Origin: Psammoneis japonica | Taxonomy: Eukaryota | Direction: 5' to 3' | Length of the DNA: 51,206 nt | Assembly (NCBI GenBank): GCA_008632985.1 | Contig: QPGO01000049.1 | Location: 434,001-485,206, forward strand | Notes under the pieces: generated by a model | Databases searched by the model: none | What the model saw: the letters and a program-made list of their open reading frames with translations, nothing else | What the model was told of the DNA's origin: nothing | Position numbers and translations under genes: made by a program | Part shown: positions 1 through 51,206 of the stretch, piece by piece | Numbering within the stretch: position 1 is the first letter of the stretch | Layout: every line of letters begins with the position of its first letter

Positions 1-1140
1 GGGTGCAAAGGCTGGCCAAGGTCAGTGCCACTGGAGCTGCAGCAGCCATGCCATGGCAGCAAAGAACAACTGGGCTCAGAACTTGGCTCAAGAACAGCGC
101 CAGAGAGGATCTGGGACAGAAACATTGCCTGCGAGGCAAGATGTTGCCCTCAACTGATGCACAGACTTGATTTTGCACTTTTGGGGGATGAAAGTGGAAA
201 GTTTGTTGCATTCAGAGGAATGAGCTTGGCACATGTGGGCAAGCAAGAGAGGGGTTTTTCAGGGCTGGCAGGAGGAGCAAAATGGAACAAGGCATTGCCA
301 GTGTGACAAGCCAGGTGTCAGAAGAAACATTTGTCACACACACAACATTGTGCAGAAAAACAGTGCCGGGTCTTGCATGGAAATGCTGGCTCATGCACAG
401 CAGATAAATGATTGTCAAATGATGCTCAAGATTGAGCATGAATTCATTGGTTTTTTTCAAGTGCTTGTTGACGATCACAGGAAAAGAGAGCTCAGCTGAC
501 CAACAACTTGGTCTCTCTACAAAAAGAAAAAGTGTCCAACCCAACCATGTGTGCTGCCTGCTTGGCACTTGCTTGCCATTCAACTTGCACCAGCAGCCTT
601 GTGGCAGAGAGCAGAGGGGGCATGTGCACAAGGGTTGCCAGCATGGCAAGACAAGAAGATCCGGTGTGCAGCAGCATTCACAAGTGGCGGTGCAAAGCTG
701 GCACATGATGTGTGGCTGTGCTCAAGTTTGGGGGGCTTGAAAACAGAGTTGAGGGATGCAAGAACTCATCCAAGGCCAACCAAACATTGGTGTGGGCAAG
801 AAGTGGAGAAATGCTGACAGTGCTCTCTGGCCTTGATGAGCCATTGTTGCTGCAGCACCTGGCTCCTGTTTTGCCATGCCAGCCAGCGCATCATGAGTGC
901 TGCCAGAGCTGCGAACAGCTTCAACTTCCTGCCCAACAACCCAAAGCTGGCAGCACAGAACTCTCAACACAACATCCTGTCTTGTCTGTGCTGGCCATTG
1001 CTGCTGTGACAGCCACACACAGCAGCAGGCTGGGGTTTTGAAGCAGCTTTGCGGCACTGAGGACTTGCAGACTGATTGAGCTGGATGGCCACAGCATGCA
1101 ATCTCTGCACCCTTACAAGGAAAATGGTGAACCTCTTGTT
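1..1140. other. TpA- and CpG-depleted degenerate block, probably an ancient repeat; family unrecognisable
   Basis: Almost no TA and few CG dinucleotides, with strong TG/CA excess. All frames give Cys/His-rich ORFs without recognisable motifs. The right boundary is approximate. Confidence 0.6.
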
Positions 1141-1703
1141 TGTGTTCCATTTTGGACGGAGAAGCAACCCAAACCAGAAGAATCAACAATCCGTCACCAA
1201 GCTGGAAGCGGACAGAATTACACGTGGAAGTTCATGTTGAAGTTTGTGTCGCGCTTGACAAGCGCGGAAAGGTCGGTGAGCCAATTTTCGAAAAGGGTGC
1301 TGAAACTCCCTCCAACGTCCAACGACAAATGCGCCAGCACCACCATGACGAAACAAAACCAACGAGTGGGAGCACCAATAGCAACCCAATTTGCAGCGCT
1401 CACCATGCATCATTTTGGGGCGTACCAGCTCTTGTCACTGGCAAAATGAAACGGGTTGCGAGCCGTTGTGTCACTGCTGAAGTGTCGGCATCATGTTTGT
1501 CTTTGTCCGTCAGGTTGTCGATGTGATGTGATGGCGTTCTCATTTTTTGAGTCGCGGAGCTGTCGTGGAAAGCTGCTTTCTCAAAAAAGAAAACGATACG
1601 CTTCCAGGTACAAATCACAGACAAAACAAGTGTTACAGTAACACAAGAGAGAAGATAGGAGAAACAAGAAGCAAAAAGAAGTACTCAGGAAGAAATGAGA
1701 TGA

Positions 1704-4439
1704 GAGAAACAGCAGCAGCAACAAGATCAAGAATGGGATCCAGAAGGTCCGGTGGCTGGTGCTTTTGCCATTCAACATGGACAAGCTATTCCAAGAGCAG
1801 GACAAGATCCAGATAGTGTTACATTCTTTTCGGAACCATCCAGCAGCAACACGACGCAAAGTGCTTTTGTTGTTCAAGCGGAACTTGCGCAAGTAACCGA
1901 CGAGGAGGCTGCTCGACTTCAAGAAGAAATTCGTCATTTACGCCAAGTAGTTCCTCCCTTGGCGGAAGCACAAGTGGTGGAACCCGTGAATACCACAGAA
2001 CTGGACGTTGAGGAGACCGAACAGCACATTGTCCGTGCTCCTAGTTCACGCAGGTCTCTCTTCAGTCATCACGCGGAACAAGGGGAAACTCAGCGTCGCC
2101 GTAAGCGCTACATTTATCTGGGAATAGCAGTAGTAGTGATCGTTGCAACTATTGTTGGCATTGTTATTGTAGTGACTGGGGAAGGTGGAGGCGATGGTGG
2201 CAACAACGAGAGGACTACAAAAGAAGCAGCTGGACTGGAAATGACTGTGAATGGCGTAACTAAAGAGTTTGACGCATCCGATACTGAACTATGGACCACT
2301 TCAACCAAGAAATATGTCGAAGGCTTTTACAACAGTCACCAACGTCGGCTGCTGAGATTGCGACAAATAAGCAACGTTCAAGACGTTGAAATTACATTGG
2401 AAGTAACCGATACTGATCTTTTACAGGCTGGTGATGACGGCGCGGATTCAGTCTTGCTTGTCACCTACAGTCAAGTTGTTACGTATACGTTCGAGGGCGA
2501 CGACATTTCGATTGAAAGCTTGGTGACTGAGCCATTCAGGACTGCTGTAGCGAGAATTACATATGCAAACCACCTGCGAGAAACCGGTAAGGCTTCAGGA
2601 AATAACTTTTGATGAGTTGACTGCAGTTAGCATATTGCCCGACACAATGCCTACAAAGCCACCGACAAGCAATCCCGAGTCATCGCCTCCAATGCCAACT
2701 ACGAGCCCAAATTCCTCTCCCACCCCAGAGCCAACTCTTTCGGAGTCTACTTTGATGCCGCCCGCACCAAGCGTTGCTCCAACACGTCCAGCTACTGAAT
2801 CACCGACACTGATGCCAACGCCAGACCCATCTCCTGTTCCAACCTTTGCTACTCCATCCCCTACGACGAGTTCACCGATGCACAAGCCATCGCCAAATCC
2901 TACTCCGGTTCCTACTTTTGCCGGTCCATCCCCTACGACGAGTTCACCAACGCAAAGGCCATCGCCAACGCCAAATCCAACACCTGTTCCACCTTTACCA
3001 CTCAACCTCCTACAAGCTCCCCAACGAAAATACCAACGCTAAAGCCAACAACACCGCCCGCTACTCCTTCTCCCACTGTTTCACCCCCCTACACGCCCAC
3101 CAATACCAAATCCGACGCCTATCCCAACACAAACGCCCCATGTAGATCTCACTGGGAAACCAACGCCATTGCCAACCCTTACCATGCCTCCTACGCTGGG
3201 CCCTGAGCCCACCTTACCTCCAACTCGAATTCCTACCCTTTCTCCCACACAAGCTGGGCCTCTACCCAACGTTACATTTCAGCCTTTTGGACAAGTCTTG
3301 CATGGCAAAGCGGAAAAAGACTCGTTTGGCAATTCCGTCTCTCTGTCAAGAGATGGAAATGTAATGGCAGTGGGAGCCTCTCAGTCGAATACGGTATTTC
3401 TTGGTTACGTTTCGGTTTATCGATACAATCGCGACACTGAAACATGGAACCGTACTGGCCAGGAGCTACTCGGACAAAAGGGCGGCGACGATTTTGGTGA
3501 GTCTGTATCCTTAAATGGTGACGGAACGATTCTTGCAGTTGGAGCTGATGAGAATGACAGGGGCGGAGACAATGCCGGTGTTGTCAGAGTGTTTCAATAC
3601 AATGTTTCCCCAGATCGATGGGACCCACACGGAAGCGAAATAAGGGACAAGCGGCTGGTGATCGATTTGGTGTCTCCCTCTCTCTGTCGGATGAGGGAGA
3701 CATTCTCGCCGTGGGAGCGTTTCATTCTGGGTCGGTACGATTGTTTCAATACAGTCCTGATACTTCGACTTGGAAGCAACTTGGACAGACACTTCTCGGT
3801 CAAGCCGCCGATGATGGATTTGGACGTTCCGTTTGTTTGAATCGCTCAGGCGGCATTGTTGCCGTTGGAGCACAGAGAAATGATTCGGCGGGCGACGATG
3901 CAGGTCAGGTCTTGGTGTATGAATACAAATCTCCTTCATGGGAGCCATTGGGTGATCCAATCGATGGAGCTGTCGTTCGTGGTGAGTTTGGACATTCGCT
4001 TTCTCTTATGACAGTGGCTCAATCCTGGCAGTGGGTGCGCCACGAAGCAATGAAAGAGTTTTGGGTATACTACCATGATAGCGAATCTTCAACATGGAAA
4101 CAACTTGGGCAACCTTTGCTATCCCAACAGCCAAGTAATGATTTCGGACATTCGGTGTCATTGAATGGCAATGGAAATGTGATGGCAGTTGGAAGTAAAG
4201 AGCATAACGTAAATGGATTAACCAATGCGGGTCAAGTTAGAATTTTTCAGTACGACACTAACGCCGACGAATGGAAGCAGCTGGGTAATCCTTTGACTGG
4301 TAAGGCTCAAGGTGATGAATTTGGGTGGTCATTGTCCATGTCGGCAGACGGAAAGATTGTTGGAGTTGGTGCGTCGAATGGACGTAACAGCAATGGCGAT
4401 GATTCAGGATCTACTTTTGGATTCGCAGCAAACAGCTAG
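1704..4439 (+). CDS. Membrane-anchored protein: one TM helix, Pro/Thr/Ser-rich stalk and C-terminal FG-GAP-like beta-propeller repeats; frameshifted in this sequence
   Basis: TM segment IYLGIAVVVIVATIVGIVIVV follows basic RRRKR. PTPSP-type stalk at ~2640-3270. Repeated 'G..FG.SVSL..DG..LAVGA' units. ORF pieces 1752-2612, 2563-3042, 3169-3840 and 3618-4439 join via single-base indels in short runs (~2610, ~2990, ~3085, ~3645, ~4008, ~4060). Start codon not resolved. Confidence 0.75.
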
Positions 4440-4512
4440 TGGAGCTTCGACAATTGCGTTGTTGCTTGTCTTCAATTTGTTCTTTCTACCGGTTATGAGC
4501 ATTGCTCCTTAG

Positions 4513-4606
4513 ACTCTCGTTTGGATGACCAATCTACTAGCTAGAGAGAATAGCTACTCTCCCTACTCTAGCTACTAGCTAGTAGAGAGAGTTGCTGGTA
4601 GAGAGC
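4513..4606. repeat. CTAG/TAGC/AGAG-rich low-complexity tract at a gene-to-TE-block border
   Basis: ctactagctagagagaatagctactctccctactctagctactagctagtagagaga; the TA-depleted block begins just after it. Confidence 0.7.
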
Positions 4607-4849
4607 TTGTTGTGTCGATGTGCGCTATGATGTGGTTGTGTGTGATTGTCAGAGAGGGCCGACGCCGCCCACGTTACGACGTGCGATCTTCCAAACCTGC
4701 CTCCACACTCCAACCTGCAGACCGAAGCGCTGTTTCTGAAACAAGGAAGAAAAACAATGGAAAGGGTCAGCTTGATGTTACAATCTGCTCATCACAGTTT
4801 CTGTGCACCCAAAGCCTTGGATGACATTGTGTGCTCTGTTCGTTCTGGC

Positions 4850-6560
4850 ACTCCAGTGCACTCTGAACCTGACACACCTTCCCTTTTGTGTGCCACGTGC
4901 TCACACAGATGGCAGAAATGCTGCTTGAGCCTGGTTGAGAACTCCAAGGTCATGCATGATTGAGAAGGAGCCTTGCAAAGGACAACATCTTCCCTGGACA
5001 GTGAGTGTTGGTCCACCACTTTGTGTGCTCTATTCTGACTTTGTGTGCTCCACTCATGAATGCCTGCCCCACCCCTGTGGGAAAGAGAACATCAAGCATC
5101 AACATTCAAGTGTCATTGTTTTTGTGGATCATGCTTCAGGGGAAGTTTTGTCCACTGTCAAACTCACTTGAACTCCCATGAAACCCTTGATGAGTCTAAA
5201 ACTGCCTTTGAGCAGCCTTTGCCTCAGCTGATTGTCAGGCGCACCTCATGGCATTTGAACAAGTGATGAAATGTGCCAGTGTGAGAGTCTGTTGCCACAG
5301 CAACATGTTGCCAAGCAAGCCATCAACATGGCCATCATGTCAACAGCACATTCCATGACATGGCGTGCTGTGATCTGCTGGCCTGGCATGGCCAATGCTG
5401 TCCTGTGGCCATGCCTGGTCCTTCAGCTAGCACACTGGCCCTGCAGAGTTGTTTGCAAGGACCCGCTGACTGCACTCTTGCTTTCAAGATTGCTGTGCTT
5501 GGATTTTTGCCAAGAGGTTTCAGGTCCTCACTTGGCCTCAAAGCTTGTCTGAAGCTCAACAAGAGTCTGCATGAGCTGTCTTCTGCACCCAAAAAGTGTG
5601 GTGCAGAGAACTGCCTCCAACCTTTTCTTGCTTTGAGATTTTTCCAAAGCAAGTTTGATCCCTGCCTCCTGCTCCACCATGACTGCATGGTCTGTGTGCG
5701 TGTCAATCGTGATGGAGGCAACAGCACAGCATTGTGTTTGCCGCTGATGAAGTTGTCAAAGGCCAGCTCAAGAAAGGATTTGATTTGACCAAGGAAGGCA
5801 GCTTTGTCAAGAAGGTTTTTGGGGCCAAGTTCAAGAAGCAAGTGGAAGTGCTGTCAACTTGCTTGTCACAGACTGGGTTGTGAAAGATTGCAAATACAAC
5901 ATTTTGCCTGCAGCACTTGTGGCAACAAGATGGTGAGCTGTGGATGAGCACTGGAGGAGCTGCCCACCCATCATTGGCATGACATCTGCGTTTGCCTGTG
6001 AACACTTGTCCTGACATTGCTTTGGCTGTGAGTGAAGTTGTGTGCTTCAGTCAAGCTCCTCTCAAGTTGTCACATGCTGCTGCTGCTGGCTGTCAAAACT
6101 CTTTTGCTGCTGCTCTCTTGCTTCATCAAGAACTGGTTCAGACCCAAACTCAGAGCTCATTTGTGTGCTGGCTGGTGCCTCTGGTTGCCCTGAATGCTTG
6201 TGTTCTCTGGTCTAAAAATTTGACTCCAAACTTCTTTCTCTTGCTCTGCCCTTGATGTTGAGCACCAAGTGTGGCCTCTTTTGTTGCCTCTTTTAAGAGG
6301 GTGCTTTGAGAGGTTGCGCCATTGTTCTTTGGTGCTCATGTCCAACCTCAAGACCTCTGTTTTTCCAAGTTGCCTTCTTCCTTACAACTGGCCACCACAT
6401 TGCCAACCATGACCATGCCAAGCATTTTCTCATCAAGTGGCGTTGGCTTTGGTCTCACAGCCATGAAATTCTGGACATCAAGATCAAATCAGTGGATTGG
6501 CATGTGCTGATTTCCTCACCAAGCCTTTTGCCAGAGAGCTCTTTCTTGCACCAGCAAAAG
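4850..6560 (+). mobile_element. Degenerate Ty1/Copia (diatom CoDi-like) pol remnant with INT, RT and RNase H fragments
   Basis: Motifs in the expected order: IVFVDHASG and LNSHETL..SKTAFEQ (integrase, ~5110-5215); LKLNKSLHELSSAPKK (cf. LKL.KSLYGL..AP) and FFQSKFDPCLL (RT, ~5550-5670); PDIALAVS (~6010); KHFLIKW.W and ADFLTKP (RNase H, ~6420-6525). Lies in a TA-depleted block spanning ~4630-7940. Confidence 0.8.
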
Positions 6561-8058
6561 AGAGCTCAGGGTTGGTGCACACCATCAGCTCTCTTCGTTT
6601 GTTGCTTGTTGCAGCTTGGACCAAGACTGGAGAAGAGCTGCAGTCAGGTTTGAAGTTGCCCCTGTCATGTGAGCATTGAGTTCTTTTTCTTGTTGAATTT
6701 TTGATTTTTGGCTAAATCTGCAAATGAGAGAGAGATTCAAGGATCATCTGTCCAGCAATCTGAGTTTTGCTTTCTGTTTGTCAATTTGAGCTGTTCCTGC
6801 AATGTTGGCCCCAATTGTCAGAGCTCGAGGCTCAGTGAGAGTCATTTTCCACACAAATGTCGTCACAAGTCCATTGTCAGCTGTGTTTCATGCAGCAGGA
6901 GGTCAATTGCTGCTGGCATCTCCTCCAGTTTGCCGCAGAGGCAATGCAGACATTTGCATGCTGTGAGTCATCTGGTTGCATTTGCCAGCTTTCAACACAG
7001 ACAGCTCACAATTTGGGCATTTGTGCTTTGTGAAAGGCACTTGACTGCCAGCTGAACACTGCATTGTTGCTCATCAGCAGAGCGTTTCTGTTTGCCATCT
7101 GTCTGCTGAGGCACAACCCTGGAGTGGACATCCAGGTGGTGTGCCAAAAGATGCACAAAGCTGGCTCTGTGCACGTGTGAGCTTCAACTCAGAGTGCGTG
7201 ACTCAATGTGTGACAGAATTGAGAATGAGTCCATGAGTGCTTGGCAGTGTGGCAATCCATGTGGCAACCTCTAAAAGGGGGTGCCACTGGATGCTGATGG
7301 CTGAGGCCTTTTTCTGTGCATGGCACTTTGTGAAGAGATTGTGTGTGCCATTGTTGTGCAGGTGATGATCCAATGGTTTTGCTCTTCTCTCTGTCATGCC
7401 ATGAGAGCTTGCTGGATGCTGCGCTGCTGCCTTGCACTTGTGTTGTTCTTGTTGTTGGGTTTCTGCTTGTGTGGTGCTTAATTTGCAGATGTTGTTGTGG
7501 CATGTGCAGATGCAGAAGCATTCAGATGGGCAGCATCAGGTGATGCACAGGGGGCTGCAGGAGGGAGGGAAGGGGCACACGTGAGACAGCACACAGGAGG
7601 ATGTTTTGAGGAAGGAGCAGAGATGGTGGGGGAGGGGAGGGAGGAAAGGAAGTGAAGGATGTGGGCAGCAGAGTGATGAACAATGTTGCAACCAAGGGTT
7701 GGCATCACCCGTTGGGAGGGGGGGGGGCAGAGCAACAAGAGCTGCCGAAGTGATCAGCAGTGAGAGTTGCTGCCAAGAAGCAAAGTGGCAGCAGGGAGGA
7801 GGGCGCCGGAGGGAGAGGAGAGAGCACAGGAGAAAGCATCAAAGGATGCAGCAGAGTTTTGCAAGGATGAGCACGATGCATTGTCTGTTCTCTGAAAGGA
7901 AGTGTGGACTGCCCTTTCGTTCATTGGATCTTCGCTGACAACGGAATGCATGCCGGCACTAACTGCGACTGCCTGGCACATGCAATGCCACTCCCAACGG
8001 GAGGTCTGTAAGTGGTACGGATGGGCATAAGCGAGTATGTACAAAAAAGGAGCGTACG

Positions 8059-8416
8059 TTAAAGACAATTATACACCAAACATTTATTAATAAAAAACAT
8101 ATCTCCATTCAGGTTTCCCGCAATTTCTACTGTGAGTTAGCCGGGGTAGGGCTAGTTGGTCGCGCACGTTTGGGCTCGATGCAGCCGTGCAACTAGCCAT
8201 ACCCTGCAGGAAGAGCTGTTGGTGGCGCGCGAGCAGAAGCAACAAAGCAAAGAACACGGCGTGGGTCAAAACGTTGTAAAATGACGCAACAACAAGCAGC
8301 GAGAAGAAACCCAACTTGACCCATGAATACAGCGCATACATATTGTCCAACCACTTCAATAGTATCTCGTATTCCCAGCTTGTAGATGAGGGGACGGCGT
8401 TCGCGTTTCTCGCCAT
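8059..8416 (-). CDS. Putative small (~94 aa) hydrophobic protein with one intron (8130-8202)
   Basis: caacaccATGG start; hydrophobic stretch LGFFSLLVVASFYNVLTHAVFFALLLLLA; G|gtatgg donor, ctaac branch point and cacag acceptor give a 73-nt intron; the frame continues VEIAGNLNGDMFFINKCLVYNCL*. No homology recognised. Confidence 0.35.
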
Positions 8417-9237
8417 GGTGTTGTTGTGCGTTATCGTGTTGTTTGCGCGCGAAGACCACGGGATCTATTTATCCGATAATAACTCTGTTTTGGTAATAGT
8501 AGATGTTTTACTGTATTCAATCTGGAAATATTTTGAGAAGCGCTTCGGGGCGACCCTGTTCGCACCGTTAAATAGAAATTTTTTTTATACAGATTCCAGA
8601 GTTCTTTCGGGGTGTTCTGTAAGATTTTTGAATTGGTATATACATATATTAGAGGCCTTAGCAAAATCAATGATATGTAATAGCCTCAGAGACCGACATA
8701 AATTTATGTTCCATGTAGACCACGTAGATTGTGTACCGGCGGAAAATCCACGGCATGTCATCACTCAGTAGTAATTCTACGTATATCCTACTTACACCTC
8801 ACACACGTACACACACCTACACAGTCTAATAACCGCGCACACGTGCGCGAGATTAGATTGTGACAATGCATAATATTCAGTATGTAATAATATATTAAAA
8901 ATTGAAAACTATCAAATTTCTACAGAATTTCTCGTTACTATCGTTTGCACTATCGACCCATGCATGTTCTGCACTTTTCGCACCTGCATCATCGATGAGA
9001 CGACATCGCTCTCGCCTTGCAAGACTTCTTGTTGTGGTTGATTGTGGGCGCGTTGCTTTTTCCGAACGAACGAACAATGCACCACTAGTTACTCGAGAGA
9101 AACAACAACAAGTGGGGTTGCTACAAAAAGTGACGAGAAAGAAAAGGAGACGCGTTTTGTAACAACTCGGTAGTAGGTAGTACTTTTTGTTCAATCTTTT
9201 CTCTAGAGAAGAGAGCGACAGAGGCCAACTGTAGCCT

Positions 9238-9240
<3 letters not shown>

Positions 9241-9268
<28 letters not shown>
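9241..9268 (+). repeat. (TC)14 microsatellite just upstream of the ATG at 9272
   Basis: Direct reading. Confidence 0.95.
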
Positions 9269-9271
<3 letters not shown>

Positions 9272-9275
<4 letters not shown>

Positions 9276-11762
9276 TGAATGTCAAGAATAGAATTGCTTC
9301 CTTTGAAGCCAAAAACAAAGAAGTTTCAGATTCCAAGTATTCACCACCTGATAAGAAGCATGACGCATCCTCCACAACACAAGCAGCAGCCGTGTCGAAC
9401 ACCAGCATGGCGAGTCAAAACAGACGAAATCGACTTGCGGCGGATAATAATGCAAGACAAAATAACACCACTTTGGCATCACGACGACGAATGAGACAAC
9501 AAATGCGAAGGAAAATGGAAACTAGTGAGACTGCGACGACAACAACACAAAACAACAATAGCTTTTCTACAACGCCATCACGACATCAACAAAAAGTACA
9601 AGCATCCTTTCAATCTCGACGACTCACATCCAATCGTCGTTTTGTTCATACCGTGAGTCACGAAAGTTCGGATGAATCATGGGCAGCAGTCATAGCAATA
9701 ACGAAGAAGGTGACGAATTGTTCTTGTCTCCTAATCGGAGATTATCTCCATCACGAATTGCCAAATCCATCGAATGCAACGCATGAAGAATAATGGGATG
9801 ACGACGACCAATACTACTACTTCTCAGCAACAGCATGGCTCATATCAAGAGGAGCAGGATATCTTGTTAGCGTCGTCTACAAACGACGACGAAGCTACGT
9901 TAACCAGTGTTCGACAAGTGGTTACCGGTAGTAGTGCGCCCACGAAAATACCAAAAAATCACAAGACATTCATCGAAATTTCAATCATGATGATTTTGGT
10001 ACAACCGATAACGATACCAAACAGAGTTGGTTGAACCAAGGTGGTGTTGATCCGCATCAAAACAGTGCCGTGTTGCGCATGGCGTCCTCGTCCGATTATG
10101 AAAGTGATGGCAATGACCACAATAAGAAGGGTAGTGGTGGTGGTGGTGTAGCAACCAAGCAGAAGAATCGATCCATTCCTCCACCCGACTCGGCCATGGG
10201 CGCCTTCATGTCGCACAATAGTAGTAATCACTCCTCCTTTCGTCATTATGACGAGGAAGACGATCGCACCTTTGATTACGGATCACTCCTCGAAGAGAGT
10301 ACGCACGGGAGCTTTGATACGCAACAACGAGAAGCACAGCGCAAAGCCAAGGAGGAAAAGGATCAACAAGCCAGTGTCGGCTTTGATCAAGAAGCGTCGT
10401 CGCCTCTCATTAATAAAGATGATGTCGAGTTTTACAAAAATGCCGTCGATTCCGGTGTCGCCAAGGCGGGAGTTGGAGTGGTGGCGGCCGGTGCCGTGGG
10501 AGGGTTGCTCTTGGGGCCTGTGGGTATCTTGCTGAGTGTTGCGGCGGTGGGGATTGGTGTGGGTGCCATGCAGATTCCAGAAGAACAGCGATCCAATGTA
10601 AAAGAAAAGGCAGCCAGTGCCGTCTTTTCGGCAACCGACAAACTCTCGAAGAGCTGTGGGACGGCGTGTATACAGTCTGGAATCGTGGATCAACTACCTC
10701 CGGAAATGACACAGTGTTATACTGGAACGGAAACGGAAGAAGGCACAGTCGGCACCACAACGGTAGTAGAGCCGGATAGTGCGCAAGACGCAGCAGCCAG
10801 CAAGGGAGCGTCCCAAGCAGCAGCAGCAGCAGCAGCAAACGATACCCGCATGGAAAAGGGCGGTGTCAATGATAGCTTTAACAGCACCATGCGAGGGTTG
10901 ATTCCGGAAACAACAACACACAAGTCAACATCTCCATCTCGGAGAGCCGCGTGCTTGCGAGAAGGTAAGGATTGCGTCCAAGTGTTTTTGCGTTTTGCAT
11001 TGTAACGCGCTTTTGATCAAAGGCTCAAGCACGTTTTCCAAAATCTCACTTGTTGTAGTGAGAATAGTTCCAGTGAATCAGATTCATGGGCTGAATCCAA
11101 TACAGCAGCCGCGTGCATGGCTGGATGTCATGGCCAGTGCCAATACCACTATTCATGAAAAGAACGAAGCGATGGAGGAGATTGCAATCTTGGCCAAAGA
11201 CAAGGTATGTGCCTTTTGCTGTGGTACCTTATCAAGTCAATCCAGCTAGTTTCTCACGAGCGACATACTTGCATTGATTGTTTAGAAACATGCGCGGGTA
11301 TTTCTTGATGTAAGTCAACAATAGCTGCCGAGCAACACTGATCGGATAAACCTGCTGTCGCTCACCATTTTTTTCGTCATGCTTCAAATTTCAGGAGGGA
11401 ATCTTGGACTCGCTCATGTGGATAATCAGGACATATCTGACAAAGCTAGAAACTCTGTACCAGTATCTCAAGACGAGACCTTTACAGTTAAGTTGGCCGC
11501 ATGTTGCTGCATCACGTTGGGCAAGGCTCACTGTGCTCTTGTTCACACCGGAGGTGATTTGCTTCTTATGAGCATGTACGAGCATGGCAAAGTCCCCGAA
11601 GACCGTCAATTGGCACAGATGCTGTATGAAACTCCTCACCATACATTTGAAAAGGATGTGTTTGTGCTCAAACCACTCACCATGCCCCAAGCACAAGAAT
11701 TGGCGAAGTCCATCACGCAGCTAGCCGGCGACGACGTTGCGGCTGGAAACCCAAGACGATGA
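9272..11762 (+). CDS. Hypothetical protein with low-complexity N-terminus and Gly-rich hydrophobic segment; three introns; frameshifted in this sequence
   Basis: GT-AG introns 10965-11058, 11205-11285 and 11310-11394 keep the frame (LRE|VRIVPVNQIHG...AKDK|KHARVFLD|EGILDSLMWI), including a 24-nt microexon. Four apparent single-base deletions in short runs (~9682, ~9768, ~9955, ~11451) join the ORF pieces. Gly-zipper-like GVVAAGAVGGLLLGPVGILL segment. Confidence 0.75.
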
Positions 11763-11832
11763 TCGTCGCAAAGTTACTTGTATACCTACATTATTTTCAT
11801 AGTGCACATGATGTTTTTTATACCAGTGTCAT

Positions 11833-11896
11833 CTCTAGCTAGCTAGAGAGTAGTAAAGCCCTATCTAGCTATTAGAGCTAGCTGGCAGAGAGTAGA
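11833..11896. repeat. CTAG-rich tract at a gene-to-depleted-block border
   Basis: ctctagctagctagagagtagtaaagccctatctagctattagagctagc. Confidence 0.7.
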
Positions 11897-11959
11897 AGAA
11901 TGGCACGTTATGTGTCAGCTTGCGGTTTATAAAATAGCATGCACAATTTTAAATTTAAT

Positions 11960-13195
11960 TTGTCACATCTGGGATGTTGTCTTTCATTTTCCTTTCCTGC
12001 AAGTGATGAGGTGCTTTGTGCATGTCATCAAGCAGTCTCCTGATGCTCATGGGAACAATGCAGAACAACTGTCCATGAGCACCAGGTCCTTGAGCTCATG
12101 CTTGATGCTCCTCTTGGGTTGTTCATGCTGCAGCAGATGGTGACAACAGCCCAGGGCAATCAAGCAGCTCTCAGTGTCCTCCAAGTTGTCGGAACCATGC
12201 ACAGGAGGAACTTCACTGCTGTGAAGTCATCTTGTTCCTTGGGTGCACACCCTGTCATGCGCTGGTCATTCTTGGCTTGTGCCATGGCCTTGCTGTCCTT
12301 GCAGGCTCCACCTTGTCCTTGTGCTTTGTCATGACAATCTGCATCTGAAACATGATGGGATTGGCGAAACATTGGCAAAAATGGGTTTGGAATCAACAAC
12401 AATGCTGACCAGGCTTCTGCAAGTCTGTGCTTCTGGGTGGCACAGTTTTGTGTGAGTTTGAGTTCTTGGATTTTGTCAGCGGCACTGTCAATGCCAGCCC
12501 AATCCTTGTGGTGGGTCTCCATCCAATTGTGCAGTGGTTGAGGGGCTTGCCTCAGCCCTTGCCTTGGCATTGACCATGCTCTTGCTGCAATTGTGTGCCT
12601 TCAGTTGGCCATTCACTGGAGACCTGATCAGCAGGTGCTGACAACATTGTGCAATGATGTGCAGGCTGTGCCCTTTGAATGTGGCACTGCACCTGCACAG
12701 GCAGCCATGCTTGGCACTCTTTTCAAAGTGACTGCAACAACCACGCACCTGGTGTCATCCTGTCCAACATGGGCGCAGTTGGTCAAAAGGTGGGGAGCAA
12801 CATCTTGGTGGTTGTGGCCTCTCAGAGTCTCCTGCTTGGCAGTCTGATGCTGTGTGTGTTGTGGCTTGCAAGGCTGGGTGCAGCAACAACCTCTCATCTG
12901 GTGGGTCTGGCAGCAGGACGACTCCTTGTTCTGTGTGATGCCCCTGAACATGCAGACAATGGCACAGCTCAGCCAAGAGTTCCTTGATGGACAACTCATC
13001 TGTGAACACAAACACATCAGAGGCAAAAAGCCAGCAGCAGCTGTCACGAGGAAATGCAAAATGAAGTGGCATCTGTGCTGCTCCTCTTGTCCCTTCACCG
13101 ATGCAGTTTCAGAGGGATGTGAGAATGACGCAACAAAACTGCAGCAGGCATTCTCTCGTTTGCTTTTGGGTTTCCATGCAACAGTGAGCGGATCT
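11960..13195. other. TpA/CpG-depleted degenerate block, unassigned repeat remnant
   Basis: Essentially no TA over ~1.2 kb. Ends at a short ttttagctctctagag...gtagag tract (13195-13220). Confidence 0.65.
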
Positions 13196-13443
13196 TTTAG
13201 CTCTCTAGAGTGGCAGTAGAGCAGTTCTCGCTCGATAGATTCGACATCAACTACAGTGCGTTCGTGCTAGCTGCGTTATGCTCTGCCGCCTGTACCTCGC
13301 ACGGCGTCGACATGAGGTGTCAGTGCGTGAGTGCATCATCAAATAATAATCATCAACATTCAACATCAACATTCGAACATGGACGGAACATGGCGGTGCG
13401 TTCAATGTTTGTAAGCGAAGGCTCTAATGGAAGACGTCACACG

Positions 13444-14778
13444 ATGAAACAACACAGCTTCTGTCTAGCAATAGCGCTGTTGCTTTTGTTACAAGTTCAG
13501 CGAAGTCATGCTTTTGTTCCTCCAAAAAGTACCTTAGAGAAATCCCATCCACGCACGACACTATTCTCCATACAAGAAGCCTTGCAAGTATTGCAGGGCG
13601 ATCAAGAGACACAATCCTCATGGGCGGGTGGTGCGCTTGCCAGTGCACCCATGGTGGGTGAAGCAGATCGAGCGTTTCGTCAAGGCATTCAATTGGAAAA
13701 GAATGGACAAGCACGGGCGGCGTCTGTGGCCTTTCACGAAGCAGCCACTTTATTCTTGTGTTTTATGGAGTTAGGATCCGAATTCGGGTACGTCACAGCC
13801 TTGAATTCGCAAGATGTGGCGGCTGTCTTGGCATACACCTGTGTGCGATTGGCTCATGTGAATCATGATGCGTTGGGAGACTCCAAGGCGGCGACTCGAT
13901 TGTACAGAGATGCCGCAGAAATTGACCCTGAACCGTCGTCGGTATCCTTTGATGGCGTTGGTACCAGTATTGAAGCGTCGGGTGGTAATCTTCGTGAAGC
14001 CGTCAAAGCCTATCGCGAAGCACGATTGGTCTCTCCAAATAACATGATCATATTGTTTCATTTGGCGGTCGCTCTGGAACGATTGGACAAAGATGAAGAA
14101 TCCACGGAATTGATGGACAAGCTACGTCGCTGCGAAGCCGAGTACTCTTGTCTAGTCGATTCGTGGGGCTACATTCGTTGGCACACTCGCAAAATTCCAA
14201 ACCACAAGAACAATCTGTACCGCGGTACACGTGCCATGTTGCAAATTGCCCTCGACGCTGCCAAACCACTCATCAAGCAGGGCGGGTGGCTGTGTGAATT
14301 TGGAGTCGCCTCTGGCCGAAGTATGCGAATGACTCAAGAGATTGTGCCACTCGACGTTGAAATTCATGGCTTTGACACTTTCATGGGACTTCCACAAAAG
14401 TGGGGCAATGAACCAAAGGGAGCCTATTCAACGGGTGGGACTCTACCCAACTTGGACGGGCAAGCCTATTTTCACAAGGGTCTCTTTGCCGAGAGCATTC
14501 CGCTCTTTCTGAAAGAGCAAGACAAGGATGGATTCCTTGCCTATGCAAACATTGATTGTGATTTGTACTCATCCACTCTGGATATTTTGGAAGCAATGCA
14601 TGGCAGGATTGTTCCCGGAACGATTCTTGTCTTTGACGAGTACCTTTGCCACCCGACATGGCGGCAGGATGAGTTTCGCGCATGGAGAGAGTGCTGCAAG
14701 AGATTCGGTTGGCACTATGAGTACTTGGCCTTTAGTTTGGCCACAAAGCAGACTGTTGTTCGTGTCATTGAAGCATGA
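13444..14778 (+). CDS. TPR-like plus TylF/MycF-family class I SAM-dependent methyltransferase, with putative plastid-targeting presequence
   Basis: MKQHSFCLAIALLLLLQVQRSHA|FVPP resembles a signal peptide plus ASAFAP-like motif. Helical TPR-like repeats follow. C-terminal motifs LCEFGVASGRS, GFDTFMGLP, KGLFAESI, ANIDCDLYSS and PGTILVFDEY are typical of TylF/MycF-like methyltransferases. Confidence 0.85.
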   Translation: MKQHSFCLAIALLLLLQVQRSHAFVPPKSTLEKSHPRTTLFSIQEALQVLQGDQETQSSWAGGALASAPMVGEADRAFRQGIQLEKNGQARAASVAFHEAATLFLCFMELGSEFGYVTALNSQDVAAVLAYTCVRLAHVNHDALGDSKAATRLYRDAAEIDPEPSSVSFDGVGTSIEASGGNLREAVKAYREARLVSPNNMIILFHLAVALERLDKDEESTELMDKLRRCEAEYSCLVDSWGYIRWHTRKIPNHKNNLYRGTRAMLQIALDAAKPLIKQGGWLCEFGVASGRSMRMTQEIVPLDVEIHGFDTFMGLPQKWGNEPKGAYSTGGTLPNLDGQAYFHKGLFAESIPLFLKEQDKDGFLAYANIDCDLYSSTLDILEAMHGRIVPGTILVFDEYLCHPTWRQDEFRAWRECCKRFGWHYEYLAFSLATKQTVVRVIEA

Positions 14779-14975
14779 TGACCCGAGTGAGACAAACGAA
14801 TTGGTTTACTAGACCTAATTGATTCGGTTACTGTGCAAACACCCTTTTGCCCATTTGTCTTTCTACTTCCTACCTTCCCCCCTTCATTAATTCAAAGACC
14901 TTGTTCCCCATTATGTGTAAGTATGTAAGTAGCCCTCTAGAGGATCCGTCGCTGCATACATTCTTGAAAAACTTG

Positions 14976-17251
14976 CTACTCACGGCCGTCCTGTTCGTCT
15001 TCTTCATAAAACTGAAAGACGTACGGCGCGCGCCCGGTCCGTCCCATCCCGGTACCCCAATTGCTCCTGATTGGACTCATCCTGAGATTCCCATTTCCAT
15101 ATGCTAACCTATTGGCGTCCATGTTAGAATCTTTGTCAACGAGGTCATTGACATTGAGACTGCTTGTAGCTGCGTCGTCCCGAGAATCGGAAGCAGTAGC
15201 GGACGCCACTGTTTCTGAAGACTCCGGACTAGTTTTTCGCCGGATTTGATGACGAAATTCTTCACGGGACTTGGATGTTGCAAAATAGGATGCAGTAGAC
15301 CCTACTTTTTCCGGAGAAGTAGATGCACTCCTGGTTGTGTCTCCAGGACTATCTTTTTGCGACTTTCTCCCTACGGCTCGTGGAGTAATTGATGCAATGG
15401 ACGCCAACCTTTCCAATGGACTAGGAGCGAGCTTGCGTTCATTATCAGCACGATCTTGCTTGGAGTGTGTCAGTACGGCGAGCGAAGTATCTGATGCATC
15501 AGATTCTAATCTTTCCAAAGATTTTGGAGCAGGCTTGAGCTGATTCTCACCGCGATCGTGCTCCGTGTTCCTCAAAACTGCTAGAGTAGCATCTTCTGAT
15601 GAATCGGGCACCGACGTTTCGACGGAACAAGGCGCAGTCTTGATCTGACCTACGTGATGATCTTCCTCTAAGGATCTAGGTGGAGTATTCATTGCAGAAG
15701 ATGCAAAGCTTTCGAAGGAGCTAGGAGCGGTCTTGCTAAAGCCTTCACGGCAAGGTTTACTCGAGTGTTTCAGTATGCTGGTCGGGGTTTTTGACGCGGT
15801 AGACTCCGGGCGTGGTATGAAGGGCTCGACTCCTTCGAGTATCGTTCTGTTCACCGTTGCACGGATGATGAGCGAATAAGAAAAACCACATTGTGCTGCA
15901 ATTCAAAGGATGATTGATGCACTTACCGGGAGCATTCCCTGTCACCAAGCTCCTCTTTGTCACCCATTTTGTATCTACTGATCCAATTCTCGTCAACCAT
16001 GGGGTATTGTGAAAGGTGAGCGTCCCATGGTGCTTCCGGCTCCTCGGCGTCAACCTCTTCATCACCTAATTGGTATTGACTAACCCGATATTTGTCAACC
16101 ATGGGGTATTGTGAAAGGTGAGCGTCCCATGGCGCATGCGGTTCGTCGGCGCCAACCTCTTTATCATCTTCTAGTTGGTATTGACTGAGCCAGTTTTTGT
16201 CAACCAAGGGGTATTGTGAAAGGTGAGCGTGCCATGGTGCTTCCGGCTCAGCGTCAACATCAATAATGTCACAACTTTCCGGCATTTGTAGCGTAGGCCT
16301 CCTTTTCTTGACAGGAAGAGTTTTACGGTCTTCTACTTCATTTGCCAGGGTCGGTACCTCTTCAGCTTGTGCGTGTTTCTTGCTGCGTCGGTTCTCTTGC
16401 CGAAGAGATGGTCGAGCTTGCGTTGTAGCTCCAGCATAGGGGGCGATTGCGACGGACGATGGGTCAATGAGCGAGCGAACAGCTTGTGTGCTCGGTTGAA
16501 ACTGGAGTAATTCTGCCGAGTCGTTAAAAGAAAGATCCTGCGAACATTTGCTTTTGCCCTCTTTCTTCTCACGAAGGCATTGACTGACTTTCTTTCGCGC
16601 CTCCTCATGAGACACCTCCATCCAAAGATTCAGCCTCTCATTCTTTCTCATGATTCTTCCTGGAGGAGAGAGACTGTGTATCTGCTGTACGATTTCACGA
16701 GAAATCTCTTGTTTGCGCTCTTTGGATGCGTGGAATGTGTATTCCTCTTGTCGCTGCTTCACCAGCTGCCGAAGGTAGACATTGCCGTCATGCTGGTTGG
16801 GACCCGAGCCTCTTCCACTCAAGACATCATTCTTCCTTGGGAGATACGAAAAATTGGGCGGCTCGCTCCCTTTCTTCTCACGAAGGCATTGACTGACTTT
16901 CTTTCGCGCCTCCTCGTCAGACACCTCCATCCAAACATTTAGCCTCTCATTCTTTCTCATGAATCTTCCTGGAGGAGAGAGACTGTGTATCTGCTGTACG
17001 ATTTCACGAGAAATCTCTTGTTTGCGAGCTTTGGATGCGTGCAATGTGTATTCCTCTTGTCGTTGCTTCACCAGCTGCCAAATGTAGACATTGCCGCCAT
17101 GCTGGCTGGCATGCACGCCTCTTCCACACAAGACATCATTTTTCCTTGGGAGAGACGAAGGATTGGACGGCTTCGGTTCGAAAGGATGTACCGCCTCAAC
17201 GTCGACTCCACCCGCTTTTCGCGCTTTGCGATGCGTTCCTCCCGATGCCAT
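14976..17251 (-). CDS. DUF6824-type (DVLCGRG) protein with two tandem domains and a low-complexity C-terminus; intron 15847-15926
   Basis: Two near-identical 'NDVL(C/S)GRG...H.GNVY..QLV...K..ISREIV..I....PPGR.M.....W.EVS.EEARKKVSQCLRE' domains. gtaagt...aacag intron joins CSR|TILEG in frame. ATG at 17251 (MASGG). Confidence 0.85.
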
Positions 17252-17555
17252 CGTCTTTTGGCGCCTAGCGATTGTTACGATGCGAAAGGGTTTGTTGTCC
17301 AACAGTGTGTTGCTCTGAGATGTTGCCCGTTGCTGTTGACAACGTTGTGAATGAAGATTTTGTGTGTGGAGCCATTTGTGTTGATCTCTCCTGGAGCAAC
17401 GGAAGCTTTATTGTTTTTTCAAAAATAACGGCTCGACGTAAAACTGTATGGGAGCGCTACGAGAACTGCATGAGACGTTGCTCTACGTAAACTCTGTACG
17501 AGGCCAACACAAAAACTTATCTTGAATGATGATCTGTGCTTTATTGAGCTTGCCC

Positions 17556-17900
17556 TCGAGCTAGCTAGCTTAGGGCCCTCTCTCTAACTCTCAGCTCTAG
17601 AGAGAGTAGCTATGCTCTACTCTACCGGTGCTCTCTAGCTAGAGAGTAGAGCTAGCTCTAGTGGCTTAGCTCTAGAGCAGAGCCAGCTCTAGCGCTTAGC
17701 TCCAGAGCAGAGCTGGCTCTAGCAGCTTAGCTCTAGAGCAGAGCTAGCTCCAGTGCTTGGCTCTAGAGCAGAGCCAGCTCTTGTGGCCAGCTCTCTAAGC
17801 AGAAGCAGCTGCGGCAGCTGACTGTAGACTAGAGCAGCTGCTGTAGAGCCACAGCCACTCTGGCTCTCTGGCGCAGCCGAGCCCACTGGCAGAGCGAGCT
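17556..17900. repeat. CTAG-rich palindromic mini-satellite, unit ~29 bp (agctctagag(t/c)agagctagctctag..gctt)
   Basis: Several imperfect tandem copies at ~17635-17790; TA sites are increasingly replaced by CA/TG towards the right. Confidence 0.8.
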
Positions 17901-18693
17901 GCATCATTTGTCGCGATGGAGACGGCACTTTGCGAAAAAAAGTGCACCGCAGCAGAGAGCAAAGCACGCCACTGAACTGGATGAGACCTTTTTCACAAAG
18001 CGTGGAGAGCCACTAAAACCATTTCAACAAGCTGGAACCCCTTCCCATGCTCTTTTGTCGTTCTGCGCAACACACAATTTGGTCAACCGCATCACTGTCG
18101 AATGACCCATGGATGTAGACTGGACGTGCACCCAACAACGAAAAGTGTGTGTTGGCCTCCGCCGTCTTGCCTTTTGAAACCCTTGAAACGGACAAAGATG
18201 TGCAGGAATTGCGCCATTGCTCTGCGCAGAGGCCAAGCCTGGATGCCTCCACCCATCCTGTCTCTGAGGGCCCGTTTCGACGACGAAGATCAACAACAGC
18301 AACGATGCAACAAACAAGAGGACCGCCGACCTCCGACATCGGGCTGAGCCGCAGTGCTTTTATGCGCCAGAAACGCGTGACTAAATCGAAAGTATTTTCT
18401 TATTTTCGACTTGCTTCTGAGCGAAAGGGCGAAGAAAACACTCGTGCAGTGACATTTTTTGGAATTTTCGGTAATTTTCAACAGATATGGCTGGAAACGA
18501 CTCCAAAAAATAGAAAAGCGAAAAACGAATTCAGTCAAATCTTTTCAAGTTTTGACCGCTTCACCCTTCTTGCATTTCACCGCCAAGCTCAAAAGCCACA
18601 CAACCGCAAACACCACACTACACCACACTCGACCCATTTTTATACTAACTAGCAAAGGCTAAAGGCGCCGCTAACCAACGCAACTTCTATATC

Positions 18694-19197
18694 ATGAGTA
18701 GTGAATCTAACGAGGACAAGTCCAGAGTGATTGATCTGGATTCGATGAGTCTGGATCAATTGAATCAGATGAAACAACAAGAGGAAGAGCAATTGGAGTC
18801 CTTCACGAATCGCTATGCGCATCTCCGTGCTGCCGCAGCGCGACTAACCGCGTCCAAGCTCGCCGTATCGGAACTGTCACCTGCATCCGAAAACAAGCAA
18901 GTCATGATTCCATTAACGGAGAGTCTCTATGTTCCGGCAAATATCCGCGACGCCGACAAGCTCTTTGTGGAACTGGGTACCGGATACTATTGCGAGAAAA
19001 ACAACAAGGAAACCCTAGCGTTTCTGGATCGAAAGCTCAAGCTGGTGAATGCCAACAGCGAAAACGTCACAAAGGCGATTCAAATGACCAAGCAGAATGT
19101 GACTAGCATCGCAGCAGCCATGCAAGGTAAAATGCTGGAGATCCGTGCGAGGCAGGAGGGTGTCAAGCACCAGAAAGCTGAAGCCATGAATGGATAG
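18694..19197 (+). CDS. PFDN5: Prefoldin subunit 5 (alpha-type)
   Basis: Intact 167-aa ORF with IDLDSMSLDQL, VMIPLTESLYVP, FVELGTGYYCEK and AFLDRK, the alpha-prefoldin coiled-coil/beta-hairpin pattern. Confidence 0.93.
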   Translation: MSSESNEDKSRVIDLDSMSLDQLNQMKQQEEEQLESFTNRYAHLRAAAARLTASKLAVSELSPASENKQVMIPLTESLYVPANIRDADKLFVELGTGYYCEKNNKETLAFLDRKLKLVNANSENVTKAIQMTKQNVTSIAAAMQGKMLEIRARQEGVKHQKAEAMNG

Positions 19198-19703
19198 TAT
19201 ATTTGGTGCATGGCGGAGTAGATTCACACATTGTGCATCACGAACTGATTGGGCATGCAAATAGGATTTACGGGGTATTGACGGTTGTTGCCTTCAAGGC
19301 GCAAACGAAGAATGAGGGTACATACTACTGATGTGAACTATCCATAGGATAATTTTACTTCTGCAAATTATGATGAATGAACGAGCGTAAAATAATGATT
19401 CACAACATGTGGATTTAGGCGTTGCGCCTCTCACAATAATCTGCAGCCATTATCAGTTTTATGGCGTCTGATTGGGATTCTTCTGGGGGAAAATCAGCAC
19501 GAAAGCACACGAAGACTCCAAGAATTCCAGGAACACAGTGCTGTTTAAAGAAGTCGGCTACAGCAGCTACGACCCCTCCCGGCCGCGCCACATGCTGAAT
19601 GTGACATGGAAAGGACAGACATTATTTCACACGTTCTTCACCTTTCAAACCCGCCACCGCTCGGCTACCAAAACACGAGGAACAATCTAAGTACGTACAC
19701 AAA

Positions 19704-21821
19704 CTACCAGCTTTCAACTTTGTCAATGAGAACGTCGACAATTGATGGATCCGCAAGAGTACTCGTATCACCTAATGTATCCGTTTCCCCGGCAACAATT
19801 TTGCGAAGGATACGTCTCATAATTTTTCCACTACGGGTCATTGGGAGTGAAGGAGCAACACAAATGACGTCAGGAGATGCGAACGGCCCAATGTCGGTCC
19901 GTACTTGATTGCGCAGTTCCTTCACAAGAGAGTCACTCTCCTCATGTTTAACATCCAACATGACAAAGGCAACAATCGATTGCCCCTTGATAGGATGGGG
20001 CTGTCCAACGACAGCTGCTTGCGCCACTCCTGAGTGACCGACGAGGGCGCTTTCTACTTCGGCGGTGCCAATCCGATGACCGCTCACGTTCAATACATCA
20101 TCGACACGCCCGGTAATAAAATGGTATCCATCTTGATCTCGAATCACGGAGTCGCCTGTAAAGTAGAAGCCTGGATAAGGCTTTGTGTACACCTGCATGT
20201 ACCGCTCGTGATCGCCTAGACACGTTCGGGCCATACCCGGCCATGGCTGACGAATTGCCAAGACACCCTCCTGCGGACTGCCCTCCAACACGTGTCCATC
20301 AAGAGGGTCCAACACTACCGCATCGATTCCATATGACGGCAATGTACAACTTCCCGGTTTCATGGGCGTTACTCCGGGAAAGTTTGTAATTATATGGCCG
20401 CCAGTCTCCGTTTGCCAATAGGTATCAACCACGCTACATTGAGAGCGACCAATTGTCTCAAAGTACCAGCGCCATGCTTCTGGGTTGATAGGCTCTCCGA
20501 CACTTCCTAAAACCTTGAGACTCGATAAATCATATTTTTTCGGATATTCATCTCCATACCGCATCAAAAGACGAATCGCTGTAGGTGCGGTGTAGATAAT
20601 GTTGATCCCGTGACGCTCCACCATGTCCCAATACCTGCCAGGATCGGGATAGACAGGCGTTGACTCAAACATAAAGGTAGTGCCGCCGTTCAAAAGCGCA
20701 CCATAGACAACGTAGGTGTGTCCTGTAATCCAACCACAATCGGCCACACATGCAAACAGATCATCTTTCGCCAAGTTAAAGGTATTCTTTGTGGTAAATG
20801 CAGCATAGAGAGCATACCCACCGGTCGTGTGGACCAAGCCCTTTGGCATGCCCGTACTGCCGGAAGTGTAAAGAATAAACAAGTCGTCTTCGGCATCCAT
20901 TGTTTCTGGAACGCAGTACGGCCGTTGTCTTCTGACGAGTGGATCCATTCGGACATCCTTGTCTTTCATTTCAAAAGTCGCCTCTGTCAATTCTGGATCA
21001 TGAAAGCGTTCGAAGACAAACACCTTTTCCACAACAGCGTCGCAGTCTTGGAGATCTAAACTGTCATTCACAATATCTTTCAGTGCGATAGTCTTACCCC
21101 CACGTTTTCCGACATCCGCTGTCACGACGAATTTTGACTGAGCCGCGGCAATGCGCTGCGCCAAGGCTTCGGACGAGAATCCTGCAAACACAACAGAGTG
21201 AACAGCACCGATTCTTGCACATGCTAGCATCGTCATGGCTAACTCAGGTATCATTGGCATGTAAATCGTGACCACATCTCCTCGCCTGACACCTTGCGAT
21301 TTGAGTGCGTTGGCAATTTGAGACGTCTTTGCCAAGAGTTCCTTATAAGTGTACGACTTGGTGTCGCTTGGCTCATCCCCTTCCCAAACCAGAGCAACGT
21401 CATTTCCAGTTTCCACGTGACGATCAATGGCATTGTAACAGACATTGAGCTTTCCTCCAGCAAACCACGTGACAGATCCGTCTTCAAGTGATCCCTGCAA
21501 AGCTGTGTGAAAAGGCTGTTGCCAGTCCAACATATCTTCAGCTTGCTGAGACCAAAACTTAGAGGGATCCTTGATCGATTCCTCATATTCTTTCTTGTAT
21601 TTTTCAAAGGCCGAATTGGTTACAGCATCGTACTGCTTCTCGGCAAAGTGAGGCTCTTCTTCCTCTGTTTTTGATGCTTCTTGCTTGACTGCAGTTTCAC
21701 CGTTTGTGGCGGCATGAAGAACAAGTCCACGACGACCAAACGTTGGCTGAGGCGGAGCAAAGGACTGGATCACTGCTGACTTGCACAAGAGCAAGAGCAG
21801 CGCACTCGACGAAAACTTCAT
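19704..21821 (-). CDS. ACS: Acetyl-CoA synthetase (AMP-forming), probably plastid-targeted
   Basis: YTSGSTGMPKG, ADCGWITGHTY, DTYWQTETGG, GRVDDVLNVSGHRIGTAEVE, LPMTRSGKIMRR, GDTSTLADP. The N-terminus MKFSSSALLLLLCKSAVIQS|FAPP is a bipartite-type presequence. Confidence 0.97.
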   Translation of the reverse strand: MKFSSSALLLLLCKSAVIQSFAPPQPTFGRRGLVLHAATNGETAVKQEASKTEEEEPHFAEKQYDAVTNSAFEKYKKEYEESIKDPSKFWSQQAEDMLDWQQPFHTALQGSLEDGSVTWFAGGKLNVCYNAIDRHVETGNDVALVWEGDEPSDTKSYTYKELLAKTSQIANALKSQGVRRGDVVTIYMPMIPELAMTMLACARIGAVHSVVFAGFSSEALAQRIAAAQSKFVVTADVGKRGGKTIALKDIVNDSLDLQDCDAVVEKVFVFERFHDPELTEATFEMKDKDVRMDPLVRRQRPYCVPETMDAEDDLFILYTSGSTGMPKGLVHTTGGYALYAAFTTKNTFNLAKDDLFACVADCGWITGHTYVVYGALLNGGTTFMFESTPVYPDPGRYWDMVERHGINIIYTAPTAIRLLMRYGDEYPKKYDLSSLKVLGSVGEPINPEAWRWYFETIGRSQCSVVDTYWQTETGGHIITNFPGVTPMKPGSCTLPSYGIDAVVLDPLDGHVLEGSPQEGVLAIRQPWPGMARTCLGDHERYMQVYTKPYPGFYFTGDSVIRDQDGYHFITGRVDDVLNVSGHRIGTAEVESALVGHSGVAQAAVVGQPHPIKGQSIVAFVMLDVKHEESDSLVKELRNQVRTDIGPFASPDVICVAPSLPMTRSGKIMRRILRKIVAGETDTLGDTSTLADPSIVDVLIDKVESW

Positions 21822-22454
21822 CGTCAAATCGTCAGTTGTCAGTTGTTGTCACTGACTTTTTGCGTGCGCGAATGTTGCCACCGACCTCAGACCCCGACGT
21901 CATCCGTACGTTGGCCAAGCTTCAACAGAATTTGGAATTTGGATTTTCAGAAAAAATGTGTGGCATCCCTCTTCGCCTTGCGGCGAGAATGCATGCAGGG
22001 CGCACGCAGTCGCGCGGGAAGGCATGTCACGCCGCGACCAAAAACAAGAAGAGCAAACGACACCGAAAGCTTTATGTACGGTAAGCAGTAAGGTTGGTTT
22101 TAGACTCTTAGTACAAGAAGTAAGGTACTTCGTACATGATACGGTACTGCGGTACCTTCTACACATGCCCAAGTGTTCACAGTCAGCACTGCATGTACTC
22201 TGAGCGAAGATGTCAACGTACAGCATGTAGGGGTCGTACGTACTGTACATTCTACATGGATCATGTACTAGATGGCGCGGATCGAGTCGAGTCGCGATTT
22301 TGATATTGAGTCGCGGGTAGAAAACTGCTTGCGCCACAGAACCGCGACTTCGAGAAATGCTTGCACCAAACGACGACACAACCTCATAAAAACTTCCTTT
22401 GCCCAAATTACGACACAGCCACTTTCAATCACAATCGTTCACTTTCTTTTCAAT
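21822..22454. promoter_or_regulatory. Divergent (bidirectional) intergenic region between ACS and cyclin, with a GTAC/TAC-rich core at ~22075-22272
   Basis: The two genes are head-to-head ~630 bp apart; a dense gtac/cgtac/catgta cluster lies in the middle. Confidence 0.5.
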
Positions 22455-23324
22455 ATGATGGATATCGACGACATTGTCTTTACAGTCCGAGCCATGCGGA
22501 CTCAAGAGCAAACGGCATATCGATGCCATTGTGATCTTCCAGAGAACCCGCCATCACGATTTGCTCAAGTCGACGCTAGCTCCAGGGCGAAACTTATCAA
22601 GTGGTTTTACCAAATCGCTGATTTTTGCAAGTTCAACCGAGAAACCGTGTCAATAGCGACATCTTATCTCGATCGGTTTCTTCTTACGCCTTCTGGTCAA
22701 GAAATGTGCAAACAGCGAGTGACTTATCAGCTTGCTGCCATGACGTGTTTCTACACTGCCATCAAAATGCACGAGCCCATGGCCATTGACCCAAAGACTG
22801 TCGCTGGACTCTCAAGAGGTGCATACACCGAGAAGCAAATTACTGATATGGAAGTTGTCATCATTTCAGCTCTGGGTTTTCGATTGAATCCACCAACACC
22901 AGCAGCATTTGTCCGAAACTATTTGACCATGATGGTGTCATCCTCCATGACAGAGCAAGTGCGTGAGAGCATCTTCAAGTGCTCAGAGGATCAGATAGAA
23001 TTGGCATTGAGTGACAAACATCTCGTTGCCATCAGTTCCTCCATTGTTGCTTTGGCGTGCGTATCGAATGCGCTTGAGTCAAGCGACAAACTGTCCAATT
23101 CTGTCAAAGGATACTTTCTGGGCGTGGCATCGGATGCTTCCGGCATTCAATTAGCTTCTCCAGAATTCCTGTTTGTCCAAAAGCGGTTACAGACTGCTAG
23201 ACCCGGGCAACCTGGATCCAATTGCCATGCGGCACACACAGCTTCAAGCTCGAAATCCTCAAGAAGATTGGTCGAACGAGCAGGGTCGTGGAAGGTATCT
23301 CCTCGTTCTGTGGCTGATGAATAG
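22455..23324 (+). CDS. Cyclin, resembling diatom-specific cyclins
   Basis: Cyclin N-box: SRAKLIKWFYQIADFCKFNRETVSIATSYLDRFL, YQLAAMTCFYTAIKMHEP, MEVVIISALGFRLNPPTP. Start taken at ATG 22455. Confidence 0.92.
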   Translation: MMDIDDIVFTVRAMRTQEQTAYRCHCDLPENPPSRFAQVDASSRAKLIKWFYQIADFCKFNRETVSIATSYLDRFLLTPSGQEMCKQRVTYQLAAMTCFYTAIKMHEPMAIDPKTVAGLSRGAYTEKQITDMEVVIISALGFRLNPPTPAAFVRNYLTMMVSSSMTEQVRESIFKCSEDQIELALSDKHLVAISSSIVALACVSNALESSDKLSNSVKGYFLGVASDASGIQLASPEFLFVQKRLQTARPGQPGSNCHAAHTASSSKSSRRLVERAGSWKVSPRSVADE

Positions 23325-23894
23325 GAATAAGATGCACGTGCCATTTTTGAAAACATTGGCTATAATGATTTTTAAAAGAGCTAAAATCAACATTTGACAC
23401 AAATGACAACTCTAGCTTGCACGTCGGTTAGGGAGCGCCTTCCGACTACAGTAGAATTCTACGTTGAATACGAGAACGTTTTACCTTTCATTCGCAACAA
23501 CACCATGAGACGGGGGTCCATGCGTGAAGAATCACGCCATTTTGGTACGGCTACAAGATAAATGTTTGTGATTGACAAATGAACGACGTTCATGGATTCA
23601 CATCTTGTTTTGTCGTCTCGGTGCTCTCTACCGGTAGGCTTGACGATACAGCAGGGGGGGGAGAATTTTTCGATATAATGGGTAATCCCCCCGACAAATT
23701 GAAAATAAGCGGGGGCCCAGTTTTACGCAGTTGAGTGCTGTATGTAGAACTGCAGTACATGGTACGTACGTCGTCCTACAGTACATCCTACATGTGGCAC
23801 GTGGCATGGCACATACGTTTAGTGGTAGGAGCTCATAACCCATGTGCTCCAAGCAAAATAAACTGGGGAGCCCCCGCAACCCCGCACTGCATCA

Positions 23895-23930
23895 TTTAGC
23901 CTGCCTCTACTCTAGAAGAGAGTAGAGAGG
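23895..23930. repeat. Short CTAG/AGAG tract at the left border of a depleted block
   Basis: tttagcctgcctctactctagaagagagtagagag. Confidence 0.55.
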
Positions 23931-24289
23931 TGCCGGCGCCGGCCCCAAGCCACAAGAGCCAAGCTGCCACTAGTCACGAGTCTGCTGGTTCACGGATGGC
24001 GATGGACTCGTTGCGTCATCGACATGTTGTCACGACAGATCTGCTTCAGCAAAAAAACGTCCGTCGAGTCTTGCGGCAACAGCACAGTGGTCGGAGTGAC
24101 GTTGGCGACCGTTGGTCGAAATTGTCACTCTTGCACAAGTGAGAGAGCATCTCACAATTTGCATTTTTAGCATGTCTCATTGTCCCCTGCTGCGATTGTC
24201 ACCCTCTGCACTGCATTGCACAACCTCGAGAGAGGCACCCCCCTCCTTTTGTGTCATCTGTGCAAATGGTTGCATCCCCAGCACCAAGC

Positions 24290-25210
24290 TGACACCAAGG
24301 ACAAAGTCTGTGTGGAGCTTTCCAAGGGTTCTCAGCCAAGAAGATCCGTTGCCGATTTGGCACTGAAACTGTTGAAAGGCCTGTGTGGCCTTCATGATCA
24401 GCCTCCCAAGTGTTTCTGTGGAAAGCTGCGTGACGGATCACTCAAAAGAGATTGGGTCCAGTCCGCTGTTGACCCTTGTCTTCATTTCAAAAGAAGGGTG
24501 TGCCATGTGTGGCGCACGTTGATGATGCCGTGTTTGCTGGTGCACCCACTCAAGAACTTGAAGCAAACAGAGACACATTGCCAAATTGGGCATCTCTGAT
24601 GGCGGGCAATGCCATGTCTTTGACCTGTGTGGTGAAGGCACAAAGTTGGTGACTTTTTGGGCGTCAAGATCCAGAAGCTCAAGAGCAGCTGGCTCTTCCT
24701 TCTTGACCTGGCCTGGCCCAACTGAGAAAGTGCTGCGTGCCACCAAGATGTGGAAAACTGCAATGGAGCTCCTGCTCCTGCACTTCCCACACCTGTTGGC
24801 GGCAACTTTGCTGAAGGCCTGCCATTGGATGAACCCTGCAACTGTTGCCCCGTGGTCGGCACGCTGATGCACCCAGCATCTGACAGCCACCCAAATGCTG
24901 CCCATCCACTGTCCATCAAATTGTGCAGTTCTCCTGTGCTCCCAAAGCCTCGCACACTGTTGCCATCAAACACACTCTTTGTCGCTTGAAGGGTGCCACC
25001 AACAAGGGGCTCATCCTTGCACCCACCACTGACCGTCATCTGGACAGCTGCATTGGCGCTGATTCTGTGGGACTCTTCTGTGCTGAAGACAGGCAGGACC
25101 CAATGTCCATCAAGCCATGCATCGGACATGTCATTTGTCATGTCAGATGTCCCGTCATCTGGGTGTCCAAGAAGCTGCAGAACCTGGCAGCTCTTTCTGA
25201 CTCTCACCCA
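24290..25210 (+). mobile_element. Degenerate Ty1/Copia RT-RNase H remnant
   Basis: VCVELSKG, LKLLKGLCGL (cf. LKL.KSLYGL), WVQSAVDPCLHFK, LKGATNKGLILAPT, SCIGADSVGL..EDRQDP.SIKP.IGHVI..RCPVIWVSK (cf. YVDADFAGL...ED..DP.SVKSRTGYVI...CPVIWVSK). Expected Tyr appear as Cys/His. Confidence 0.85.
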
Positions 25211-28200
25211 AGTGATGTGTGAAAGGCACTGAAAAGCAGCTCCTGGTTCAAAGGGCAAAGGAAAAGGGTCCCATGTGTGTCTGCATGTTGGCAACTTCAC
25301 ATGGTTGACCTGCACATTTCTCTGAGCTCTGCCTCCATTGCTGTGCTTCCATTTTGCAGAGCTGCGGGCATCTCTTGAGTGCCTGTCATTGCAGGCCACA
25401 GAGTGCCCAACTTTCAAGTGCCAAAAAACAACAGCGAGGTCTGCAAGAAGATCCTCTCTGGTGACCACAAATGGGGCCTTCTCACTCAGGCTGACTTGGT
25501 GCTCTTGTTTGCCCATCATCTGTCCAACCTTCTGGCATTGTTTGTGGTCACATCCAAAGAGTGAAATCTTGCTCACTCACTCATTTTGCTTTTCTTCTTG
25601 CCTCTCAGAAGCACAGGCCAGATTGAGACAGCCACCACGAGTGTGACACAGTGCTGAAGCCAAGCATCCTGCACTGCTGGGTGGCAACAATGCAAACCCA
25701 TTACAAAGCATGTGATGTTTGGTGTGCTGTCAGAGCCATTGCCAAACAACAGCAACATTCCTGTTGATCCAGAGTTTCCGAAATGGCAATTGGGTGTTGT
25801 GTGTGTCGAATGTGAAATTTGCAATCTCAGCTTGAACGTGTGCTGACTTTGAAGAAAACAGCGCATGCATCACAAAATTGTCGCCAAGAAGAACAAAGCA
25901 AGAAATGGGAAAATGGGTGAAAGTTGGTGAAAGTGCCACTGAGATGTCATGCCATAAAGTGAGACACCTCAATTGCATGTGGATGGAGGTGCAGTCTCTG
26001 TTGCTGAAGTGGTGCCCATTTCTTCAAACCCTTCACCGCACCCAAGCATCACCCATGCTGCAACATTCAGCTGGAGCTGTGAGACTCTCACAGCAGTTGC
26101 TGCAGCCAGGGGAGCCAATGACTGCTCACCCCAGGCTCACCCCCAGCGTGACTTCAAGGAAGATCTCTGCAGGACACTTGTGGTGAGCCCCATTGTCAGC
26201 ACATTGCCCCAAGTGGCAAGGCTGGCAGTGTGCGCTTTGTTCCAGTGAAAATGGGGATGATGAACTTAAAATTTGTGCCATGTGTGGCCAGTCATGTCAT
26301 GGCAAATGGGTGTGAATGAAATCAGTGGGGAGGGGTTTGGAATTTGGATGTTTTTTTAGAGTTCCACAGCGAAGCTGCTTCTGAAGTGTCAAAAGATCTC
26401 ATTGCCGCGTGGCTCTTCCAATTGTTTTGTGGGTGTTTTGCCAGTCACAGAATCTGTGGTTTTTGTCTCAGCAACATTTTCAGTGGCCAATGGCAAGTTG
26501 TGGATGTTGACATTTTGAGTGAAATGAGCTTTTGAAGGAAGCTCCTTGTTGAGTGTTTAGATGCACACTCCTCTTGATTGATGTCTTCAGTGTTGCCATC
26601 TTCACATTCAATGCCAAACATGGGTGATCCAGTTTCTGTGTTCTTCATCATGCATTTGACAACACCGCTGCAAAAACACCACTTGGAAAATTGGACATTC
26701 GCCTTGGGTTTCTGACCTGGATCTTTGGCTGGCATCTTGCCACTGCCATTCTCAGAATCATCAGGACCAGAGAGCCCATGCTCACTCTGGCTGGAAGGAT
26801 CTCCAACTTGAGTGATCCATGCAGTGATGGTTTCAACGGCATGATCCTTGCATGCTTTGGCAGATCAGGCTTTCCATTCTTGGGAGAGTCCATTCTCACT
26901 CTGGCTTGGAGGAGGAAAAGCCGCCATTTTCTCTGACTTGGGCCGGGCAATCCATCCAGCAATGCTTCCAGCAACAATGGTGTGTCCCTTGTGTGCTTTG
27001 GTGGATCAGAACCTCTCCATGCGGGTGCAGCTGGAGAATGTGATGCTGCACCAGATTGCTTTGGCTCTGCACCAAGTCTCTGGACTTTGGTGTGGTCAGC
27101 ATCATTGGCACTGGCTTGCTTCTCAAAGAAATCTGAGGTGCTTTCCAACACACTCAAGGCCACTGCAACAACTTTGGTCTGAACTCTTGATTTTACATCA
27201 TGGTTGATGCAGACGACACATGACTGGCCGACCCAACCAAAACAGCCGGCAAAGCTGGAAGGGATCATCATTTTGGGGAAGACGGGCAACTTGGGGTTGT
27301 CTTGGCCAGGTTTCTTACAGGTGATGCCCCAGTGCTTGTTGCTGTGGAAGTGTCCAGCAATGTGCTTCAACATGGAGCAGTGGCAGGGCATCCAACATTG
27401 AAACAGCCAGCCGTGCACACATGTGTCTGTTCGCTGAGTGGGCTGCAGCAGCCAAATTGCATTTCTTAGAAAGGGTGGCAGCATCAGGCATGTTTCTCAG
27501 CAGGTCTGGCAGCAATGGCAAAATGAGAGCACAAGACGTGCATTGTCCCACAACAAAAAATCTCAGAGGATGCTGCCAGCTGGCTGTCACCTGGCCTTGT
27601 GCCGTGGCTGCGACAATGCCAGCCAAATCTGGGCCCAAGAGAAAACAACAAAAGAGGGTCAGAACCTGTGTGGAGCTGATGAAGCAAAATGCTGGCATTG
27701 CTCAACTTGACCACATTGAGCATTGAGGACAGTGATGCCCAGGTGGAGGATGACCCCAGTGGTGTCACGAGGTGGGTTTGCCAGAGGAGGGAGGGTGGGC
27801 GCTGGGCGCAGGAGGAGGCGCGGCCTGGAAGATTGGCTTCACAATGCTCTTGCAGTGTTTGTGGAACATGGTGGTGCGCACCAACCTCCAGTTTCCGCTC
27901 AGATTCTGGGCTCTGTCCACGTGTTCTGGCGAGACAATTTCCATGAGCGAACATAATGTCAGGGCTGCGAGGGTTGTGCACATGGCCCAAAAGTTCCCCG
28001 GCATCATCACCTTCATTCCACCTGTGCGTCCTGCAGCCACTGTTGTTGTTTGCAGCCATGGCTGCTTGCAAGCAGCATGCAGGTCTGGCAGCAACAACAA
28101 AATGAGAGCACAAGACGTGCAGCACTCGGCTGTCATCATGTGATGTGATGGAGGCGAGCCAACACAGGCAACCATGACAGACTGAAAACACGGCTCATGC

Positions 28201-28574
28201 CGCACAGTCATGCTTGAGCAGTCGTGTGCAGTGCTTGGTTGTTGCGGTGCCACGTGAAGGAGGCTCAGCCACTGGAACAATCACAGGCTGGCCACAAACA
28301 ACACCAGGCAAGATTTGAGCATGAGCGCCACCTTGCCACTGACCGCATTGCAGCCGTTGTGATGACTGTGTGTTGTTGTTGCCTTTCGCTCACTGGGGAA
28401 AGCAACGACATGGCAGCAGGCATCGCATTGGCATCATCAAGCACACCAGCACTCCCCTTGCAGTTCATTAGAAAATCAGCATGCAAGGGAAAGGAGGCAG
28501 CACTGCTTGGCGGCATCCACTGGCAAACTCAAGAAATCCAATGAAACTGTCGAGGGTGCTGTTGCCGGGCTGGT

Positions 28575-29130
28575 GAAATGTCAGGATGCCATTGCCAAGC
28601 TGGCAAACCACATTCGAACTCTCAAGAACACCATGGTGGAATGTCAGGGTGCCATTGCCAAGCTGGTGGAATGTCAGGATGCCATTGCTGAGCCAGCAAA
28701 CTGCTTTCAGACTCTCAAGAACACCATGGCAGAACATCAGGATGCCATTGCTGAGCTGGTGGAATGTCAAAATGCCATTGCCAAGCTGGCAGACCACACT
28801 CAGACTCTCAAGAACACCATGGCAGAATGTCAGGATGCCATTGCCGAGCTGGTGGAACATCAGGATGCCGTTGCTGAGCTGGCACACCACTTTCAGACTC
28901 TTGAGAACACCGTGTCGGATTGTCAGGGTGCCATTGCCGAGCTGGCAGACCAAGTTTGGACTCTCAAGAACACCATGTTGGGTCATCAGGATGCCATTGC
29001 CAAGCTGGCAGAATGTCAGGATGCCATTGCCGAACTGGCAGACCATGTTCGGACTCTCGAGAACACCATGTCGGATTGCCAGATGCCTTTGCCGAGCTGG
29101 CAGAATGTCAGGATGCCATTGCCAAGCTGG
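28575..29130 (+). repeat. Tandem coding-like repeat (27- and 60-bp modules) reading as a coiled coil, E(C/H)QDAIA(K/E)L..TLKNTM
   Basis: About 12 copies of (tgt/cat)caggatgccattgcc(a/g)agctgg, interleaved with actctcaagaacaccatg; open frame 28507-29154. Confidence 0.85.
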
Positions 29131-29369
29131 GGCAGTGCGTGCAAGGGTCTCTGAAGCCAGCGAGGTCAAAGATTTGGCACAAGGTGACGCCGCGTGTGAG
29201 AGATCCACCCAGACAAGAAAGAGCTGAGAGACAAAAAAGGCGCAGCTTGAGACAGGCTTTGGGCTGGGTGCGCCAAGACATGTCGTTCTTTCTGGCAATT
29301 GGCTCACACAGGTTTGCACATGAGGAAAAAAGAGCACACATGCAGAGGTCAGCAATGTTGAATGACACC

Positions 29370-29560
29370 TTGGAAGTTTGCGCGAACGTGCAGACATGCC
29401 CTCAATGCCAAATCCCATTGACAAACCACGACTTGCAACAAAACCCATGGAAAAATTTTGCTCAACTTGGGACATTTGGCATTTGAAGCAAAAAAAAAAT
29501 TTGGGGTCCTTGCTTGGACAGTTCATTGACTTTTCTCACATCGTTGGAGACAGCTCATCG
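29370..29560 (+). repeat. Dispersed ~110-190 bp repeat, copy 1
   Basis: tgcagacatgccctcaatgccaaatcccattgacaaaccacgactt...aaaattttgctcaact...ggacagttcattgacttttctcacatc recurs at 31075-31365. Confidence 0.8.
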
Positions 29561-31074
29561 ACTTTTCTTGCATGGGTCATTGGGTCAGGGTCAGAGGGTT
29601 GGGGCCAGCTGTGTTGAACATCAGGCAAGATTTGAGCAGCTTGTGAGCAGAAATTCTTGATTTGCGGTCACCGTCAACACAGATGACACACGACTGCTGT
29701 CAGCTGACCCTGCCAAAACACCCGGCGAATTTGCTCATGTGGCCTCGTGTGCCCTGCTGGTGGCATGAGCTCAGCTGGCAGGCAGCTCTGGTGTGCCTTG
29801 CATCACCACCGCCACCTGCACAGACACTCGCTTGCACCTGGTGTTTTCCATTTGTCAAGTGGCTGCTCGCAACAGTGTGCTGTTCCAACTCCAGTGGGGC
29901 CAGCATCATCTGGCACACACCTGCAAATTGCCGCCTTTGCCGCGACGCTCCAAACACTTGCGCAGCTGCAAAAATTGAAAACTGCCCTTCTGCTGTGGGG
30001 CGAATGTTCTCATCTCCACACTCGATCACCAACGCTCTTCTGTTTGGCAGTGTGTCAGCAGCACTCATCGACAATGTGTCACAGAGTCTGTGCAAGTGCC
30101 AAAAAACAAAGCTTGTGCATCAAGCGCGCAGCAGCAGCGCATCAACAGTGCCTTGCGAACCCCAGCCCTGGCCCAGGCAAGGGGCTCCAACTCGGGATGC
30201 AAAACATCTGAAAGTGCTCCAAATCAAACCCAAGAATCTCTTTGTTGGGTGACCCTCAGCCCCTGCGCAAATGCCCGACAGTTGTTGCGCTGCTCCGTCA
30301 TTGTTGCCTTCTTGGCTTGTTCAGGGGGAAGTGCCGACATGAAAGAAAAAAACAGGAACCAGGAAGGGCCGCCCCAAAAGCCCGGAGACGAGCACACACA
30401 TGCAGCGCCACTTCTTTGAGGCCACTGCTTTTGTGCCGCGGCAGCGTGTTGTTTGTGAGCTTGGTCTGCAAAAGTGTGTGCTTGCAGCTCCTGCAGATTG
30501 GAGCTTGGCGGCGATTGTGGGGGCACCTGGCAACCGTGTTGTTGTTGCAATGAAACCTGTGGAGGAACTTTCTTTCATTAACGCCGCCGTGTCTGTCGCT
30601 CAACTTGCAAATGTGCCTGCTTGACATGAGCAGCTGCGATGGACTGACTTCGATGCGCACATGCCGAGTGAGCTCCTCTTCCATTGTGGGCCACCCTCAC
30701 ATCATTGATTTCCCTGAGGGCAAGCTTCGCATCTGTCTGGGGTGCAAGCAAGGGTGGGGGGGTGATGGAGGCGGGCATCCGAGATGATGAGGTGGTCCGA
30801 CAGCAGGGCTCAACTTTTTGCACCCCATGTCTCTGGCTCTTTTCCACACAGCCTTTTCATCTTTCTTTTGGCCTTGCGCCGCAGGTGGCAACGGCGGTGG
30901 ACAGGGCACTGCTTTCATTTGAGAGCTTGGGTGCAGCACTCTTGGCCCACAAGTTGTTTTTTTCTCAGAGGCCAATGTGGCATGATCGCTCGGGTGGTGG
31001 GGATCTGGTGGTTGATCTCTTGACAGCCGAGGTGTCATCATTGGACTTGGAACTTGACTGGGGGGTTTCTTCAA

Positions 31075-31365
31075 CTTGCAAATTTGCGTGAACTGGGCAC
31101 ATGCAGACATGCCCTCGATGCCAACTCCCATTGACAAATCACGACTTCCAAAAAAAACATGAAAAATTTTTTGCTCAACTCAGGACATTCAGCGACTTCA
31201 ACTTGGAAATTTGCATGAACTGGGCACACCCTGATGTGCCCTCGATGCCAACTCCCATTGACAGATCATGACTTAAAAAAAAAAAAACATGAAAAAATTT
31301 TTGCTCAACTCAGGGCATTTAGGAATCGTTGCGTGGACAGTTCATCGACTTTTCTCACATCATTG
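31075..31365 (+). repeat. Same dispersed repeat, two tandem copies
   Basis: Copies at ~31075-31190 and ~31201-31365 share aaatttgc.tgaactgggcaca...tgccctcgatgccaactcccattgaca...gctcaactcagg.catt. Confidence 0.8.
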
Positions 31366-32399
31366 CGTCAATGTTGTCAGTTCATTGGACACAACGTTGT
31401 CATCGAAGCAAGGCTCAAGCTGTGACACGGCAGATGCATGGACGACGATGCTGCTCAACTGCTTTTGGGTCAGGAGAAACTTTTTAGGGCCCATGACACT
31501 TTTGACCTGAGCCATGGTGATCCCCGAATTGACTGACACCCACAATTTAAGAAGTTGACAATGCACCACCCCGACTTCCGGTCGCCACGGTTGCACGCAA
31601 ACACAGAACTGGGCTTTGGACCCAGCTGCATATCAATTTCATATTCACGTGCATTGCTGCGATTTAACAACAGCGAAGAAAGATTTATCTCACAGTGAAT
31701 CAAGCGCATCAATGTGTGAATGCAACATTGAATCAATCTAACAATCACAATCAACATGCTCTGCAGCATTTAGAAAACACCTCAATGTGTGAATCCAACA
31801 TTAAATCAATGCGCAGATAGCTGTTGGAGATAGAATTTGTGCCAAAATTCCTATCCCTTAAAGTGATAATTTCTATCTCCAAAAGACATCTCGTGAAGGA
31901 CCCATGTCCCTCACCGAATCTCCGGTTGCCCTCGCTGCGTGTTTGATCCTGTTGGTGCATCTGTGCGAGGGGTGTCCGATGATCCTATTTATGGCCTCTC
32001 TGCGCGTGGCTGGCGTCTCTGCGCCTGTACGTTTTACTACGCTTCTTGCGTTTGACTTCGTTTCTTCATGTATGATTACGATCATACTTTGTTCCTTGAA
32101 GGAACGCTCATCTGACTCCTCATTGAAAGAGATCAGGAATTGCTCATTGCATAAGACAATCAATTTTTGCAGCGTTATTCAACAGTGCTACCTTTCCATT
32201 TCATACACCAAAAATAGTGAACAAACGAAAACAAAAGAGCCTGATGAAATGAAAACAGAAGGTTTTCAGTGAAAAGAATTTGGAGTTTCGGGTTATGGCT
32301 GGGTTTCCAAAGTCTTTACCGTACCATGGGTGTGATAAAAGATGTCAAAAACATTTGCTCAAGTGAACAAGCACATTAAATGATTGATTATAAAGCCAT

Positions 32400-32640
32400 T
32401 GGATCGTCGGTTAGCGGCCTTTTTTAAATAGCTTTATGATTTTTACTGTTTTTCCGTACTTCACCCATGCTATTTTGCGATGCCTCTGACCATCCCAAAA
32501 CATTTACGAATGTAGTGCACATAAGCCGTAACTTTTCAGGAAATGACGATCTTTGGCATTTGACCGGCTATAGACATATCATTCTCTTTCTATGATGTCT
32601 TACGAATGGACAATAAAACCAACCGCAAACCGACGATCCA
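32400..32640. mobile_element. MITE-like element, 241 bp, 18-bp terminal inverted repeats
   Basis: tggatcgtcggttagcgg ... ccgcaaaccgacgatcca (17/18 match), AT-rich non-coding interior, no clear TSD. Confidence 0.5.
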
Positions 32641-34282
32641 GCCTAAATTGCCTGAGATGGACGTTTTGCGAATGCACTGGTATGCGTGTTAATAGCATGA
32701 GATTGACGTTTTAAGAAATATAAATTTACCTGCATCTGTTTCTGACACTATTCAACAATTGAAAGAAGAAGCAATATTTTGAAAGATCGATGAAAGCACG
32801 ATGGAATGCTACATCTCGATCAAAAATGAGGGGCTGCTTTAGAGACTGGTATGAATTTACGTGGGTACTTGCTGTGTAATTGAAAGCACGATGAAAGCAT
32901 GATGGAATTTTGAAGAGCATTTTACGTACTTCCTTTGTGGGGATACTCTGCTGTGCCGGTGCTCGGGAGAAATGGCACCGTCATGGTGGCTTCTTTCTTT
33001 GCACCCATCTCCCGACTGCCAGTATATTTCCTACGTCAATTTTCTACGCAAGATACTTCAACGTTGCTTCATTTCCCGTTGCTTCATTTCCCGCCCTTTT
33101 TTCTACAGTCTTATCAACTTTCCTTCCTTACTTTACTATGGATTATCAAGATTCATCTAGAACAAAGCACAAACTTTCCTTTACCGTTTCTTTTCGATTG
33201 TCACGACAAGAAAATTCTCACCTACTGTTCTACGGTGAACGAAACCTTTTTGGACGTGTTATATTTTCGACACTGGGTGTGGTTGTTGGGATCTTTCCAT
33301 TCTTCGATCGCAGTCAGCTGTGTAAGAAAAGCATCCGGTCAATTTCCTGTCTCGACTTGAAATACAAAACCGATAGCTTATCCAATCATTAGTTCCTGCT
33401 GCATGGTTTGGTCAATCTAGAGGACTTGTGTCTAGACGCGACAGCACTTGAAATATAGACTTTTTTGTTTTTACTTGCTACATATTTAAAATCACGATGA
33501 ACGAACCATGGAAATTTGATTAAGACTCCTGTAACTGTCAGGTTTGCCACCACTGTCGCACGCTGGAAAGCGATTATTCACTGTTACAAAAATTTTCTTT
33601 CTAAAGTAATGTGAGTTTTTTTATGAAGGATTGTCACTGTGGAAAAGATAGGTTGCAAATGCTGTAAGATTAAAAGCACTTTAATTAAGCTAAAGATGAT
33701 TTCTTGTTGAACAAGTCACATGCAGCCTTTGCCGCCACCAATTTTTTTAGAATTCTCTTCTGGATGGCTCGAATGATTTTCTTGTTGCACTTGCCAATGT
33801 TGAAGAGACCTTTTAAGCAAAATTTTAATGACGAAAAATGCCAAAATTAATAACGAAACTCTTCTATTTAACTAAATGTGGGCTTTTACGACCCCTAGAC
33901 TTTTGATTAATGGCAATGCAAGCCCTTGGACAGATTATGCACCTGAAGTTTGGACAACTGCGAATAGATCCGTGCTATATAATAGACGTGGACGACACAT
34001 CTGAATAGGCGAGGGCAACAGGATAGAAAGTGACGCACAGACGCGTACATGTAGGATCCATGGAAAAGTGACTTTTGGTGACAATTTCCCCAGCATCTTC
34101 GGTCCTATTCAAAATTTCTGATTTCTGGCATTGCTTCAAGAGTGTCTAGACTAAATAGGGTTAGGGTATAATATCTATGGGTCGACATGTACTGAATGTG
34201 TCAAAAAAAGTAGGATTAAAATTAATCATGAGTTGAATAGAGAAATACCGGGACAAAATGTTTTGTCTCGCGGGTACGGACT

Positions 34283-34796
34283 TGCTCATCTCAGGACACA
34301 CACTCGTCAGATGGCTCAAATGATATTGTTGCTCATCTCACTACATACACTCGCCATTGCTCATGTTGAAGACGCCTTCATAGTTGGTTCAGACTGGCTC
34401 GAATGACTTTGTTGCTCATCTCAGCTAGAGTCAATCCCAAAATAAGACCCGGCACAAATTAAGACCCGCGTGGGTCGAGAGGCATCGCGTTCGAAACAGC
34501 GCGACGAGAGCATTCGATTGCCGGCTCGTCGGACATTTTGGTTCGCGCGCTGAAACTCATGAACGGGATTTGAAAAAAAGGCGAGGATTTTTTGTGACAA
34601 GTTCAATGAGTTCTTTCATATCCAGGCATGAAATCATGAAATGCGCGGACACTGTGGCGTCTACATGGATGGAGATCTTAGGTGGGTCTTAATTTGGGAT
34701 TGACTCCATGCACTCACCATTGCCCGCAGAGTCCTTTTATATTGGTTCAGAATGGCATGAACGATTTTGTCAGCTCATCTCAGGACACACACTCGG
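34283..34796 (+). repeat. Local dispersed repeat gctcatctca...cactc, four copies, one interrupted by the 279-bp MITE
   Basis: Copies near 34284, 34331, 34414 (continuing at 34707) and 34773; related flanking sequence at ~33760-33812. Confidence 0.7.
34428..34706. mobile_element. MITE, 279 bp, 23-bp terminal inverted repeats
   Basis: gagtcaatcccaaaataagaccc ... gggtcttaatttgggattgactc (22/23). Removing it restores a unit of the surrounding repeat (gctcatctcagcta|catgcactc). Confidence 0.75.
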
Positions 34797-34830
34797 CATC
34801 CTCCCTGTCTCCAGATGATGTGTCCCCATG

Positions 34831-35128
34831 CACCTGCAAAAGATGTTGAGTGAACAGGGTTGGACTCGAAATAATGCCAAAAGATTATGATGGTGATGCT
34901 GGTTCAGTATGCTGCAGTTATGGAAAAGATATCCGACAATCTTTATTGCCATGCGCATCAAGTTCTCGGGAGTGGTTCACCTGCAAAAGATGTTGAGTGA
35001 ACAGAGGTTGGACTCGAAATAATGCCAAAAGATTATGATGATGAAGCAGGTTCAGTATGCTGCAGTTATGGAAAAGATATCCGACAAATCTTTATTGCCA
35101 TGCGCATCAAGTTATCGGGAGTGGTTCA
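34831..35128 (+). repeat. Tandem duplication, ~147-bp unit x2
   Basis: cacctgcaaaagatgttgagtgaacag...catcaagtt.tcgggagtggtt starts at 34831 and again at 34978. Confidence 0.9.
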
Positions 35129-35328
35129 CGCCAAGTATACGGTAGTAGCCACTCTCGCCGAGTCATTGAGAACAAGAGAAAGTCAGCCTTGGCTCTTCGT
35201 TTCAAATTTTGAAATGATGTGTTGGCTTGTGAAAGCATGTCAAACGATGAAACGTTGCCAAAGAGAACTCTCTGCTCGCTAATGCTTTTATGTCTCTGGA
35301 ACTCCTCTAATGGCATACTATATGTTAA

Positions 35329-35861
35329 CACGGGATCCGCGGATGCACCAGGGGAATCTGCGAAATGCGGGATGAAAGGGGAAAGGGGCAAATGTGAATG
35401 GTGGAAAAGTGACATGCTATTATTTTACCTTGAGGGACCCTTTAGTCAGCCAAACACGCTTATTGCTGATTTGACCCTCGTAGGTCCGTCCTTTCGGGGG
35501 TCGTTAAATTGTGGAGCAGACGCGGTCTCGAGAAATAATTTTATATATTATATATATGACCATTAATATTATATAAATCTGAAAACGACACACATAAAAA
35601 ACGCGCACGTACGTTTTTCAACTTTATATAACCTTCATAGCCAAATATATTATATAACGATTAATCCTCAAGACGCGTCCCGTCACAACATTTTGACACC
35701 CCCCATAAGACGGACCTATGATGGTCAGATGACAAATGTGCGTGTTCGGCTCACTAAAGGGACCCTTAAGGCACAACAATGGCCCCTTACTTTCCCAACA
35801 TTCCCATTTGCCCCTTTCCCCTTTCATCCCGCAATTCCCGGGTGCACCCGTGGATCCCGTG
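35329..35861. mobile_element. piggyBac-like non-autonomous foldback element/MITE, 533 bp, TTAA TSD
   Basis: TTAA|CACGGGATCC ... GGATCCCGTG|TTAA, with TTAA at 35325-35328 and 35862-35865. Imperfect inverted arms extend ~200 bp or more on each side. Confidence 0.8.
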
Positions 35862-35978
35862 TTAATTTCAATTCCTGCTTTTGTAGCATGGCTCTCCCCT
35901 TTCAACCCAGTCGTAAATGTCTTGCTTATTCTGAATAGCCTCCGTGTCGTTTGAGATGCACCCTTCTAGAGCGACTGT

Positions 35979-36002
35979 CCTAACCCCAACCCTAACCCTA
36001 AA
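35979..36002. repeat. Short interstitial telomere-like (CCCTAA)n tract
   Basis: cctaaccccaaccctaaccctaaa, about 4 units with one imperfect. Confidence 0.5.
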
Positions 36003-36402
36003 GCCACTTCAATCCTCTGAGGTTGATCCTGAGGGTAAAATAGACAAGCTTGTTATCACAATACTTTCTAAGAGTTAAAAGAGATTAATGACTGCTTCAT
36101 CGGCAGTTTTCGTGGTTCACGTGGAACACAACATGAGCGCTGACGCATACGTTTTCTTCACGCTATTTCATTTCGGCATTTGTGCTTCAGATGCACACTT
36201 TCCAACATGCACACTCCTCCTGACCAAGGACAACATTGTTTGCATTTCAAAGTTTGCCCATCTTAGGCACTTGGATGTTCATGATAGTTTGACGATCTTC
36301 ATGATAGTTTGACGATCAACAATGAACTTCTTGCCCACCACAGGCTTGCCGGTCCCCAATCATCTTGTCTGTTGGGCAGAACTTAATCTCAAGTTCTCCA
36401 CG
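36003..36402 (-). mobile_element. Diverged Copia fragment (RNase H tail plus truncated 3' LTR) related to the element at 37356-44297
   Basis: Alignable to ~37855-38235 (e.g. ttgtctgttgggcagaac, gcacttggatgttcatgat, gacaagcttgtt.tcacaat). The LTR end is missing and abuts the CCCTAA tract. Confidence 0.85.
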
Positions 36403-37036
36403 CGTCACTTTGACCTTTCCAATTTCGTCTGCGTAAGTTTTGTCAAGCCAAGTCTAAACTCGTCCACATGCCACTTGTGTCCGACACGCTTCCCATCTCG
36501 CACACCCTCCGCCACTTGCAGTGGGTTGGACCACATGCGTCCCCACGCCACACGACACACTGTGCAGCCCAGGTGGCAAGCCCAGGTCACCGTCATTGGA
36601 GACCAGCACCAGGGTTGGGTGATTGGGAGGGTGCCAGCCATCCAATGGTGAAAAATGCAAGTCAAACGAGGAGAACAACTAACGCAAGTCTAACTTGCCA
36701 ATCAAATGAGGGGCTGACTGCCGACACAAGCCCAACGACATGCGTGTCACATGAGGAGAACGAAATTCTAGTTGCCTGCTGCCACAAGTCTAACATGGAT
36801 CGCGATCGATCTCCGCCAGAGTGGCACTTTCGCAAAAAACCTTGTGCTTGGAGCAAACGTTTTTGGGCTGCTCTGCAGGCTTTGCAACGACAACAAGGCA
36901 GCGAACCGGCATGGGTTGGAGATGGAAATGTTCGAAACCCAGCCACTGAACAAGATCGGCAGACAGCAATGAAAACAATTGCACCGGTTTGCCAGCACTG
37001 TGGTGGAGAATGATCTTTGCCAGCTGCGTTCTCCTC

Positions 37037-37355
37037 TCATGTCTGACATTGCGCAATGCCAACAGTGCCTCTCTTCTTTTCGATGTTTTCCAGTTCGTTG
37101 ATTTGGAGCTGCTCTGACGACATGGACCACAAGAATTTTCCTGTCACGAGGTTTCTCAGGATTCGCAGATGGCAACGGCGTCCAGGAATGAAGTGCTGGG
37201 TGCGGCCGATCTCAACAATCTTCTTGTCGGCAATTTGGAGGACAATGGCGCCATAAAAAGTTCCACGTTCTTTTCCACGTCCATGAATCACAAGCGGCAC
37301 GATGGCGAGTTTCAGCTTTTTCCAGTGCAAGAATGCTCGGTTGTCCCACTCAGCC
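37037..37355 (-). pseudogene. 3' part of the beta-propeller (Beta_propel/PF09826-like) gene, separated from its 5' part by the Copia insertion
   Basis: EWDNRAFLHW...LAIVP...FYGAIVL...EIGR..H...ILRNLV continues in frame from ...GSCSEA at 44298 once one CAGCC copy is removed. Confidence 0.85.
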
Positions 37356-37593
37356 TGTTGGAAATGGCGAATTAAAAGTTCAAACACCAAAATTAGATGG
37401 CGTGAAGAAGACGCATGCGCCAGCGCTCATGTGCTCCATGCGAAGCAACAAAACAGCCGATGGAAGCAGCCATTGTTCTCTTTTGACTCTTGGAAAGTGT
37501 TGCGACAACAAGCTTGTCTATTTTGGCCTCAGGATCAGACCTTGAAGGACTGAGGTGGCTCTGAAATAGTCACCAGAAGGACAAATTGCAACA
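37356..37593 (+). repeat. 5' LTR (238 bp)
   Basis: tgttggaaatgg...aaattgcaaca. Confidence 0.95.
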
Positions 37594-37821
37594 GCCAAAA
37601 GAGAATGATCCAGCTGAGAGCTGTGAAAAGAAAGCAAGAAAGAAAAGAGTCATTCTCACGGTGTGTGAGACATTTTGCTGCTTTGCCTTTTTGTCATGAG
37701 TGGAAGAGGCAGAGGTGGAACTGGCAACAGAAGCCAAGGAAGAGGACCCTCAGGAAGGGGAAACAAGAGTGGCAAGCAAAGCCACAAGGGCGCCAATGGT
37801 TGTGTCCACCATGTTGGAAGT

Positions 37822-38059
37822 TGTTGTAATTTGTCCTTCTGGCAACCATTCCAGAGCCACCTCAGTCCTCTGAGGTCTGATCCTGAGGCCAAAGTGGACA
37901 AGCTTGTTGTCACAATGCTTTCTGAGAGTTAAAAGAGAATGATGACTGCTTCCATCGGCTGTTTTGTTGCTTCACGTGGAGCACATGAGCGCTGGCGCAT
38001 GCGTCTTCTTCACGCTGTCTAATTTTGGTGTTTGAACTTTTGGCCCACCATTTCCAACA
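37822..38059 (-). repeat. Inverted internal 3'-type LTR (238 bp)
   Basis: Reverse complement of the other LTRs, preceded on the minus strand by the purine-rich gcaggagtg. Confidence 0.95.
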
Positions 38060-41000
38060 CACTCCTGCTGACCAATGACAAGATTCTTGCTGTTTCCAAA
38101 TTTGACCATCTTGGGCACTTGGATGTTCATGATGGCTTGACGATCAACAATGGACTTTTTACCAACCACTGGTTTGGTCATGCAATCTGCCATCATCTTG
38201 TCTGTTGGGCAGAACCCAGTCTCAAGTTCTCCTCGCTTGATGAGGTCAGTGATGCAAAAATGCTTGATGTTGAAATGTCTCGTGCGTTTGCCCAAGCTGG
38301 CCTTTCCATTTTGTTCTAGTTTCATGCAACTTTGGTTGTCTCGATGCATGATGTTGCGCTTGACTTCAAAACCTTGAGCTTCAGTGAAACGCTTGGTCCA
38401 AAGGACCTTTGCCAAAACATCGTCTCCTGTGACAATCTCTGCTTCTGTAGAACTCCTGGTGTTGATCTTCTGCTTTGTGCTGACTGATGTAATGACACCT
38501 TTTCCAAGGGTCATGGCAGAACCTGTGTGGCTTTTACAGTCCGGATGGACTGCGAATGCGGCATCCGTGTGCCACTCGACGACAACTTTGTCTCCAGTCG
38601 ACATGACTGCGACATCAAGCTGGGTTGTCTTGAGGAAATTCATGAGCCTCACCAGCTTTGGCCAACCCGATTCGTTCAGATCCTTGACCCTGGTGGAGAG
38701 AAAAGCAATGCCAGGCTGAATGTCCTGTCTGGCTCTCTTGCACACAAACATGCCCTTCATCACAAAAGTGCAAAATGCTCGAGCATGCTTGAGATCTAAT
38801 TTCTTGGCTGTCTCATCCACCTTGTTGAGCTTCTCGCTCCACGGGCAATCCACGTCACCCGACAATTCTTCTGGGAATTCCTTGAAGAACTCCTTGGCCA
38901 TTCCTTGCACACAAAGCACCATGTCAACTTGCAGTGCTCCTGGAATGGAGCAACCTAGAGTCATGGCCAGACAGTCGTGCCTCTTTCCACGCGTGACTTT
39001 GACCTTTCCGATCTCATCCGCGTGAGTTTTGTCCAACCAAATCTTGAATTCATCGTTGACCTTGCTGTCAACATGACCAGACTTTAAATCGTCCACATGC
39101 CATGTCACAGTGTGTTGTTTTCCATTCACGATGCGGTTGGCGACACATGGATCACAAGGATCAATCTCAAATCCGATTCCTTCGATGTCCCTGCTGAACT
39201 TCTTGTGACAAAGAATGGAGGACACCAGCATTCTGCAGAGCGCCTTCAACATTTCAACGTAGAGAACCTTGTGTTTGCCTTCGCACACGACGTGGTCCTG
39301 GCAAGTGTCTGGATCCAATTCCAGCAACATGTCCACCATCCTTCCACGGATCTTCATGATGATCTTTTCATCCTTGACCTCGATGTCCGTTTGCACAAAT
39401 GCGCTCGGGATGTCCGCTGTCATGACGTCTCTGCCTTGCTTGGCATCAATCACTCCTGCAATGAGAGTGGATTCTGTGGATGCTGTCGGACTGGCGGTTT
39501 CGTCTCGGTCCATGCACTCTCGTTGCGTGCTTCCGTTTGCACACAACCTTGACTTGATTCGTCCATCTCTCTTCTCTGTGAGAAACATGAGGCTCTCCAT
39601 GGCTCTCTTCCTCTCCAGAGGAGTCATGTCCTTCATGTGAATGGGTTTGAAAACCACTCTGTCATGGATTTGCTTCAGCTCTGACACTGCCGACTTGTGG
39701 CCTTCTTCTCCAAACTTCTGGAGTCCTCGTGCCAAGCTGTGAGTTTGAACAAATTGCTGTGCAACTTCATCAGTGGAAATCGAGCTAACCTTCTCATTCC
39801 ACTGACACATTGTCATGGCCATGATTCTGGCCGTTTCTAAGCTGCACTCTTCTTCTTGTGAATGAGCTTGAGTCTGTAGATGGCATTGGCAGTCTCCCAA
39901 TCTAACTGGAGGTTTCAGAGTCCTTCCTGCCCTGGATGTAGCAACAGGCTCTTCTTGGACACTTTCTTTGGTTTCACTCTGCTCCTCTCCAGATTCGTCC
40001 TCAGATTCCAGGTCTTTCATTTCGTCGATGATCTCTTGCACTTCTGGAGAGTGTTCCTTCTCTTGTTCCAGCCTCTGTTGTTCATCAATGTGGTCAATCA
40101 TGTCGTCAATTTCTTGTGAAATTCCGCTGCCGTCTGATGGTTGAGAACCAACTTCGTCATTGTCTCCAAGATGCTCATCATTGGAGGTTTCTTCTTGAGT
40201 CTCGTCTTGTTCTTCACTGATGCAGCTGGCTTCTTCATCCAATTCTTGTTCTCGAATTATGTCTTGCAGCTCTTCTTGACTAACTCTGTCGTAGTCTCCC
40301 CAGTCTGGCTCTTCTTCCTCGTCGTCTTCAGTTTCAATGTCTTCTTCTAGATCACAATCTTCGTCTTCAAATTGATCTTCATCATGATCCACTCCTGCAA
40401 GCCAAGCACTGTGGTGCAAAACAGTTCCAGTGCGGTTCTGAATCTTGAGACCGTTGGGCATCTTGTTCATTTCAGCCAAACGATGAACCTGCTTTGTGAT
40501 GGCGGGGGTGATGGGCACAGGTGTGACCTTGCGACGAGTGATCTTCTTGCCGGTTTGCAAGTGCAGCAACTCATGTCCAATCTGGTTGCTGTCGGTGGGG
40601 CGCAAATGAATGCAACCCAAGGTCCGTGACTCTTGGGTGTTCTTGGGGTCCGGGTCATTGTGAGCCTGCACACAAGTGCCGAACGTGATCTTGCAGCTCT
40701 TGTCACAGTCTAGATTCTTTTGATGGAGAATCATTCTCGGACTGTAATGTTTGGAAACGCCGTGCTTGGTTGGAAAATAATTGAGCTTCTTAGCAGCTTC
40801 GGTGACCATGACTTCGACCATGAGTTTTGGCAGATGCTTGAATGGCAGCTGATGATAGACTGCCCTGGCACGTTCTTGAATAACTCGGTTGTTTCTTTCG
40901 GCTTCTGGGACATGCTCTTGAGCATGTGCGCAGTTCATCTTGAGATCAAACTTGTCTTCTAGTGCATTCCCAATGGGCCTGAATTCGTTGTCACAACGAA

Positions 41001-41079
41001 TGCGTGTGACCTTCAAATCGGCCTTGTTGTAGACTTGCAGCACATCTTCCAGAGCTTCTTGATGAGCCAGTTGGGTCAA
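37972..41079 (-). pseudogene. pol: Copia pol (integrase-RT-RNase H), TA-mutated
   Basis: RIRCDNEF, EHVPEAERNNR (INT); KRDGRIKSRLCANGS, ADIPSAFVQT, DPCVANR, TWHVDDLK (RT); TDAAFAVH, NTRSSTEAE, RDNQS, ADCMTKP (RNase H). Tyr is nearly absent, replaced by Cys/His. Confidence 0.95.
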
Positions 41080-42930
41080 GTCCTTGAGCGGTTGTGCCGT
41101 GCGATAAAAAATGTTTCATGACACTGTGGTGAGGAATGGCAATCCATTCACCTTGAGACCGTCCAGGCAAAGAGTGACCTTGTGTTGTGCTGCAATGAGC
41201 TCCTTCAGGATCTCCACGCAGTCTTCTACAACTGGCTCCGGCTTCTGCCTTGTGACCTTGCCTTTTAGACTTCCAATGTCTGGTCCAAAAATCTTCTCGG
41301 CCAAATCTACATCCTCCGTTGTGATGGGATTGTTCTTGATGCTGTTCATGCAAATGATGGCCTTCAGATTGTTCACGGTTGGGTTTCCCAATGCGTGCAA
41401 CAATTCCCCAGCCCTCTTGGCTTTCTCGAACTGTCGTGGAGTGTAGAACTTCTTGTTCTCTTCCACACTCTGCACAAATTGGAGCTGAGTTCCAGTGTCG
41501 TTTGTCTTGGGCTTGTAAACGTGCAGCCCTTTTTCCGTCCTCCTCGAACCTGACCTTCTTGTTGGGGAGATGAACGGTGAATGCATTGTCTTGCTTAGAA
41601 TCACTTGTGATTCTGTGTTTCTTCTTCATGTCAGAGCAAGCAAAAATGTTGGTGATTGCATCTGGGTTGAACCAAGTCTCGCCAAACCCTGGCACCGTGG
41701 CCTTGTGTGTCGTGACTGGGACTCCGCCATTGGTGTGCAAATGCATGGCTTCATCCAACGGACTGATGTCTGCAACGAGCTTCTCATTGCAGAAGATTGT
41801 GGTTGTGGACTGGTTGTCCAATAAAATCCAGTCTCTCATGCTGCCAGATTGATCCTGGTGGAGAGATGCATCGATGTGCATGCCAGCCCATCCTGAAACA
41901 GCAGATTTTGTTCCAGTGGATTCTTTGGCAGAAGAGTTGGCTGCACTGGCATCGTCACTTGCCTGAGCGTTGCTTGCTTCTTGCTTGGCTTTGGCCTTGT
42001 TGATGGCCCATTCTGCTTGAGGTTTTCCTTGCCTTTCCCAGCACTTGTTGGAATTGTGTCTGGCCTTGCCACAGCAGCAACACTTGCCTTCTAACTGAGT
42101 GAAGGACAGCGTGATTTCTTGGTTTTCTTCTTGTTTCTTGGAGTCAGAGTTGTTGTTTTGATTGTTCCTGTTACGGCAGTTGTCAGGCTGACCAACACAG
42201 TCAAAAGTGTGGTTGCTCAACACCGTGTTGGCTTCCACAATGGACTTGGGACATTGGTTGTTCTTGAGGGACTGCTGAGTGTTCAATCCTGTTAGAATTG
42301 ATCCACACTTGCGCTGGTCTGCATTCTCCAAGTGCATGTAACCCATCAATTGGCTGAACGACTTTTCTTGACACTTCTTGACAGAATCCGCATTGTGCTC
42401 GTCAAATTCTGACATGCCTTGCACTGCCTTGGTGAGGACAATTGGTCCTCCAATGTGAGACTTCATGATGTCCCTTGCAACCCTGAATCTCTTGGTGCAA
42501 TCTTGGAGACTCTCCTTCTCCTTCTGCTTGGTTTCCAGCACCGCTCTCATTGAATCTGAGATGACAGCCATGTCACACCTGTGCTCTTGGCAGTTCAATG
42601 CATGCTCCTTAATGGCCTTGAGCAATTCGACAGGATCGTTTTTAATTTTGGTTTGGAACTGTGTTCTTGCTTGAATCTTGTTCTTCATGGCCTTGGAGCA
42701 TCTCTCCCAGAGCAAAGCACAAGCCTTGACAAGGTTGTTCTCACAAGTTTGGGTCCTCTTAATGTGAGCATCAAATTCTGTCTTGAACTCAATTTCATGC
42801 TGTTTGTTCAATGGCATGTCCACCTTGTCATCTCCAGTCAAGCTGACCTGCAAAGTTGGCTTCTTAGAACTCATGTCACATGGAGTGTAAGTGTTGAGTG
42901 CAGTTGCAATGTCATTTCCAAACTCATGAG
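41080..42930 (-). pseudogene. gag: Copia gag-protease region, 5'-truncated and frameshifted
   Basis: EFGNDIATAL; zinc knuckle KCCCCGKARHNSNKC (cf. CYCCG..GH....C); protease WILLDNQST; FYTPRQFEKAKRA, NNPITTEDV.LAEKIFGPDIGSLKGK. Frameshifts near 41535 and 41100. Confidence 0.9.
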
Positions 42931-44058
42931 TCGAAGGAATCGGATTTGAGATTGATCCTTGTGATCCATGTGTCGCCAACCGCATCGTGAATGGAAAACA
43001 ACACACTGTGACATGGCATGTGGACGATTTAAAGTCTGGTCATGTTGACAGCAAGGTCAACGATGAATTCAAGATTTGGTTGGACAAAACTCACGCGGAT
43101 GAGATCGGAAAGGTCAAAGTCATGCGTGGAAAGAGGCACGACCATCTAGCCATGACTCTAGATTGCTCCATTCCAGGAGCACTGCAAGTTGACATGGTGC
43201 TTTATGTGCAAGGAATGGCCAAGGAGTTCTTCAAGGAATTCCCAGAAGAATTGTCGGGTGACGTGGATTGCCCGTGGAGCGAGAAGCTCAACAAGGTGGA
43301 TGAGACAGCCAAGAAATTAGATCTCAATCGTGCTCGAGCATTTTGCACTTTTGTGATGAAAGGGCATGTTTGTGTGCAAGAGAGCCAGACAGGACATTCA
43401 GCCTGGCATTGCTTTTCTCTCCACCAGGGTCAAGGATCCGAATGAATTGGATTGGCCAAAGCTGGTGAGGCTCATGAATTTCCTCAAGACAACCCAGCTT
43501 GATGTCGCAGTCATGTCGGCTGGAGACAAAGTCATCATCGAGTGGCACACGGGTGCCACATTCACAGTCCATCTGGACTGTAAAAGTCACACAGGTTCTG
43601 CCATGACCCTTGGAAAAGGCATCATTGCATCAGTCAGCATGAAGCAGAAGATCAACACCAGGAGTTCTGCAGAAGCAGAGATCATCGCAGGAGACGATGT
43701 TTTGGCAAAGGTCCTTTGGACCAAGCGTTTTGTTGAAGCTCAAGGTTTTGAAGTCGAGCGCAACATCATGCATCGAGACAATCAAAGTTGCATGAAACTG
43801 GAACAAAATGGAAAGGCCAGCTTGGGCAAATGCACAAGACATTTCAACATCAAGTGCTTTTACATCACTGACCTCATCAAGCGAGGAGAACTTGAGATTA
43901 AGTTCTGCCCAACAGACAAGATGATGGCAGATTACATGACCAAACCAGTGGTTGGTAAAAAAGTTCATTGTTGATCGTCAAGCCATCATGAACATCCAAG
44001 TGCCCAAGATGGTCAAATTTGGAAATGGCAAGAATCTTGTCATTGGTCAGCAGGAGTG
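42931..44058 (+). pseudogene. pol: Second copy of Copia RT (3' half)-RNase H, inverted duplicate of 38060-39185
   Basis: Near-identical to the minus-strand copy (EGIGFEIDPCDPCVANR...ADYMTKP), with small indels near 43360 and 43960. Confidence 0.95.
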
Positions 44059-44297
44059 TGTTGGAAATGGTGAGTTAAAAGTTCAAACACCAAAATTAGA
44101 TGGCGTGAAGAAGATGCATGCGCCAGCGCTCATGTGCTCCACATGAAGCAACAAAACAGCCGATGGGAAGCAGTCATTGTTCTCTCCCAACTCTCAGAAA
44201 GTATTGTGACAACAAGCTTGTCCATTTTGGCCTCAGGATCAGACCTTGGAGGACTGAGGTGGCTCTGAAACAGTCACCAGAAGGATGAATTACAACA
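44059..44297 (+). repeat. 3' LTR (239 bp)
   Basis: gcaggagtg|tgttggaaatgg...gaattacaaca|cagcc. Confidence 0.95.
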
Positions 44298-46063
44298 CAG
44301 CCTCGGAGCAGCTTCCTCGGAGTGTCCACACTGTCAGTTCCTTTGGGTTTGTTTCGTCGCTCATGTTGAATGGCGACACCTTGGTTCCCAATGTCCTTCC
44401 ATTTGCAACGTCCTTTCCAACACCGAGGACTCTCCCATCCTCCACTCTGTGAAGATGCGTGCTGAAGCCAGGGATCTTGAGCTCTCCCTTGACTTCAAGC
44501 TTCTTTGGATTTGCCAAGTCGATGATGTGGAGCGGATCCGTTTCCCCAAATGTCACAACGCATGCAATGTCCTTGTGATGTCGCACCGCAAAGATGCGCT
44601 CGCCAACGCCTGGGTCTTCAACAAGGCCCACAGGCTTCAGCAAGCCCTTGTCATCGTCGATCTTGAATGAAGTGACCCTGCTCTTGCTGAGCGACCGCCC
44701 TGTCCACCAAGAGGCCCCGACGGTCGACGCAATGAAGAAGTGGCCGTCGTTCTCGTGCACAGAGAATCGGTTGAGGATGCCACCCTGTGAGCAGCAAACA
44801 AAGACAAGACTTGAGCAAAGCCATGCATTGAAATCCACTCGGGCAGTGAAGCACGCTTGCTTGCGGTGATTTGACCAGATGCTCTGTGTGTCGCCCCCGT
44901 TTTGCTCAGGCTAAATCGGTGGATGCGTGTCTGGCAGTTCGGACCCCAACGGTTGGCGCTGTTGGGCACATTGCCAAATTGGAACTCATTGGTCGTCACG
45001 TGCATCAACTGCTTGGTCACGTGCAAAGCCTCGGCGTTGGAGACAATTGAGTTTGATGACGTTGGAGTCATGAGTTTGTTGAGCGGCAGCGTCACTGCTG
45101 AGAGCATCAAAAAGGCCGAGAACACATCTGGCAAATGGCACAGGTCACTGCATGACCCGCACACGCCAACCTGTGTTTGCTTTCCCTTTTGAAGCTTGTG
45201 GGTTGGCAGCCAATTCCCAGCCCTTGAGCATTCGATGATCTCCTGGTTCCACTTGAGTGTCTGATCTGACTTGTGTGTGCGGTTGGGCCTGTGCAGCCAG
45301 ATGGACTGCAAAGGTTGAATTTGATCACGATTCGTGCAACGCCATCTGTTTCACGCACCTTGACGTATGATCCTTCAAGATGAAGCATTGAAATCAGCTT
45401 CGGCTTGCAGTTCTTGATGCGGATTTGGTGCAAAACAGTCAAGTCCTCACCACGTGACGGATGGCGTCTGTGCTGTTGTTGGACCTTGCGTTTGTAGTTA
45501 CGGTCGCGACCAATGACGATGACAAAGTTCTTTTCGAGCAGCATGTCGTCCGGGCGGGCAGGCAGTTGGATTGTTCCAGCAACTCTTCCGCCCCCACCCT
45601 CGTTGAGGACCTTGATGACGGCCAACTTTGAGCCCGAGATCGCGCACACCATCTCACCATCAGTCTTGACAATGTCGGCCTCGTCGATGCCCTTTACCTG
45701 GACATTGGCACCCGAGAAGTCCTTGCCCTCCTCCTTGCCTTCTTTGTCATCTTCATCGTCGATGAAAGAATTGCCTTTGGTGATGTTTCCCTTTTCAATG
45801 ACTTTGGGGTCTTCGAAAGGCTTGTAGAGCTTTGGCCCAGCAGGCCCGCCCGGACAGCCTGGCTTGCCGGCAAACTCTGGATTTCGGGTCGGTGTGCAGG
45901 CGTTGCGGGAGTTGAGGCCGCATGGACCGATGAGCGGCAGCACCTTGTTGATGTGGCAGTTGTTCATCGCGGTGCAGCTGTCGAAGCTGCTGATGAGCTC
46001 TGGCTGCGAGGTGCAGGGCGACAGAACCAGGGACAAGGCGAGGATGAACGGTGACAACATCAT
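44298..46063 (-). pseudogene. 5' part of a secreted beta-propeller domain gene (Beta_propel/PF09826-like), TA-mutated, with decayed intron 44785-44864
   Basis: Signal peptide MMLSPFILALSLVLS; family motifs FSGANVQVKGIDEADIVKTDG, GGILNRFSVHE.DG, GERIFAVR, VVTFGETDPLHIIDL, GELKIPGFSTHLH; frameshift near 45312. Confidence 0.88.
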
Positions 46064-46399
46064 CGGGGCTGGAAAGAGCAGTGGTTGTTGACAGTTGGTA
46101 ACTTCTTAGGATTGATTGTTTGTGGGAGTGTTGGCGAGAGCAGTCGTTCGAAATCGGGTGATGGGTGATGCGAAGCCGAATTGCTGTGTTCTTCCAACTT
46201 CTCCTCCAGCATGTCAATCAATCGTCAAACACTGAGTTAAGTCATTTCACAAATGCCACACTGCAAACAGTGATTTGAGAATTAAATGATGGGCAAGAAA
46301 GGACTTGAGCTCAGACGTTGTCAATCGATCCGTGACCTCGAACCCACAATCACATGACATGACATTGCTTGGGGCCCTCTGCTGGCAGGAGCACGCAAA

Positions 46400-47170
46400 C
46401 ATTTGTGTGGTGAAAGGGCAATGATGGTCGATTTGAACAATGATCCTCTGTCAAATGTTTCTTTCAAAATGTCCGACCGATGCTGGATTCTCGTTTCTGA
46501 CTGGGGCGGTGTCAGGGAGCAGACATTGCAATGATCATTGACAGTCATTTGCCCAACCTTTTTCCGATGGAGTGCAACAAAGATTTGTTGTGCCATGTGC
46601 CAAAAGACCCATGTGTGTAGACACCCCCCTGCTGTTTTCTTGCATTCTGATTGGATCTGCTGCGTCACAATTTCAAGCGCAGATGGATGATGATGGCTTG
46701 AGGATGATCCCGAGTTGCCCGAATTCCCCCCGCACTGTAGACCCATTCCAGCTGCCATCCTTCATCGACGCGGCATCCACCACTGGACATGCCCATGCCC
46801 TTGCTGGTGCCACCATCGACCACCGCTGTGCCATCCAAACCCTCACAGCCACCAGCTCCACCGAGGCCGAATTCATTGCTTGTGTCACCGCGGCCAAACA
46901 AACCTTGTGCCTCTGTTCAGTGTTGGTGTTGGGCTTTCCTCAAAAGGGACCTGCACCCCTGCACACTGACAACTCATCGGCTGTCAAGAGATGGTCAATC
47001 ACCAAATCCCCACCGAGTGATCACGGCACATTGACACCTGACATTTCGCAATCTAAGACTGGCAGGAGGCCAACAAGATTGTCGCCAGACATGTTCCAGG
47101 TGTCATTGACCCTGCCAATGTGCTTGTCAAGGTTGTGGGATGGATCCTGCATGCCTGCCATGCTCACCGA
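46400..47170 (+). mobile_element. Degenerate Copia RNase H fragment from a different family
   Basis: FIDAA-STTGHAHALAGATIDHR..IQTLTATSSTEAEFIACVTAAKQ...LGFPQKGP..LHTDNSSA. Left boundary approximate. Confidence 0.85.
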
Positions 47171-47949
47171 TTGATGGAACACTGCCATTGAACAGATCAG
47201 TGCTTGTGCCCCTGGACCATTGCAGGGCGATTGGCGATTGTCTGTTGCACATTTCCCATCTGTCACACTGTTCTCTCTTCTCTTCATGCATCTTTGATGC
47301 TGTTTTTTTTCTCTTGATTGGCATCTGCTGATTGCTCATCAGGGGAGGGTGACAGAGCTGACCGAGTCATGAGTCGTGCGTGCCTGTGAGGTGGCTCACA
47401 GTCACACACCCAGTGGACAGACATTGTCACAAGCAGCGGATGTGCTTCCTCACTTGTGTCAACTCTCCTTGGGGAGAAGTTGCAAAACTGCTGTGGAGGC
47501 AGGAATTCTGGCACAACCTCTTTCTCCAACAGATGCTGTGGCTCCTGCAAAACCAAGCTGATGGCTCGCACACGTGTGCCACCAGCTCCCATGGCTTCAC
47601 TGCTTTTGAACACACTGATTTCCACTCTGAGTGGTTGTGAGCCCAAGCTTGCATGTGTGCCCACTCACACACATGCAAAACTTTTGAGCCACACTTGCCC
47701 ATGGTGGTCAGCAACAATGTCATGATTTGGGCATCACAGCTTGCAGCTTGCACAGGCGTGACACACTCAAATGTCAGTGCAAATTTTTTCAAACCCTTTG
47801 CTGATGCTGTTCATGCTGTGTGGACCTCATGTGCCCCTGATTTAACAGGCACCAAGCAAACAATTAGGTTCAAAAAGGAAGAGTGAGTTAGAGGCAAGTC
47901 AAGGATGACAGTGAAAGAGGAACATGGAACTTTGTGTGGAGGAAAACAG

Positions 47950-49500
47950 TGCTCTGCTCTGTTGTTCTGGCATGAGAGCAGCTGACAAAGAAAGTCTGGC
48001 TCCATTGCTTCCTCCATTGGATGACACTCTCCAGGATGGCACAATGGAGTTGCAACATTTCTTTGAAAGCCAGGATGATGTTGACTGTTGCATGCTGGCC
48101 AGTGGTGAAAACACCAGCCGGGCTCCCAACCGACAGTGAAACCTTTGATTTCAGCCAGCTTTGCTTGTTAATTGAGCACAAGTGGATGGAGACAGATGAG
48201 TCAAAGACTTGGAGCAGTTGTGCTCCAACATTCTAGAACAGCATCAACAAGAGCAAGATTCCTTCAAGCTTCACTCTTGCAACAATCTTTTCATCAGTTC
48301 TGCCTGGACTGTTGGCAGTGAGAAGCAATTGTTCCACATGTTGCCCCACGTTGTGAGGGTGGATGCAACTTCTCACTCCAACAATGAGAAGAGGATGCTC
48401 CTCACATTTTCAGCCAGGTCACCGGATTGATCACACTTTGTTTTTTGCATGTGCACTTGCCAGACCAGACTCAACCCACATCTCGCTGGATGTTCAAAGA
48501 TGTGTTTCCAACACTTTTGGACAAGCGGTCCCTCCAACACATCCACATGATGTTTGCCGACAGTGATTCCCCCAAGTCATTGAAGAGCTCCGTGATGCCA
48601 TCCACAGCCATGTGCCTTCAACCTGCCAAGCAAGATGTGGATGGCACATTGTTGAAAAAGGTTGGATGACTCACTGCCCCAGAGAAAAAAGCATCTCTGC
48701 GGGCCAAACTTGTGAGTGATTCAAGCTGTCAGTTGCCACAACAAAGGCACAGTTGTGCTCAAGCACTGTGAAAAAGCCAACAACTCAAGTCATGAAGGAA
48801 CCAATTTAGGCAGCACCCCAGTCCTGAATTTGCAAAACCTGGCAACAACTGCAACTTTTCTGGCAATGCAGTCAGATGCAAAGGTTGCAGAAATGCTGTG
48901 TGAATTAAGTGGGATGGTGCACACATGGTGTCTTTGGTTGAAACTTCCAACCGTCAATCATGTGCTGACCAGGTGCAAGGGCATGCTCTCCAGATGTTGG
49001 AAAGCTGTCCATTGTCATGAGGTCAGGTGCAAGCTGAATGGTCAAAGCAATGACCCCAACTGCGCAGCATGGGAAGCAGCTTGCAAAGTTACAAATGACA
49101 AAGAAAGCAACACACAAGGAAACCCCAAAGACCAAGAATGCCAAGAACAAGAAAACAATTCTGAGGAAAGCAACCCATGCTTCAAGCACATCCCAAAGCA
49201 CCAGCGGGTGCTTGTTGTCTGCATGGATGGATCATGAGTTCTTCATTGTGCCTGTGCTGAGTTCCAACGCACAGGCATGGGATGCATTCATCAGTTGTCC
49301 ATGATGAAGTTTGAGTTGGGCCAGCAATTTAAAGGATTCTCTCATCTCATGACGTGTCCATTGCATGGTGGCAAAAGCATTCCCACCATGCTTTCAGTGG
49401 GAACAAGCAAGTGGATGGCCTGGATGACATTTTCAAAGCTTTGTTGGAAAATGATGCAAAGGGGCCATGGATGCCAGATCACTTTGATCCAACAGTTGTG
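47950..49500 (+). mobile_element. Degenerate Mutator-like (MULE) transposase with SWIM zinc finger
   Basis: LFHMLPHVVRVDATSHSNNEKRMLLTFS (first catalytic Asp region), RWMFKDVFPTLL...MFADSD, RCGWHIV (CxxH, ~48634-48654) and LHCACAEFQRTGMGCIH (SWIM, ~49241-49291) in the expected order. Boundaries approximate; lies in a depleted block running to ~51100. Confidence 0.75.
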
Positions 49501-51206
49501 CCCAAGCCAACCACCATGACAGAGTCTGTTTTTGACATGCCCTGCAATGTCATGTCATCTTTGACCAACTGCTCTGAGGAACAAGCAAAGCAAGCAGTCA
49601 AATCCACCATGCCATTGTTCAACACACAGCCACTGCTGAATTTTCACAGATGCCCAATGTCAACATGCAGGATGAGGGTGATGGAGACCAAGACCTGGTG
49701 CTCAGTTTCCTGGATGATGCTCGCCAATCCGGTTGTGAAGTGTGGTCCCAAAATGACACTGAACAACAAGTCATGCATTGCAACCAAAGTGCTTGCAACA
49801 TTTTGGTGCCAAGGACAAACACTCTTTGTGGTCTGTTTGTGTCTCAAGATGTGTCCTGTGTGGACATGCCAGACATCAAACCCTTGGCAACAGCAACAGA
49901 CGAGGCAATTGCAGAGATGTGAGGCAAGCTGCACTCTCTCCATGTGTCTTTGTCAGACTGCCAAGACAACTCTGCACCACAATGGATGTTGAATTGTGGC
50001 AAGCAAGACACAAAGCACTGATGCACCCACACACGAAAATGGTCTTGCTTGAATGGTGGCACATGCAGTGGTGCACCTGAATCATTGGGGGGTGTTGCAC
50101 ACACTGAAAGAAAAAGCTCAACTGCAACCCACTTTCAATGCCTGACACGGTGATCAAGTCACAGACCAATGGCATCTCAAAGAACTTTGCTTGACAAATC
50201 AACACCATCACCATGACCAAGTGGTTCCAACAGACTCACTGGGTGATCTGCAGCAAGCCATTGCTTGGGAGTTGTGAGTTCTCTTGGGAACTTGAATGAC
50301 TTCAAAGTCTCCACACTGGGCAAGGAGCTTGCACTCATGTCAACCTTCATGTTCACATGGTGAGCTGTCTCATCTTTTTCTGGCAATTCACCACCACAAG
50401 GGAATCTGTCAATGACATGCTCACACATTCCTGTGTTGTCTTGTCCAGGCAAATGAACAGCAAGAGCCTTCATGCCGATGCACTCAAACATGGGAGTGTG
50501 CTCTTAAACAAGGCATTGCAAAACTCTTTGCTCTTCATGGTTGTCTTGTTTCTTCTCCTTGCAAAGGCATGGCTTGAGCCACCTCTCTCTGCAGTGCTCT
50601 GCCAAGCCAGCACGTTCTCTCCCAAGATGATGTTGCAGTGTCTTCCCAAAGGCACAAATCCTGGGTTCACTTTTCAACCGTGCTTCACAGGAAGCTCACA
50701 ATTGATGGCTCCTGTGACTGCATTGGCTGGTTTGACAACAGCCTGTGTGGCCATCTAGGAAGGCAGGGTGCCTGTCTTTCCCTTCTGGCCAACATCATGA
50801 GTGCCGGTCAAATTGCCGCATTGTTTGACAAGCCTTGTTGATTTGGTCCAGCTGAGGAGGAACCACTCAAACAGAAATCTCTTTCCATGGTGCAGGCATG
50901 CTGCAGCCCTTCCAGTCATCTTTGGGCATGACATCTGCATCAGGCTTGAGTGCATTGCTGAAATGATGGAAGTCCTCTTGTCCTCCATGTTCCTCCTTGC
51001 TTTGCCCGGCACATTCTGCAAATGTCAAAGAATGCACCCAGCCCACTTTCATTCTCACAAATGTTGAAAATGGAAAGCCTTTGGCTTTGCAAAACAGGGA
51101 GCTGGAACAATTTCGTAGAGGATCACATGCAGACATGTGCACGCGAAACGTGGCGCGATCCAAAAATCTGTTGATGTCACAGTTCAGCAGTGCAAGGTCC
51201 CACCTG

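Follow-up and report, generated by a model that had tools for sequence, protein, structure and literature searches.

TpA-erasing hypermutation has previously been reported once, in an alga unrelated to diatoms. Mettrop et al. (bioRxiv 10.64898/2026.01.13.699255) describe integrated viral DNA of Bigelowiella natans that mutates ~1,000-fold faster, by A>G and T>C changes only and at TpA only, at ~6e-7 per site and generation, as seen in 11 of the 15 lines. According to the same preprint, Rho_TpA falls to 0.45 in the NCLDV region, the genome contains clusters depleted of TpA and enriched for CpA+TpG, and CDS poor in TpA show an enrichment for domains of reverse transcriptase and DDE endonuclease. 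Its authors draw a comparison with RIP and put forward a DNA adenine deaminase similar to ADAT2 as a candidate; the term CpG is absent from the main text of the preprint.

Fungal RIP, which is RID/Dim-2 dependent and requires repeats and a premeiotic stage, ruins duplicated or mobile DNA in place by a hypermutation made up of transitions only. With dinucleotide specificity and on both strands, it converts C to T, mainly at CpA, and thereby makes TpA; blocks of aberrant composition remain amid normal genes. Diatoms have DNMT4 enzymes related to RID, of a function described as not known (Hoguin et al. 2023, PMC9998398).

In this study we analysed one stretch of Psammoneis japonica DNA (contig QPGO01000049.1 of GCA_008632985.1, positions 434,001-485,206, forward strand), a single region of 51,206 nt referred to as the window. 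Observed/expected ratios (o/e) of TA, CG and TG+CA were computed in 500-bp windows and for pooled block and non-block DNA. Five blocks amounting to 27,395 bp contain 119 TA (o/e 0.07), whereas the 23,811 bp of non-block DNA contain 986 (o/e 0.59). The non-block frequency predicts ~1,130 TA for the blocks, and chance is therefore excluded as the cause of their scarcity. Within blocks, TA counts per 500-bp window range from 0 to 8, mostly 0-5 (o/e 0.00-0.28), and the longest TA-free runs extend over 2,110 bp (28469-30579), 1,534 bp and 1,242 bp. The blocks end sharply, and genes lying between them have a normal composition, the latter as the initial annotation had stated.

That annotation had called for a sliding-window check of TpA and CpG, which within the window bears out the TpA loss but also reveals a CpG loss overlooked earlier: the blocks hold 631 CG (o/e 0.37) vs 1,231 (o/e 0.94) outside, with the lowest ratios, 0.04-0.2, at 1-1100, 4750-7750, 12000-13000 and 47250-51000. 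TG+CA stand at o/e 1.70 in blocks vs 1.21 in non-block DNA and, per bp, TA+CG are down by 0.066 and TG+CA up by 0.062. The loss is specific, since AA (1.23 in blocks vs 1.12 outside), AT (0.88 vs 0.94), TT (1.13 vs 1.17) and TC (1.03 vs 1.06) are unchanged while TA is lost. Judged from composition, the blocks also appear to carry CpG decay of the 5mC type, with CpG lost and TC and CC unchanged (CC o/e 0.88 in blocks, the same as outside).

Block 1 (1-1114), TA-free and CpG-poor, runs past the left end of the window; it has 1-2 TA per 500 bp, CG o/e of 0.11-0.21 and TG+CA o/e of 1.8-2.0, with no recognised gene or TE and no Pfam match. Block 2 (4779-7960) is of the same TA-free, CpG-poor type, with 0-3 TA per 500 bp, CG o/e of 0.04-0.34 and no Pfam match. 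Block 3 (11957-13197), again CpG-poor, shows zero TA over 1,242 bp, its edges being located within tens of bases and both its flanks being TA-dense. Block 4 (24169-31274), TA-free over 7.1 kb with CG o/e of 0.1-0.6, contains a 93-bp tandem array (28553-29130, plus strand, families D1 and D2) with TG/CA swaps between units, and long ORFs without homologues. Block 5 (36455-51206) is TA-depleted and runs past the right end; it comprises a beta-propeller pseudogene with a Copia insertion and, at 46.2-51.2 kb, TA-free, CpG-poor DNA without identified content. A sixth stretch proposed earlier, 17850-18350, was rejected from the set, its TA shortage being only mild (o/e 0.26-0.27), its CG o/e 1.03 (18001-18500) and 0.59 (17751-18250), and its TG+CA o/e only 1.27-1.51; near-absence of TA holds for the other five.

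Pfam and ORF searches identified content in block 5 only, and as four of the five blocks have no identifiable content, the label 'foreign or repeat DNA' is demonstrated for Copia only. No similarity between different blocks was found within the 51-kb window, and Pfam detected no MULE, such as had been announced, nor any other TE domain besides Copia in 322 block ORFs of at least 45 aa.

Where four Copia loci had been counted, we found a single one (37356-44297), made of two rearranged copies of one family, and a ~400-bp fragment outside the block. The outer insertion is delimited on the plus strand by a 5' LTR (37356-37593) and a 3' LTR (44059-44297), with TG..CA ends and the 5-bp TSD CAGCC upstream (37351-37355) and downstream (44298-44302). 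Inside it, the minus strand carries a gag-pol with one frame break (38122-42949), accompanied by an LTR copy (37822-38059), and the plus strand an inverted 3' fragment of the same family (42930-43968, pol residues ~1272-1616), which together with the LTR forms one arm of an inverted repeat (37822-39185 / 42931-44297; 1,367 bp, 94.5% identity). The polyprotein is 50-60% identical to diatom RVT_2 polyproteins of ~1,600 aa and matches a profile built from those over positions 56-1625 of ~1,650, its Pfam RVT_2 score of 27.6 lying under the curated cut-off of 31.6. By its polyprotein, LTR ends and TSD, the element is a Ty1/Copia LTR retrotransposon.

Over 1,364 aligned columns of the inverted pair, 71 of 72 substitutions are transitions. 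YpR<->YpR changes account for 54 of the 75 differing columns (including CA/TG 14, CG/TG 8, CA/CG 7, CA/TA 8 and TA/TG 3), and 17 transitions and one transversion fall outside YpR dinucleotides; CG opposes TG/CA at 15 sites. The two copies have 7 TA and 31 CG in common, and the pair counts give an estimated change per copy since the split of ~0.7 of TA sites and ~0.2 of CG sites. In this 1.4-kb repeat pair, TpA has changed several times faster than CpG and far faster than other sites. Furthermore, the LTRs of the outer insertion are 90.8% identical, with four TG/CA-discordant, four TA-vs-TG/CA and four CG-vs-TG sites. Since the two LTRs of a retrotransposon are identical at integration, the TpA changes occurred after integration.

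The gene broken by the Copia insertion carries the same signature. Its remnant is a Beta_propel (PF09826) pseudogene on the minus strand, with an upstream part split over three frames (44299-46066) and a part downstream of the insertion (37049-37366, profile 408-494), and is a non-TE, non-mobile, host-type gene. Its TA o/e is 0.04-0.15 with a nearly normal CG o/e of 0.7-0.87 (44.3-46 kb), and TpA loss and CpG loss are therefore separable. The reading of conserved Tyr as Cys or His, noticed in the initial annotation, is found in 26 of 35 Copia columns (C 18, H 8, Y 4, F 2, Q 2, T 1) and in 8 of 10 columns of the pseudogene (H 7, C 1, Y 1, F 1). Other conserved residue types in Copia are kept in 69-100% of columns, and 28 conserved Tyr columns are kept at 71-100% (median 93%) in the protein homologues among the matches listed.

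An unmutated comparator lies just outside block 5, namely the related Copia fragment of ~400 bp (LTR and pol end; 36002-36408, minus strand), which keeps its TA: 19 in the 511-bp aligned stretch 35950-36460 vs 4 and 8 in the 491-bp in-block copies. In 14 of the 28 variable YpR columns of the four-copy alignment, the out-of-block copy reads TA where the in-block copies read TG/CA, and a single column has it the other way round. The polarity is TA>TG/CA and both strands are affected, in agreement with the TpA-specific A:T>G:C process proposed at the outset. Active family consensuses that are themselves TA-free had been named as a refuting outcome; in 79 loci of this Copia group from metagenomes, TA o/e is 0.45-1.09 and none is TA-depleted, and the TpA signature is thus not general among diatoms. 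Many of these loci are CpG-poor (o/e down to 0.08) with normal TA. Decay of 5mC at CpG explains the CG>TG/CA part of the changes in the blocks (o/e 0.37, and the 15 sites of the Copia pair), but it cannot remove TpA, and the CpG-poor relatives keep theirs.

We are highly confident that a post-integration, TpA-specific process is real, and consider it probable that sharply bounded, presumably silenced domains underwent a real, in-situ, DNA-level TpA>TpG/CpA hypermutation that is nearly saturated. The affected domains would include the Copia retrotransposon, the broken host gene and intergenic DNA of no identifiable kind. In them, an A:T>G:C transition at TpA on either strand would give TpG or CpA almost to saturation, and a slower CpG>TpG/CpA decay, as expected from cytosine methylation, would run in the same domains. 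We lean towards a defence that is dedicated or targeted over a side effect of heterochromatin; through Tyr>Cys/His and other changes, it would strip DNA bearing a foreign or silent mark of its coding capacity. As for the chemistry, an adenine deaminase is tentatively put forward as the most likely option: adenine could be turned into hypoxanthine, read as G, by a polynucleotide deaminase of the ADAT2/TadA type that is brought to silent chromatin. The natural tRNA substrate of such enzymes is an A with U before it. No clean flanking-base rule was found for the TG versus CA outcome.

The sequence is alike compatible with adenine deamination and with a thymine-directed chemistry; TA>CA on one strand is TG on the other, and T>C fits as well as A>G. 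In that alternative, a TET/JBP-type dioxygenase would oxidise the T of TpA in silent chromatin to 5-hydroxymethyl- or 5-formyluracil, and the oxidised base would sometimes pair with G, giving T>C, the targeted TpA process being otherwise unchanged. Dinoflagellates carry 5hmU in place of T, preferentially at TpA and TpC, TpA contexts harbour base J and 5-formyluracil can pair wrongly with G; moreover, 5mC is a further substrate of this enzyme class, and TpA loss would thereby be linked to CpG loss. We nevertheless regard it as unlikely, as the two losses are separable in the pseudogene, near-complete conversion would require a high mispairing rate, and literature combining 'diatom' with '5-hydroxymethyluracil' consists, among the matches listed, of dinoflagellate titles. 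A very improbable origin is a by-product of error-prone repair (Pol-eta-like, WA>WG) in repeatedly repaired methylated or damaged heterochromatin, one of the mechanisms suggested initially. Pol-eta somatic hypermutation does have an A>G bias where T precedes A, a few multi-base changes adjacent to TpA (TAA<->TGG twice, TTA<->CCA) involve A in ApA, and CpG decay in the blocks could provide T:G mismatches triggering repair. However, the WA motif covers ApA and predicts its loss too, and is disfavoured because neither AA nor TT is depleted in the blocks; at 44.3-46 kb, TpA loss is complete despite nearly intact CpG.

A modified TpA base in heterochromatin, on both strands and miscalled strand by strand, would also yield random TG/CA; this miscalling, which the initial annotation had kept in view, or an assembly or polishing error over true TA, is largely refuted and has little probability left. 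The letters were compared with X1, a sequencing run whose library type and platform are not on record and which is not independent confirmation because it shares its sample with the likely assembly source. True TA predicts ~4 differences per 100 bases, whereas X1 contigs differ by 2 letters on 11678-12858 (a contig of 1,182 letters), 10 over 27434-28462 and 21 over 29491-30664, in ~1.0-1.2 kb each. Their k-mer depth on blocks is ~50-64, at which noisy long reads would not be expected to give solid 31-mers. Over block 3, X1 has a single contig and, because the summed depth equals that of this one contig, shows no second, TG/CA-swapped path. Miscalling is unlikely since accurate X1 contigs give the same TA-free sequence; in the Copia copies, CpG decay, the breaks in frame and the other 17 transitions also resemble ordinary evolutionary decay, and Illumina-sequenced Bigelowiella lines gained the same changes as de novo mutations (bioRxiv 10.64898/2026.01.13.699255). 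Only a slight chance is left to editing before integration, in which retrotransposon RNA or cDNA would be hyper-edited by an ADAR- or APOBEC-like enzyme and inserted already mutated. In animals, ADAR and APOBEC3 are deaminase-driven, transition-type defences against retroelements and viruses that work on RNA or on cDNA not yet integrated. ADAR-type enzymes favour U before the edited A (bioRxiv 10.64898/2026.01.13.699255), and each Copia copy has a private change set. Yet such editing predicts the same changes in both LTRs and untouched flanks; the diatom changes are chromosomal, the LTRs of one insertion are discordant, the flanking non-mobile pseudogene is mutated, and kilobases without retroelement signature are also affected. 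LTR discordance and the mutated pseudogene refute it as sole cause. It is scarcely credible, finally, that the blocks are natively TA-poor through foreign composition or selection against TA. Most blocks have no identifiable relatives giving the ancestral composition, but Tyr codons became Cys or His in two unrelated genes, the out-of-block copy and the 79 relatives are TA-normal, sister LTRs are TG/CA-discordant and the mass balance holds; for block 5, the Tyr changes, out-of-block copy, relatives and LTRs refute native TA poverty.

The in-situ TpA hypermutation preferred here would, by analogy, be the same kind of process as that measured in B. natans. In both, TpA becomes TpG and CpA. In B. 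natans this occurs in delimited regions of foreign-type integrated DNA; here the regions have sharp edges with normal genes between them, one block combining Copia and a host-type pseudogene and four being without identified content. The diatom A:T>G:C changes are likewise confined to TpA, with a separate CpG>TpG/CpA component in addition. The hosts differ, a rhizarian vs a stramenopile, and so do the targets: viral inserts in the former, and in the diatom a retrotransposon of the LTR type, the remnant of a host gene and DNA without identified content. Ongoing mutation was measured in B. natans, whereas the diatom blocks present the end state alone, which would be a saturated one, with kilobase TA-free runs and a ratio of 0.07 vs a Rho_TpA of 0.45; CpG is co-depleted in most diatom blocks and unmentioned in the main text of the preprint. 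The initial annotation knew of no description of such a process. Our literature searches found no diatom report, so that the diatom case would be new, but the kind of process has a precedent in B. natans.

With fungal RIP the blocks share in-place transitions on both strands, dinucleotide specificity and an aberrant composition amid normal genes, but the direction is opposite: RIP gains TpA at the expense of CpA/TpG, whereas the blocks lose TpA (o/e 0.07) and gain CpA/TpG (o/e 1.70). The idea that repeats as such are targeted is not supported in that form. Copia copies and the tandem array are mutated, but so is the host pseudogene, while the ~400-bp Copia fragment beside block 5 is spared and block 3 corresponds to a single X1 contig. 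In the 93-bp array, the units display all four TG/CA combinations at two adjacent sites.

The near-absence of TA reported by the initial annotation is real, and falls in five TA-depleted blocks at positions 1-1114 (block 1), 4779-7960 (block 2), 11957-13197 (block 3), 24169-31274 (block 4) and 36455-51206 (block 5). A further stretch listed there, at about 17850-18350, is not counted with them: its TA paucity is mild and its CG observed/expected ratio (obs/exp) reaches 1.03. In 500-bp sliding windows the blocks hold 0-8 TA (mostly 0-5; obs/exp 0.00-0.28) with TG+CA at 1.4-2.1, and most windows over the genes between them have a TA obs/exp of 0.3-1.0; the longest TA-free runs measure 2,110, 1,534, 1,242 and 1,175 bp. 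Pooled over 27,395 bp, the blocks contain 119 TA (obs/exp 0.07), 631 CG (0.37) and 5,838 TG+CA (1.70), versus 986 (0.59), 1,231 (0.94) and 3,603 (1.21) in the 23,811 bp of non-block DNA; the CpG depletion was absent from the initial annotation. Per base, the blocks differ from the rest by -0.037 TA, -0.029 CG and +0.062 TG+CA, so that the TG+CA excess is fully covered by the TA and CG losses, which sum to about the same amount. No global strand bias of TG versus CA was found across the window, TG/(TG+CA) lying locally at 0.43-0.65 and changing sides with the orientation of the element, a pattern close to that of ordinary genes. The edges of block 3 are sharp, with a TA at 11956, none until 13198, and TA-dense DNA flanking both sides. 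To the right of block 1 (1114-1700) TA is sparse, with 4 in ~600 bp, and CpG is normal from ~1150; the TA-poor zone there extends beyond the CpG-poor one.

Block 5 comprises a host pseudogene identified with Pfam as Beta_propel (PF09826), on the minus strand at 46066-44299 and continuing at 37366-37049, with pieces in different frames and relatives among algal and bacterial proteins. The gene is split by a 6.9-kb insertion with 238-bp LTRs at both ends (37356-37593 and 44059-44297), which have TG..CA termini; the same 5-bp duplication, CAGCC, flanks the insertion at either end. The insertion carries a minus-strand Copia gag-pol (38122-42949), matching profile positions 56-1625 and 50-60% identical to diatom polyproteins of ~1,600 aa, and, from the same family, a 3' fragment in inverted orientation (42930-43968). 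A related Copia LTR/pol fragment of 400 bp (36002-36408, minus strand), just outside block 5, has kept its TA and served as unmutated comparator. Four Copia loci and one MULE had been proposed from the sequence; our searches, which found one Copia locus and this spared fragment, neither confirm nor disprove them. Three telomere-like CCCTAA units (35980-36003) lie directly against the end of the spared fragment. The Copia locus itself is rearranged (37822-44297) within one LTR pair and a single target duplication: most of a plus-strand element has given way to a copy on the minus strand that is cut short at residue ~56 and abuts the plus-strand 3' fragment. The 1,367-bp repeat carrying an inner LTR copy is 94.5% identical and the outer LTR pair 90.8%; judged from the identity of the whole repeat, the two outer LTRs look less similar to one another than the inner LTR is to the outer one at the 3' end.

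Between the inverted Copia repeat arms (1,364 aligned columns, 94.5% identity), 71 of the 72 substitutions are transitions, and 54 of the 75 differing columns are changes from one YpR dinucleotide (TA, TG, CA or CG) to another, with 14 TG-versus-CA, 11 TA-versus-TG/CA and 15 CG-versus-TG/CA sites. When four Copia copies are aligned, half of the variable YpR columns (14/28) have TA out of the block and TG and/or CA within it, and the reverse occurs in one; TA counts are 19 in the 511-bp out-of-block stretch and 4 and 8 in the copies inside the block (491 bp). The core inference of the initial annotation, a TpA-specific A:T>G:C process acting on both strands, proves right. The two LTRs of one insertion are identical at integration, and the outer pair now has 4 TG/CA-discordant, 4 TA-versus-TG/CA and 4 CG-versus-TG sites. 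Since once-identical sister LTRs now differ at TpA-type sites, the process hit chromosomal DNA after integration.

The same change is seen in the encoded proteins. At 35 Copia columns with at least 80% Tyr among 45 homologues, the window keeps Tyr at 4 and has Cys at 18, His at 8 and another residue at 5, and every other conserved residue type is retained in 69-100% of columns (Arg in 91%). Of the ten conserved Tyr columns of the non-mobile beta-propeller pseudogene, seven read His and one each Tyr, Cys and Phe, so the earlier observation that Tyr reads as Cys or His stands at 26/35 and 8/10 columns, respectively. In the Copia repeat pair 7 TA are shared, 11 one-sided and about 13-14 sites discordant, which implies ~44 TA sites when the copies split, a normal density, and a per-copy conversion of ~0.7. 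For CpG, 31 shared and 15 one-sided sites give a per-copy conversion of ~0.2, and outside YpR dinucleotides only 17 transitions and one transversion are found in the 1,364 columns; TpA loss is thus by a wide margin the most rapid of these processes. Furthermore, the two losses are separable, since the beta-propeller pseudogene has lost TA (obs/exp 0.04-0.15) with CpG nearly intact at 0.7-0.87. The process is strictly TpA-specific, acts on both strands, produces only transitions, is confined to domains and follows integration; an independent CpG decay runs beside it.

That the blocks reflect miscalling of a modified base, or an assembly artefact, instead of true TG and CA is very improbable. 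The stretch occurs in the sequencing runs of one study, with no RNA data set among the matches listed. Contigs of X1, a sequencing run from the same sample as the likely assembly source, match the window across the blocks at a k-mer depth of about 50-64, the 31-mers being solid at such depth, which indicates accurate reads. Had TA been present, ~4 differences per 100 bases would be expected in these contigs, whereas they carry other letters at 2 positions over 11678-12858, 10 over 27434-28462 and 21 over 29491-30664. In block 3 a single contig accounts for all of the summed X1 depth, which leaves no room for a second path with TG and CA swapped; ordinary decay is present in the same Copia copies. 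As X1 comes from the probable source's own sample, on a platform not on record, this agreement is consistency rather than independent proof. A second run, X2 (30 million letters), covers genes and has depth 0 in the bin 12335-13001 and in 7 of 11 bins over 23674-31000 (1.27 or less in the remaining four), its uncovered part saying nothing on expression or absence. A third run, X3, contributed nothing over the window. A natively TA-poor Copia family, named in the initial annotation as a counter-case, is rejected, the 79 same-group relatives at metagenome loci having a TA obs/exp of 0.45-1.09; many of them have low CpG (down to 0.08) but no loss of TA. Hypermutated relatives were findable, because the search patterns were free of Tyr and occur unaltered in the Copia copy of the window. 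The normal TA of these relatives therefore indicates that the signature is not general among diatom Copia elements. Of 28 conserved Tyr columns, the protein homologues listed keep 71-100% (median 93%), and the named ones keeping Tyr include Fragilaria crotonensis and Nitzschia inconspicua entries.

Hypermutation of chromosomal DNA as a defence is known from fungi (RIP, C>T), and RIP works in the direction opposite to the TpA loss of the window. The initial annotation knew of no description in diatoms, and none was found in a literature search with most subscription journals outside its coverage; the search did find a precedent in Bigelowiella natans, and no second organism. According to the main text of an April 2026 preprint (10.64898/2026.01.13.699255), mutation-accumulation lines of B. 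natans acquired ~6e-7 mutations/site/generation in two integrated viral regions, with A>G/T>C making up 230/231 of the changes, every one of them at TpA, in 11/15 lines. In that genome, windows poor in TpA and rich in CpA+TpG form 124 clusters, and reverse transcriptase and DDE endonuclease domains are over-represented among TpA-poor CDS; that main text has 0 occurrences each of 'diatom' and 'CpG', and its authors propose an ADAT2-like DNA adenine deaminase as the candidate enzyme (10.64898/2026.01.13.699255). The window is thus a second, far more saturated case of a once-described process, found in a different SAR lineage and hitting a retrotransposon, and is not categorically new. Diatoms also have DNMT4 enzymes related to RID, of unknown function (PMC9998398).

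Sequence alone cannot tell adenine deamination from thymine oxidation. ADAT2/TadA-type enzymes naturally deaminate A preceded by U; because of this preference, and of the same proposal by the Bigelowiella authors, our favoured chemistry, at not quite an even chance, is a DNA adenine deaminase of this type that would convert A in TpA. Thymine oxidation comes next and is unlikely. A Pol-eta-like polymerase had also been suggested in the initial annotation; AA and TT, like AT, TC and CC, are the same in blocks as in non-block DNA, which counts against its WA motif. RNA or cDNA editing before integration is likewise disfavoured by the discordant LTR pair and the mutated beta-propeller pseudogene. 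As for targeting, the window does not support repeat homology as the trigger. Of the TA steps left, hardly any stand in the RTAY context (3 in blocks versus 271 in non-block DNA), and YTAR is over-represented (63 versus 194), which hints that T-A-pyrimidine may be the better substrate, a point from which we draw no conclusion; residual TA may partly be fresh C>T products. No clean flanking-base rule was found in trinucleotide gains or in the Cys/His choice at Tyr codons (Cys:His 18:8 in Copia, 1:7 in the beta-propeller). Multi-base changes beside TpA (TAAA<->TGGG, TAA<->TGG, TTA<->CCA) occur at 37930-37935 / 44180-44190 and other Copia-pair sites, the editing sometimes spreading to adjacent A's on the same strand (e.g. 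TAA to TGG).

A second, phylogenetically distant case means that TpA hypermutation is no one-species oddity; it broadens the process to retrotransposons and adjacent host DNA, and its LTR pairs are clean proof of action after integration. A chromatin-guided TpA editor could be an old or recurrent genome defence of SAR algae (rhizarian and stramenopile), saturating in this diatom and independent there of repeats and of cytosine methylation, a possible reading with the balance leaning against it. If true, its patchy presence in diatoms (absent in the 79 environmental Copia relatives) would make the enzyme findable by phylogenetic profiling, and it may prove to be the first natural adenine editor of double-stranded DNA in eukaryotic chromatin. 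Comparing diatoms that show the signature, diatoms that lack it and Bigelowiella offers a route to the enzyme, and a natural, strictly TpA-specific editor of DNA adenine (or thymine) would be of interest to base-editing work. TA-free blocks also mislead annotation, as long spurious ORFs arise without TAA and TAG, and TE proteins are missed by profile searches.

Pfam searches of 322 ORFs from all blocks (92 + 91 of at least 75 aa and 139 of 45-74 aa) gave no confirmed TE domain, the matches being coiled-coil-type on a tandem array, sub-threshold RVT_2 and Beta_propel pieces, and nothing else. Searched with a profile of the 45 Copia homologues, blocks 1-4 and the stretch at 46.2-51.2 kb yielded no additional Copia, and the blocks compared with each other showed no similarity. 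Three minus-strand ORFs of 282-364 aa (24485-25576, 28471-29535 and 26651-27496) lie in TA-free DNA, with no homologues found; phmmer of 24485-25576 against 1.84 billion proteins returned one repetitive match (E 4.6e-8, 8 stretches), and the ESM Atlas nothing usable for two block ORFs. TA-free DNA cannot carry TAA or TAG, and long open frames there are therefore an expected by-product, not evidence of genes. In block 4, the units of a 93-bp tandem array carry all four TG/CA combinations at two adjacent sites. X1 depth bins of 189-323 over parts of this block, versus about 50-60, suggest that these parts are multi-copy, summed contig depth being unable to rank regions.

Between the blocks, an acetyl-CoA synthetase gene (19704-21848, minus strand) shares 63-78% identity with proteins of diatoms, Grammatophora, Cylindrotheca and Nitzschia being among the named matches, and the genes here assign the window to a diatom; further non-block genes encode a DUF6824 protein, a cyclin, Kelch/FG-GAP proteins and a TPR-methyltransferase. 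CTAG-rich simple arrays at 11835-11880, 13198-13225 and 17555-17850, with units like CTCTAGCTAGCTAGAG / GCTCTAGAGCAGAGCCAGCT (TA obs/exp ~1.0-1.1, AT 0.37-0.51), adjoin TA-free block 3 and sit upstream of genes, retaining all TA despite their repetitiveness and adjacency to a hypermutated block; one X1 contig links 17657 to 11837 via the letters of such an array. Tandem duplications at 16561-16863 / 16870-17172 (92% identity, within the DUF6824 gene) and 34831-34980 / 34978-35129 (96%, in normal-TA intergenic DNA) are also without TA loss. Over 14800-17230, X1 yields contig pairs of about equal depth with many substitutions and small indels between them, which look like two divergent haplotypes of a diploid.

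Follow-up and report, generated by a model that had tools for sequence, protein, structure and literature searches.

Near-complete loss of TA dinucleotides from a nested copia-like retrotransposon, the gene it splits and neighbouring blocks in the nuclear DNA of a diatom

The window, a stretch of 51,206 nucleotides from Psammoneis japonica (contig QPGO01000049.1), is diatom nuclear DNA in which ordinary sequence lies beside blocks that have lost nearly all of their TA dinucleotides. The normal blocks carry recognisable host genes (acetyl-CoA synthetase, cyclin, prefoldin, DUF6824 and TPR-methyltransferase). The rightmost depleted domain contains two copies of a retrotransposon, elements A and B, and a β-propeller gene that is split by the insertion. 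The features, in window coordinates, are as follows.

1..1600, no strand: TA-depleted block at the window start, TA o/e 0.07
4601..8000, no strand: TA-depleted block, TA o/e 0.07, CG o/e 0.20
11957..13197, no strand: stretch of 1.24 kb with zero TA, flanks TA-rich
23951..31500, no strand: TA-depleted block, TA o/e 0.04, CG o/e 0.38
36002..36455, minus strand: older copia fragment, comprising LTR4 (36002-36207; 35960-36225, reverse complement, in the LTR comparison) and a pol end
36701..51206 (left edge ~36456 by TA listing), no strand: TA-depleted domain with the elements, the pseudogene and anonymous DNA
37046..37366, minus strand: continuation of the β-propeller pseudogene beyond the insertion, residues 557-660 of P0241
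37351..37355, plus strand: left CAGCC of the target-site duplication, seen in the sequence itself
37356..37593, plus strand: LTR1, the 5' LTR of element A (TGTTGG...CAACA)
37594..37821, plus strand: leader and first ~41 gag-pol codons of element A (ATG ~37696, MSGRGRGG...), placed against the N-terminus of the homologue consensus
37822..38059, minus strand: LTR2, the 3' LTR of the nested inverted element B
38060..42952, minus strand: gag-pol of element B, residues 57-1622 of homologue P0002
42930..44058, plus strand: 3' part of pol of element A, P0002 residues 1272-1612
44059..44297, plus strand: LTR3, the 3' LTR of element A
44298..44302, plus strand: right copy of CAGCC, the same pentamer directly after LTR3
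44299..46063, minus strand: β-propeller (PF09826) pseudogene, N-terminal and middle part, TA-depleted

Element A is a copia-like (CoDi-like) LTR retrotransposon inserted in the β-propeller gene, which resumes exactly on the far side of the insertion. It has the hallmarks of Ty1/copia, namely direct LTRs (TGTTGG...CAACA), the 5-bp target duplication CAGCC and a gag-pol with RVT_2. The RVT_2 match is weak in Pfam (27.6 bits, below the cut-off of 31.6). The gag-pol has 149 homologues, nearly all with PF07727 and the best at 1153 bits, and shares 50-60% identity with proteins named from Fragilaria and Nitzschia. Its start in element A is interrupted by element B, a second copy that is inverted, 5'-truncated and nested in the first, and whose own gag-pol is open over 1047 aa and 682 aa. 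The segments 42930..44058 and 38060-39185 form an inverted repeat. Over 1367 bp the inverted arms show 71 transitions and 1 transversion, a ratio that speaks for hypermutation and not for age. The older copia fragment is 76-78% identical and still TA-rich; it provided LTR4, the outgroup for the LTR comparison.

About 28 kb of the window are nearly without TA (28.3 kb depleted against 22.9 kb normal, or ~55%). Between depleted and normal DNA, the o/e ratio is 0.07 vs 0.61 for TA and 0.39 vs 0.93 for CG, and 1.69 vs 1.21 for TG and 1.70 vs 1.20 for CA, such that the gain of TG and CA in the depleted blocks balances the loss of TA and CG. Individual blocks range from 0.00 to 0.14 in TA o/e, which is near saturation, and their edges are abrupt, falling within tens of bases. 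These edges suggest that targeting goes by sequence unit (a repeat or an insert, for example) and not by the spread of a chromatin state. Non-coding DNA in the window can be TA-rich, as at 8001-9000 (TA o/e 1.0) and in the flanks of 11957-13197, where one TA occurs per 5-10 bases; such DNA and the unmutated copia fragment adjoin depleted DNA. The loss of TA extends far beyond the LTRs, into the element bodies, the host gene and other blocks. The targets that we saw are the copia element, the split algal-type β-propeller gene and blocks of no recognisable content, the latter anonymous and non-repeated. No protein family was found in the block at 23951..31500, and in the depleted blocks outside the domain of the elements 53 ORFs gave zero Pfam family matches. 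As TA-free DNA lacks TAA and TAG stops, it holds long spurious ORFs in all six frames.

Every substitution among the three LTRs is a transition: 21 separate LTR1 from LTR3, 28 LTR1 from LTR2, and 23 LTR2 from LTR3. The 36 variable columns are likewise all transitions, which has a chance of 4.6e-7 if two thirds of ordinary changes are transitions. Variable pyrimidine-purine sites, 17 in number, hold 27 of these columns, and such sites make up 108 of the 238 columns (binomial p 3e-4). The remark in an earlier note that most differences are of the TA/TG/CA type is borne out, with 20 of the 36 columns in that class, 7 in CG-involving sites and 9 of other kinds. All eight sites that the note had quoted read as written at their LTR positions, and four further ones were found (LTR1/LTR2/LTR3): cctTGaa/cctCAga/cctTGga, tttTGac/tttTAac/cccCAac, gtcTAtt/gtcCAct/gtcCAtt and aatTAaa/gccCAaa/gttTAaa.

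The note's reading of these sites as TA rather than CG in ancestry is supported, though not for every one of them. LTR4 reads aaaTAgcg, catTAatc, tctTAgaa and aagTAttg at four sites where LTR1-3 carry TG or CA. A TA ancestor thus stands for six of the eight quoted sites (sites 1-4 by LTR4, sites 5 and 8 by a surviving TA), while sites 6 and 7 (gtCA/TG/CA and ggaCA/CA/TG) are undecided. Over the 17 variable sites of the LTR alignment, LTR4 and the surviving alleles give TA at 9, involve CG at 5 and leave 3 undecided. Polarised by the outgroup, the changes between LTR1 and LTR3 run mostly from A/T to G/C, as read from the alignment columns; a minority of LTR changes are C>T or G>A at CG. Changes outside TA also occur, namely GAT to GGT three times, TG to CG three times in LTR1, and one run of three T to C (TTT to CCC) in LTR3. 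At four sites with TA in LTR4, all three LTRs share one derived state, and some hits may therefore have preceded transposition.

The three LTRs had been taken together as paired. In fact only LTR1 and LTR3 form a pair, as LTR2 belongs to element B. For this pair, the claim that mutation followed integration is upheld: LTR1 and LTR3 flank a single CAGCC-duplicated insertion yet differ at 21 positions, and the host gene around them is mutated too, which supports change in the chromosome after integration.

We then turned from nucleotides to codons. Of 41 columns with a conserved tyrosine (TAY), 7 are still Tyr in the window copies, 11 are His (CAY), 18 are Cys (TGY) and 5 hold other residues, whereas the same test in 71 normal relatives gave Tyr 1171, His 20, Cys 3 and other 150 (n=1344; Fisher p 6e-23). 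TAY has thus become CAY or TGY at 29 of the 41 columns in copies that retain 661 of 741 other conserved residues. Element B by itself has 33 conserved Tyr columns (Tyr 4, His 9, Cys 16, other 4), with both outcomes interleaved, for example at residues 952 and 954. Across both halves of the β-propeller gene, 9 conserved columns read Tyr 1, His 6 and Cys 2. We regard this test as decisive: independently of the LTRs, it shows TA changed to both CA and TG inside the same copies. Both strands are affected, as the interleaved His and Cys columns (11 and 18) and the matching TG and CA ratios indicate; with the two product types interleaved within one copy, editing of an RNA or cDNA intermediate on one strand is excluded, in line with the earlier argument. 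In two Tyr columns, elements A and B carry the same change. The counts of His and Cys are unequal across loci (chi-square 12.6, p 0.028), which a simple symmetric model does not predict.

A slower loss of CG to TG or CA runs in the same blocks and is separate from the loss of TA. Depleted DNA has the signature of methyl-CpG decay, with a CG o/e of 0.39 and polarised changes from CG to TG or CA. CG ancestry is clear in the LTRs at, for example, ccaCGtg and gaCGca, and codon 43639, where the consensus is Thr, is ATG (from ACG) in one of the copies and ACA in its counterpart; some TG/CA sites therefore had no TA ancestor. Changes of Arg to Cys and of Pro to Leu are present too. The two losses can be told apart among related metagenome loci: L074 has a TA ratio of 0.13 and a CG ratio of 0.75, the first 1.5 kb of the mosaic locus L046 have CG at 0.00-0.05 and TA at 0.66-0.69, and many loci are CG-poor with normal TA.

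The flanks of the TA sites differ between lost and surviving positions in an enzyme-like manner: purine-TA-pyrimidine (RTAY) is nearly erased and the survivors are mostly pyrimidine-TA-purine (YTAR). Among 131 TAs surviving in depleted window DNA, 69 are YTAR, 57 mixed and 5 RTAY, against 193, 515 and 269 of 977 TAs in normal window DNA (p 2.5e-18). YTAR is not immune, as tctTAgaa is mutated in all three LTRs. Three of 75 related metagenome loci (L044, L057 and L074), which come from unrelated assemblies, have a TA o/e of 0.00-0.13 together with Tyr-to-His/Cys changes and the same context bias as the window. Their 46 surviving TAs comprise 27 YTAR, 17 mixed and 2 RTAY, against 2350, 6746 and 3900 in normal loci of the set (p 2e-12). 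Because TA and RTAY are self-complementary, A-to-G on one strand is indistinguishable from T-to-C on the other.

A sequencing run (X1) contained 0.41 of the sampled words of the region, and 323 of 1390 aligned contigs were at least 99% alike to the stretch. Among 40 matches listed for window TG/CA positions, its contigs have TA at 8 places, CG at 9 and both letters changed (CA for TG) at 1; at several listed places every aligned contig differs from the window. Word depths in the tens and a longest contig of 315 kb suggest accurate reads.

The best explanation overall, and in our judgement a probable one, is that an enzyme edits chromosomal DNA after insertion, at TA and in locally targeted regions. 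The sequence shows that element A, carrying the inverted and truncated element B, inserted in the β-propeller gene with a 5-bp duplication. After integration, the element, the split gene and other sharply bounded blocks lost almost all TA through A:T-to-G:C transitions on either strand, yielding TG or CA. The local editing would serve to disable selfish or silenced DNA. Most likely, a polynucleotide adenosine deaminase of the ADAT/TadA type would deaminate adenine to inosine, which is then read as G. The natural substrate of the tRNA-editing ADAT/TadA enzymes, A34, as far as is known always follows U33. The process is probably of the same type as the TpA hypermutation of Bigelowiella natans, and the accompanying CG loss is probably ordinary deamination of methylated cytosine.

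A related and unlikely alternative keeps the targeted hypermutation but has thymine attacked at TpA, being oxidised or otherwise modified, for instance to the 5-hydroxymethyluracil of dinoflagellates, so that it mispairs with G and T changes to C. The sequence outcome would be the same, as TA to CA on one strand is TA to TG on the other, and T-to-C would also describe the three LTR1 changes of TG to CG and the TTT that became CCC in LTR3. Against it, our analysis gave no result showing thymine modification in diatoms, and GAT-to-GGT shares an A before a pyrimidine with the main motif, an argument made weak by symmetry. Adenine deaminases with an inherent preference for A after U or T (ADAT/TadA) are, to our knowledge, universal. 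The authors of the B. natans preprint point to one such enzyme. Decay of methylated CpG alone, with every TG and CA derived from CG and the TA alleles as double hits, would fit the CG depletion of the same blocks (o/e 0.39), the clearly ex-CG positions (ccaCGtg, gaCGca and codon 43639), the Arg-to-Cys and Pro-to-Leu changes, and the CG read by X1 contigs at 9 places among the 40 matches listed. However, Tyr codons cannot derive from CG, and the 29 of 41 conserved tyrosines that are now His or Cys refute CpG decay as the sole cause. Furthermore, LTR4 has TA at four quoted sites, TA o/e (0.07) lies below that of CG although CpG decay removes no TA, and L074 is TA-poor with CG at 0.75. We rate its probability as close to nil. 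Editing of RNA or cDNA before integration by an ADAR- or APOBEC-like enzyme, passed on to new copies, would account for the four commonly derived LTR sites with TA in LTR4 and for the two Tyr columns alike in both elements, and some changes may indeed come from a source copy. As the main cause it is excluded by the LTR pair, with its 21 differences within one insertion, and by the flanking gene, a mutated pseudogene that is not mobile; both strands are affected inside one copy and anonymous non-repeated blocks are depleted as well. We hold it to be extremely improbable.

It is also very unlikely that targeting is absent, i.e., that TA changes to TG or CA through a neutral bias across the genome and selection alone keeps TA in genes. 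Such a bias would agree with the recognisable host genes lying in the normal blocks and with the depletion of ~55% of the window. TA-rich non-coding stretches nevertheless exist (8001-9000 and the flanks of 11957-13197), the old, non-functional copia fragment at 36002-36455 keeps its TAs beside the depleted domain, the edges are abrupt, and young copies differ by 71 transitions to 1 transversion. We consider it just as improbable that the pattern is a sequencing or assembly artefact, in which modified TpA and CpG of silent DNA are miscalled strand by strand. Strand-dependent miscalls at a palindromic dinucleotide would produce precisely TG or CA; X1 contains only 0.41 of the sampled words, and at several listed places all of its contigs differ from the window. 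On the other hand, the signature, the Tyr-to-His/Cys changes and the survivor context recur in three contigs of unrelated metagenome assemblies, 323 of the 1390 X1 contigs are at least 99% alike, and the depths and the 315-kb contig suggest accurate reads. His and Cys alternate within a few codons (952, 954), which a strand-majority artefact would not do at the scale of a read, and zero TA in 1.24 kb would demand that every TA was both modified and miscalled. In B. natans, moreover, this type of process was measured by Illumina sequencing (bioRxiv 10.64898/2026.01.13.699255).

As far as the literature searched shows, TpA-specific chromosomal hypermutation has been reported once before, in a 2026 preprint on this rhizarian alga, and we found no report of it in diatoms. 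In mutation-accumulation lines, two regions of integrated giant-virus and virophage DNA had gained 231 de novo mutations, of which 230 were A>G or T>C, each of these at a TpA; coding sequences poor in TpA showed an enrichment of reverse transcriptase and DDE domains, and the authors name an ADAT2-like candidate (Mettrop et al., bioRxiv 10.64898/2026.01.13.699255). Much of this resembles the window: changes that are nearly all A>G or T>C, giving TpG or CpA by strand, particular regions affected with the rest ordinary, TpA-poor clusters rich in CpA and TpG, and reverse-transcriptase or transposase genes among the TpA-poor coding sequences. The host there is a chlorarachniophyte (rhizarian), here a diatom (stramenopile), and the targets there are viral regions, here a pair of LTR retrotransposon copies, the interrupted host gene and anonymous blocks. 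Depletion is deeper in the window (TA o/e 0.00-0.14, against 0.45 in the viral region), and the TpA focus, to which changes were restricted there, is not exclusive (GAT>GGT and TG>CG, three times each). CG is lost alongside and RTAY is lost with YTAR surviving in the window; the main text of the preprint does not mention CpG, nor did we find a mention of flanks in it. Finally, the evidence there is de novo mutation in the laboratory, whereas the window holds a historical footprint.

Fungal RIP resembles the window in that it hypermutates repeated or selfish DNA in the chromosome, after integration, and by transitions only; it too prefers a dinucleotide, acts on either strand, ruins coding capacity and exaggerates divergence. 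It requires duplicated sequence and a sexual stage. RIP, however, changes C to T, mainly at CpA, and makes TpA, whereas the window loses TpA and gains G:C; in place of the raised TpA of RIP, TA o/e is 0.07 against 0.61. Methyl-CpG decay shares with the window the change of CG to TG or CA and CpG depletion in the same blocks, but can neither remove TA nor turn Tyr into His or Cys. ADAR and APOBEC3 likewise leave clustered, deaminase-type transitions in retroelements. ADARs are, as far as is known, metazoan. Both act before integration on RNA or single-stranded cDNA and on one strand, which would leave LTRs identical and flanks untouched; we found 21 LTR differences, a mutated host pseudogene and changes on both strands. 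ADAR prefers U before the edited A (cited in bioRxiv 10.64898/2026.01.13.699255). Diatoms are described as having RID-related DNMT4 genes (PMC9998398), which could bear on the CG part only. With the CoDi-type Ty1/copia elements of diatoms, the window copies share a gag-pol of ~1620 residues, RVT_2, short LTRs and a 5-bp duplication, but they are chimeric, with the inverted B within A, and hypermutated; the words 'deamination', 'TpA' and 'point mutation' are absent from the text of that survey (Maumus et al. 2009, PMC2806351).

The same footprint and flank preference in a diatom and in three environmental contigs argue that an enzyme-based genome defence is widespread and not peculiar to a single strain. 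More tentatively, and with somewhat less than even confidence, we propose that diatoms and chlorarachniophytes, and possibly much of SAR, share a DNA adenine-editing defence. It would prefer 5'-R-T-A-Y-3', recognise defined chromosomal units (transposons, the sites where they insert and further silenced inserts), and convert almost all TA steps of both strands to TG or CA, making it a mirror image of RIP with the opposite chemistry, driven by a natural DNA adenine deaminase. The pattern suggests that a natural enzyme with a defined DNA motif edits adenine, or thymine, there, and a motif-specific editor of this kind would be of interest for base-editing technology. For diatom genomics, dating by LTR divergence is badly inflated here, as the earlier note had anticipated, given 71 transitions to 1 transversion between the inverted arms. 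Hypermutated transposons can also escape domain searches, as illustrated by RVT_2 falling under the Pfam cut-off in this element.

By dinucleotide counts the window is a mosaic, comprising about 28.3 kb of almost TA-free DNA and 22.9 kb of ordinary composition. The gain in TG and CA in the depleted DNA (0.48 and 0.50) offsets its loss of TA and CG (0.54 and 0.54). A microsatellite-like composition was ruled out, as the depleted sequence is complex and does not consist of simple repeats.

Observed/expected dinucleotide ratios in the depleted and normal DNA of the window
TA: depleted 0.07, normal 0.61
CG: depleted 0.39, normal 0.93
TG: depleted 1.69, normal 1.21
CA: depleted 1.70, normal 1.20

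The edges of the blocks are abrupt: positions 11957-13197 contain zero TA, while their flanks have one TA per 5-10 bases. This 1.24-kb stretch contains about a dozen CG and ends immediately before the TPR-methyltransferase frame (13201-14778). The large depleted domain has its left edge at ~36456, the exact end of an unmutated copia fragment carrying an older, less mutated LTR copy (LTR4). The TA content of this fragment (36002-36455) is normal; either it was inserted later than the hypermutation or it is not part of the targeted unit.

The recognised host genes in the window encode an acetyl-CoA synthetase, a cyclin, a prefoldin, a DUF6824 protein and a TPR-methyltransferase. The best named relatives of the synthetase are from diatoms (63-78% identity; including Grammatophora, Cylindrotheca and Nitzschia), which identifies the window as diatom nuclear DNA. 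A dinoflagellate origin, considered at first, was discarded because these genes resemble those of diatoms. The LTRs belong to a Ty1/copia (CoDi-like) element, and their region comprises the following features:

36002-36455, minus strand: older copia fragment with LTR4, 76-78% identical
37366 to 37046, minus strand: resumed part of the beta-propeller (PF09826) gene, from homology
37356-37593, plus strand: LTR1, repeat of 238-239 nt
37822-38059, minus strand: LTR2, repeat of 238-239 nt
37972-41115, minus strand: 1047-aa frame, an open part of the gag-pol of a nested, inverted copy (element B), with 149 homologues and PF07727 in nearly all
44059-44297, plus strand: LTR3, repeat of 238-239 nt
46063 to 44299, minus strand: first part of the beta-propeller (PF09826) gene, from homology

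Since the beta-propeller gene is split and a CAGCC pentamer precedes LTR1 and recurs after LTR3, 37356-44297 represents a single insertion (element A), with LTR1 as its 5' and LTR3 as its 3' LTR. Residues 399-561 and 557-660 of P0241, a beta-propeller homologue, match opposite sides of the insertion. Inside its LTRs, element A retains a leader, about 41 codons (MSGRGRGG...) and the last ~340 codons, and its middle is occupied by the inverted, 5'-truncated element B, which comprises LTR2 and homologue residues 57-1622. The three LTRs are not those of one element: LTR1 and LTR3 are paired, and LTR2 comes from the nested element B. The named homologues of the 1047-aa frame are from Fragilaria and Nitzschia (50-60% identity); a Pfam RVT_2 match was sub-threshold (27.6 bits versus a cut-off of 31.6). 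The chimeric insertion also holds a 1.37-kb inverted repeat, which could form a long hairpin, if transcribed.

Long open frames in the depleted blocks result from the scarcity of TAA and TAG stops in TA-free DNA, and such spurious frames would mislead gene finders. At 35000-46000, 35 frames of at least 100 aa were counted in 11 kb, spread over several reading frames of either strand. For the other depleted blocks, Pfam gave no credible family for 53 of the 56 ORFs listed (at least 110 aa; three ORFs overlapping a 93-bp tandem repeat were excluded), and self-comparison of the window revealed no repeat copies within it. At 28553-29080, a depleted block contains about five tandem copies of a 93-nt unit (64-83% alike), and their translation is a coiled-coil-like repeat.

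Pairwise, the LTRs differ by 21 (LTR1 v LTR3), 28 (LTR1 v LTR2) and 23 (LTR2 v LTR3) substitutions, transitions only. All 36 variable columns are transitions (chance 4.6e-7, assuming two thirds transitions among ordinary changes), and 27 of them are contained in 17 variable pyrimidine-purine sites (p = 3e-4, with pyrimidine-purine sites spanning 108 of the 238 LTR columns as baseline). The TG, CA and TA triplets on which the earlier note had based its TA ancestor were all found in the LTRs exactly as quoted. Used as an outgroup, LTR4 has TA at the first four of them (agaTGgcg, catTGttc, tctTGgaa and aagTGttg in LTR1) and at two more sites. Together with the alleles surviving in LTR1-3, it supports TA at 9 of the 17 variable sites, while 5 of the 17 involve CG and 3 show TG/CA only. 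A TA ancestor therefore holds for the majority of sites, but some TG/CA sites derive from CG by CpG decay.

At alignment columns 33, 109 and 172, CG is present in LTR1 alone, with TG in LTR2, LTR3 and LTR4. These LTR1-only CG are T-to-C changes at TpG, making new CpGs. At 37441 and 37503, both LTR1-only CG, T is found in all aligned contigs of X1, a sequencing run covering part of the window. In LTR3, three neighbouring T-to-C changes at alignment columns 151-153 (tcttTTTAac to tctCCCAac) look like a short processive burst on a single strand.

The direction of change was followed at tyrosine codons (TAY), where TA to CA gives His and TA to TG gives Cys. A column was taken as conserved when it held Tyr in at least 80% of 17 homologues.

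Residues found at conserved Tyr columns
Element B: 33 columns; Tyr 4, His 9, Cys 16, other 4
A fragment: 8 columns; Tyr 3, His 2, Cys 2, other 1
Window copies pooled: 41 columns; Tyr 7, His 11, Cys 18, other 5
71 normal metagenome relatives: 1344 columns; Tyr 1171, His 20, Cys 3, other 150

The window copies thus differ sharply from the normal relatives at Tyr columns (Fisher p 6e-23), with other conserved residues retained at 661/741 and 20892/24042, respectively. A first analysis of the 1047-aa frame had found 4/23 Tyr columns kept versus 336/374 non-Tyr conserved columns. When codons of elements A and B were polarised by the consensus, two Tyr codons were found changed to His in one element and to Cys in the other. 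CG-derived differences include a Thr codon that has become ATG in one element and ACA in the other, as well as Arg-to-Cys and Pro-to-Leu. The comparison also revealed a GAT-to-GGT change (Asp-to-Gly), seen three times and arisen independently in both copies, which is a secondary non-TA hot spot sharing the "A before a pyrimidine" context. The Asp-to-Gly sites lie at window positions 43161, 43450 and 43552 and at residues 167, 721 and 817 of the 1047-aa frame.

The paired LTRs of a retrotransposon are identical when inserted; LTR1 and LTR3, the pair of one insertion, now differ at 21 sites. The split beta-propeller pseudogene of the host is also mutated, with Tyr 1, His 6 and Cys 2 at its 9 conserved Tyr columns and 154/177 conserved columns retained overall. 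The inverted arms of elements A and B (1367 bp) are distinguished by 71 transitions versus 1 transversion; the differences comprise CA/TG 14, TA/TG 8, TA/CA 3, CG/CA 8, CG/TG 7 and 18 others. Along element B, His and Cys outcomes interleave (16 runs versus 13 expected, from a hand count of 27 calls, 18 Cys and 9 His), so that the strand hit varies site by site. The LTR pair differences, the host pseudogene hits, the inverted arms and this interleaving establish a chromosomal, post-integration process on both strands. The hypermutation rate is far above background. The earlier note had likewise placed the mutation after integration and on both strands, and had argued against ADAR/APOBEC-type editing of an RNA or cDNA intermediate. 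All three points are borne out: the same LTR pair, pseudogene, arms and both-strand hits exclude intermediate editing as the main cause.

An assembly artefact is argued against by the same footprint in 3 of 75 related public-metagenome loci with copia genes.

Metagenome loci with the footprint
L057: TA o/e 0.00; 15 Tyr columns; Tyr 0, His 8, Cys 2
L044: TA o/e 0.07; 31 Tyr columns; Tyr 1, His 10, Cys 7
L074: TA o/e 0.13; 12 Tyr columns; Tyr 3, His 1, Cys 7

A further locus, L046, is a mosaic that switches from normal to depleted at ~1500 and is CpG-free over its whole length. The almost TA-free spans are 1-6122 in L044, 1-2310 in L057 (2310 bases without any TA), 1-2351 in L074 and 1500-5164 in L046. 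No LTR pairs were found in the depleted contigs L044, L046 and L074. The His:Cys ratio is heterogeneous across six loci (chi-square 12.6, p 0.028), being 9:16 in element B, 2:2 in the A fragment, 6:2 in the beta-propeller pseudogene, 8:2 in L057, 10:7 in L044 and 1:7 in L074 (pooled 36:36). A local strand bias, e.g. from the direction of replication or transcription, is a possible cause. A simple +1-base motif model, which expects a Cys bias for Tyr codons after a pyrimidine, was dropped, as the split was only 9:5 (hand count).

Run X1, the one DNA run listed for the region, contains 0.41 of the region's sampled words (no RNA run was listed), and its aligned contigs include many paralogues: 1390 align to the stretch at 85% or more, of which 323 at 99% or more. 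Taking the window as reference, X1 shows 71 A>G, 75 T>C, 108 C>T and 90 G>A changes, along with 56 transversions. Among the 40 of 400 differences listed, X1 has TA at 8 and CG at 9 window TG/CA places, and reads CA for window TG at 1 place. Its summed depth over the pseudogene is 139-178 versus 35-75 for single contigs, and there are hints that the pseudogene is present in more than one copy. For the copia family, the summed depth is about ten times the depth of the flank.

TA and CG depletion correlate in the window (Spearman 0.84, 51 one-kb windows). CG loss and TA loss are separate processes, and the two come apart in both directions. The element and pseudogene have TA down to 0.09-0.14 with CG still at 0.5-0.8, and L074 has CG 0.75 despite TA 0.13. 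Conversely, the first 1.5 kb of L046 have TA 0.66-0.69 despite CG 0.00-0.05, and many related metagenome loci are CG-poor but TA-normal.

The bases flanking TA sites were compared in depleted and normal DNA.

Flanks of TA sites
Surviving TA, window depleted DNA: YTAR 69, mixed 57, RTAY 5, total 131
TA sites, window normal DNA: YTAR 193, mixed 515, RTAY 269, total 977
Surviving TA, three depleted metagenome contigs: YTAR 27, mixed 17, RTAY 2, total 46
TA sites, normal metagenome loci: YTAR 2350, mixed 6746, RTAY 3900, total 12996

Depleted and normal flanks differ in the window (p = 2.5e-18) and in the metagenome loci (p = 2e-12). Among window survivors no ATAT is left and GTAC is at a tenth of its share, while TTAA and CTAA/TTAG are more than three-fold enriched. 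The preference is not absolute, tctTAgaa being mutated in LTR1, LTR2 and LTR3. Its presence in organisms that are unrelated suggests that they share an enzyme family.

These data show that TA is hypermutated to TG/CA on both strands, in a targeted manner, after integration and with a flank preference, and that CpG decay takes place as well. Targeting may work by recognition of sequence units rather than by spreading chromatin, as suggested by the sharp block boundaries and by the copia fragment left intact next to one of them. The responsible enzyme is probably an adenine deaminase acting on DNA, with the resulting inosine then read as G; in tRNA adenosine deaminases the substrate A is always preceded by U33. 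Alternatively, thymine at TpA could be modified and then mispair, a chemistry compatible with the sequence because TA and RTAY are self-complementary.

Adenine deamination of DNA, with inosine read as G, is also what has been proposed for the closest case, Bigelowiella natans, in a 2026 preprint whose main text names an ADAT2-like candidate (bioRxiv 10.64898/2026.01.13.699255). According to that text, two integrated viral regions gained 231 mutations in mutation-accumulation lines, of which 230 were A>G or T>C changes, every one of them at a TpA, and TpA-poor coding sequences were enriched in reverse transcriptase and DDE domains; diatoms, CpG and flanking bases do not come up in it. Fungal RIP is a functional analogue of opposite chemistry, as it creates TpA. 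RID-related DNMT4 genes, their function described as unknown, occur in diatoms (PMC9998398). In the literature searched, including a check of PMC2806351 and 10.1101/2025.10.24.684338 for its terms, TpA hypermutation of diatom DNA was not found. The present case is genome editing of this very recently described kind in a second eukaryotic lineage. Its new details are the near-saturation, the mutation of a host gene next to the insertion, the sharpness of the edges, the preference for RTAY and the occurrence in environmental contigs. The earlier interpretation is upheld overall, except that LTR2 is unpaired, some sites are CG-derived and the phenomenon is domain-wide rather than a peculiarity of the LTRs.

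Elsewhere in the window, the DUF6824 gene (15923-17407) contains an internal 300-nt duplication at 16556-17164 (92%), and a 61-nt tandem repeat rich in CTAG/AGCT lies directly upstream of it, at 17636-17818.

Follow-up and report, generated by a model that had tools for sequence, protein, structure and literature searches.

In a window of 51,206 nucleotides from the diatom Psammoneis japonica (GCA_008632985.1, QPGO01000049.1:434001-485206; the window is the whole stretch of DNA that was analysed), nested Copia elements and a host gene were probably hit by domain-wide, both-strand, post-integration A:T to G:C hypermutation mainly at TpA, a reading given a probability of roughly 0.7. The changes ran from A:T to G:C with a preference for TpA, arose after integration, affected both strands, and extended into flanking sequence outside the transposons.

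Nested retrotransposons in a broken host gene

Judged by their homologues, both elements are Ty1/Copia-type (diatom CoDi-like) LTR retrotransposons. The inner, minus-strand element (37822-42930) was colinear with residues ~46-1619 of homologues of 1568-1641 aa (tblastn) in the order gag-PR-IN-RT-RNase H, and the named proteins among its 1403 protein matches were diatom 'reverse transcriptase' proteins. On Pfam RVT_2 the inner copy missed the threshold (27.6 bits against a cut-off of 31.6) whereas intact homologues reached 34.3-44.6 bits, a shortfall consistent with damage by mutation; assignment to the family therefore relies on the homologues. Diatom CoDi elements are described as having a 5-bp target-site duplication, short LTRs that end in TG..CA, and a single long frame in the order PR-IN-RT-RH (Maumus et al., 2009; PMC2806351). 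The present copies share this domain order, the LTR ends, and the 5-bp duplication, and their best protein matches were diatom elements, but unlike CoDi they are dead and hypermutated; a text search of the CoDi paper turned up no mention of a transition bias (PMC2806351). The features of the nest were as follows.

36002-36455, minus strand: LTR and pol 3' end fragment of a 76%-related subfamily, which served as outgroup
36101-51206, no strand: continuous TpA-depleted domain enclosing both elements and the broken gene, to the window's end
37046-37366, minus strand: the same Beta_propel gene continuing beyond the insertion (residues 557-660 of homologue P0121)
37351-37355, plus strand: left target-site duplication CAGCC of the outer element; the flank reads ...CACTCAGCC followed by TGTTGG
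37356-37593, plus strand: 5' LTR of the outer element, TGTTG...CAACA, 90.8% identical to 44059-44297, which previously looked "solo"
37594-37821, plus strand: residual 228 nt separating the outer 5' LTR from the end of the inner element, by position presumably the outer leader
37822-38059, minus strand: 3' LTR of the inner element, from the LTR alignment
37972-41115, minus strand: 1047-codon open frame through integrase, RT, and RNase H and on into the LTR
41116-41118, minus strand: in-frame TGA stop, CGA in other copies from DNA run X1 (G at 41118, plus strand)
41530-41543, minus strand: frameshift between the gag-PR and pol frames by a one-base insertion, with the HSP frame switch at 41543/41544
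41543-42930, minus strand: gag-protease part of the inner element (homologue residues 46-537)
42931-44058, plus strand: outer-element fragment spanning the RT C-terminus and RNase H, interrupted by single-base insertions at 43359 and 43957
44059-44297, plus strand: outer element's 3' LTR, separated from the 5' LTR of that element by 21 substitutions, every one a transition, and by 1 indel
44298-44302, plus strand: right target-site duplication CAGCC of the outer element, directly after the 3' LTR
44299-46063, minus strand: N-terminal two thirds of the host Beta_propel (PF09826) gene in three frames (homologue residues 1-561)

The CAGCC common to the apparently "solo" LTR at 37356-37593 and to the plus-strand fragment (42931-44297, inverted relative to the inner element) makes these one element, with LTRs of 238/239 nt, TG..CA ends, and CAGCC on both sides. 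The Beta_propel gene was split exactly at this target-site duplication. The inner element retained its 3' LTR only, without the 5' LTR and the first ~45-57 aa. This arrangement would be accounted for by two insertions and a deletion: an outer plus-strand Ty1/Copia-type element would have entered the host Beta_propel gene, an inner minus-strand element would then have inserted into that element, and the inner 5' end would later have been deleted together with most of the outer interior. The copies that the initial annotation had called duplicated are indeed inverted and 94.5% identical, but they are nested insertions and not a duplication. The 36002-36455 fragment sat in a 534-nt insert missing from the alternative allele in run X1.

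The open frame of the inner element, first given as 1035 aa, measured 1047 codons from stop to stop and aligned colinearly with a 1621-aa homologue over residues 538-1619. An erased natural pol stop was considered and set aside as unprovable, with homologue C-termini that vary and several that read through ...QQECVG into the LTR. At the frameshift, one base was absent at 41530 in 5 run X1 contigs (depth 688/932). The frameshift near 41530, the in-frame TGA, the missing 5' LTR, and the RVT_2 score of 27.6 (<31.6) run counter to the earlier expectation that annotation pipelines would call such dead elements intact; only a criterion of ORF length taken alone would be fooled.

Loss of conserved tyrosines and of TpA

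Alignment of the inner element to its diatom homologues, as the initial annotation had proposed, revealed a loss concentrated on tyrosine. At columns conserved in 43 full-length diatom homologues, 4/35 tyrosines were kept compared to 488/547 other residues (Fisher p = 1.6e-23), and the 35 columns read 19 Cys, 9 His, 2 Phe, 1 Leu, and 4 Tyr. The additional loss of Ile, Val, and Leu proposed earlier was not borne out, as these were kept at 21/26, 22/22, and 44/50 conserved columns, respectively, against 89% for non-Tyr residues overall. The polyprotein contained 0.66% Tyr and 3.28% Cys versus 3.41-4.89% and at most 1.65%, respectively, in the 43 homologues, and its RT-RNase H part (ORF residues 471-1047) retained 1 Tyr in 577 residues (0.17%). 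With the homologues as outgroup, the direction of change was loss of Tyr by TAY to TGY or CAY, i.e., TpA to TpG or CpA.

Single-base changes inferred at conserved codons were A>G in 31 cases (24 of them preceded by T), T>C in 11 (10 of them next to a 3' A), G>A in 8, and C>T in 4, i.e., 42 A:T>G:C versus 12 G:C>A:T transitions, the latter mostly CpG decay; this inference detects non-synonymous changes only, and Tyr codons dominate it by construction. Among the 42 A:T>G:C changes 34 fell on TpA, which was predominant with other contexts also hit. Changes outside TpA included GAT>GGT at three invariant Asp (D721, D817, and D851) and, in LTR sequence, GTG>GCG three times in one LTR and one TTT>CCC run, suggesting that either the specificity is looser than that reported for Bigelowiella natans or a second process contributes.

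Comparison of the minus and plus copies (37822-39185 versus 44297-42931) gave 94.5% identity over 1367 nt, with 72 substitutions (71 transitions and 1 transversion) and 3 one-base indels. The four motif pairs listed in the initial annotation were recovered as written: the minus ORF (37972-41115) reads RHDCLAM, MVLCVQG, NIKHFCITD, and MADCMTKP, and the plus ORFs (42930-43445 and 43360-43974) read RHDHLAM, MVLYVQG, NIKCFYITD, and MADYMTKP, where the homologue consensus is HDYLAM, xYV, IKYFYITD, and ADYMTKP. The complementary Tyr loss inferred from these pairs held in part. Tyr was left in the plus copy alone at three sites, Y735 (TGT minus, TAT plus), Y954 (TGC minus, TAC plus), and Y978 (TGC minus, TAC plus), but two sites had lost it differently in both copies, Y715 (TGT minus, CAT plus; Tyr in 120/120 homologues) and Y952 (CAT minus, TGC plus), and three more had lost it identically (C/C at 654, H/H at 698, and C/C at the consensus LDYS, which reads LGCS and LDCS in the two copies). 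Adjacent TG-versus-CA flips between the copies numbered 14, and a uniform per-site rate, for which simple arithmetic on retained TA and CG counts predicted ~3, was rejected. Sites therefore differ strongly in rate, which fits a flank preference.

Such a preference was visible in the surviving TpA of the nest. Against the family baseline, ATAT, GTAC, ATAC, ATAG, and ATAA together retained 10 TpA where ~223 were expected, compared to 31 of ~70 expected for CTAG, CTAA, and TTAA; the ranking was unchanged with host regions as baseline, and the best-surviving context was TpA followed by G.

Composition placed both copies apart from their relatives. Their TpA observed/expected (O/E) was 0.12-0.15 versus 0.51-0.83 in 80/80 related metagenomic loci, these being the best 80 of 440 matches found by two peptide patterns; no hypermutated relative with TpA O/E <0.5 was found among these best 80 of 440. 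The expected erasure of stop codons was confirmed, with TAA at 7.6 and TAG at 5.9 per kb versus medians of 28.1 and 19.5 in the 80 related loci and TGA at 52 versus 45 per kb, and six-frame ORFs of at least 100 aa occurred at 2.16 per kb versus 1.25 in the relatives. Within the window, TpA-depleted blocks had TpA O/E of 0.00-0.17 (0.00-0.07 over whole kilobases; 0.05 at 37601-37900, overlapping the 228-nt remnant) and TG/CA of 1.4-2.1, with TG and CA about equally enriched, compared to TpA O/E of 0.3-1.0 in the host genes beside them. TpA-free blocks at 1-1000, 5-8 kb, 12-13 kb, and 47-51 kb held no Pfam family in their ORFs, and the 24-31 kb block, around which no terminal repeats were found, gave only coiled-coil or low-complexity-type Pfam matches and one marginal zinc-ribbon match. 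An unmutated high-copy MITE lay 300 nt from the domain edge, which would fit a time-dependent process.

Ordinary CpG decay is superimposed on the TpA loss. CpG O/E was 0.1-0.6 in the TpA-depleted domains, decay was identified at R777, P813, and R944, and flips with a CpG ancestor also exist (T880, ACA/ATG from ACG). The in-frame TGA at 41116-41118 was likewise CpG decay of CGA, because other run X1 copies have G at 41118; with this sole stop explained, the earlier description of missense rather than stop damage stood. The parallel CpG decay goes beyond the initial annotation, as does the reach of the signature over 15 kb or more, the adjoining host gene included.

The outer element's LTR pair differed by 8.8%, with 21 transitions and 0 transversions: 8 TpA>TpG/CpA changes at 6 sites, 3 CpG decay, 7 other A:T>G:C, 1 G>A, and 2 ambiguous. 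A:T>G:C changes outnumbered G:C>A:T changes 15 to 4, and 8/15 fell on TpA. In the Beta_propel gene 0/7 conserved Tyr were kept (5 His, 1 Cys, and 1 Phe) compared to 125/177 other conserved residues (p = 2.7e-4). The LTR-pair divergence together with the Beta_propel Tyr loss indicates a process that acts on integrated DNA, and the Cys and His replacements with the equal enrichment of TG and CA indicate that both strands were affected.

Candidate mechanism and alternative explanations

In the proposed mechanism, a silenced domain would be hypermutated as chromosomal DNA, A:T into G:C on both strands, with TpA as almost the only target (to TpG or CpA) and with the highest efficiency in ATA/TAT or GTAC. 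The domain hit would include both elements, both Beta_propel halves, and neighbouring sequence to the window's end, and methylated CpG would decay to TpG/CpA alongside, though more slowly per site. In coding sequence TAT/TAC would become TGT/TGC (Cys) or CAT/CAC (His), and TAA/TAG stops would be removed. Under the genetic code, TpA to TpG/CpA never converts a sense codon to a stop, so that copies die by missense while long frames stay open. The agent may be an enzyme deaminating adenine in DNA and directed to silenced or foreign chromatin, like the one proposed for B. natans, and the process may serve as genome defense.

A repair-coupled origin, in which T:G mismatches from 5mC deamination in methylated repeats feed non-canonical mismatch repair with an error-prone polymerase of the Pol eta type and cause mutation of nearby A:T pairs at WA motifs, is improbable. 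The Pol eta WA signature includes A>G at TA, TpA loss and CpG decay share domains, and some non-TpA A>G changes are present, all in line with such a route. However, AA>AG was rare, with Asn>Ser and Lys>Arg at 3/71 columns versus Tyr>Cys at 19/35, and TpA loss was near-saturating (O/E 0.00-0.07 in whole kilobases). The two losses were also separable in both directions, as the Beta_propel flank combined strong TpA loss with near-normal CpG (TpA O/E 0-0.21, CpG O/E 0.41-1.01) and two related loci showed CpG decay without TpA loss (L070, CpG 0.14 and TpA 0.56; L059, CpG 0.32 and TpA 0.56).

The two LTRs of one element, identical at insertion and now 21 transitions apart with many at TpA, make it very unlikely that the changes were copied in from A-to-I editing (ADAR-/ADAT-like) of transcripts or of an RNA:cDNA hybrid before integration, as does the loss of all seven conserved Tyr in the flanking host gene. 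The 19:9 ratio of Tyr>Cys to Tyr>His has the excess of sense-strand A>G that RNA editing predicts, and the inverted arrangement of the copies would allow a long RNA hairpin; the skew was not significant (p = 0.087), however, and sense-strand T>C was common (9 His). ADAR prefers a 3' G, the opposite of the survival observed here, where TpA followed by G was retained best. A 5' U/T preference for A>G, classic for RNA adenosine deaminases, is established and is also discussed in a recent preprint (bioRxiv 10.64898/2026.01.13.699255).

That modified bases in silenced DNA were misread by sequencing or base calling, with a genome that truly carries TA and CG, is highly improbable. Its appeal is that only repeat domains, which are probably methylated, carry the signature and that both palindromic steps, CG and TA, are hit and read as random TG or CA, like strand-discordant miscalls. 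Run X1 argues against it. Its contigs contained half of the window's sampled words, and 409/1514 of its pieces were at least 99% alike to the window; it was the only run with window sequence and may be the assembly's own data, while runs X2 and X3 held next to none of the sampled words. A k-mer assembly of run X1 (Logan contigs) reproduced the TpA-depleted sequence at a word depth of ~26-50, including pieces from the TpA-depleted flank (depth 26-48) that matched over 326 nt with 0 differences and over 352 nt with 1, and this depth with contigs up to 315 kb points to accurate reads. Copies within run X1 varied among themselves at 321 transition versus 35 transversion places (undated), an age gradient ran from the young unmutated MITE through the intermediate nest to other, saturated blocks, and CpG and TpA depletion were uncoupled in the Beta_propel flank.

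Inherited or selected low TpA (UpA avoidance), or GC-biased gene conversion among repeats, is scarcely credible as a substitute for hypermutation: UpA is reportedly under-represented in many eukaryotic transcripts (PMC3829696) and the window's host regions are also low (TpA O/E 0.3-0.8), but invariant catalytic-domain Tyr were replaced, Cys or His at more than 2 of 22 Tyr columns occurred in 0/120 homologues, TpA O/E was at least 0.51 in 80/80 related loci (best 80 of 440 matches), the flanking host pseudogene carried the same signature, and gene conversion would also favour W>S transversions in all contexts where the copies show 71 transitions and 1 transversion.

Relation to known systems and significance

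The hypermutation at TpA most resembles a process described in a preprint on the chlorarachniophyte B. natans (Mettrop et al., bioRxiv 10.64898/2026.01.13.699255). In mutation-accumulation lines of that alga, A>G/T>C changes fell only at TpA in integrated viral DNA, from giant viruses and virophages, and reverse transcriptase and DDE domains are over-represented among its TpA-poor coding sequences. Shared with that account are changes almost exclusively of A>G/T>C, mainly at TpA and on either strand, confinement to particular chromosomal regions of foreign origin, and a long-term footprint of TpA depletion with CpA and TpG enrichment. The systems differ in host, a rhizarian there and a diatom (stramenopile) here, and in targets, viruses there and LTR retrotransposons with the host gene they broke here. 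Depletion went far deeper in the present domain (O/E 0.00-0.15, compared with a rho of 0.45 in the NCLDV region of B. natans), strong CpG decay was overlaid, roughly one in five A:T>G:C changes fell outside TpA, and a flank preference (ATA/TAT, GTAC) was visible. The B. natans preprint reports de novo mutations in lines, whereas what was observed here is the footprint.

Similarities with RIP of ascomycete fungi include transition-only change of repeated or foreign chromosomal DNA, a dinucleotide preference, leakage into flanks, and inactivation of transposons. RIP changes C:G to T:A, mainly CpA>TpA, such that TpA rises, GC falls, and stops are made; here TpA was destroyed, GC rose, and no stops were created by TpA changes. 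Fungal RIP was ruled out by this opposite direction, a contrast that the initial annotation had drawn correctly. In animal retroelements, clustered transitions are reportedly footprints of ADAR/APOBEC editing attributed to a host deaminase. Those enzymes act on RNA or pre-integration cDNA and are strand-specific, unlike the changes of integrated DNA on both strands in the LTR pair and the host flank. A RID-related DNMT4 is present in many diatoms, and diatom transposons undergo CG methylation by DNMT5 (PMC9998398). The CpG>TpG/CpA changes found in the same domains resemble methyl-CpG decay in diatom transposons, which explains the CpG part only and cannot remove TpA.

So far, the sole precedent for targeted A:T>G:C hypermutation at TpA is the 2026 preprint on a chlorarachniophyte, which was also the closest report in a literature search that found no TpA hypermutation described in a diatom. 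The consequences for annotation are practical. LTR-divergence dating is inflated in such domains (the pair here is 8.8% apart, mostly at hypermutable sites), open-frame criteria overestimate intactness because TAA/TAG vanish and six-frame ORFs lengthen, and Tyr-poor, Cys/His-rich 'proteins' are a simple marker of dead genes. To our knowledge, no dedicated eukaryotic genome-defense enzyme converting adenine in DNA has been characterised. The finding points to a possible natural activity of this kind, of interest for base editing, and suggests that such hypermutation extends more broadly across marine protists and is directed at retrotransposons in addition to viruses. Tentatively, diatoms may possess a chromatin- or repeat-directed adenine deaminase active at TpA (best in ATA/TAT), a natural A-to-G DNA editor for genome defense that, with Bigelowiella, might represent an ancient SAR mutator of mobile elements opposite to RIP and APOBEC.

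Nested Copia elements in a Beta_propel gene

The minus strand carries an almost full-length Ty1/Copia-type retrotransposon, the two frames of which are together colinear with homologue residues ~46-1619 (homologues of 1568-1641 aa). A protein search returned 1403 matches with a top identity of 63-65%; those that carry a name belong to diatoms (Nitzschia inconspicua, Fragilaria crotonensis, and Epithemia). The 239-nt "tail" 3' of pol is an LTR with the ends TGTTG...CAACA. The components of the nest are:

41543-42930, minus strand: gag-protease frame, colinear with homologues
37972-41115, minus strand: integrase-RT-RNase H frame of 1047 codons, colinear with homologues
42931-44297, plus strand: inverted copy of the element's last 1367 nt, 94.5% identical to the minus copy
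37356-37593, plus strand: apparently solo LTR with CAGCC directly to its left

The same CAGCC forms the 5 nt to the right of the plus-fragment LTR ending at 44297, and a minus-strand Beta_propel (PF09826) host gene is interrupted exactly at this site, with the match to homologue P0121 ending at 44299 (residues 399-561) and restarting at 37366 (residues 557-660). The common CAGCC and the split gene therefore identify 37356-37593 and 44059-44297 as the LTR pair of one outer element that inserted into the Beta_propel gene. The minus element later inserted into this outer element, and a deletion after nesting took out the 5' end of the inner element and most of the interior of the outer one.

Direction, timing, and context of the substitutions

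The minus and plus copies are separated by 72 substitutions (71 transitions and one transversion) and three one-base indels, and both have a TpA observed/expected ratio (O/E) of 0.12-0.15, CpG ~0.5, and TG/CA 1.5-1.7. Adjacent TG-versus-CA flips account for 14 differences compared to ~3 predicted by a uniform rate (our own arithmetic from the copy-comparison counts), leaving an unexplained excess. The four minus/plus motif pairs in which the initial annotation saw complementary Tyr loss (RHDCLAM/RHDHLAM, MVLCVQG/MVLYVQG, NIKHFCITD/NIKCFYITD, and MADCMTKP/MADYMTKP) were all found as quoted. Outgroups were used because two copies alone cannot tell a TA from a CG origin of TG/CA. Outgroup codon comparison gave an ancestral TA at every one of Y715 (TGT/CAT in minus/plus), Y735 (TGT/TAT), Y952 (CAT/TGC), Y954 (TGC/TAC), and Y978 (TGC/TAC); the differences at R777, P813, A853, A855, and R944 were CpG-derived, as was the T880 flip ACA/ATG (ancestor ACG). 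The differences therefore mix two processes, one turning TpA and the other CpG into TpG/CpA.

Alignment to homologues bore out the proposed loss of Tyr via TA>TG/CA. Twelve RT-RNase H columns are Tyr in 80% or more of 120 homologues; the minus copy retained Tyr at one of them and had Cys at 8, His at 2, and Phe at 1, while conserved Lys (25/25), Arg (17/17), and Val (14/14) were all kept. In no homologue of this set of 120 were more than two of 22 Tyr columns occupied by Cys or His. Against 43 full-length homologues, the whole polyprotein kept 4 of 35 conserved Tyr (19 Cys, 9 His, 2 Phe, and 1 Leu) compared to 488/547 other conserved residues (p = 1.6e-23). Tyr makes up 11/1678 residues of the element (0.66%) vs. 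3.41-4.89% in homologues, and Cys 3.28% vs. at most 1.65%. Inferred single-base changes in conserved codons comprised 31 A>G (24 after T) and 11 T>C (10 before A), with 8 G>A and 4 C>T in the opposite direction; the others were 13 transversions, 15 codons with at least two changes, and 8 ambiguous cases. A special loss of Ile, Val, and Leu, also suggested in the initial annotation, was not upheld (21/26, 22/22, and 44/50 kept). GAT>GGT changes hit three Asp codons that are otherwise invariant, D721 and D817 in the minus copy (38026-39678) and D851 in the plus copy (43537 region); in this unexplained residue the A>G change follows a G instead of a T, which may point to a secondary context or to another process.

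Among the best 80 of 440 related metagenomic loci, TpA O/E was 0.51-0.83 (median 0.67) and none fell below 0.5. Relative to the same 80 loci, TAA and TAG were erased as claimed (7.6 and 5.9 per kb vs. medians of 28.1 and 19.5), TGA stood at 52 per kb vs. a median of 45, and long frames indeed stayed open in all six frames (2.16 vs. 1.25 ORFs of at least 100 aa per kb), the genetic code being such that TpA change makes no new stops. The expectation that annotation pipelines would call such copies intact was overstated, as this copy is frameshifted, contains a TGA stop, and lacks its 5' LTR, and its RVT_2 score of 27.6 bits lies under the cut-off of 31.6 (intact homologues 34-45).

The LTRs of a single element are identical when inserted. 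Between the outer-element LTRs (37356-37593 vs. 44059-44297) there are now one indel and 21 substitutions, every one of the latter a transition. Polarized with two other LTRs, 8 substitutions were TpA>TpG/CpA over six TA sites, at two of which both LTRs had changed in opposite ways; three were CpG decay, one was G>A, and an ambiguous CA/TG pair made up two. The remaining seven A:T>G:C changes were GTG>GCG (three, in a single LTR and unexplained), GTC>GCC (one), AAT>AGT (one), and a TT>CC pair adjoining a mutated TA. The pair thus diverged since insertion, partly at TpA, so that the TpA process acts on integrated DNA.

Survival of TpA in the transposon nest depended on the flanking bases, and the ranking was unchanged when the host regions of the window served as the reference.

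Survival of TpA in the nest by context, relative to the best 80 of 440 related loci
ATAT: 0
GTAC: 0
ATAC: 0.02
ATAG: 0.07
ATAA: 0.09
CTAC: 0.22
GTAA: 0.29
TTAA: 0.34
CTAA: 0.48
CTAG: 0.57

The best target is therefore TA in ATA/TAT or GTAC, and TAT and TAC, which encode Tyr, are good targets per se.

Extent of the TpA-poor domain

The change reaches the host gene. The remains of the Beta_propel gene are four fragments in differing frames, with TpA O/E of 0-0.21 and CpG O/E of 0.41-1.01. Tyr was kept at none of the seven columns where 70% or more of 62 homologues have it (5 His, 1 Cys, and 1 Phe), vs. 125/177 other conserved residues kept (p = 2.7e-4). In contigs from one DNA sequencing run (X1), the pseudogene region 44675-46075 had a summed word depth of ~134-157 vs. 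~50-70 in unique flanks, and a 262-nt contig held another version that diverges by 9% (24 differences), so that this gene or pseudogene is present in at least two copies or as diverged alleles.

The TpA-poor domain is unbroken from ~36100 to the window's end. Five blocks (1-1000, 5001-8000, 12001-13000, 24001-31300, and 47001-51206) have TpA O/E of 0.00-0.07, CpG of 0.10-0.56, and TG/CA of 1.5-2.1, and such blocks sharply adjoin host genes with TpA O/E of 0.3-1.0. The similar enrichment of TG and CA indicates that both strands were hit. The ORFs inspected in these blocks were mostly without Tyr (two had a single Tyr), Pfam gave only coiled-coil-type and marginal matches, all in the 24-31 kb block, and the blocks are presumably older repeats mutated past recognition. 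A tandem array of 93-nt units with a coiled-coil-like translation (QDAIAELAEC...) occupies 28553-29080 within a TpA-free block. Other host genes in the window encode an acetyl-CoA synthetase (70-78% identical to diatom proteins) and a DUF6824 protein, in keeping with diatom DNA.

Two inserts lie near the left edge of the domain. A MITE-like insert (35322-35860; terminal inverted repeats of ~60 nt, TTAA of piggyBac target type on both flanks) had an X1 word depth of ~2277, and an alternative allele lacks it (joint 35322>35860); with TpA O/E of ~1.1 the insert is therefore unmutated, though 300 nt from the TpA-poor domain. Also missing from an alternative allele (joint 35941>36476) was a 534-nt insert, 35942-36475, made up of telomere-like CCCTAA repeats (~35975-36000), a truncated LTR, and a pol 3' end, the LTR/pol part being from a Copia subfamily that is 76% related; this insert may represent filler DNA of break repair.

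Mechanism and related systems

These data show a process that acts after integration, on both strands and across a whole domain, and converts A:T to G:C with a preference for TpA, alongside CpG decay. The core interpretation of the initial annotation was right and is strengthened in that the change was made in situ, in the DNA itself, and across a domain. Adenine in silenced chromatin would be enzymatically deaminated to hypoxanthine and then read as G. TadA/ADAT2-family tRNA adenosine deaminases target the A after U33. An ADAT2-like protein has been proposed for Bigelowiella (bioRxiv 10.64898/2026.01.13.699255). Repair-coupled Pol-eta-type mutagenesis would fit the co-occurrence of TpA loss with CpG decay but is improbable as the source, since AA>AG is rare (3/71 Asn and Lys columns vs. 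19/35 for Tyr>Cys) and the two losses are uncoupled.

Half of the sampled window words were present in X1, the contigs of which (longest 315 kb) had a word depth of ~50 across unique flanks; 409/1514 pieces were at least 99% alike to the window, and two flank pieces of 326 and 352 nt had 0 and 1 differences. Summed depth across the element was 1000-2000, which suggests ~20-40 copies at up to 10% divergence. These copies differed from the window at 321 transition and 35 transversion places; others among them read CGA at the in-frame TGA (41116-41118), were without the extra bases at 41530 and 43957, or had T at 38954, leaving Tyr735 intact. The X1 contigs reproduced the TpA-poor sequence, so a consensus or polishing error is excluded; a modification-dependent base miscall is also unlikely for this reason, although X1 may be the assembly's own data and thus not independent proof. 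RNA editing prior to integration fails, being contradicted by the LTR pair, the host flank, and sense-strand T>C changes, and inherited composition or biased gene conversion fails against the outgroups and the 71:1 transition bias.

The TpA-preferring process is opposite in direction to fungal RIP. Diatom transposons carry CG methylation by DNMT5, and diatom DNMT4 is RID-related, according to PMC9998398. No report of the TpA process in diatoms was found in the literature searched, nor any mention of it in passages of PMC9998398 and PMC2806351. The closest case is B. natans, where, according to the 2026 preprint, 230/231 newly arisen mutations in two regions of integrated viral DNA were A>G/T>C, every one of these at TpA, and clusters poor in TpA but rich in CpA/TpG showed an enrichment of transposon domains (bioRxiv 10.64898/2026.01.13.699255). 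Compared to that case, the diatom targets are LTR retrotransposons and their surroundings instead of viral regions, and the diatom case is much nearer saturation, looser in context, and has added CpG decay. The diatom case is of the same kind, a process very recently described elsewhere and here found in a diatom.

What the first reader, a model, noticed from the sequence alone, without database searches (positions are those of the whole stretch)
44785..44864. Splice donor apparently destroyed by TA>CA (GTAAGT -> GCAAGC) in a host-type gene
Seen on the minus strand: GGT CAA ATC ACC | gcaagcaagc ... gctcacag | GGT GGC ATC CTC AAC. Removing these 80 nt restores the frame (SGQIT-GGILNRFS), and the length matches other introns here (73-94 nt). 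Inference: the donor was gtaagtaagc. The process therefore also hits non-TE, intron-containing genes inside repeat domains and can abolish splicing.
Basis: partly seen in the sequence, partly recalled or inferred. Interest (0 to 1): 0.7.

Follow-up and report, generated by a model that had tools for sequence, protein, structure and literature searches.

The report
Copied intron hit by TA mutator
In a broken duplicate of a diatom gene, an 80-base intron starts with GC where the intact copy has GT, one of dozens of TA-to-CA/TG changes in this region that likely disable its splicing, and look-alikes of the same intron sit in five unrelated genes, so it likely spread by being copied.

Summary
The GT>GC donor change is real. 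An intact paralog (G000:C19) has the same 80-nt intron starting GTAAGCGAGC, and a paralog on C12 lacks the intron. At GTAA/TTAC sites the process gives the GC outcome 24 times and the harmless GTG outcome once. Loss of splicing is likely (5 of 9 U1 matches) but untested, as no RNA run was listed. It is not needed to explain the gene's death: a Copia element splits the gene and an upstream frameshift stops it. The process matches TpA hypermutation reported in Bigelowiella natans, and this scan has noted it, donor hits included, many times elsewhere in this genome. New here: the intron has 71-88% similar copies at intron positions in four unrelated genes, plus a core in a fifth. At two sites, paralogs lack it. 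It is a small introner-like family in a pennate diatom, with no target-site duplication seen. Both parts are new members of known kinds.

The parts
44785..44864 (-). 80-nt phase-0 spliceosomal intron, GC...AG in this copy; member of a small family of look-alike introns in unrelated genes
44858..44865 (-). Donor site C|GCAAGCA: +2 (44863) T>C in TA context, +7 (44858) G>A in CG context; exon -1 (44865) is C where C19 has G. 5 of 9 matches to this genome's U1 5' end, against 7 of 9 for C19
44785..44792 (-). Acceptor GCTCACAG (C19: GCTTATAG); both TA steps changed but YAG kept
44865..46063 (-). Exon 1 of a PF09826 beta-propeller gene, about 90% identical to the intact C19 copy, TA-stripped
45311..45312 (-). 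1-nt deletion (frameshift) relative to C19, C244 and C12; first stop at 45109-45107 after 318 codons. Seen in a 58-nt short-read contig that is too short to count as a full bridge
44298..44784 (-). Exon 2, 5' part, up to the Copia insertion
37356..44297 (.). Composite Copia-type LTR retrotransposon insertion (nested copies in opposite orientation) splitting exon 2; 5-bp target-site duplication at 37351-37355 and 44298-44302; itself TA-stripped
37037..37355 (-). Exon 2, 3' part; the natural TAA stop of C19 reads CAA here
37001..51206 (.). TA-depleted domain (TpA observed/expected 0.03-0.17 per kb, CpA and TpG 1.4-2.1) that contains the gene

Best explanation
The intron in this broken duplicate gene starts with GC because the TA step of an ancestral GTAAGC donor became CA, as did most TA steps around it, and this likely stops its splicing. 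History, with shown and inferred steps marked. (1) Shown: the intron is one of a small family of look-alike introns in unrelated genes, and paralogs lack it. Inferred: it was gained by copying a whole intron, both splice sites included, into the coding sequence, most likely through RNA (reverse splicing, then reverse transcription). (2) Shown: the intron-bearing gene duplicated, and the duplicate evolved under purifying selection for a time. (3) Shown: Copia elements inserted into it, separately on the two haplotypes, and TA and CG steps then changed without regard to coding effect. Inferred: the region had been silenced, and an adenine-directed process (A>G in TpA, possibly a deaminase) acted on it along with methyl-CG decay. 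(4) Shown on this locus: the A of TAC is hit far more often than the A of TAA. So a GTAA donor is rewritten on the opposite strand to GCAA rather than to the tolerated GTGA. The donor change is a by-product in a gene that is dead for other reasons.
For: Intact C19 copy with GTAAGCGAGC...TTATAG and a 659-aa spliced frame; C12 copy without the intron. T>C before A at 53 of 116 sites, against 5 of 210 before T and 2 of 264 before C. Polarised with C12: 23 of 52 on the window branch, 1 of 34 on the C19 branch. At GTAA/TTAC sites the GC-type outcome was 12 to 0 in the window and 12 to 1 in C244. TA changes ignore coding effect (34 of 80 nonsynonymous, 14 of 26 synonymous, p=0.37), and 24 of 27 tyrosines are lost. 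Other differences shared by both dead alleles give pN/pS 0.12. Two different target-site duplications on the two haplotypes. Intron family. In human genes only about 15-18% of GT>GC donors still give normal transcript, and those pair better with U1 (10.1101/479493, passages); this donor has 5 of 9 matches.
Against: Splicing was not observed for any copy. GC-AG introns are ordinary major-spliceosome substrates, and the 15-18% figure is human, not diatom. The C244 allele keeps an open 563-codon frame up to its Copia if the GC intron is spliced. The two haplotypes agree in TA fate more than independence predicts (62 of 85 against 51), so part of the erosion, perhaps the donor change, may predate both Copia insertions. 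The enzyme is unknown. Two family copies (C42, C91) are also open in frame when left unspliced. A 6-bp inverted repeat at the ends of four of five copies leaves a DNA-transposon origin open.
Confidence: 0.8

Rival explanations
1. The GC donor still works (a GC-AG intron), and the TA process creates usable GC donors rather than destroying introns.
For: GC-AG is the commonest non-GT donor class, and some GT>GC variants splice (10.1101/479493, passages). +3 to +5 AAG and the YAG acceptor survive. Both haplotypes carry GC, and C244 stays open up to its Copia if spliced.
Against: Working GC donors are reported to match U1 better than average, while this one lacks -2, -1 and +6 matches (5 of 9). GC in both haplotypes is what the context bias predicts with no selection. 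The coding sequence shows no selection on TA or CG changes.
Confidence: 0.12
2. The donor change was the first, killing lesion: the TA process reached a working duplicate, broke splicing, and the Copia insertions and frameshift came later.
For: The donor change is shared by both haplotypes, while the Copia insertions and the frameshift are not. TA fates agree in 62 of 85 sites against 51 expected, and CG changes coincide at 22 sites against 16.6 expected. A shared repeat block lies upstream on both haplotypes.
Against: In palindromic contexts, where there is no strand bias, agreement is 11 of 20, near chance, so much of the erosion is independent. The Copia elements are themselves TA-stripped, so the process ran after insertion. 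About two-thirds of all TA changes alter amino acids (34 of 48 in the window), so the donor would be one of many simultaneous lesions.
Confidence: 0.15
3. The look-alike introns are insertions of a tiny non-autonomous DNA transposon with short inverted ends, not RNA-copied introns.
For: GTAAGC at the 5' end and GCTTAY near the 3' end in four of five full copies; the terminal stem is predicted in all four intact copies folded. Introners with inverted ends but no target-site duplication exist, and most families were judged DNA-based (PMC9860276, passages). A core copy lies inside a longer intron at C93.
Against: The repeat is only 6 bp and overlaps the donor itself. No common target-site duplication flanks the copies; the 3-nt ACT repeat at C42 adds no residue relative to paralogs. 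All six places found are intronic and in sense orientation; no intergenic copy turned up in the nine own-genome DNA and pattern searches aimed at the intron, though these have limited sensitivity.
Confidence: 0.25
4. The GC is an ordinary point mutation or an assembly error unrelated to any special process.
For: A single site cannot by itself show its cause.
Against: The GC is in a short-read contig and on both haplotypes. Background T>C in other contexts is 1-4%, against 46% before A.
Confidence: 0.02

Closest known systems
TpA-restricted hypermutation in Bigelowiella natans (Mettrop et al., bioRxiv 10.64898/2026.01.13.699255; parts 1-3 of 5 read)
   Same: TpA>TpG/CpA transitions on both strands, confined to regions; long-term TpA loss with CpA/TpG gain; some host-type domains among depleted genes.
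   Different: There the rate was measured in mutation-accumulation lines on integrated viral DNA. Here it is inferred from copies, in a diatom, on a duplicated gene and Copia elements, together with CG loss and a TAC>TAA preference. I saw no mention of splice sites or of 3' context in the parts read.
Repeat-induced point mutation (RIP) of ascomycetes (recalled; also named in the preprint's discussion)
   Same: Dense context-specific transitions that wreck repeated DNA and nearby gene copies.
   Different: Opposite direction (C>T, making TA), and it typically hits both duplicates; here the C19 copy is spared.
[quoted passage not shown] 2013, PMC3609843; parts 1-2 of 3 read)
   Same: Near-identical introns in unrelated genes, normal length, no special folding stability: the LCI profile.
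   Different: Found in a diatom; true ILEs are long, stably folded and high-copy, which this family is not.
Introners (Gozashti et al. 2022, PMC9860276, passages; 2025, PMC12130899, one methods section, passages and supplement rows)
   Same: At least four similar introns in non-paralogous genes, similarity reaching the intron ends but not the exons; families as small as four are listed for Thalassiosira oceanica.
   Different: The two T. oceanica rows I saw are scored 'carry 5', co-opt 3''; this family appears to carry both sites. The six pennate genomes I looked up in that screen had no family. No parent transposon was found here.
GT>GC (+2T>C) donor variants and natural GC-AG introns (Lin et al., 10.1101/479493, passages)
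   Same: Same change at the same position.
   Different: Here produced by a regional, directional mutation process in a dead gene; outcome unmeasured.

Membership tests
Bigelowiella-type TpA hypermutation | A:T>G:C transitions concentrated on TpA, both strands | tested here: met
   53 of 116 T>C before A against 5 of 210 and 2 of 264; CA 27 and TG 23 of 58 TA. A weaker T>C before G (10 of 233) also occurs.
Bigelowiella-type TpA hypermutation | Regional, sparing the rest of the genome | tested here: met
   TpA o/e 0.03-0.17 across 37001-51206 against 0.4-1.0 in gene blocks; intact C19 copy about 0.5-0.7.
Bigelowiella-type TpA hypermutation | About 1000-fold raised rate measured per generation, active in only some lines | not testable with these tools
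   Only indirect: haplotypes differ at 705 of 19317 sites in depleted blocks and 34 of 4671 in normal blocks, with similar transversion rates.
Bigelowiella-type TpA hypermutation | Targets integrated viral DNA | tested here: not met
   The target here is a beta-propeller gene copy and Copia elements.
Fungal RIP | C>T at CpA/TpG, raising TpA | tested here: not met
   C>T before A only 4 of 233; TpA falls.
Introner family (Gozashti criteria) | Four or more similar introns in genes of different paralogy groups | tested here: met
   Five full copies (C19, C14, C42, C91, C72); no protein or DNA similarity among six host loci with introns masked.
Introner family (Gozashti criteria) | Similarity reaches the intron ends in the same orientation and stops at the exons | tested here: met
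   Introns 71-88% alike, 60-nt exon flanks 38-51% among four copies; alignment. The C93 copy fails this test (core inside a longer intron).
Introner family (Gozashti criteria) | Copies are spliced out of RNA | not testable with these tools
   Frame reasoning only: stops when unspliced at C19, C14 and C72; open either way at C42 and C91.
Introner family (Gozashti criteria) | Empty site in homologs (gain) | tested here: met
   C12 paralog has no intron; 18 of 19 M12B-like paralog loci read straight through the C42 site, one unclear. Not tested for C14, C72, C91.
DNA-transposon-type introner | Target-site duplication and terminal inverted repeats | tested here: inconclusive
   No shared duplication; 6-bp inverted ends in four of five copies. 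Five copies are below the 15 used in PMC9860276 to score these.
Fungal-type ILE | Long, high-copy, stably folded | tested here: not met
   75-81 nt, six places found, folding z of 0.64, 0.24, -1.82 and -0.08.
Functional GC-AG intron | Strong U1 pairing at the other donor positions | tested here: not met
   ACC|GCAAGC matches 5 of 9 positions of the U1-derived ideal AAG|GTAAGT; the U1 hit is below the Rfam cut-off (52.8 against 69.5 bits).

The most novel reading that the evidence does not exclude
This pennate diatom has spliceosomal introns that jump whole into unrelated genes through an RNA route, carrying both splice sites and leaving no target duplication. Its TA mutator, by preferring TAC, turns canonical GTAA donors into GC donors in bulk, which both disarms intron copies caught in silenced DNA and offers a DNA-level source of GC-AG introns.
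Probability: 0.3. Interest if true: 0.68.

Novelty: new member of a known kind. Interest (0 to 1): 0.42.

Why it matters
The donor change alone is a repeat observation in a dead gene. Two things add value. First, the TAC>TAA preference is a fingerprint for the unknown mutator, and it predicts the fate of splice donors (GC, not GTG) wherever the process reaches. Second, the intron is a recently copied one with empty sites in paralogs. Intron gain by copying into unrelated genes is rarely caught, and the six pennate diatom genomes I looked up in a large published screen had no such family. The family gives a small, concrete set in which to test RNA- versus DNA-based intron movement. It also fixes the ancestral donor independently of the paralog.

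Tried and rejected
No RNA holder listed for 44300-46100, so splicing and expression stay open. GTAAGT as the ancestral donor: rejected. Assembly error at the donor: rejected. C244 as a separate paralog: judged the other haplotype, because it is colinear from 22505 to the contig end and differs at 0.7% of sites in normal blocks; contigs specific to it or to the window show depth about 26-42, and those that look like C19 about 48-56 (a weak measure). Stable RNA fold of the family: not found. An exact 27-nt family pattern in metagenome contigs: 0 matches. Two extra pattern hits (C139, C288) were dropped: the reversed control gave 5 hits, and the profile found nothing in them. The L010 hit (69% over 156 nt) and the decayed intron-less fragment on C81 (L006) were not analysed further. 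A profile search of the whole genome was not possible, so the family count of six places is a lower bound. Pfam gave no family for the C72 exons and only weak, uninformative hits for C14; C42 is only weakly M12B-like (E 0.087). Literature: searches listed no paper on TpA loss in diatoms among the 20 of 43 and 12 of 29 shown; one search gave no diatom GC-AG frequency. bioRxiv supplements were closed, so context tables of the Bigelowiella preprint were not seen. Two of 14 supplement files of PMC12130899 were not searched, and I did not check whether this genome was in that screen.

Full report
Observation. On the minus strand, 44864-44785 reads GCAAGCAAGC...GCTCACAG (80 nt) between GGT CAA ATC ACC and GGT GGC ATC CTC AAC. 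A short-read contig of run X1 covers 44790-44965 without a difference, so the GC is real. The window is G000:C50:434001-485206. The best named relatives of its acetyl-CoA synthetase are pennate diatoms.

The gene and its copies. The intron lies in a PF09826 beta-propeller gene. A search of the genome found copies at 94% (C244), 91% (C19) and 75-78% (C12). C19 is intact: with its GTAAGCGAGC...GCTTATAG intron removed it encodes 659 aa, and unspliced it stops at 409 aa. C12 is one 818-aa frame with no intron at this point. 29 of the top 35 homologous proteins match the motif across the junction. So the intron and its boundaries are right. C244 is colinear with the window from 22505 to the contig end and differs at 34 of 4671 sites in normal blocks, so it is most likely the other haplotype. 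It also has GC.

The copy is dead for other reasons. A composite Copia insertion (37356-44297, 5-bp duplication GGCTG) splits exon 2, and the last codons lie at 37355-37037. A 1-nt deletion near 45312 brings a stop at 45109-45107, before the intron is reached. A 58-nt contig shows the deletion but is too short to count as a full bridge. C244 has no frameshift but has its own Copia, 2 bp away, in the opposite orientation and with a different duplication (CTGAG).

The mutation process. Against C19, 52 of 58 TA steps in the aligned gene are gone (27 CA, 23 TG, 1 CG, 1 AG), and 39 of 135 CG steps became TG or CA. T>C occurs at 53 of 116 sites before A, 10 of 233 before G, 5 of 210 before T and 2 of 264 before C. 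With C12 as outgroup, 23 of 52 TA sites changed on the window branch and 1 of 34 on the C19 branch. The TA changes ignore coding effect (34 of 80 nonsynonymous, 14 of 26 synonymous, p=0.37), and 24 of 27 tyrosines are lost. Other differences shared by both dead alleles give pN/pS 0.12, with 6 nonsynonymous and 11 synonymous on the stem of the dead copy. The duplicate therefore worked for a time and was then eroded without selection.

Context rule. Over 121 TA sites in gene and flanks, scored in both haplotypes, the A of TAC was hit about 6.7 times as readily as the A of TAA (TAG 1.9, TAT 1.7) (the haplotypes are not independent). A GTAA donor reads TAC on the other strand. At 11 GTAA sites, one of them this donor, the outcome was GCAA 17, GTGA 1, unchanged 4. 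Adding the 5 TTAC sites, the GC-type outcome is 12 to 0 in the window and 12 to 1 in C244. So GC on both haplotypes is expected without selection and does not date the change. Timing is mixed. TA fates agree at 62 of 85 sites against 51 expected if independent, but at only 11 of 20 palindromic sites, and the Copia elements are TA-stripped themselves.

Is splicing lost? It is not measured; no RNA run was available. The genome's U1 candidate (below the Rfam cut-off) starts AUACUUACCUU. The C19 donor matches 7 of 9 positions and the window donor 5 of 9. In human genes about 15-18% of GT>GC donors still give some normal transcript, and those pair better with U1 (10.1101/479493, passages). Loss is likely, by inference from another kingdom.

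The intron is a copied one. Three of the first ten hits covered only the intron. Follow-up found full copies at GT...AG positions in four unrelated genes: C14 (79 nt), C42 (75 nt, M12B-like peptidase, weak Pfam hit), C91 (81 nt, SBF-like transporter) and C72 (78 nt). A core copy lies inside a 156-nt putative intron at C93 (DUF2985). Among C19, C14, C42 and C91 the introns are 71-88% alike, and their 60-nt exon flanks 38-51%. C72, which was not in the model, scores 49 bits. With introns masked, the six host loci share no protein or DNA similarity. Empty sites: C12, and 18 of 19 paralog loci of the C42 gene, one unclear. C14 and C72 also begin GTAAGCGAG, which confirms the ancestral donor. Against: C42 and C91 are open in frame unspliced, and no copy was seen spliced. 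No common target-site duplication flanks the copies. Four of five have 6-bp inverted ends, and folding is unremarkable. The count is a lower bound, because only BLAST and pattern searches could be run on the genome.

Mechanism. Shown: copying of one intron into unrelated genes, gene duplication, Copia insertions, selection-blind TA and CG erosion, and the TAC preference. Inferred: RNA-mediated intron transposition (about 0.55, against 0.25 for a tiny DNA transposon and the rest for other routes such as repair-templated insertion); silencing as the trigger; an adenine deaminase or error-prone repair as the agent; loss of splicing (about 0.85 if transcribed).

Comparison. The process works like the TpA hypermutation measured in Bigelowiella natans (10.64898/2026.01.13.699255, parts 1-3 of 5 read), though the target here is not viral and no rate was measured. 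It is the reverse of fungal RIP (recalled). Earlier notes of this scan record the process throughout this genome and donor hits in several other genes, so that part is a repeat. The intron family fits the low-copy introns of fungi (PMC3609843, parts 1-2 of 3) and meets the four-gene introner rule of PMC12130899 (methods section). In that paper's supplement Thalassiosira oceanica has six families, and the six pennate genomes I looked up have none (six name terms, 12 of 14 files). PMC9860276 (passages) lists families without target duplications. PMC11347168 and PMC4457414 (passages only) added little.

Verdict. The donor change is an ordinary outcome of a process known from one preprint and seen many times in this scan. 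The context rule and the small introner-like family lift it to moderate interest, 0.42.

Noticed in passing
window 37351-37355 and 44298-44302; G000:C244:67141-67145 and 72782-72786 (approx.): The two haplotypes carry separate insertions of the same Copia family 2 bp apart, in opposite orientation, with different 5-bp duplications (GGCTG, CTGAG). This suggests a strongly preferred target site.
   Followed up: partly
window 37356-44297: The insertion is composite: a plus-strand element whose middle is replaced by a minus-strand copy (37822-42932) that is 95% identical to, and in the same orientation as, the C244 element.
   Followed up: partly
L019:5039-7492 (C12) and window 44298-46063: The best named relatives of the beta-propeller gene are red algal (Gracilariopsis, Agarophyton, about 54%), then bacterial. 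No named diatom protein was among the 120 listed, so a transfer from red algae or bacteria is possible. The C12 copy has an extra C-terminal region of about 160 aa.
   Followed up: no
window 37037-37050 and 44785-44864: The process removes stop codons: the gene's own TAA reads CAA, and the in-frame TAG inside the intron is gone in both alleles.
   Followed up: yes
alignment A1: A weaker T>C before G (CA>CG, TG>CG) occurs at 4-7% in the dead alleles, also when polarised (6 and 11 of 154), above other non-TA contexts.
   Followed up: partly
L008:1475-1630 (C93): The family core sits inside a longer 156-nt putative intron with a different 5' end and an internal AG: possibly a nested or extended copy.
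   Followed up: partly
L006 (C81:178430-178866): A short, decayed fragment of the beta-propeller gene that lacks the intron region, next to a TA-depleted block.
   Followed up: no
L050-L069: A family of about 20 M12B-like peptidase paralogs, several clustered on C42, with varied intron positions just downstream of the YCG motif.
   Followed up: no
window 36002-36403: An older, more diverged piece (76-81%) of the same LTR family just beyond the gene's 3' end, on both haplotypes.
   Followed up: no
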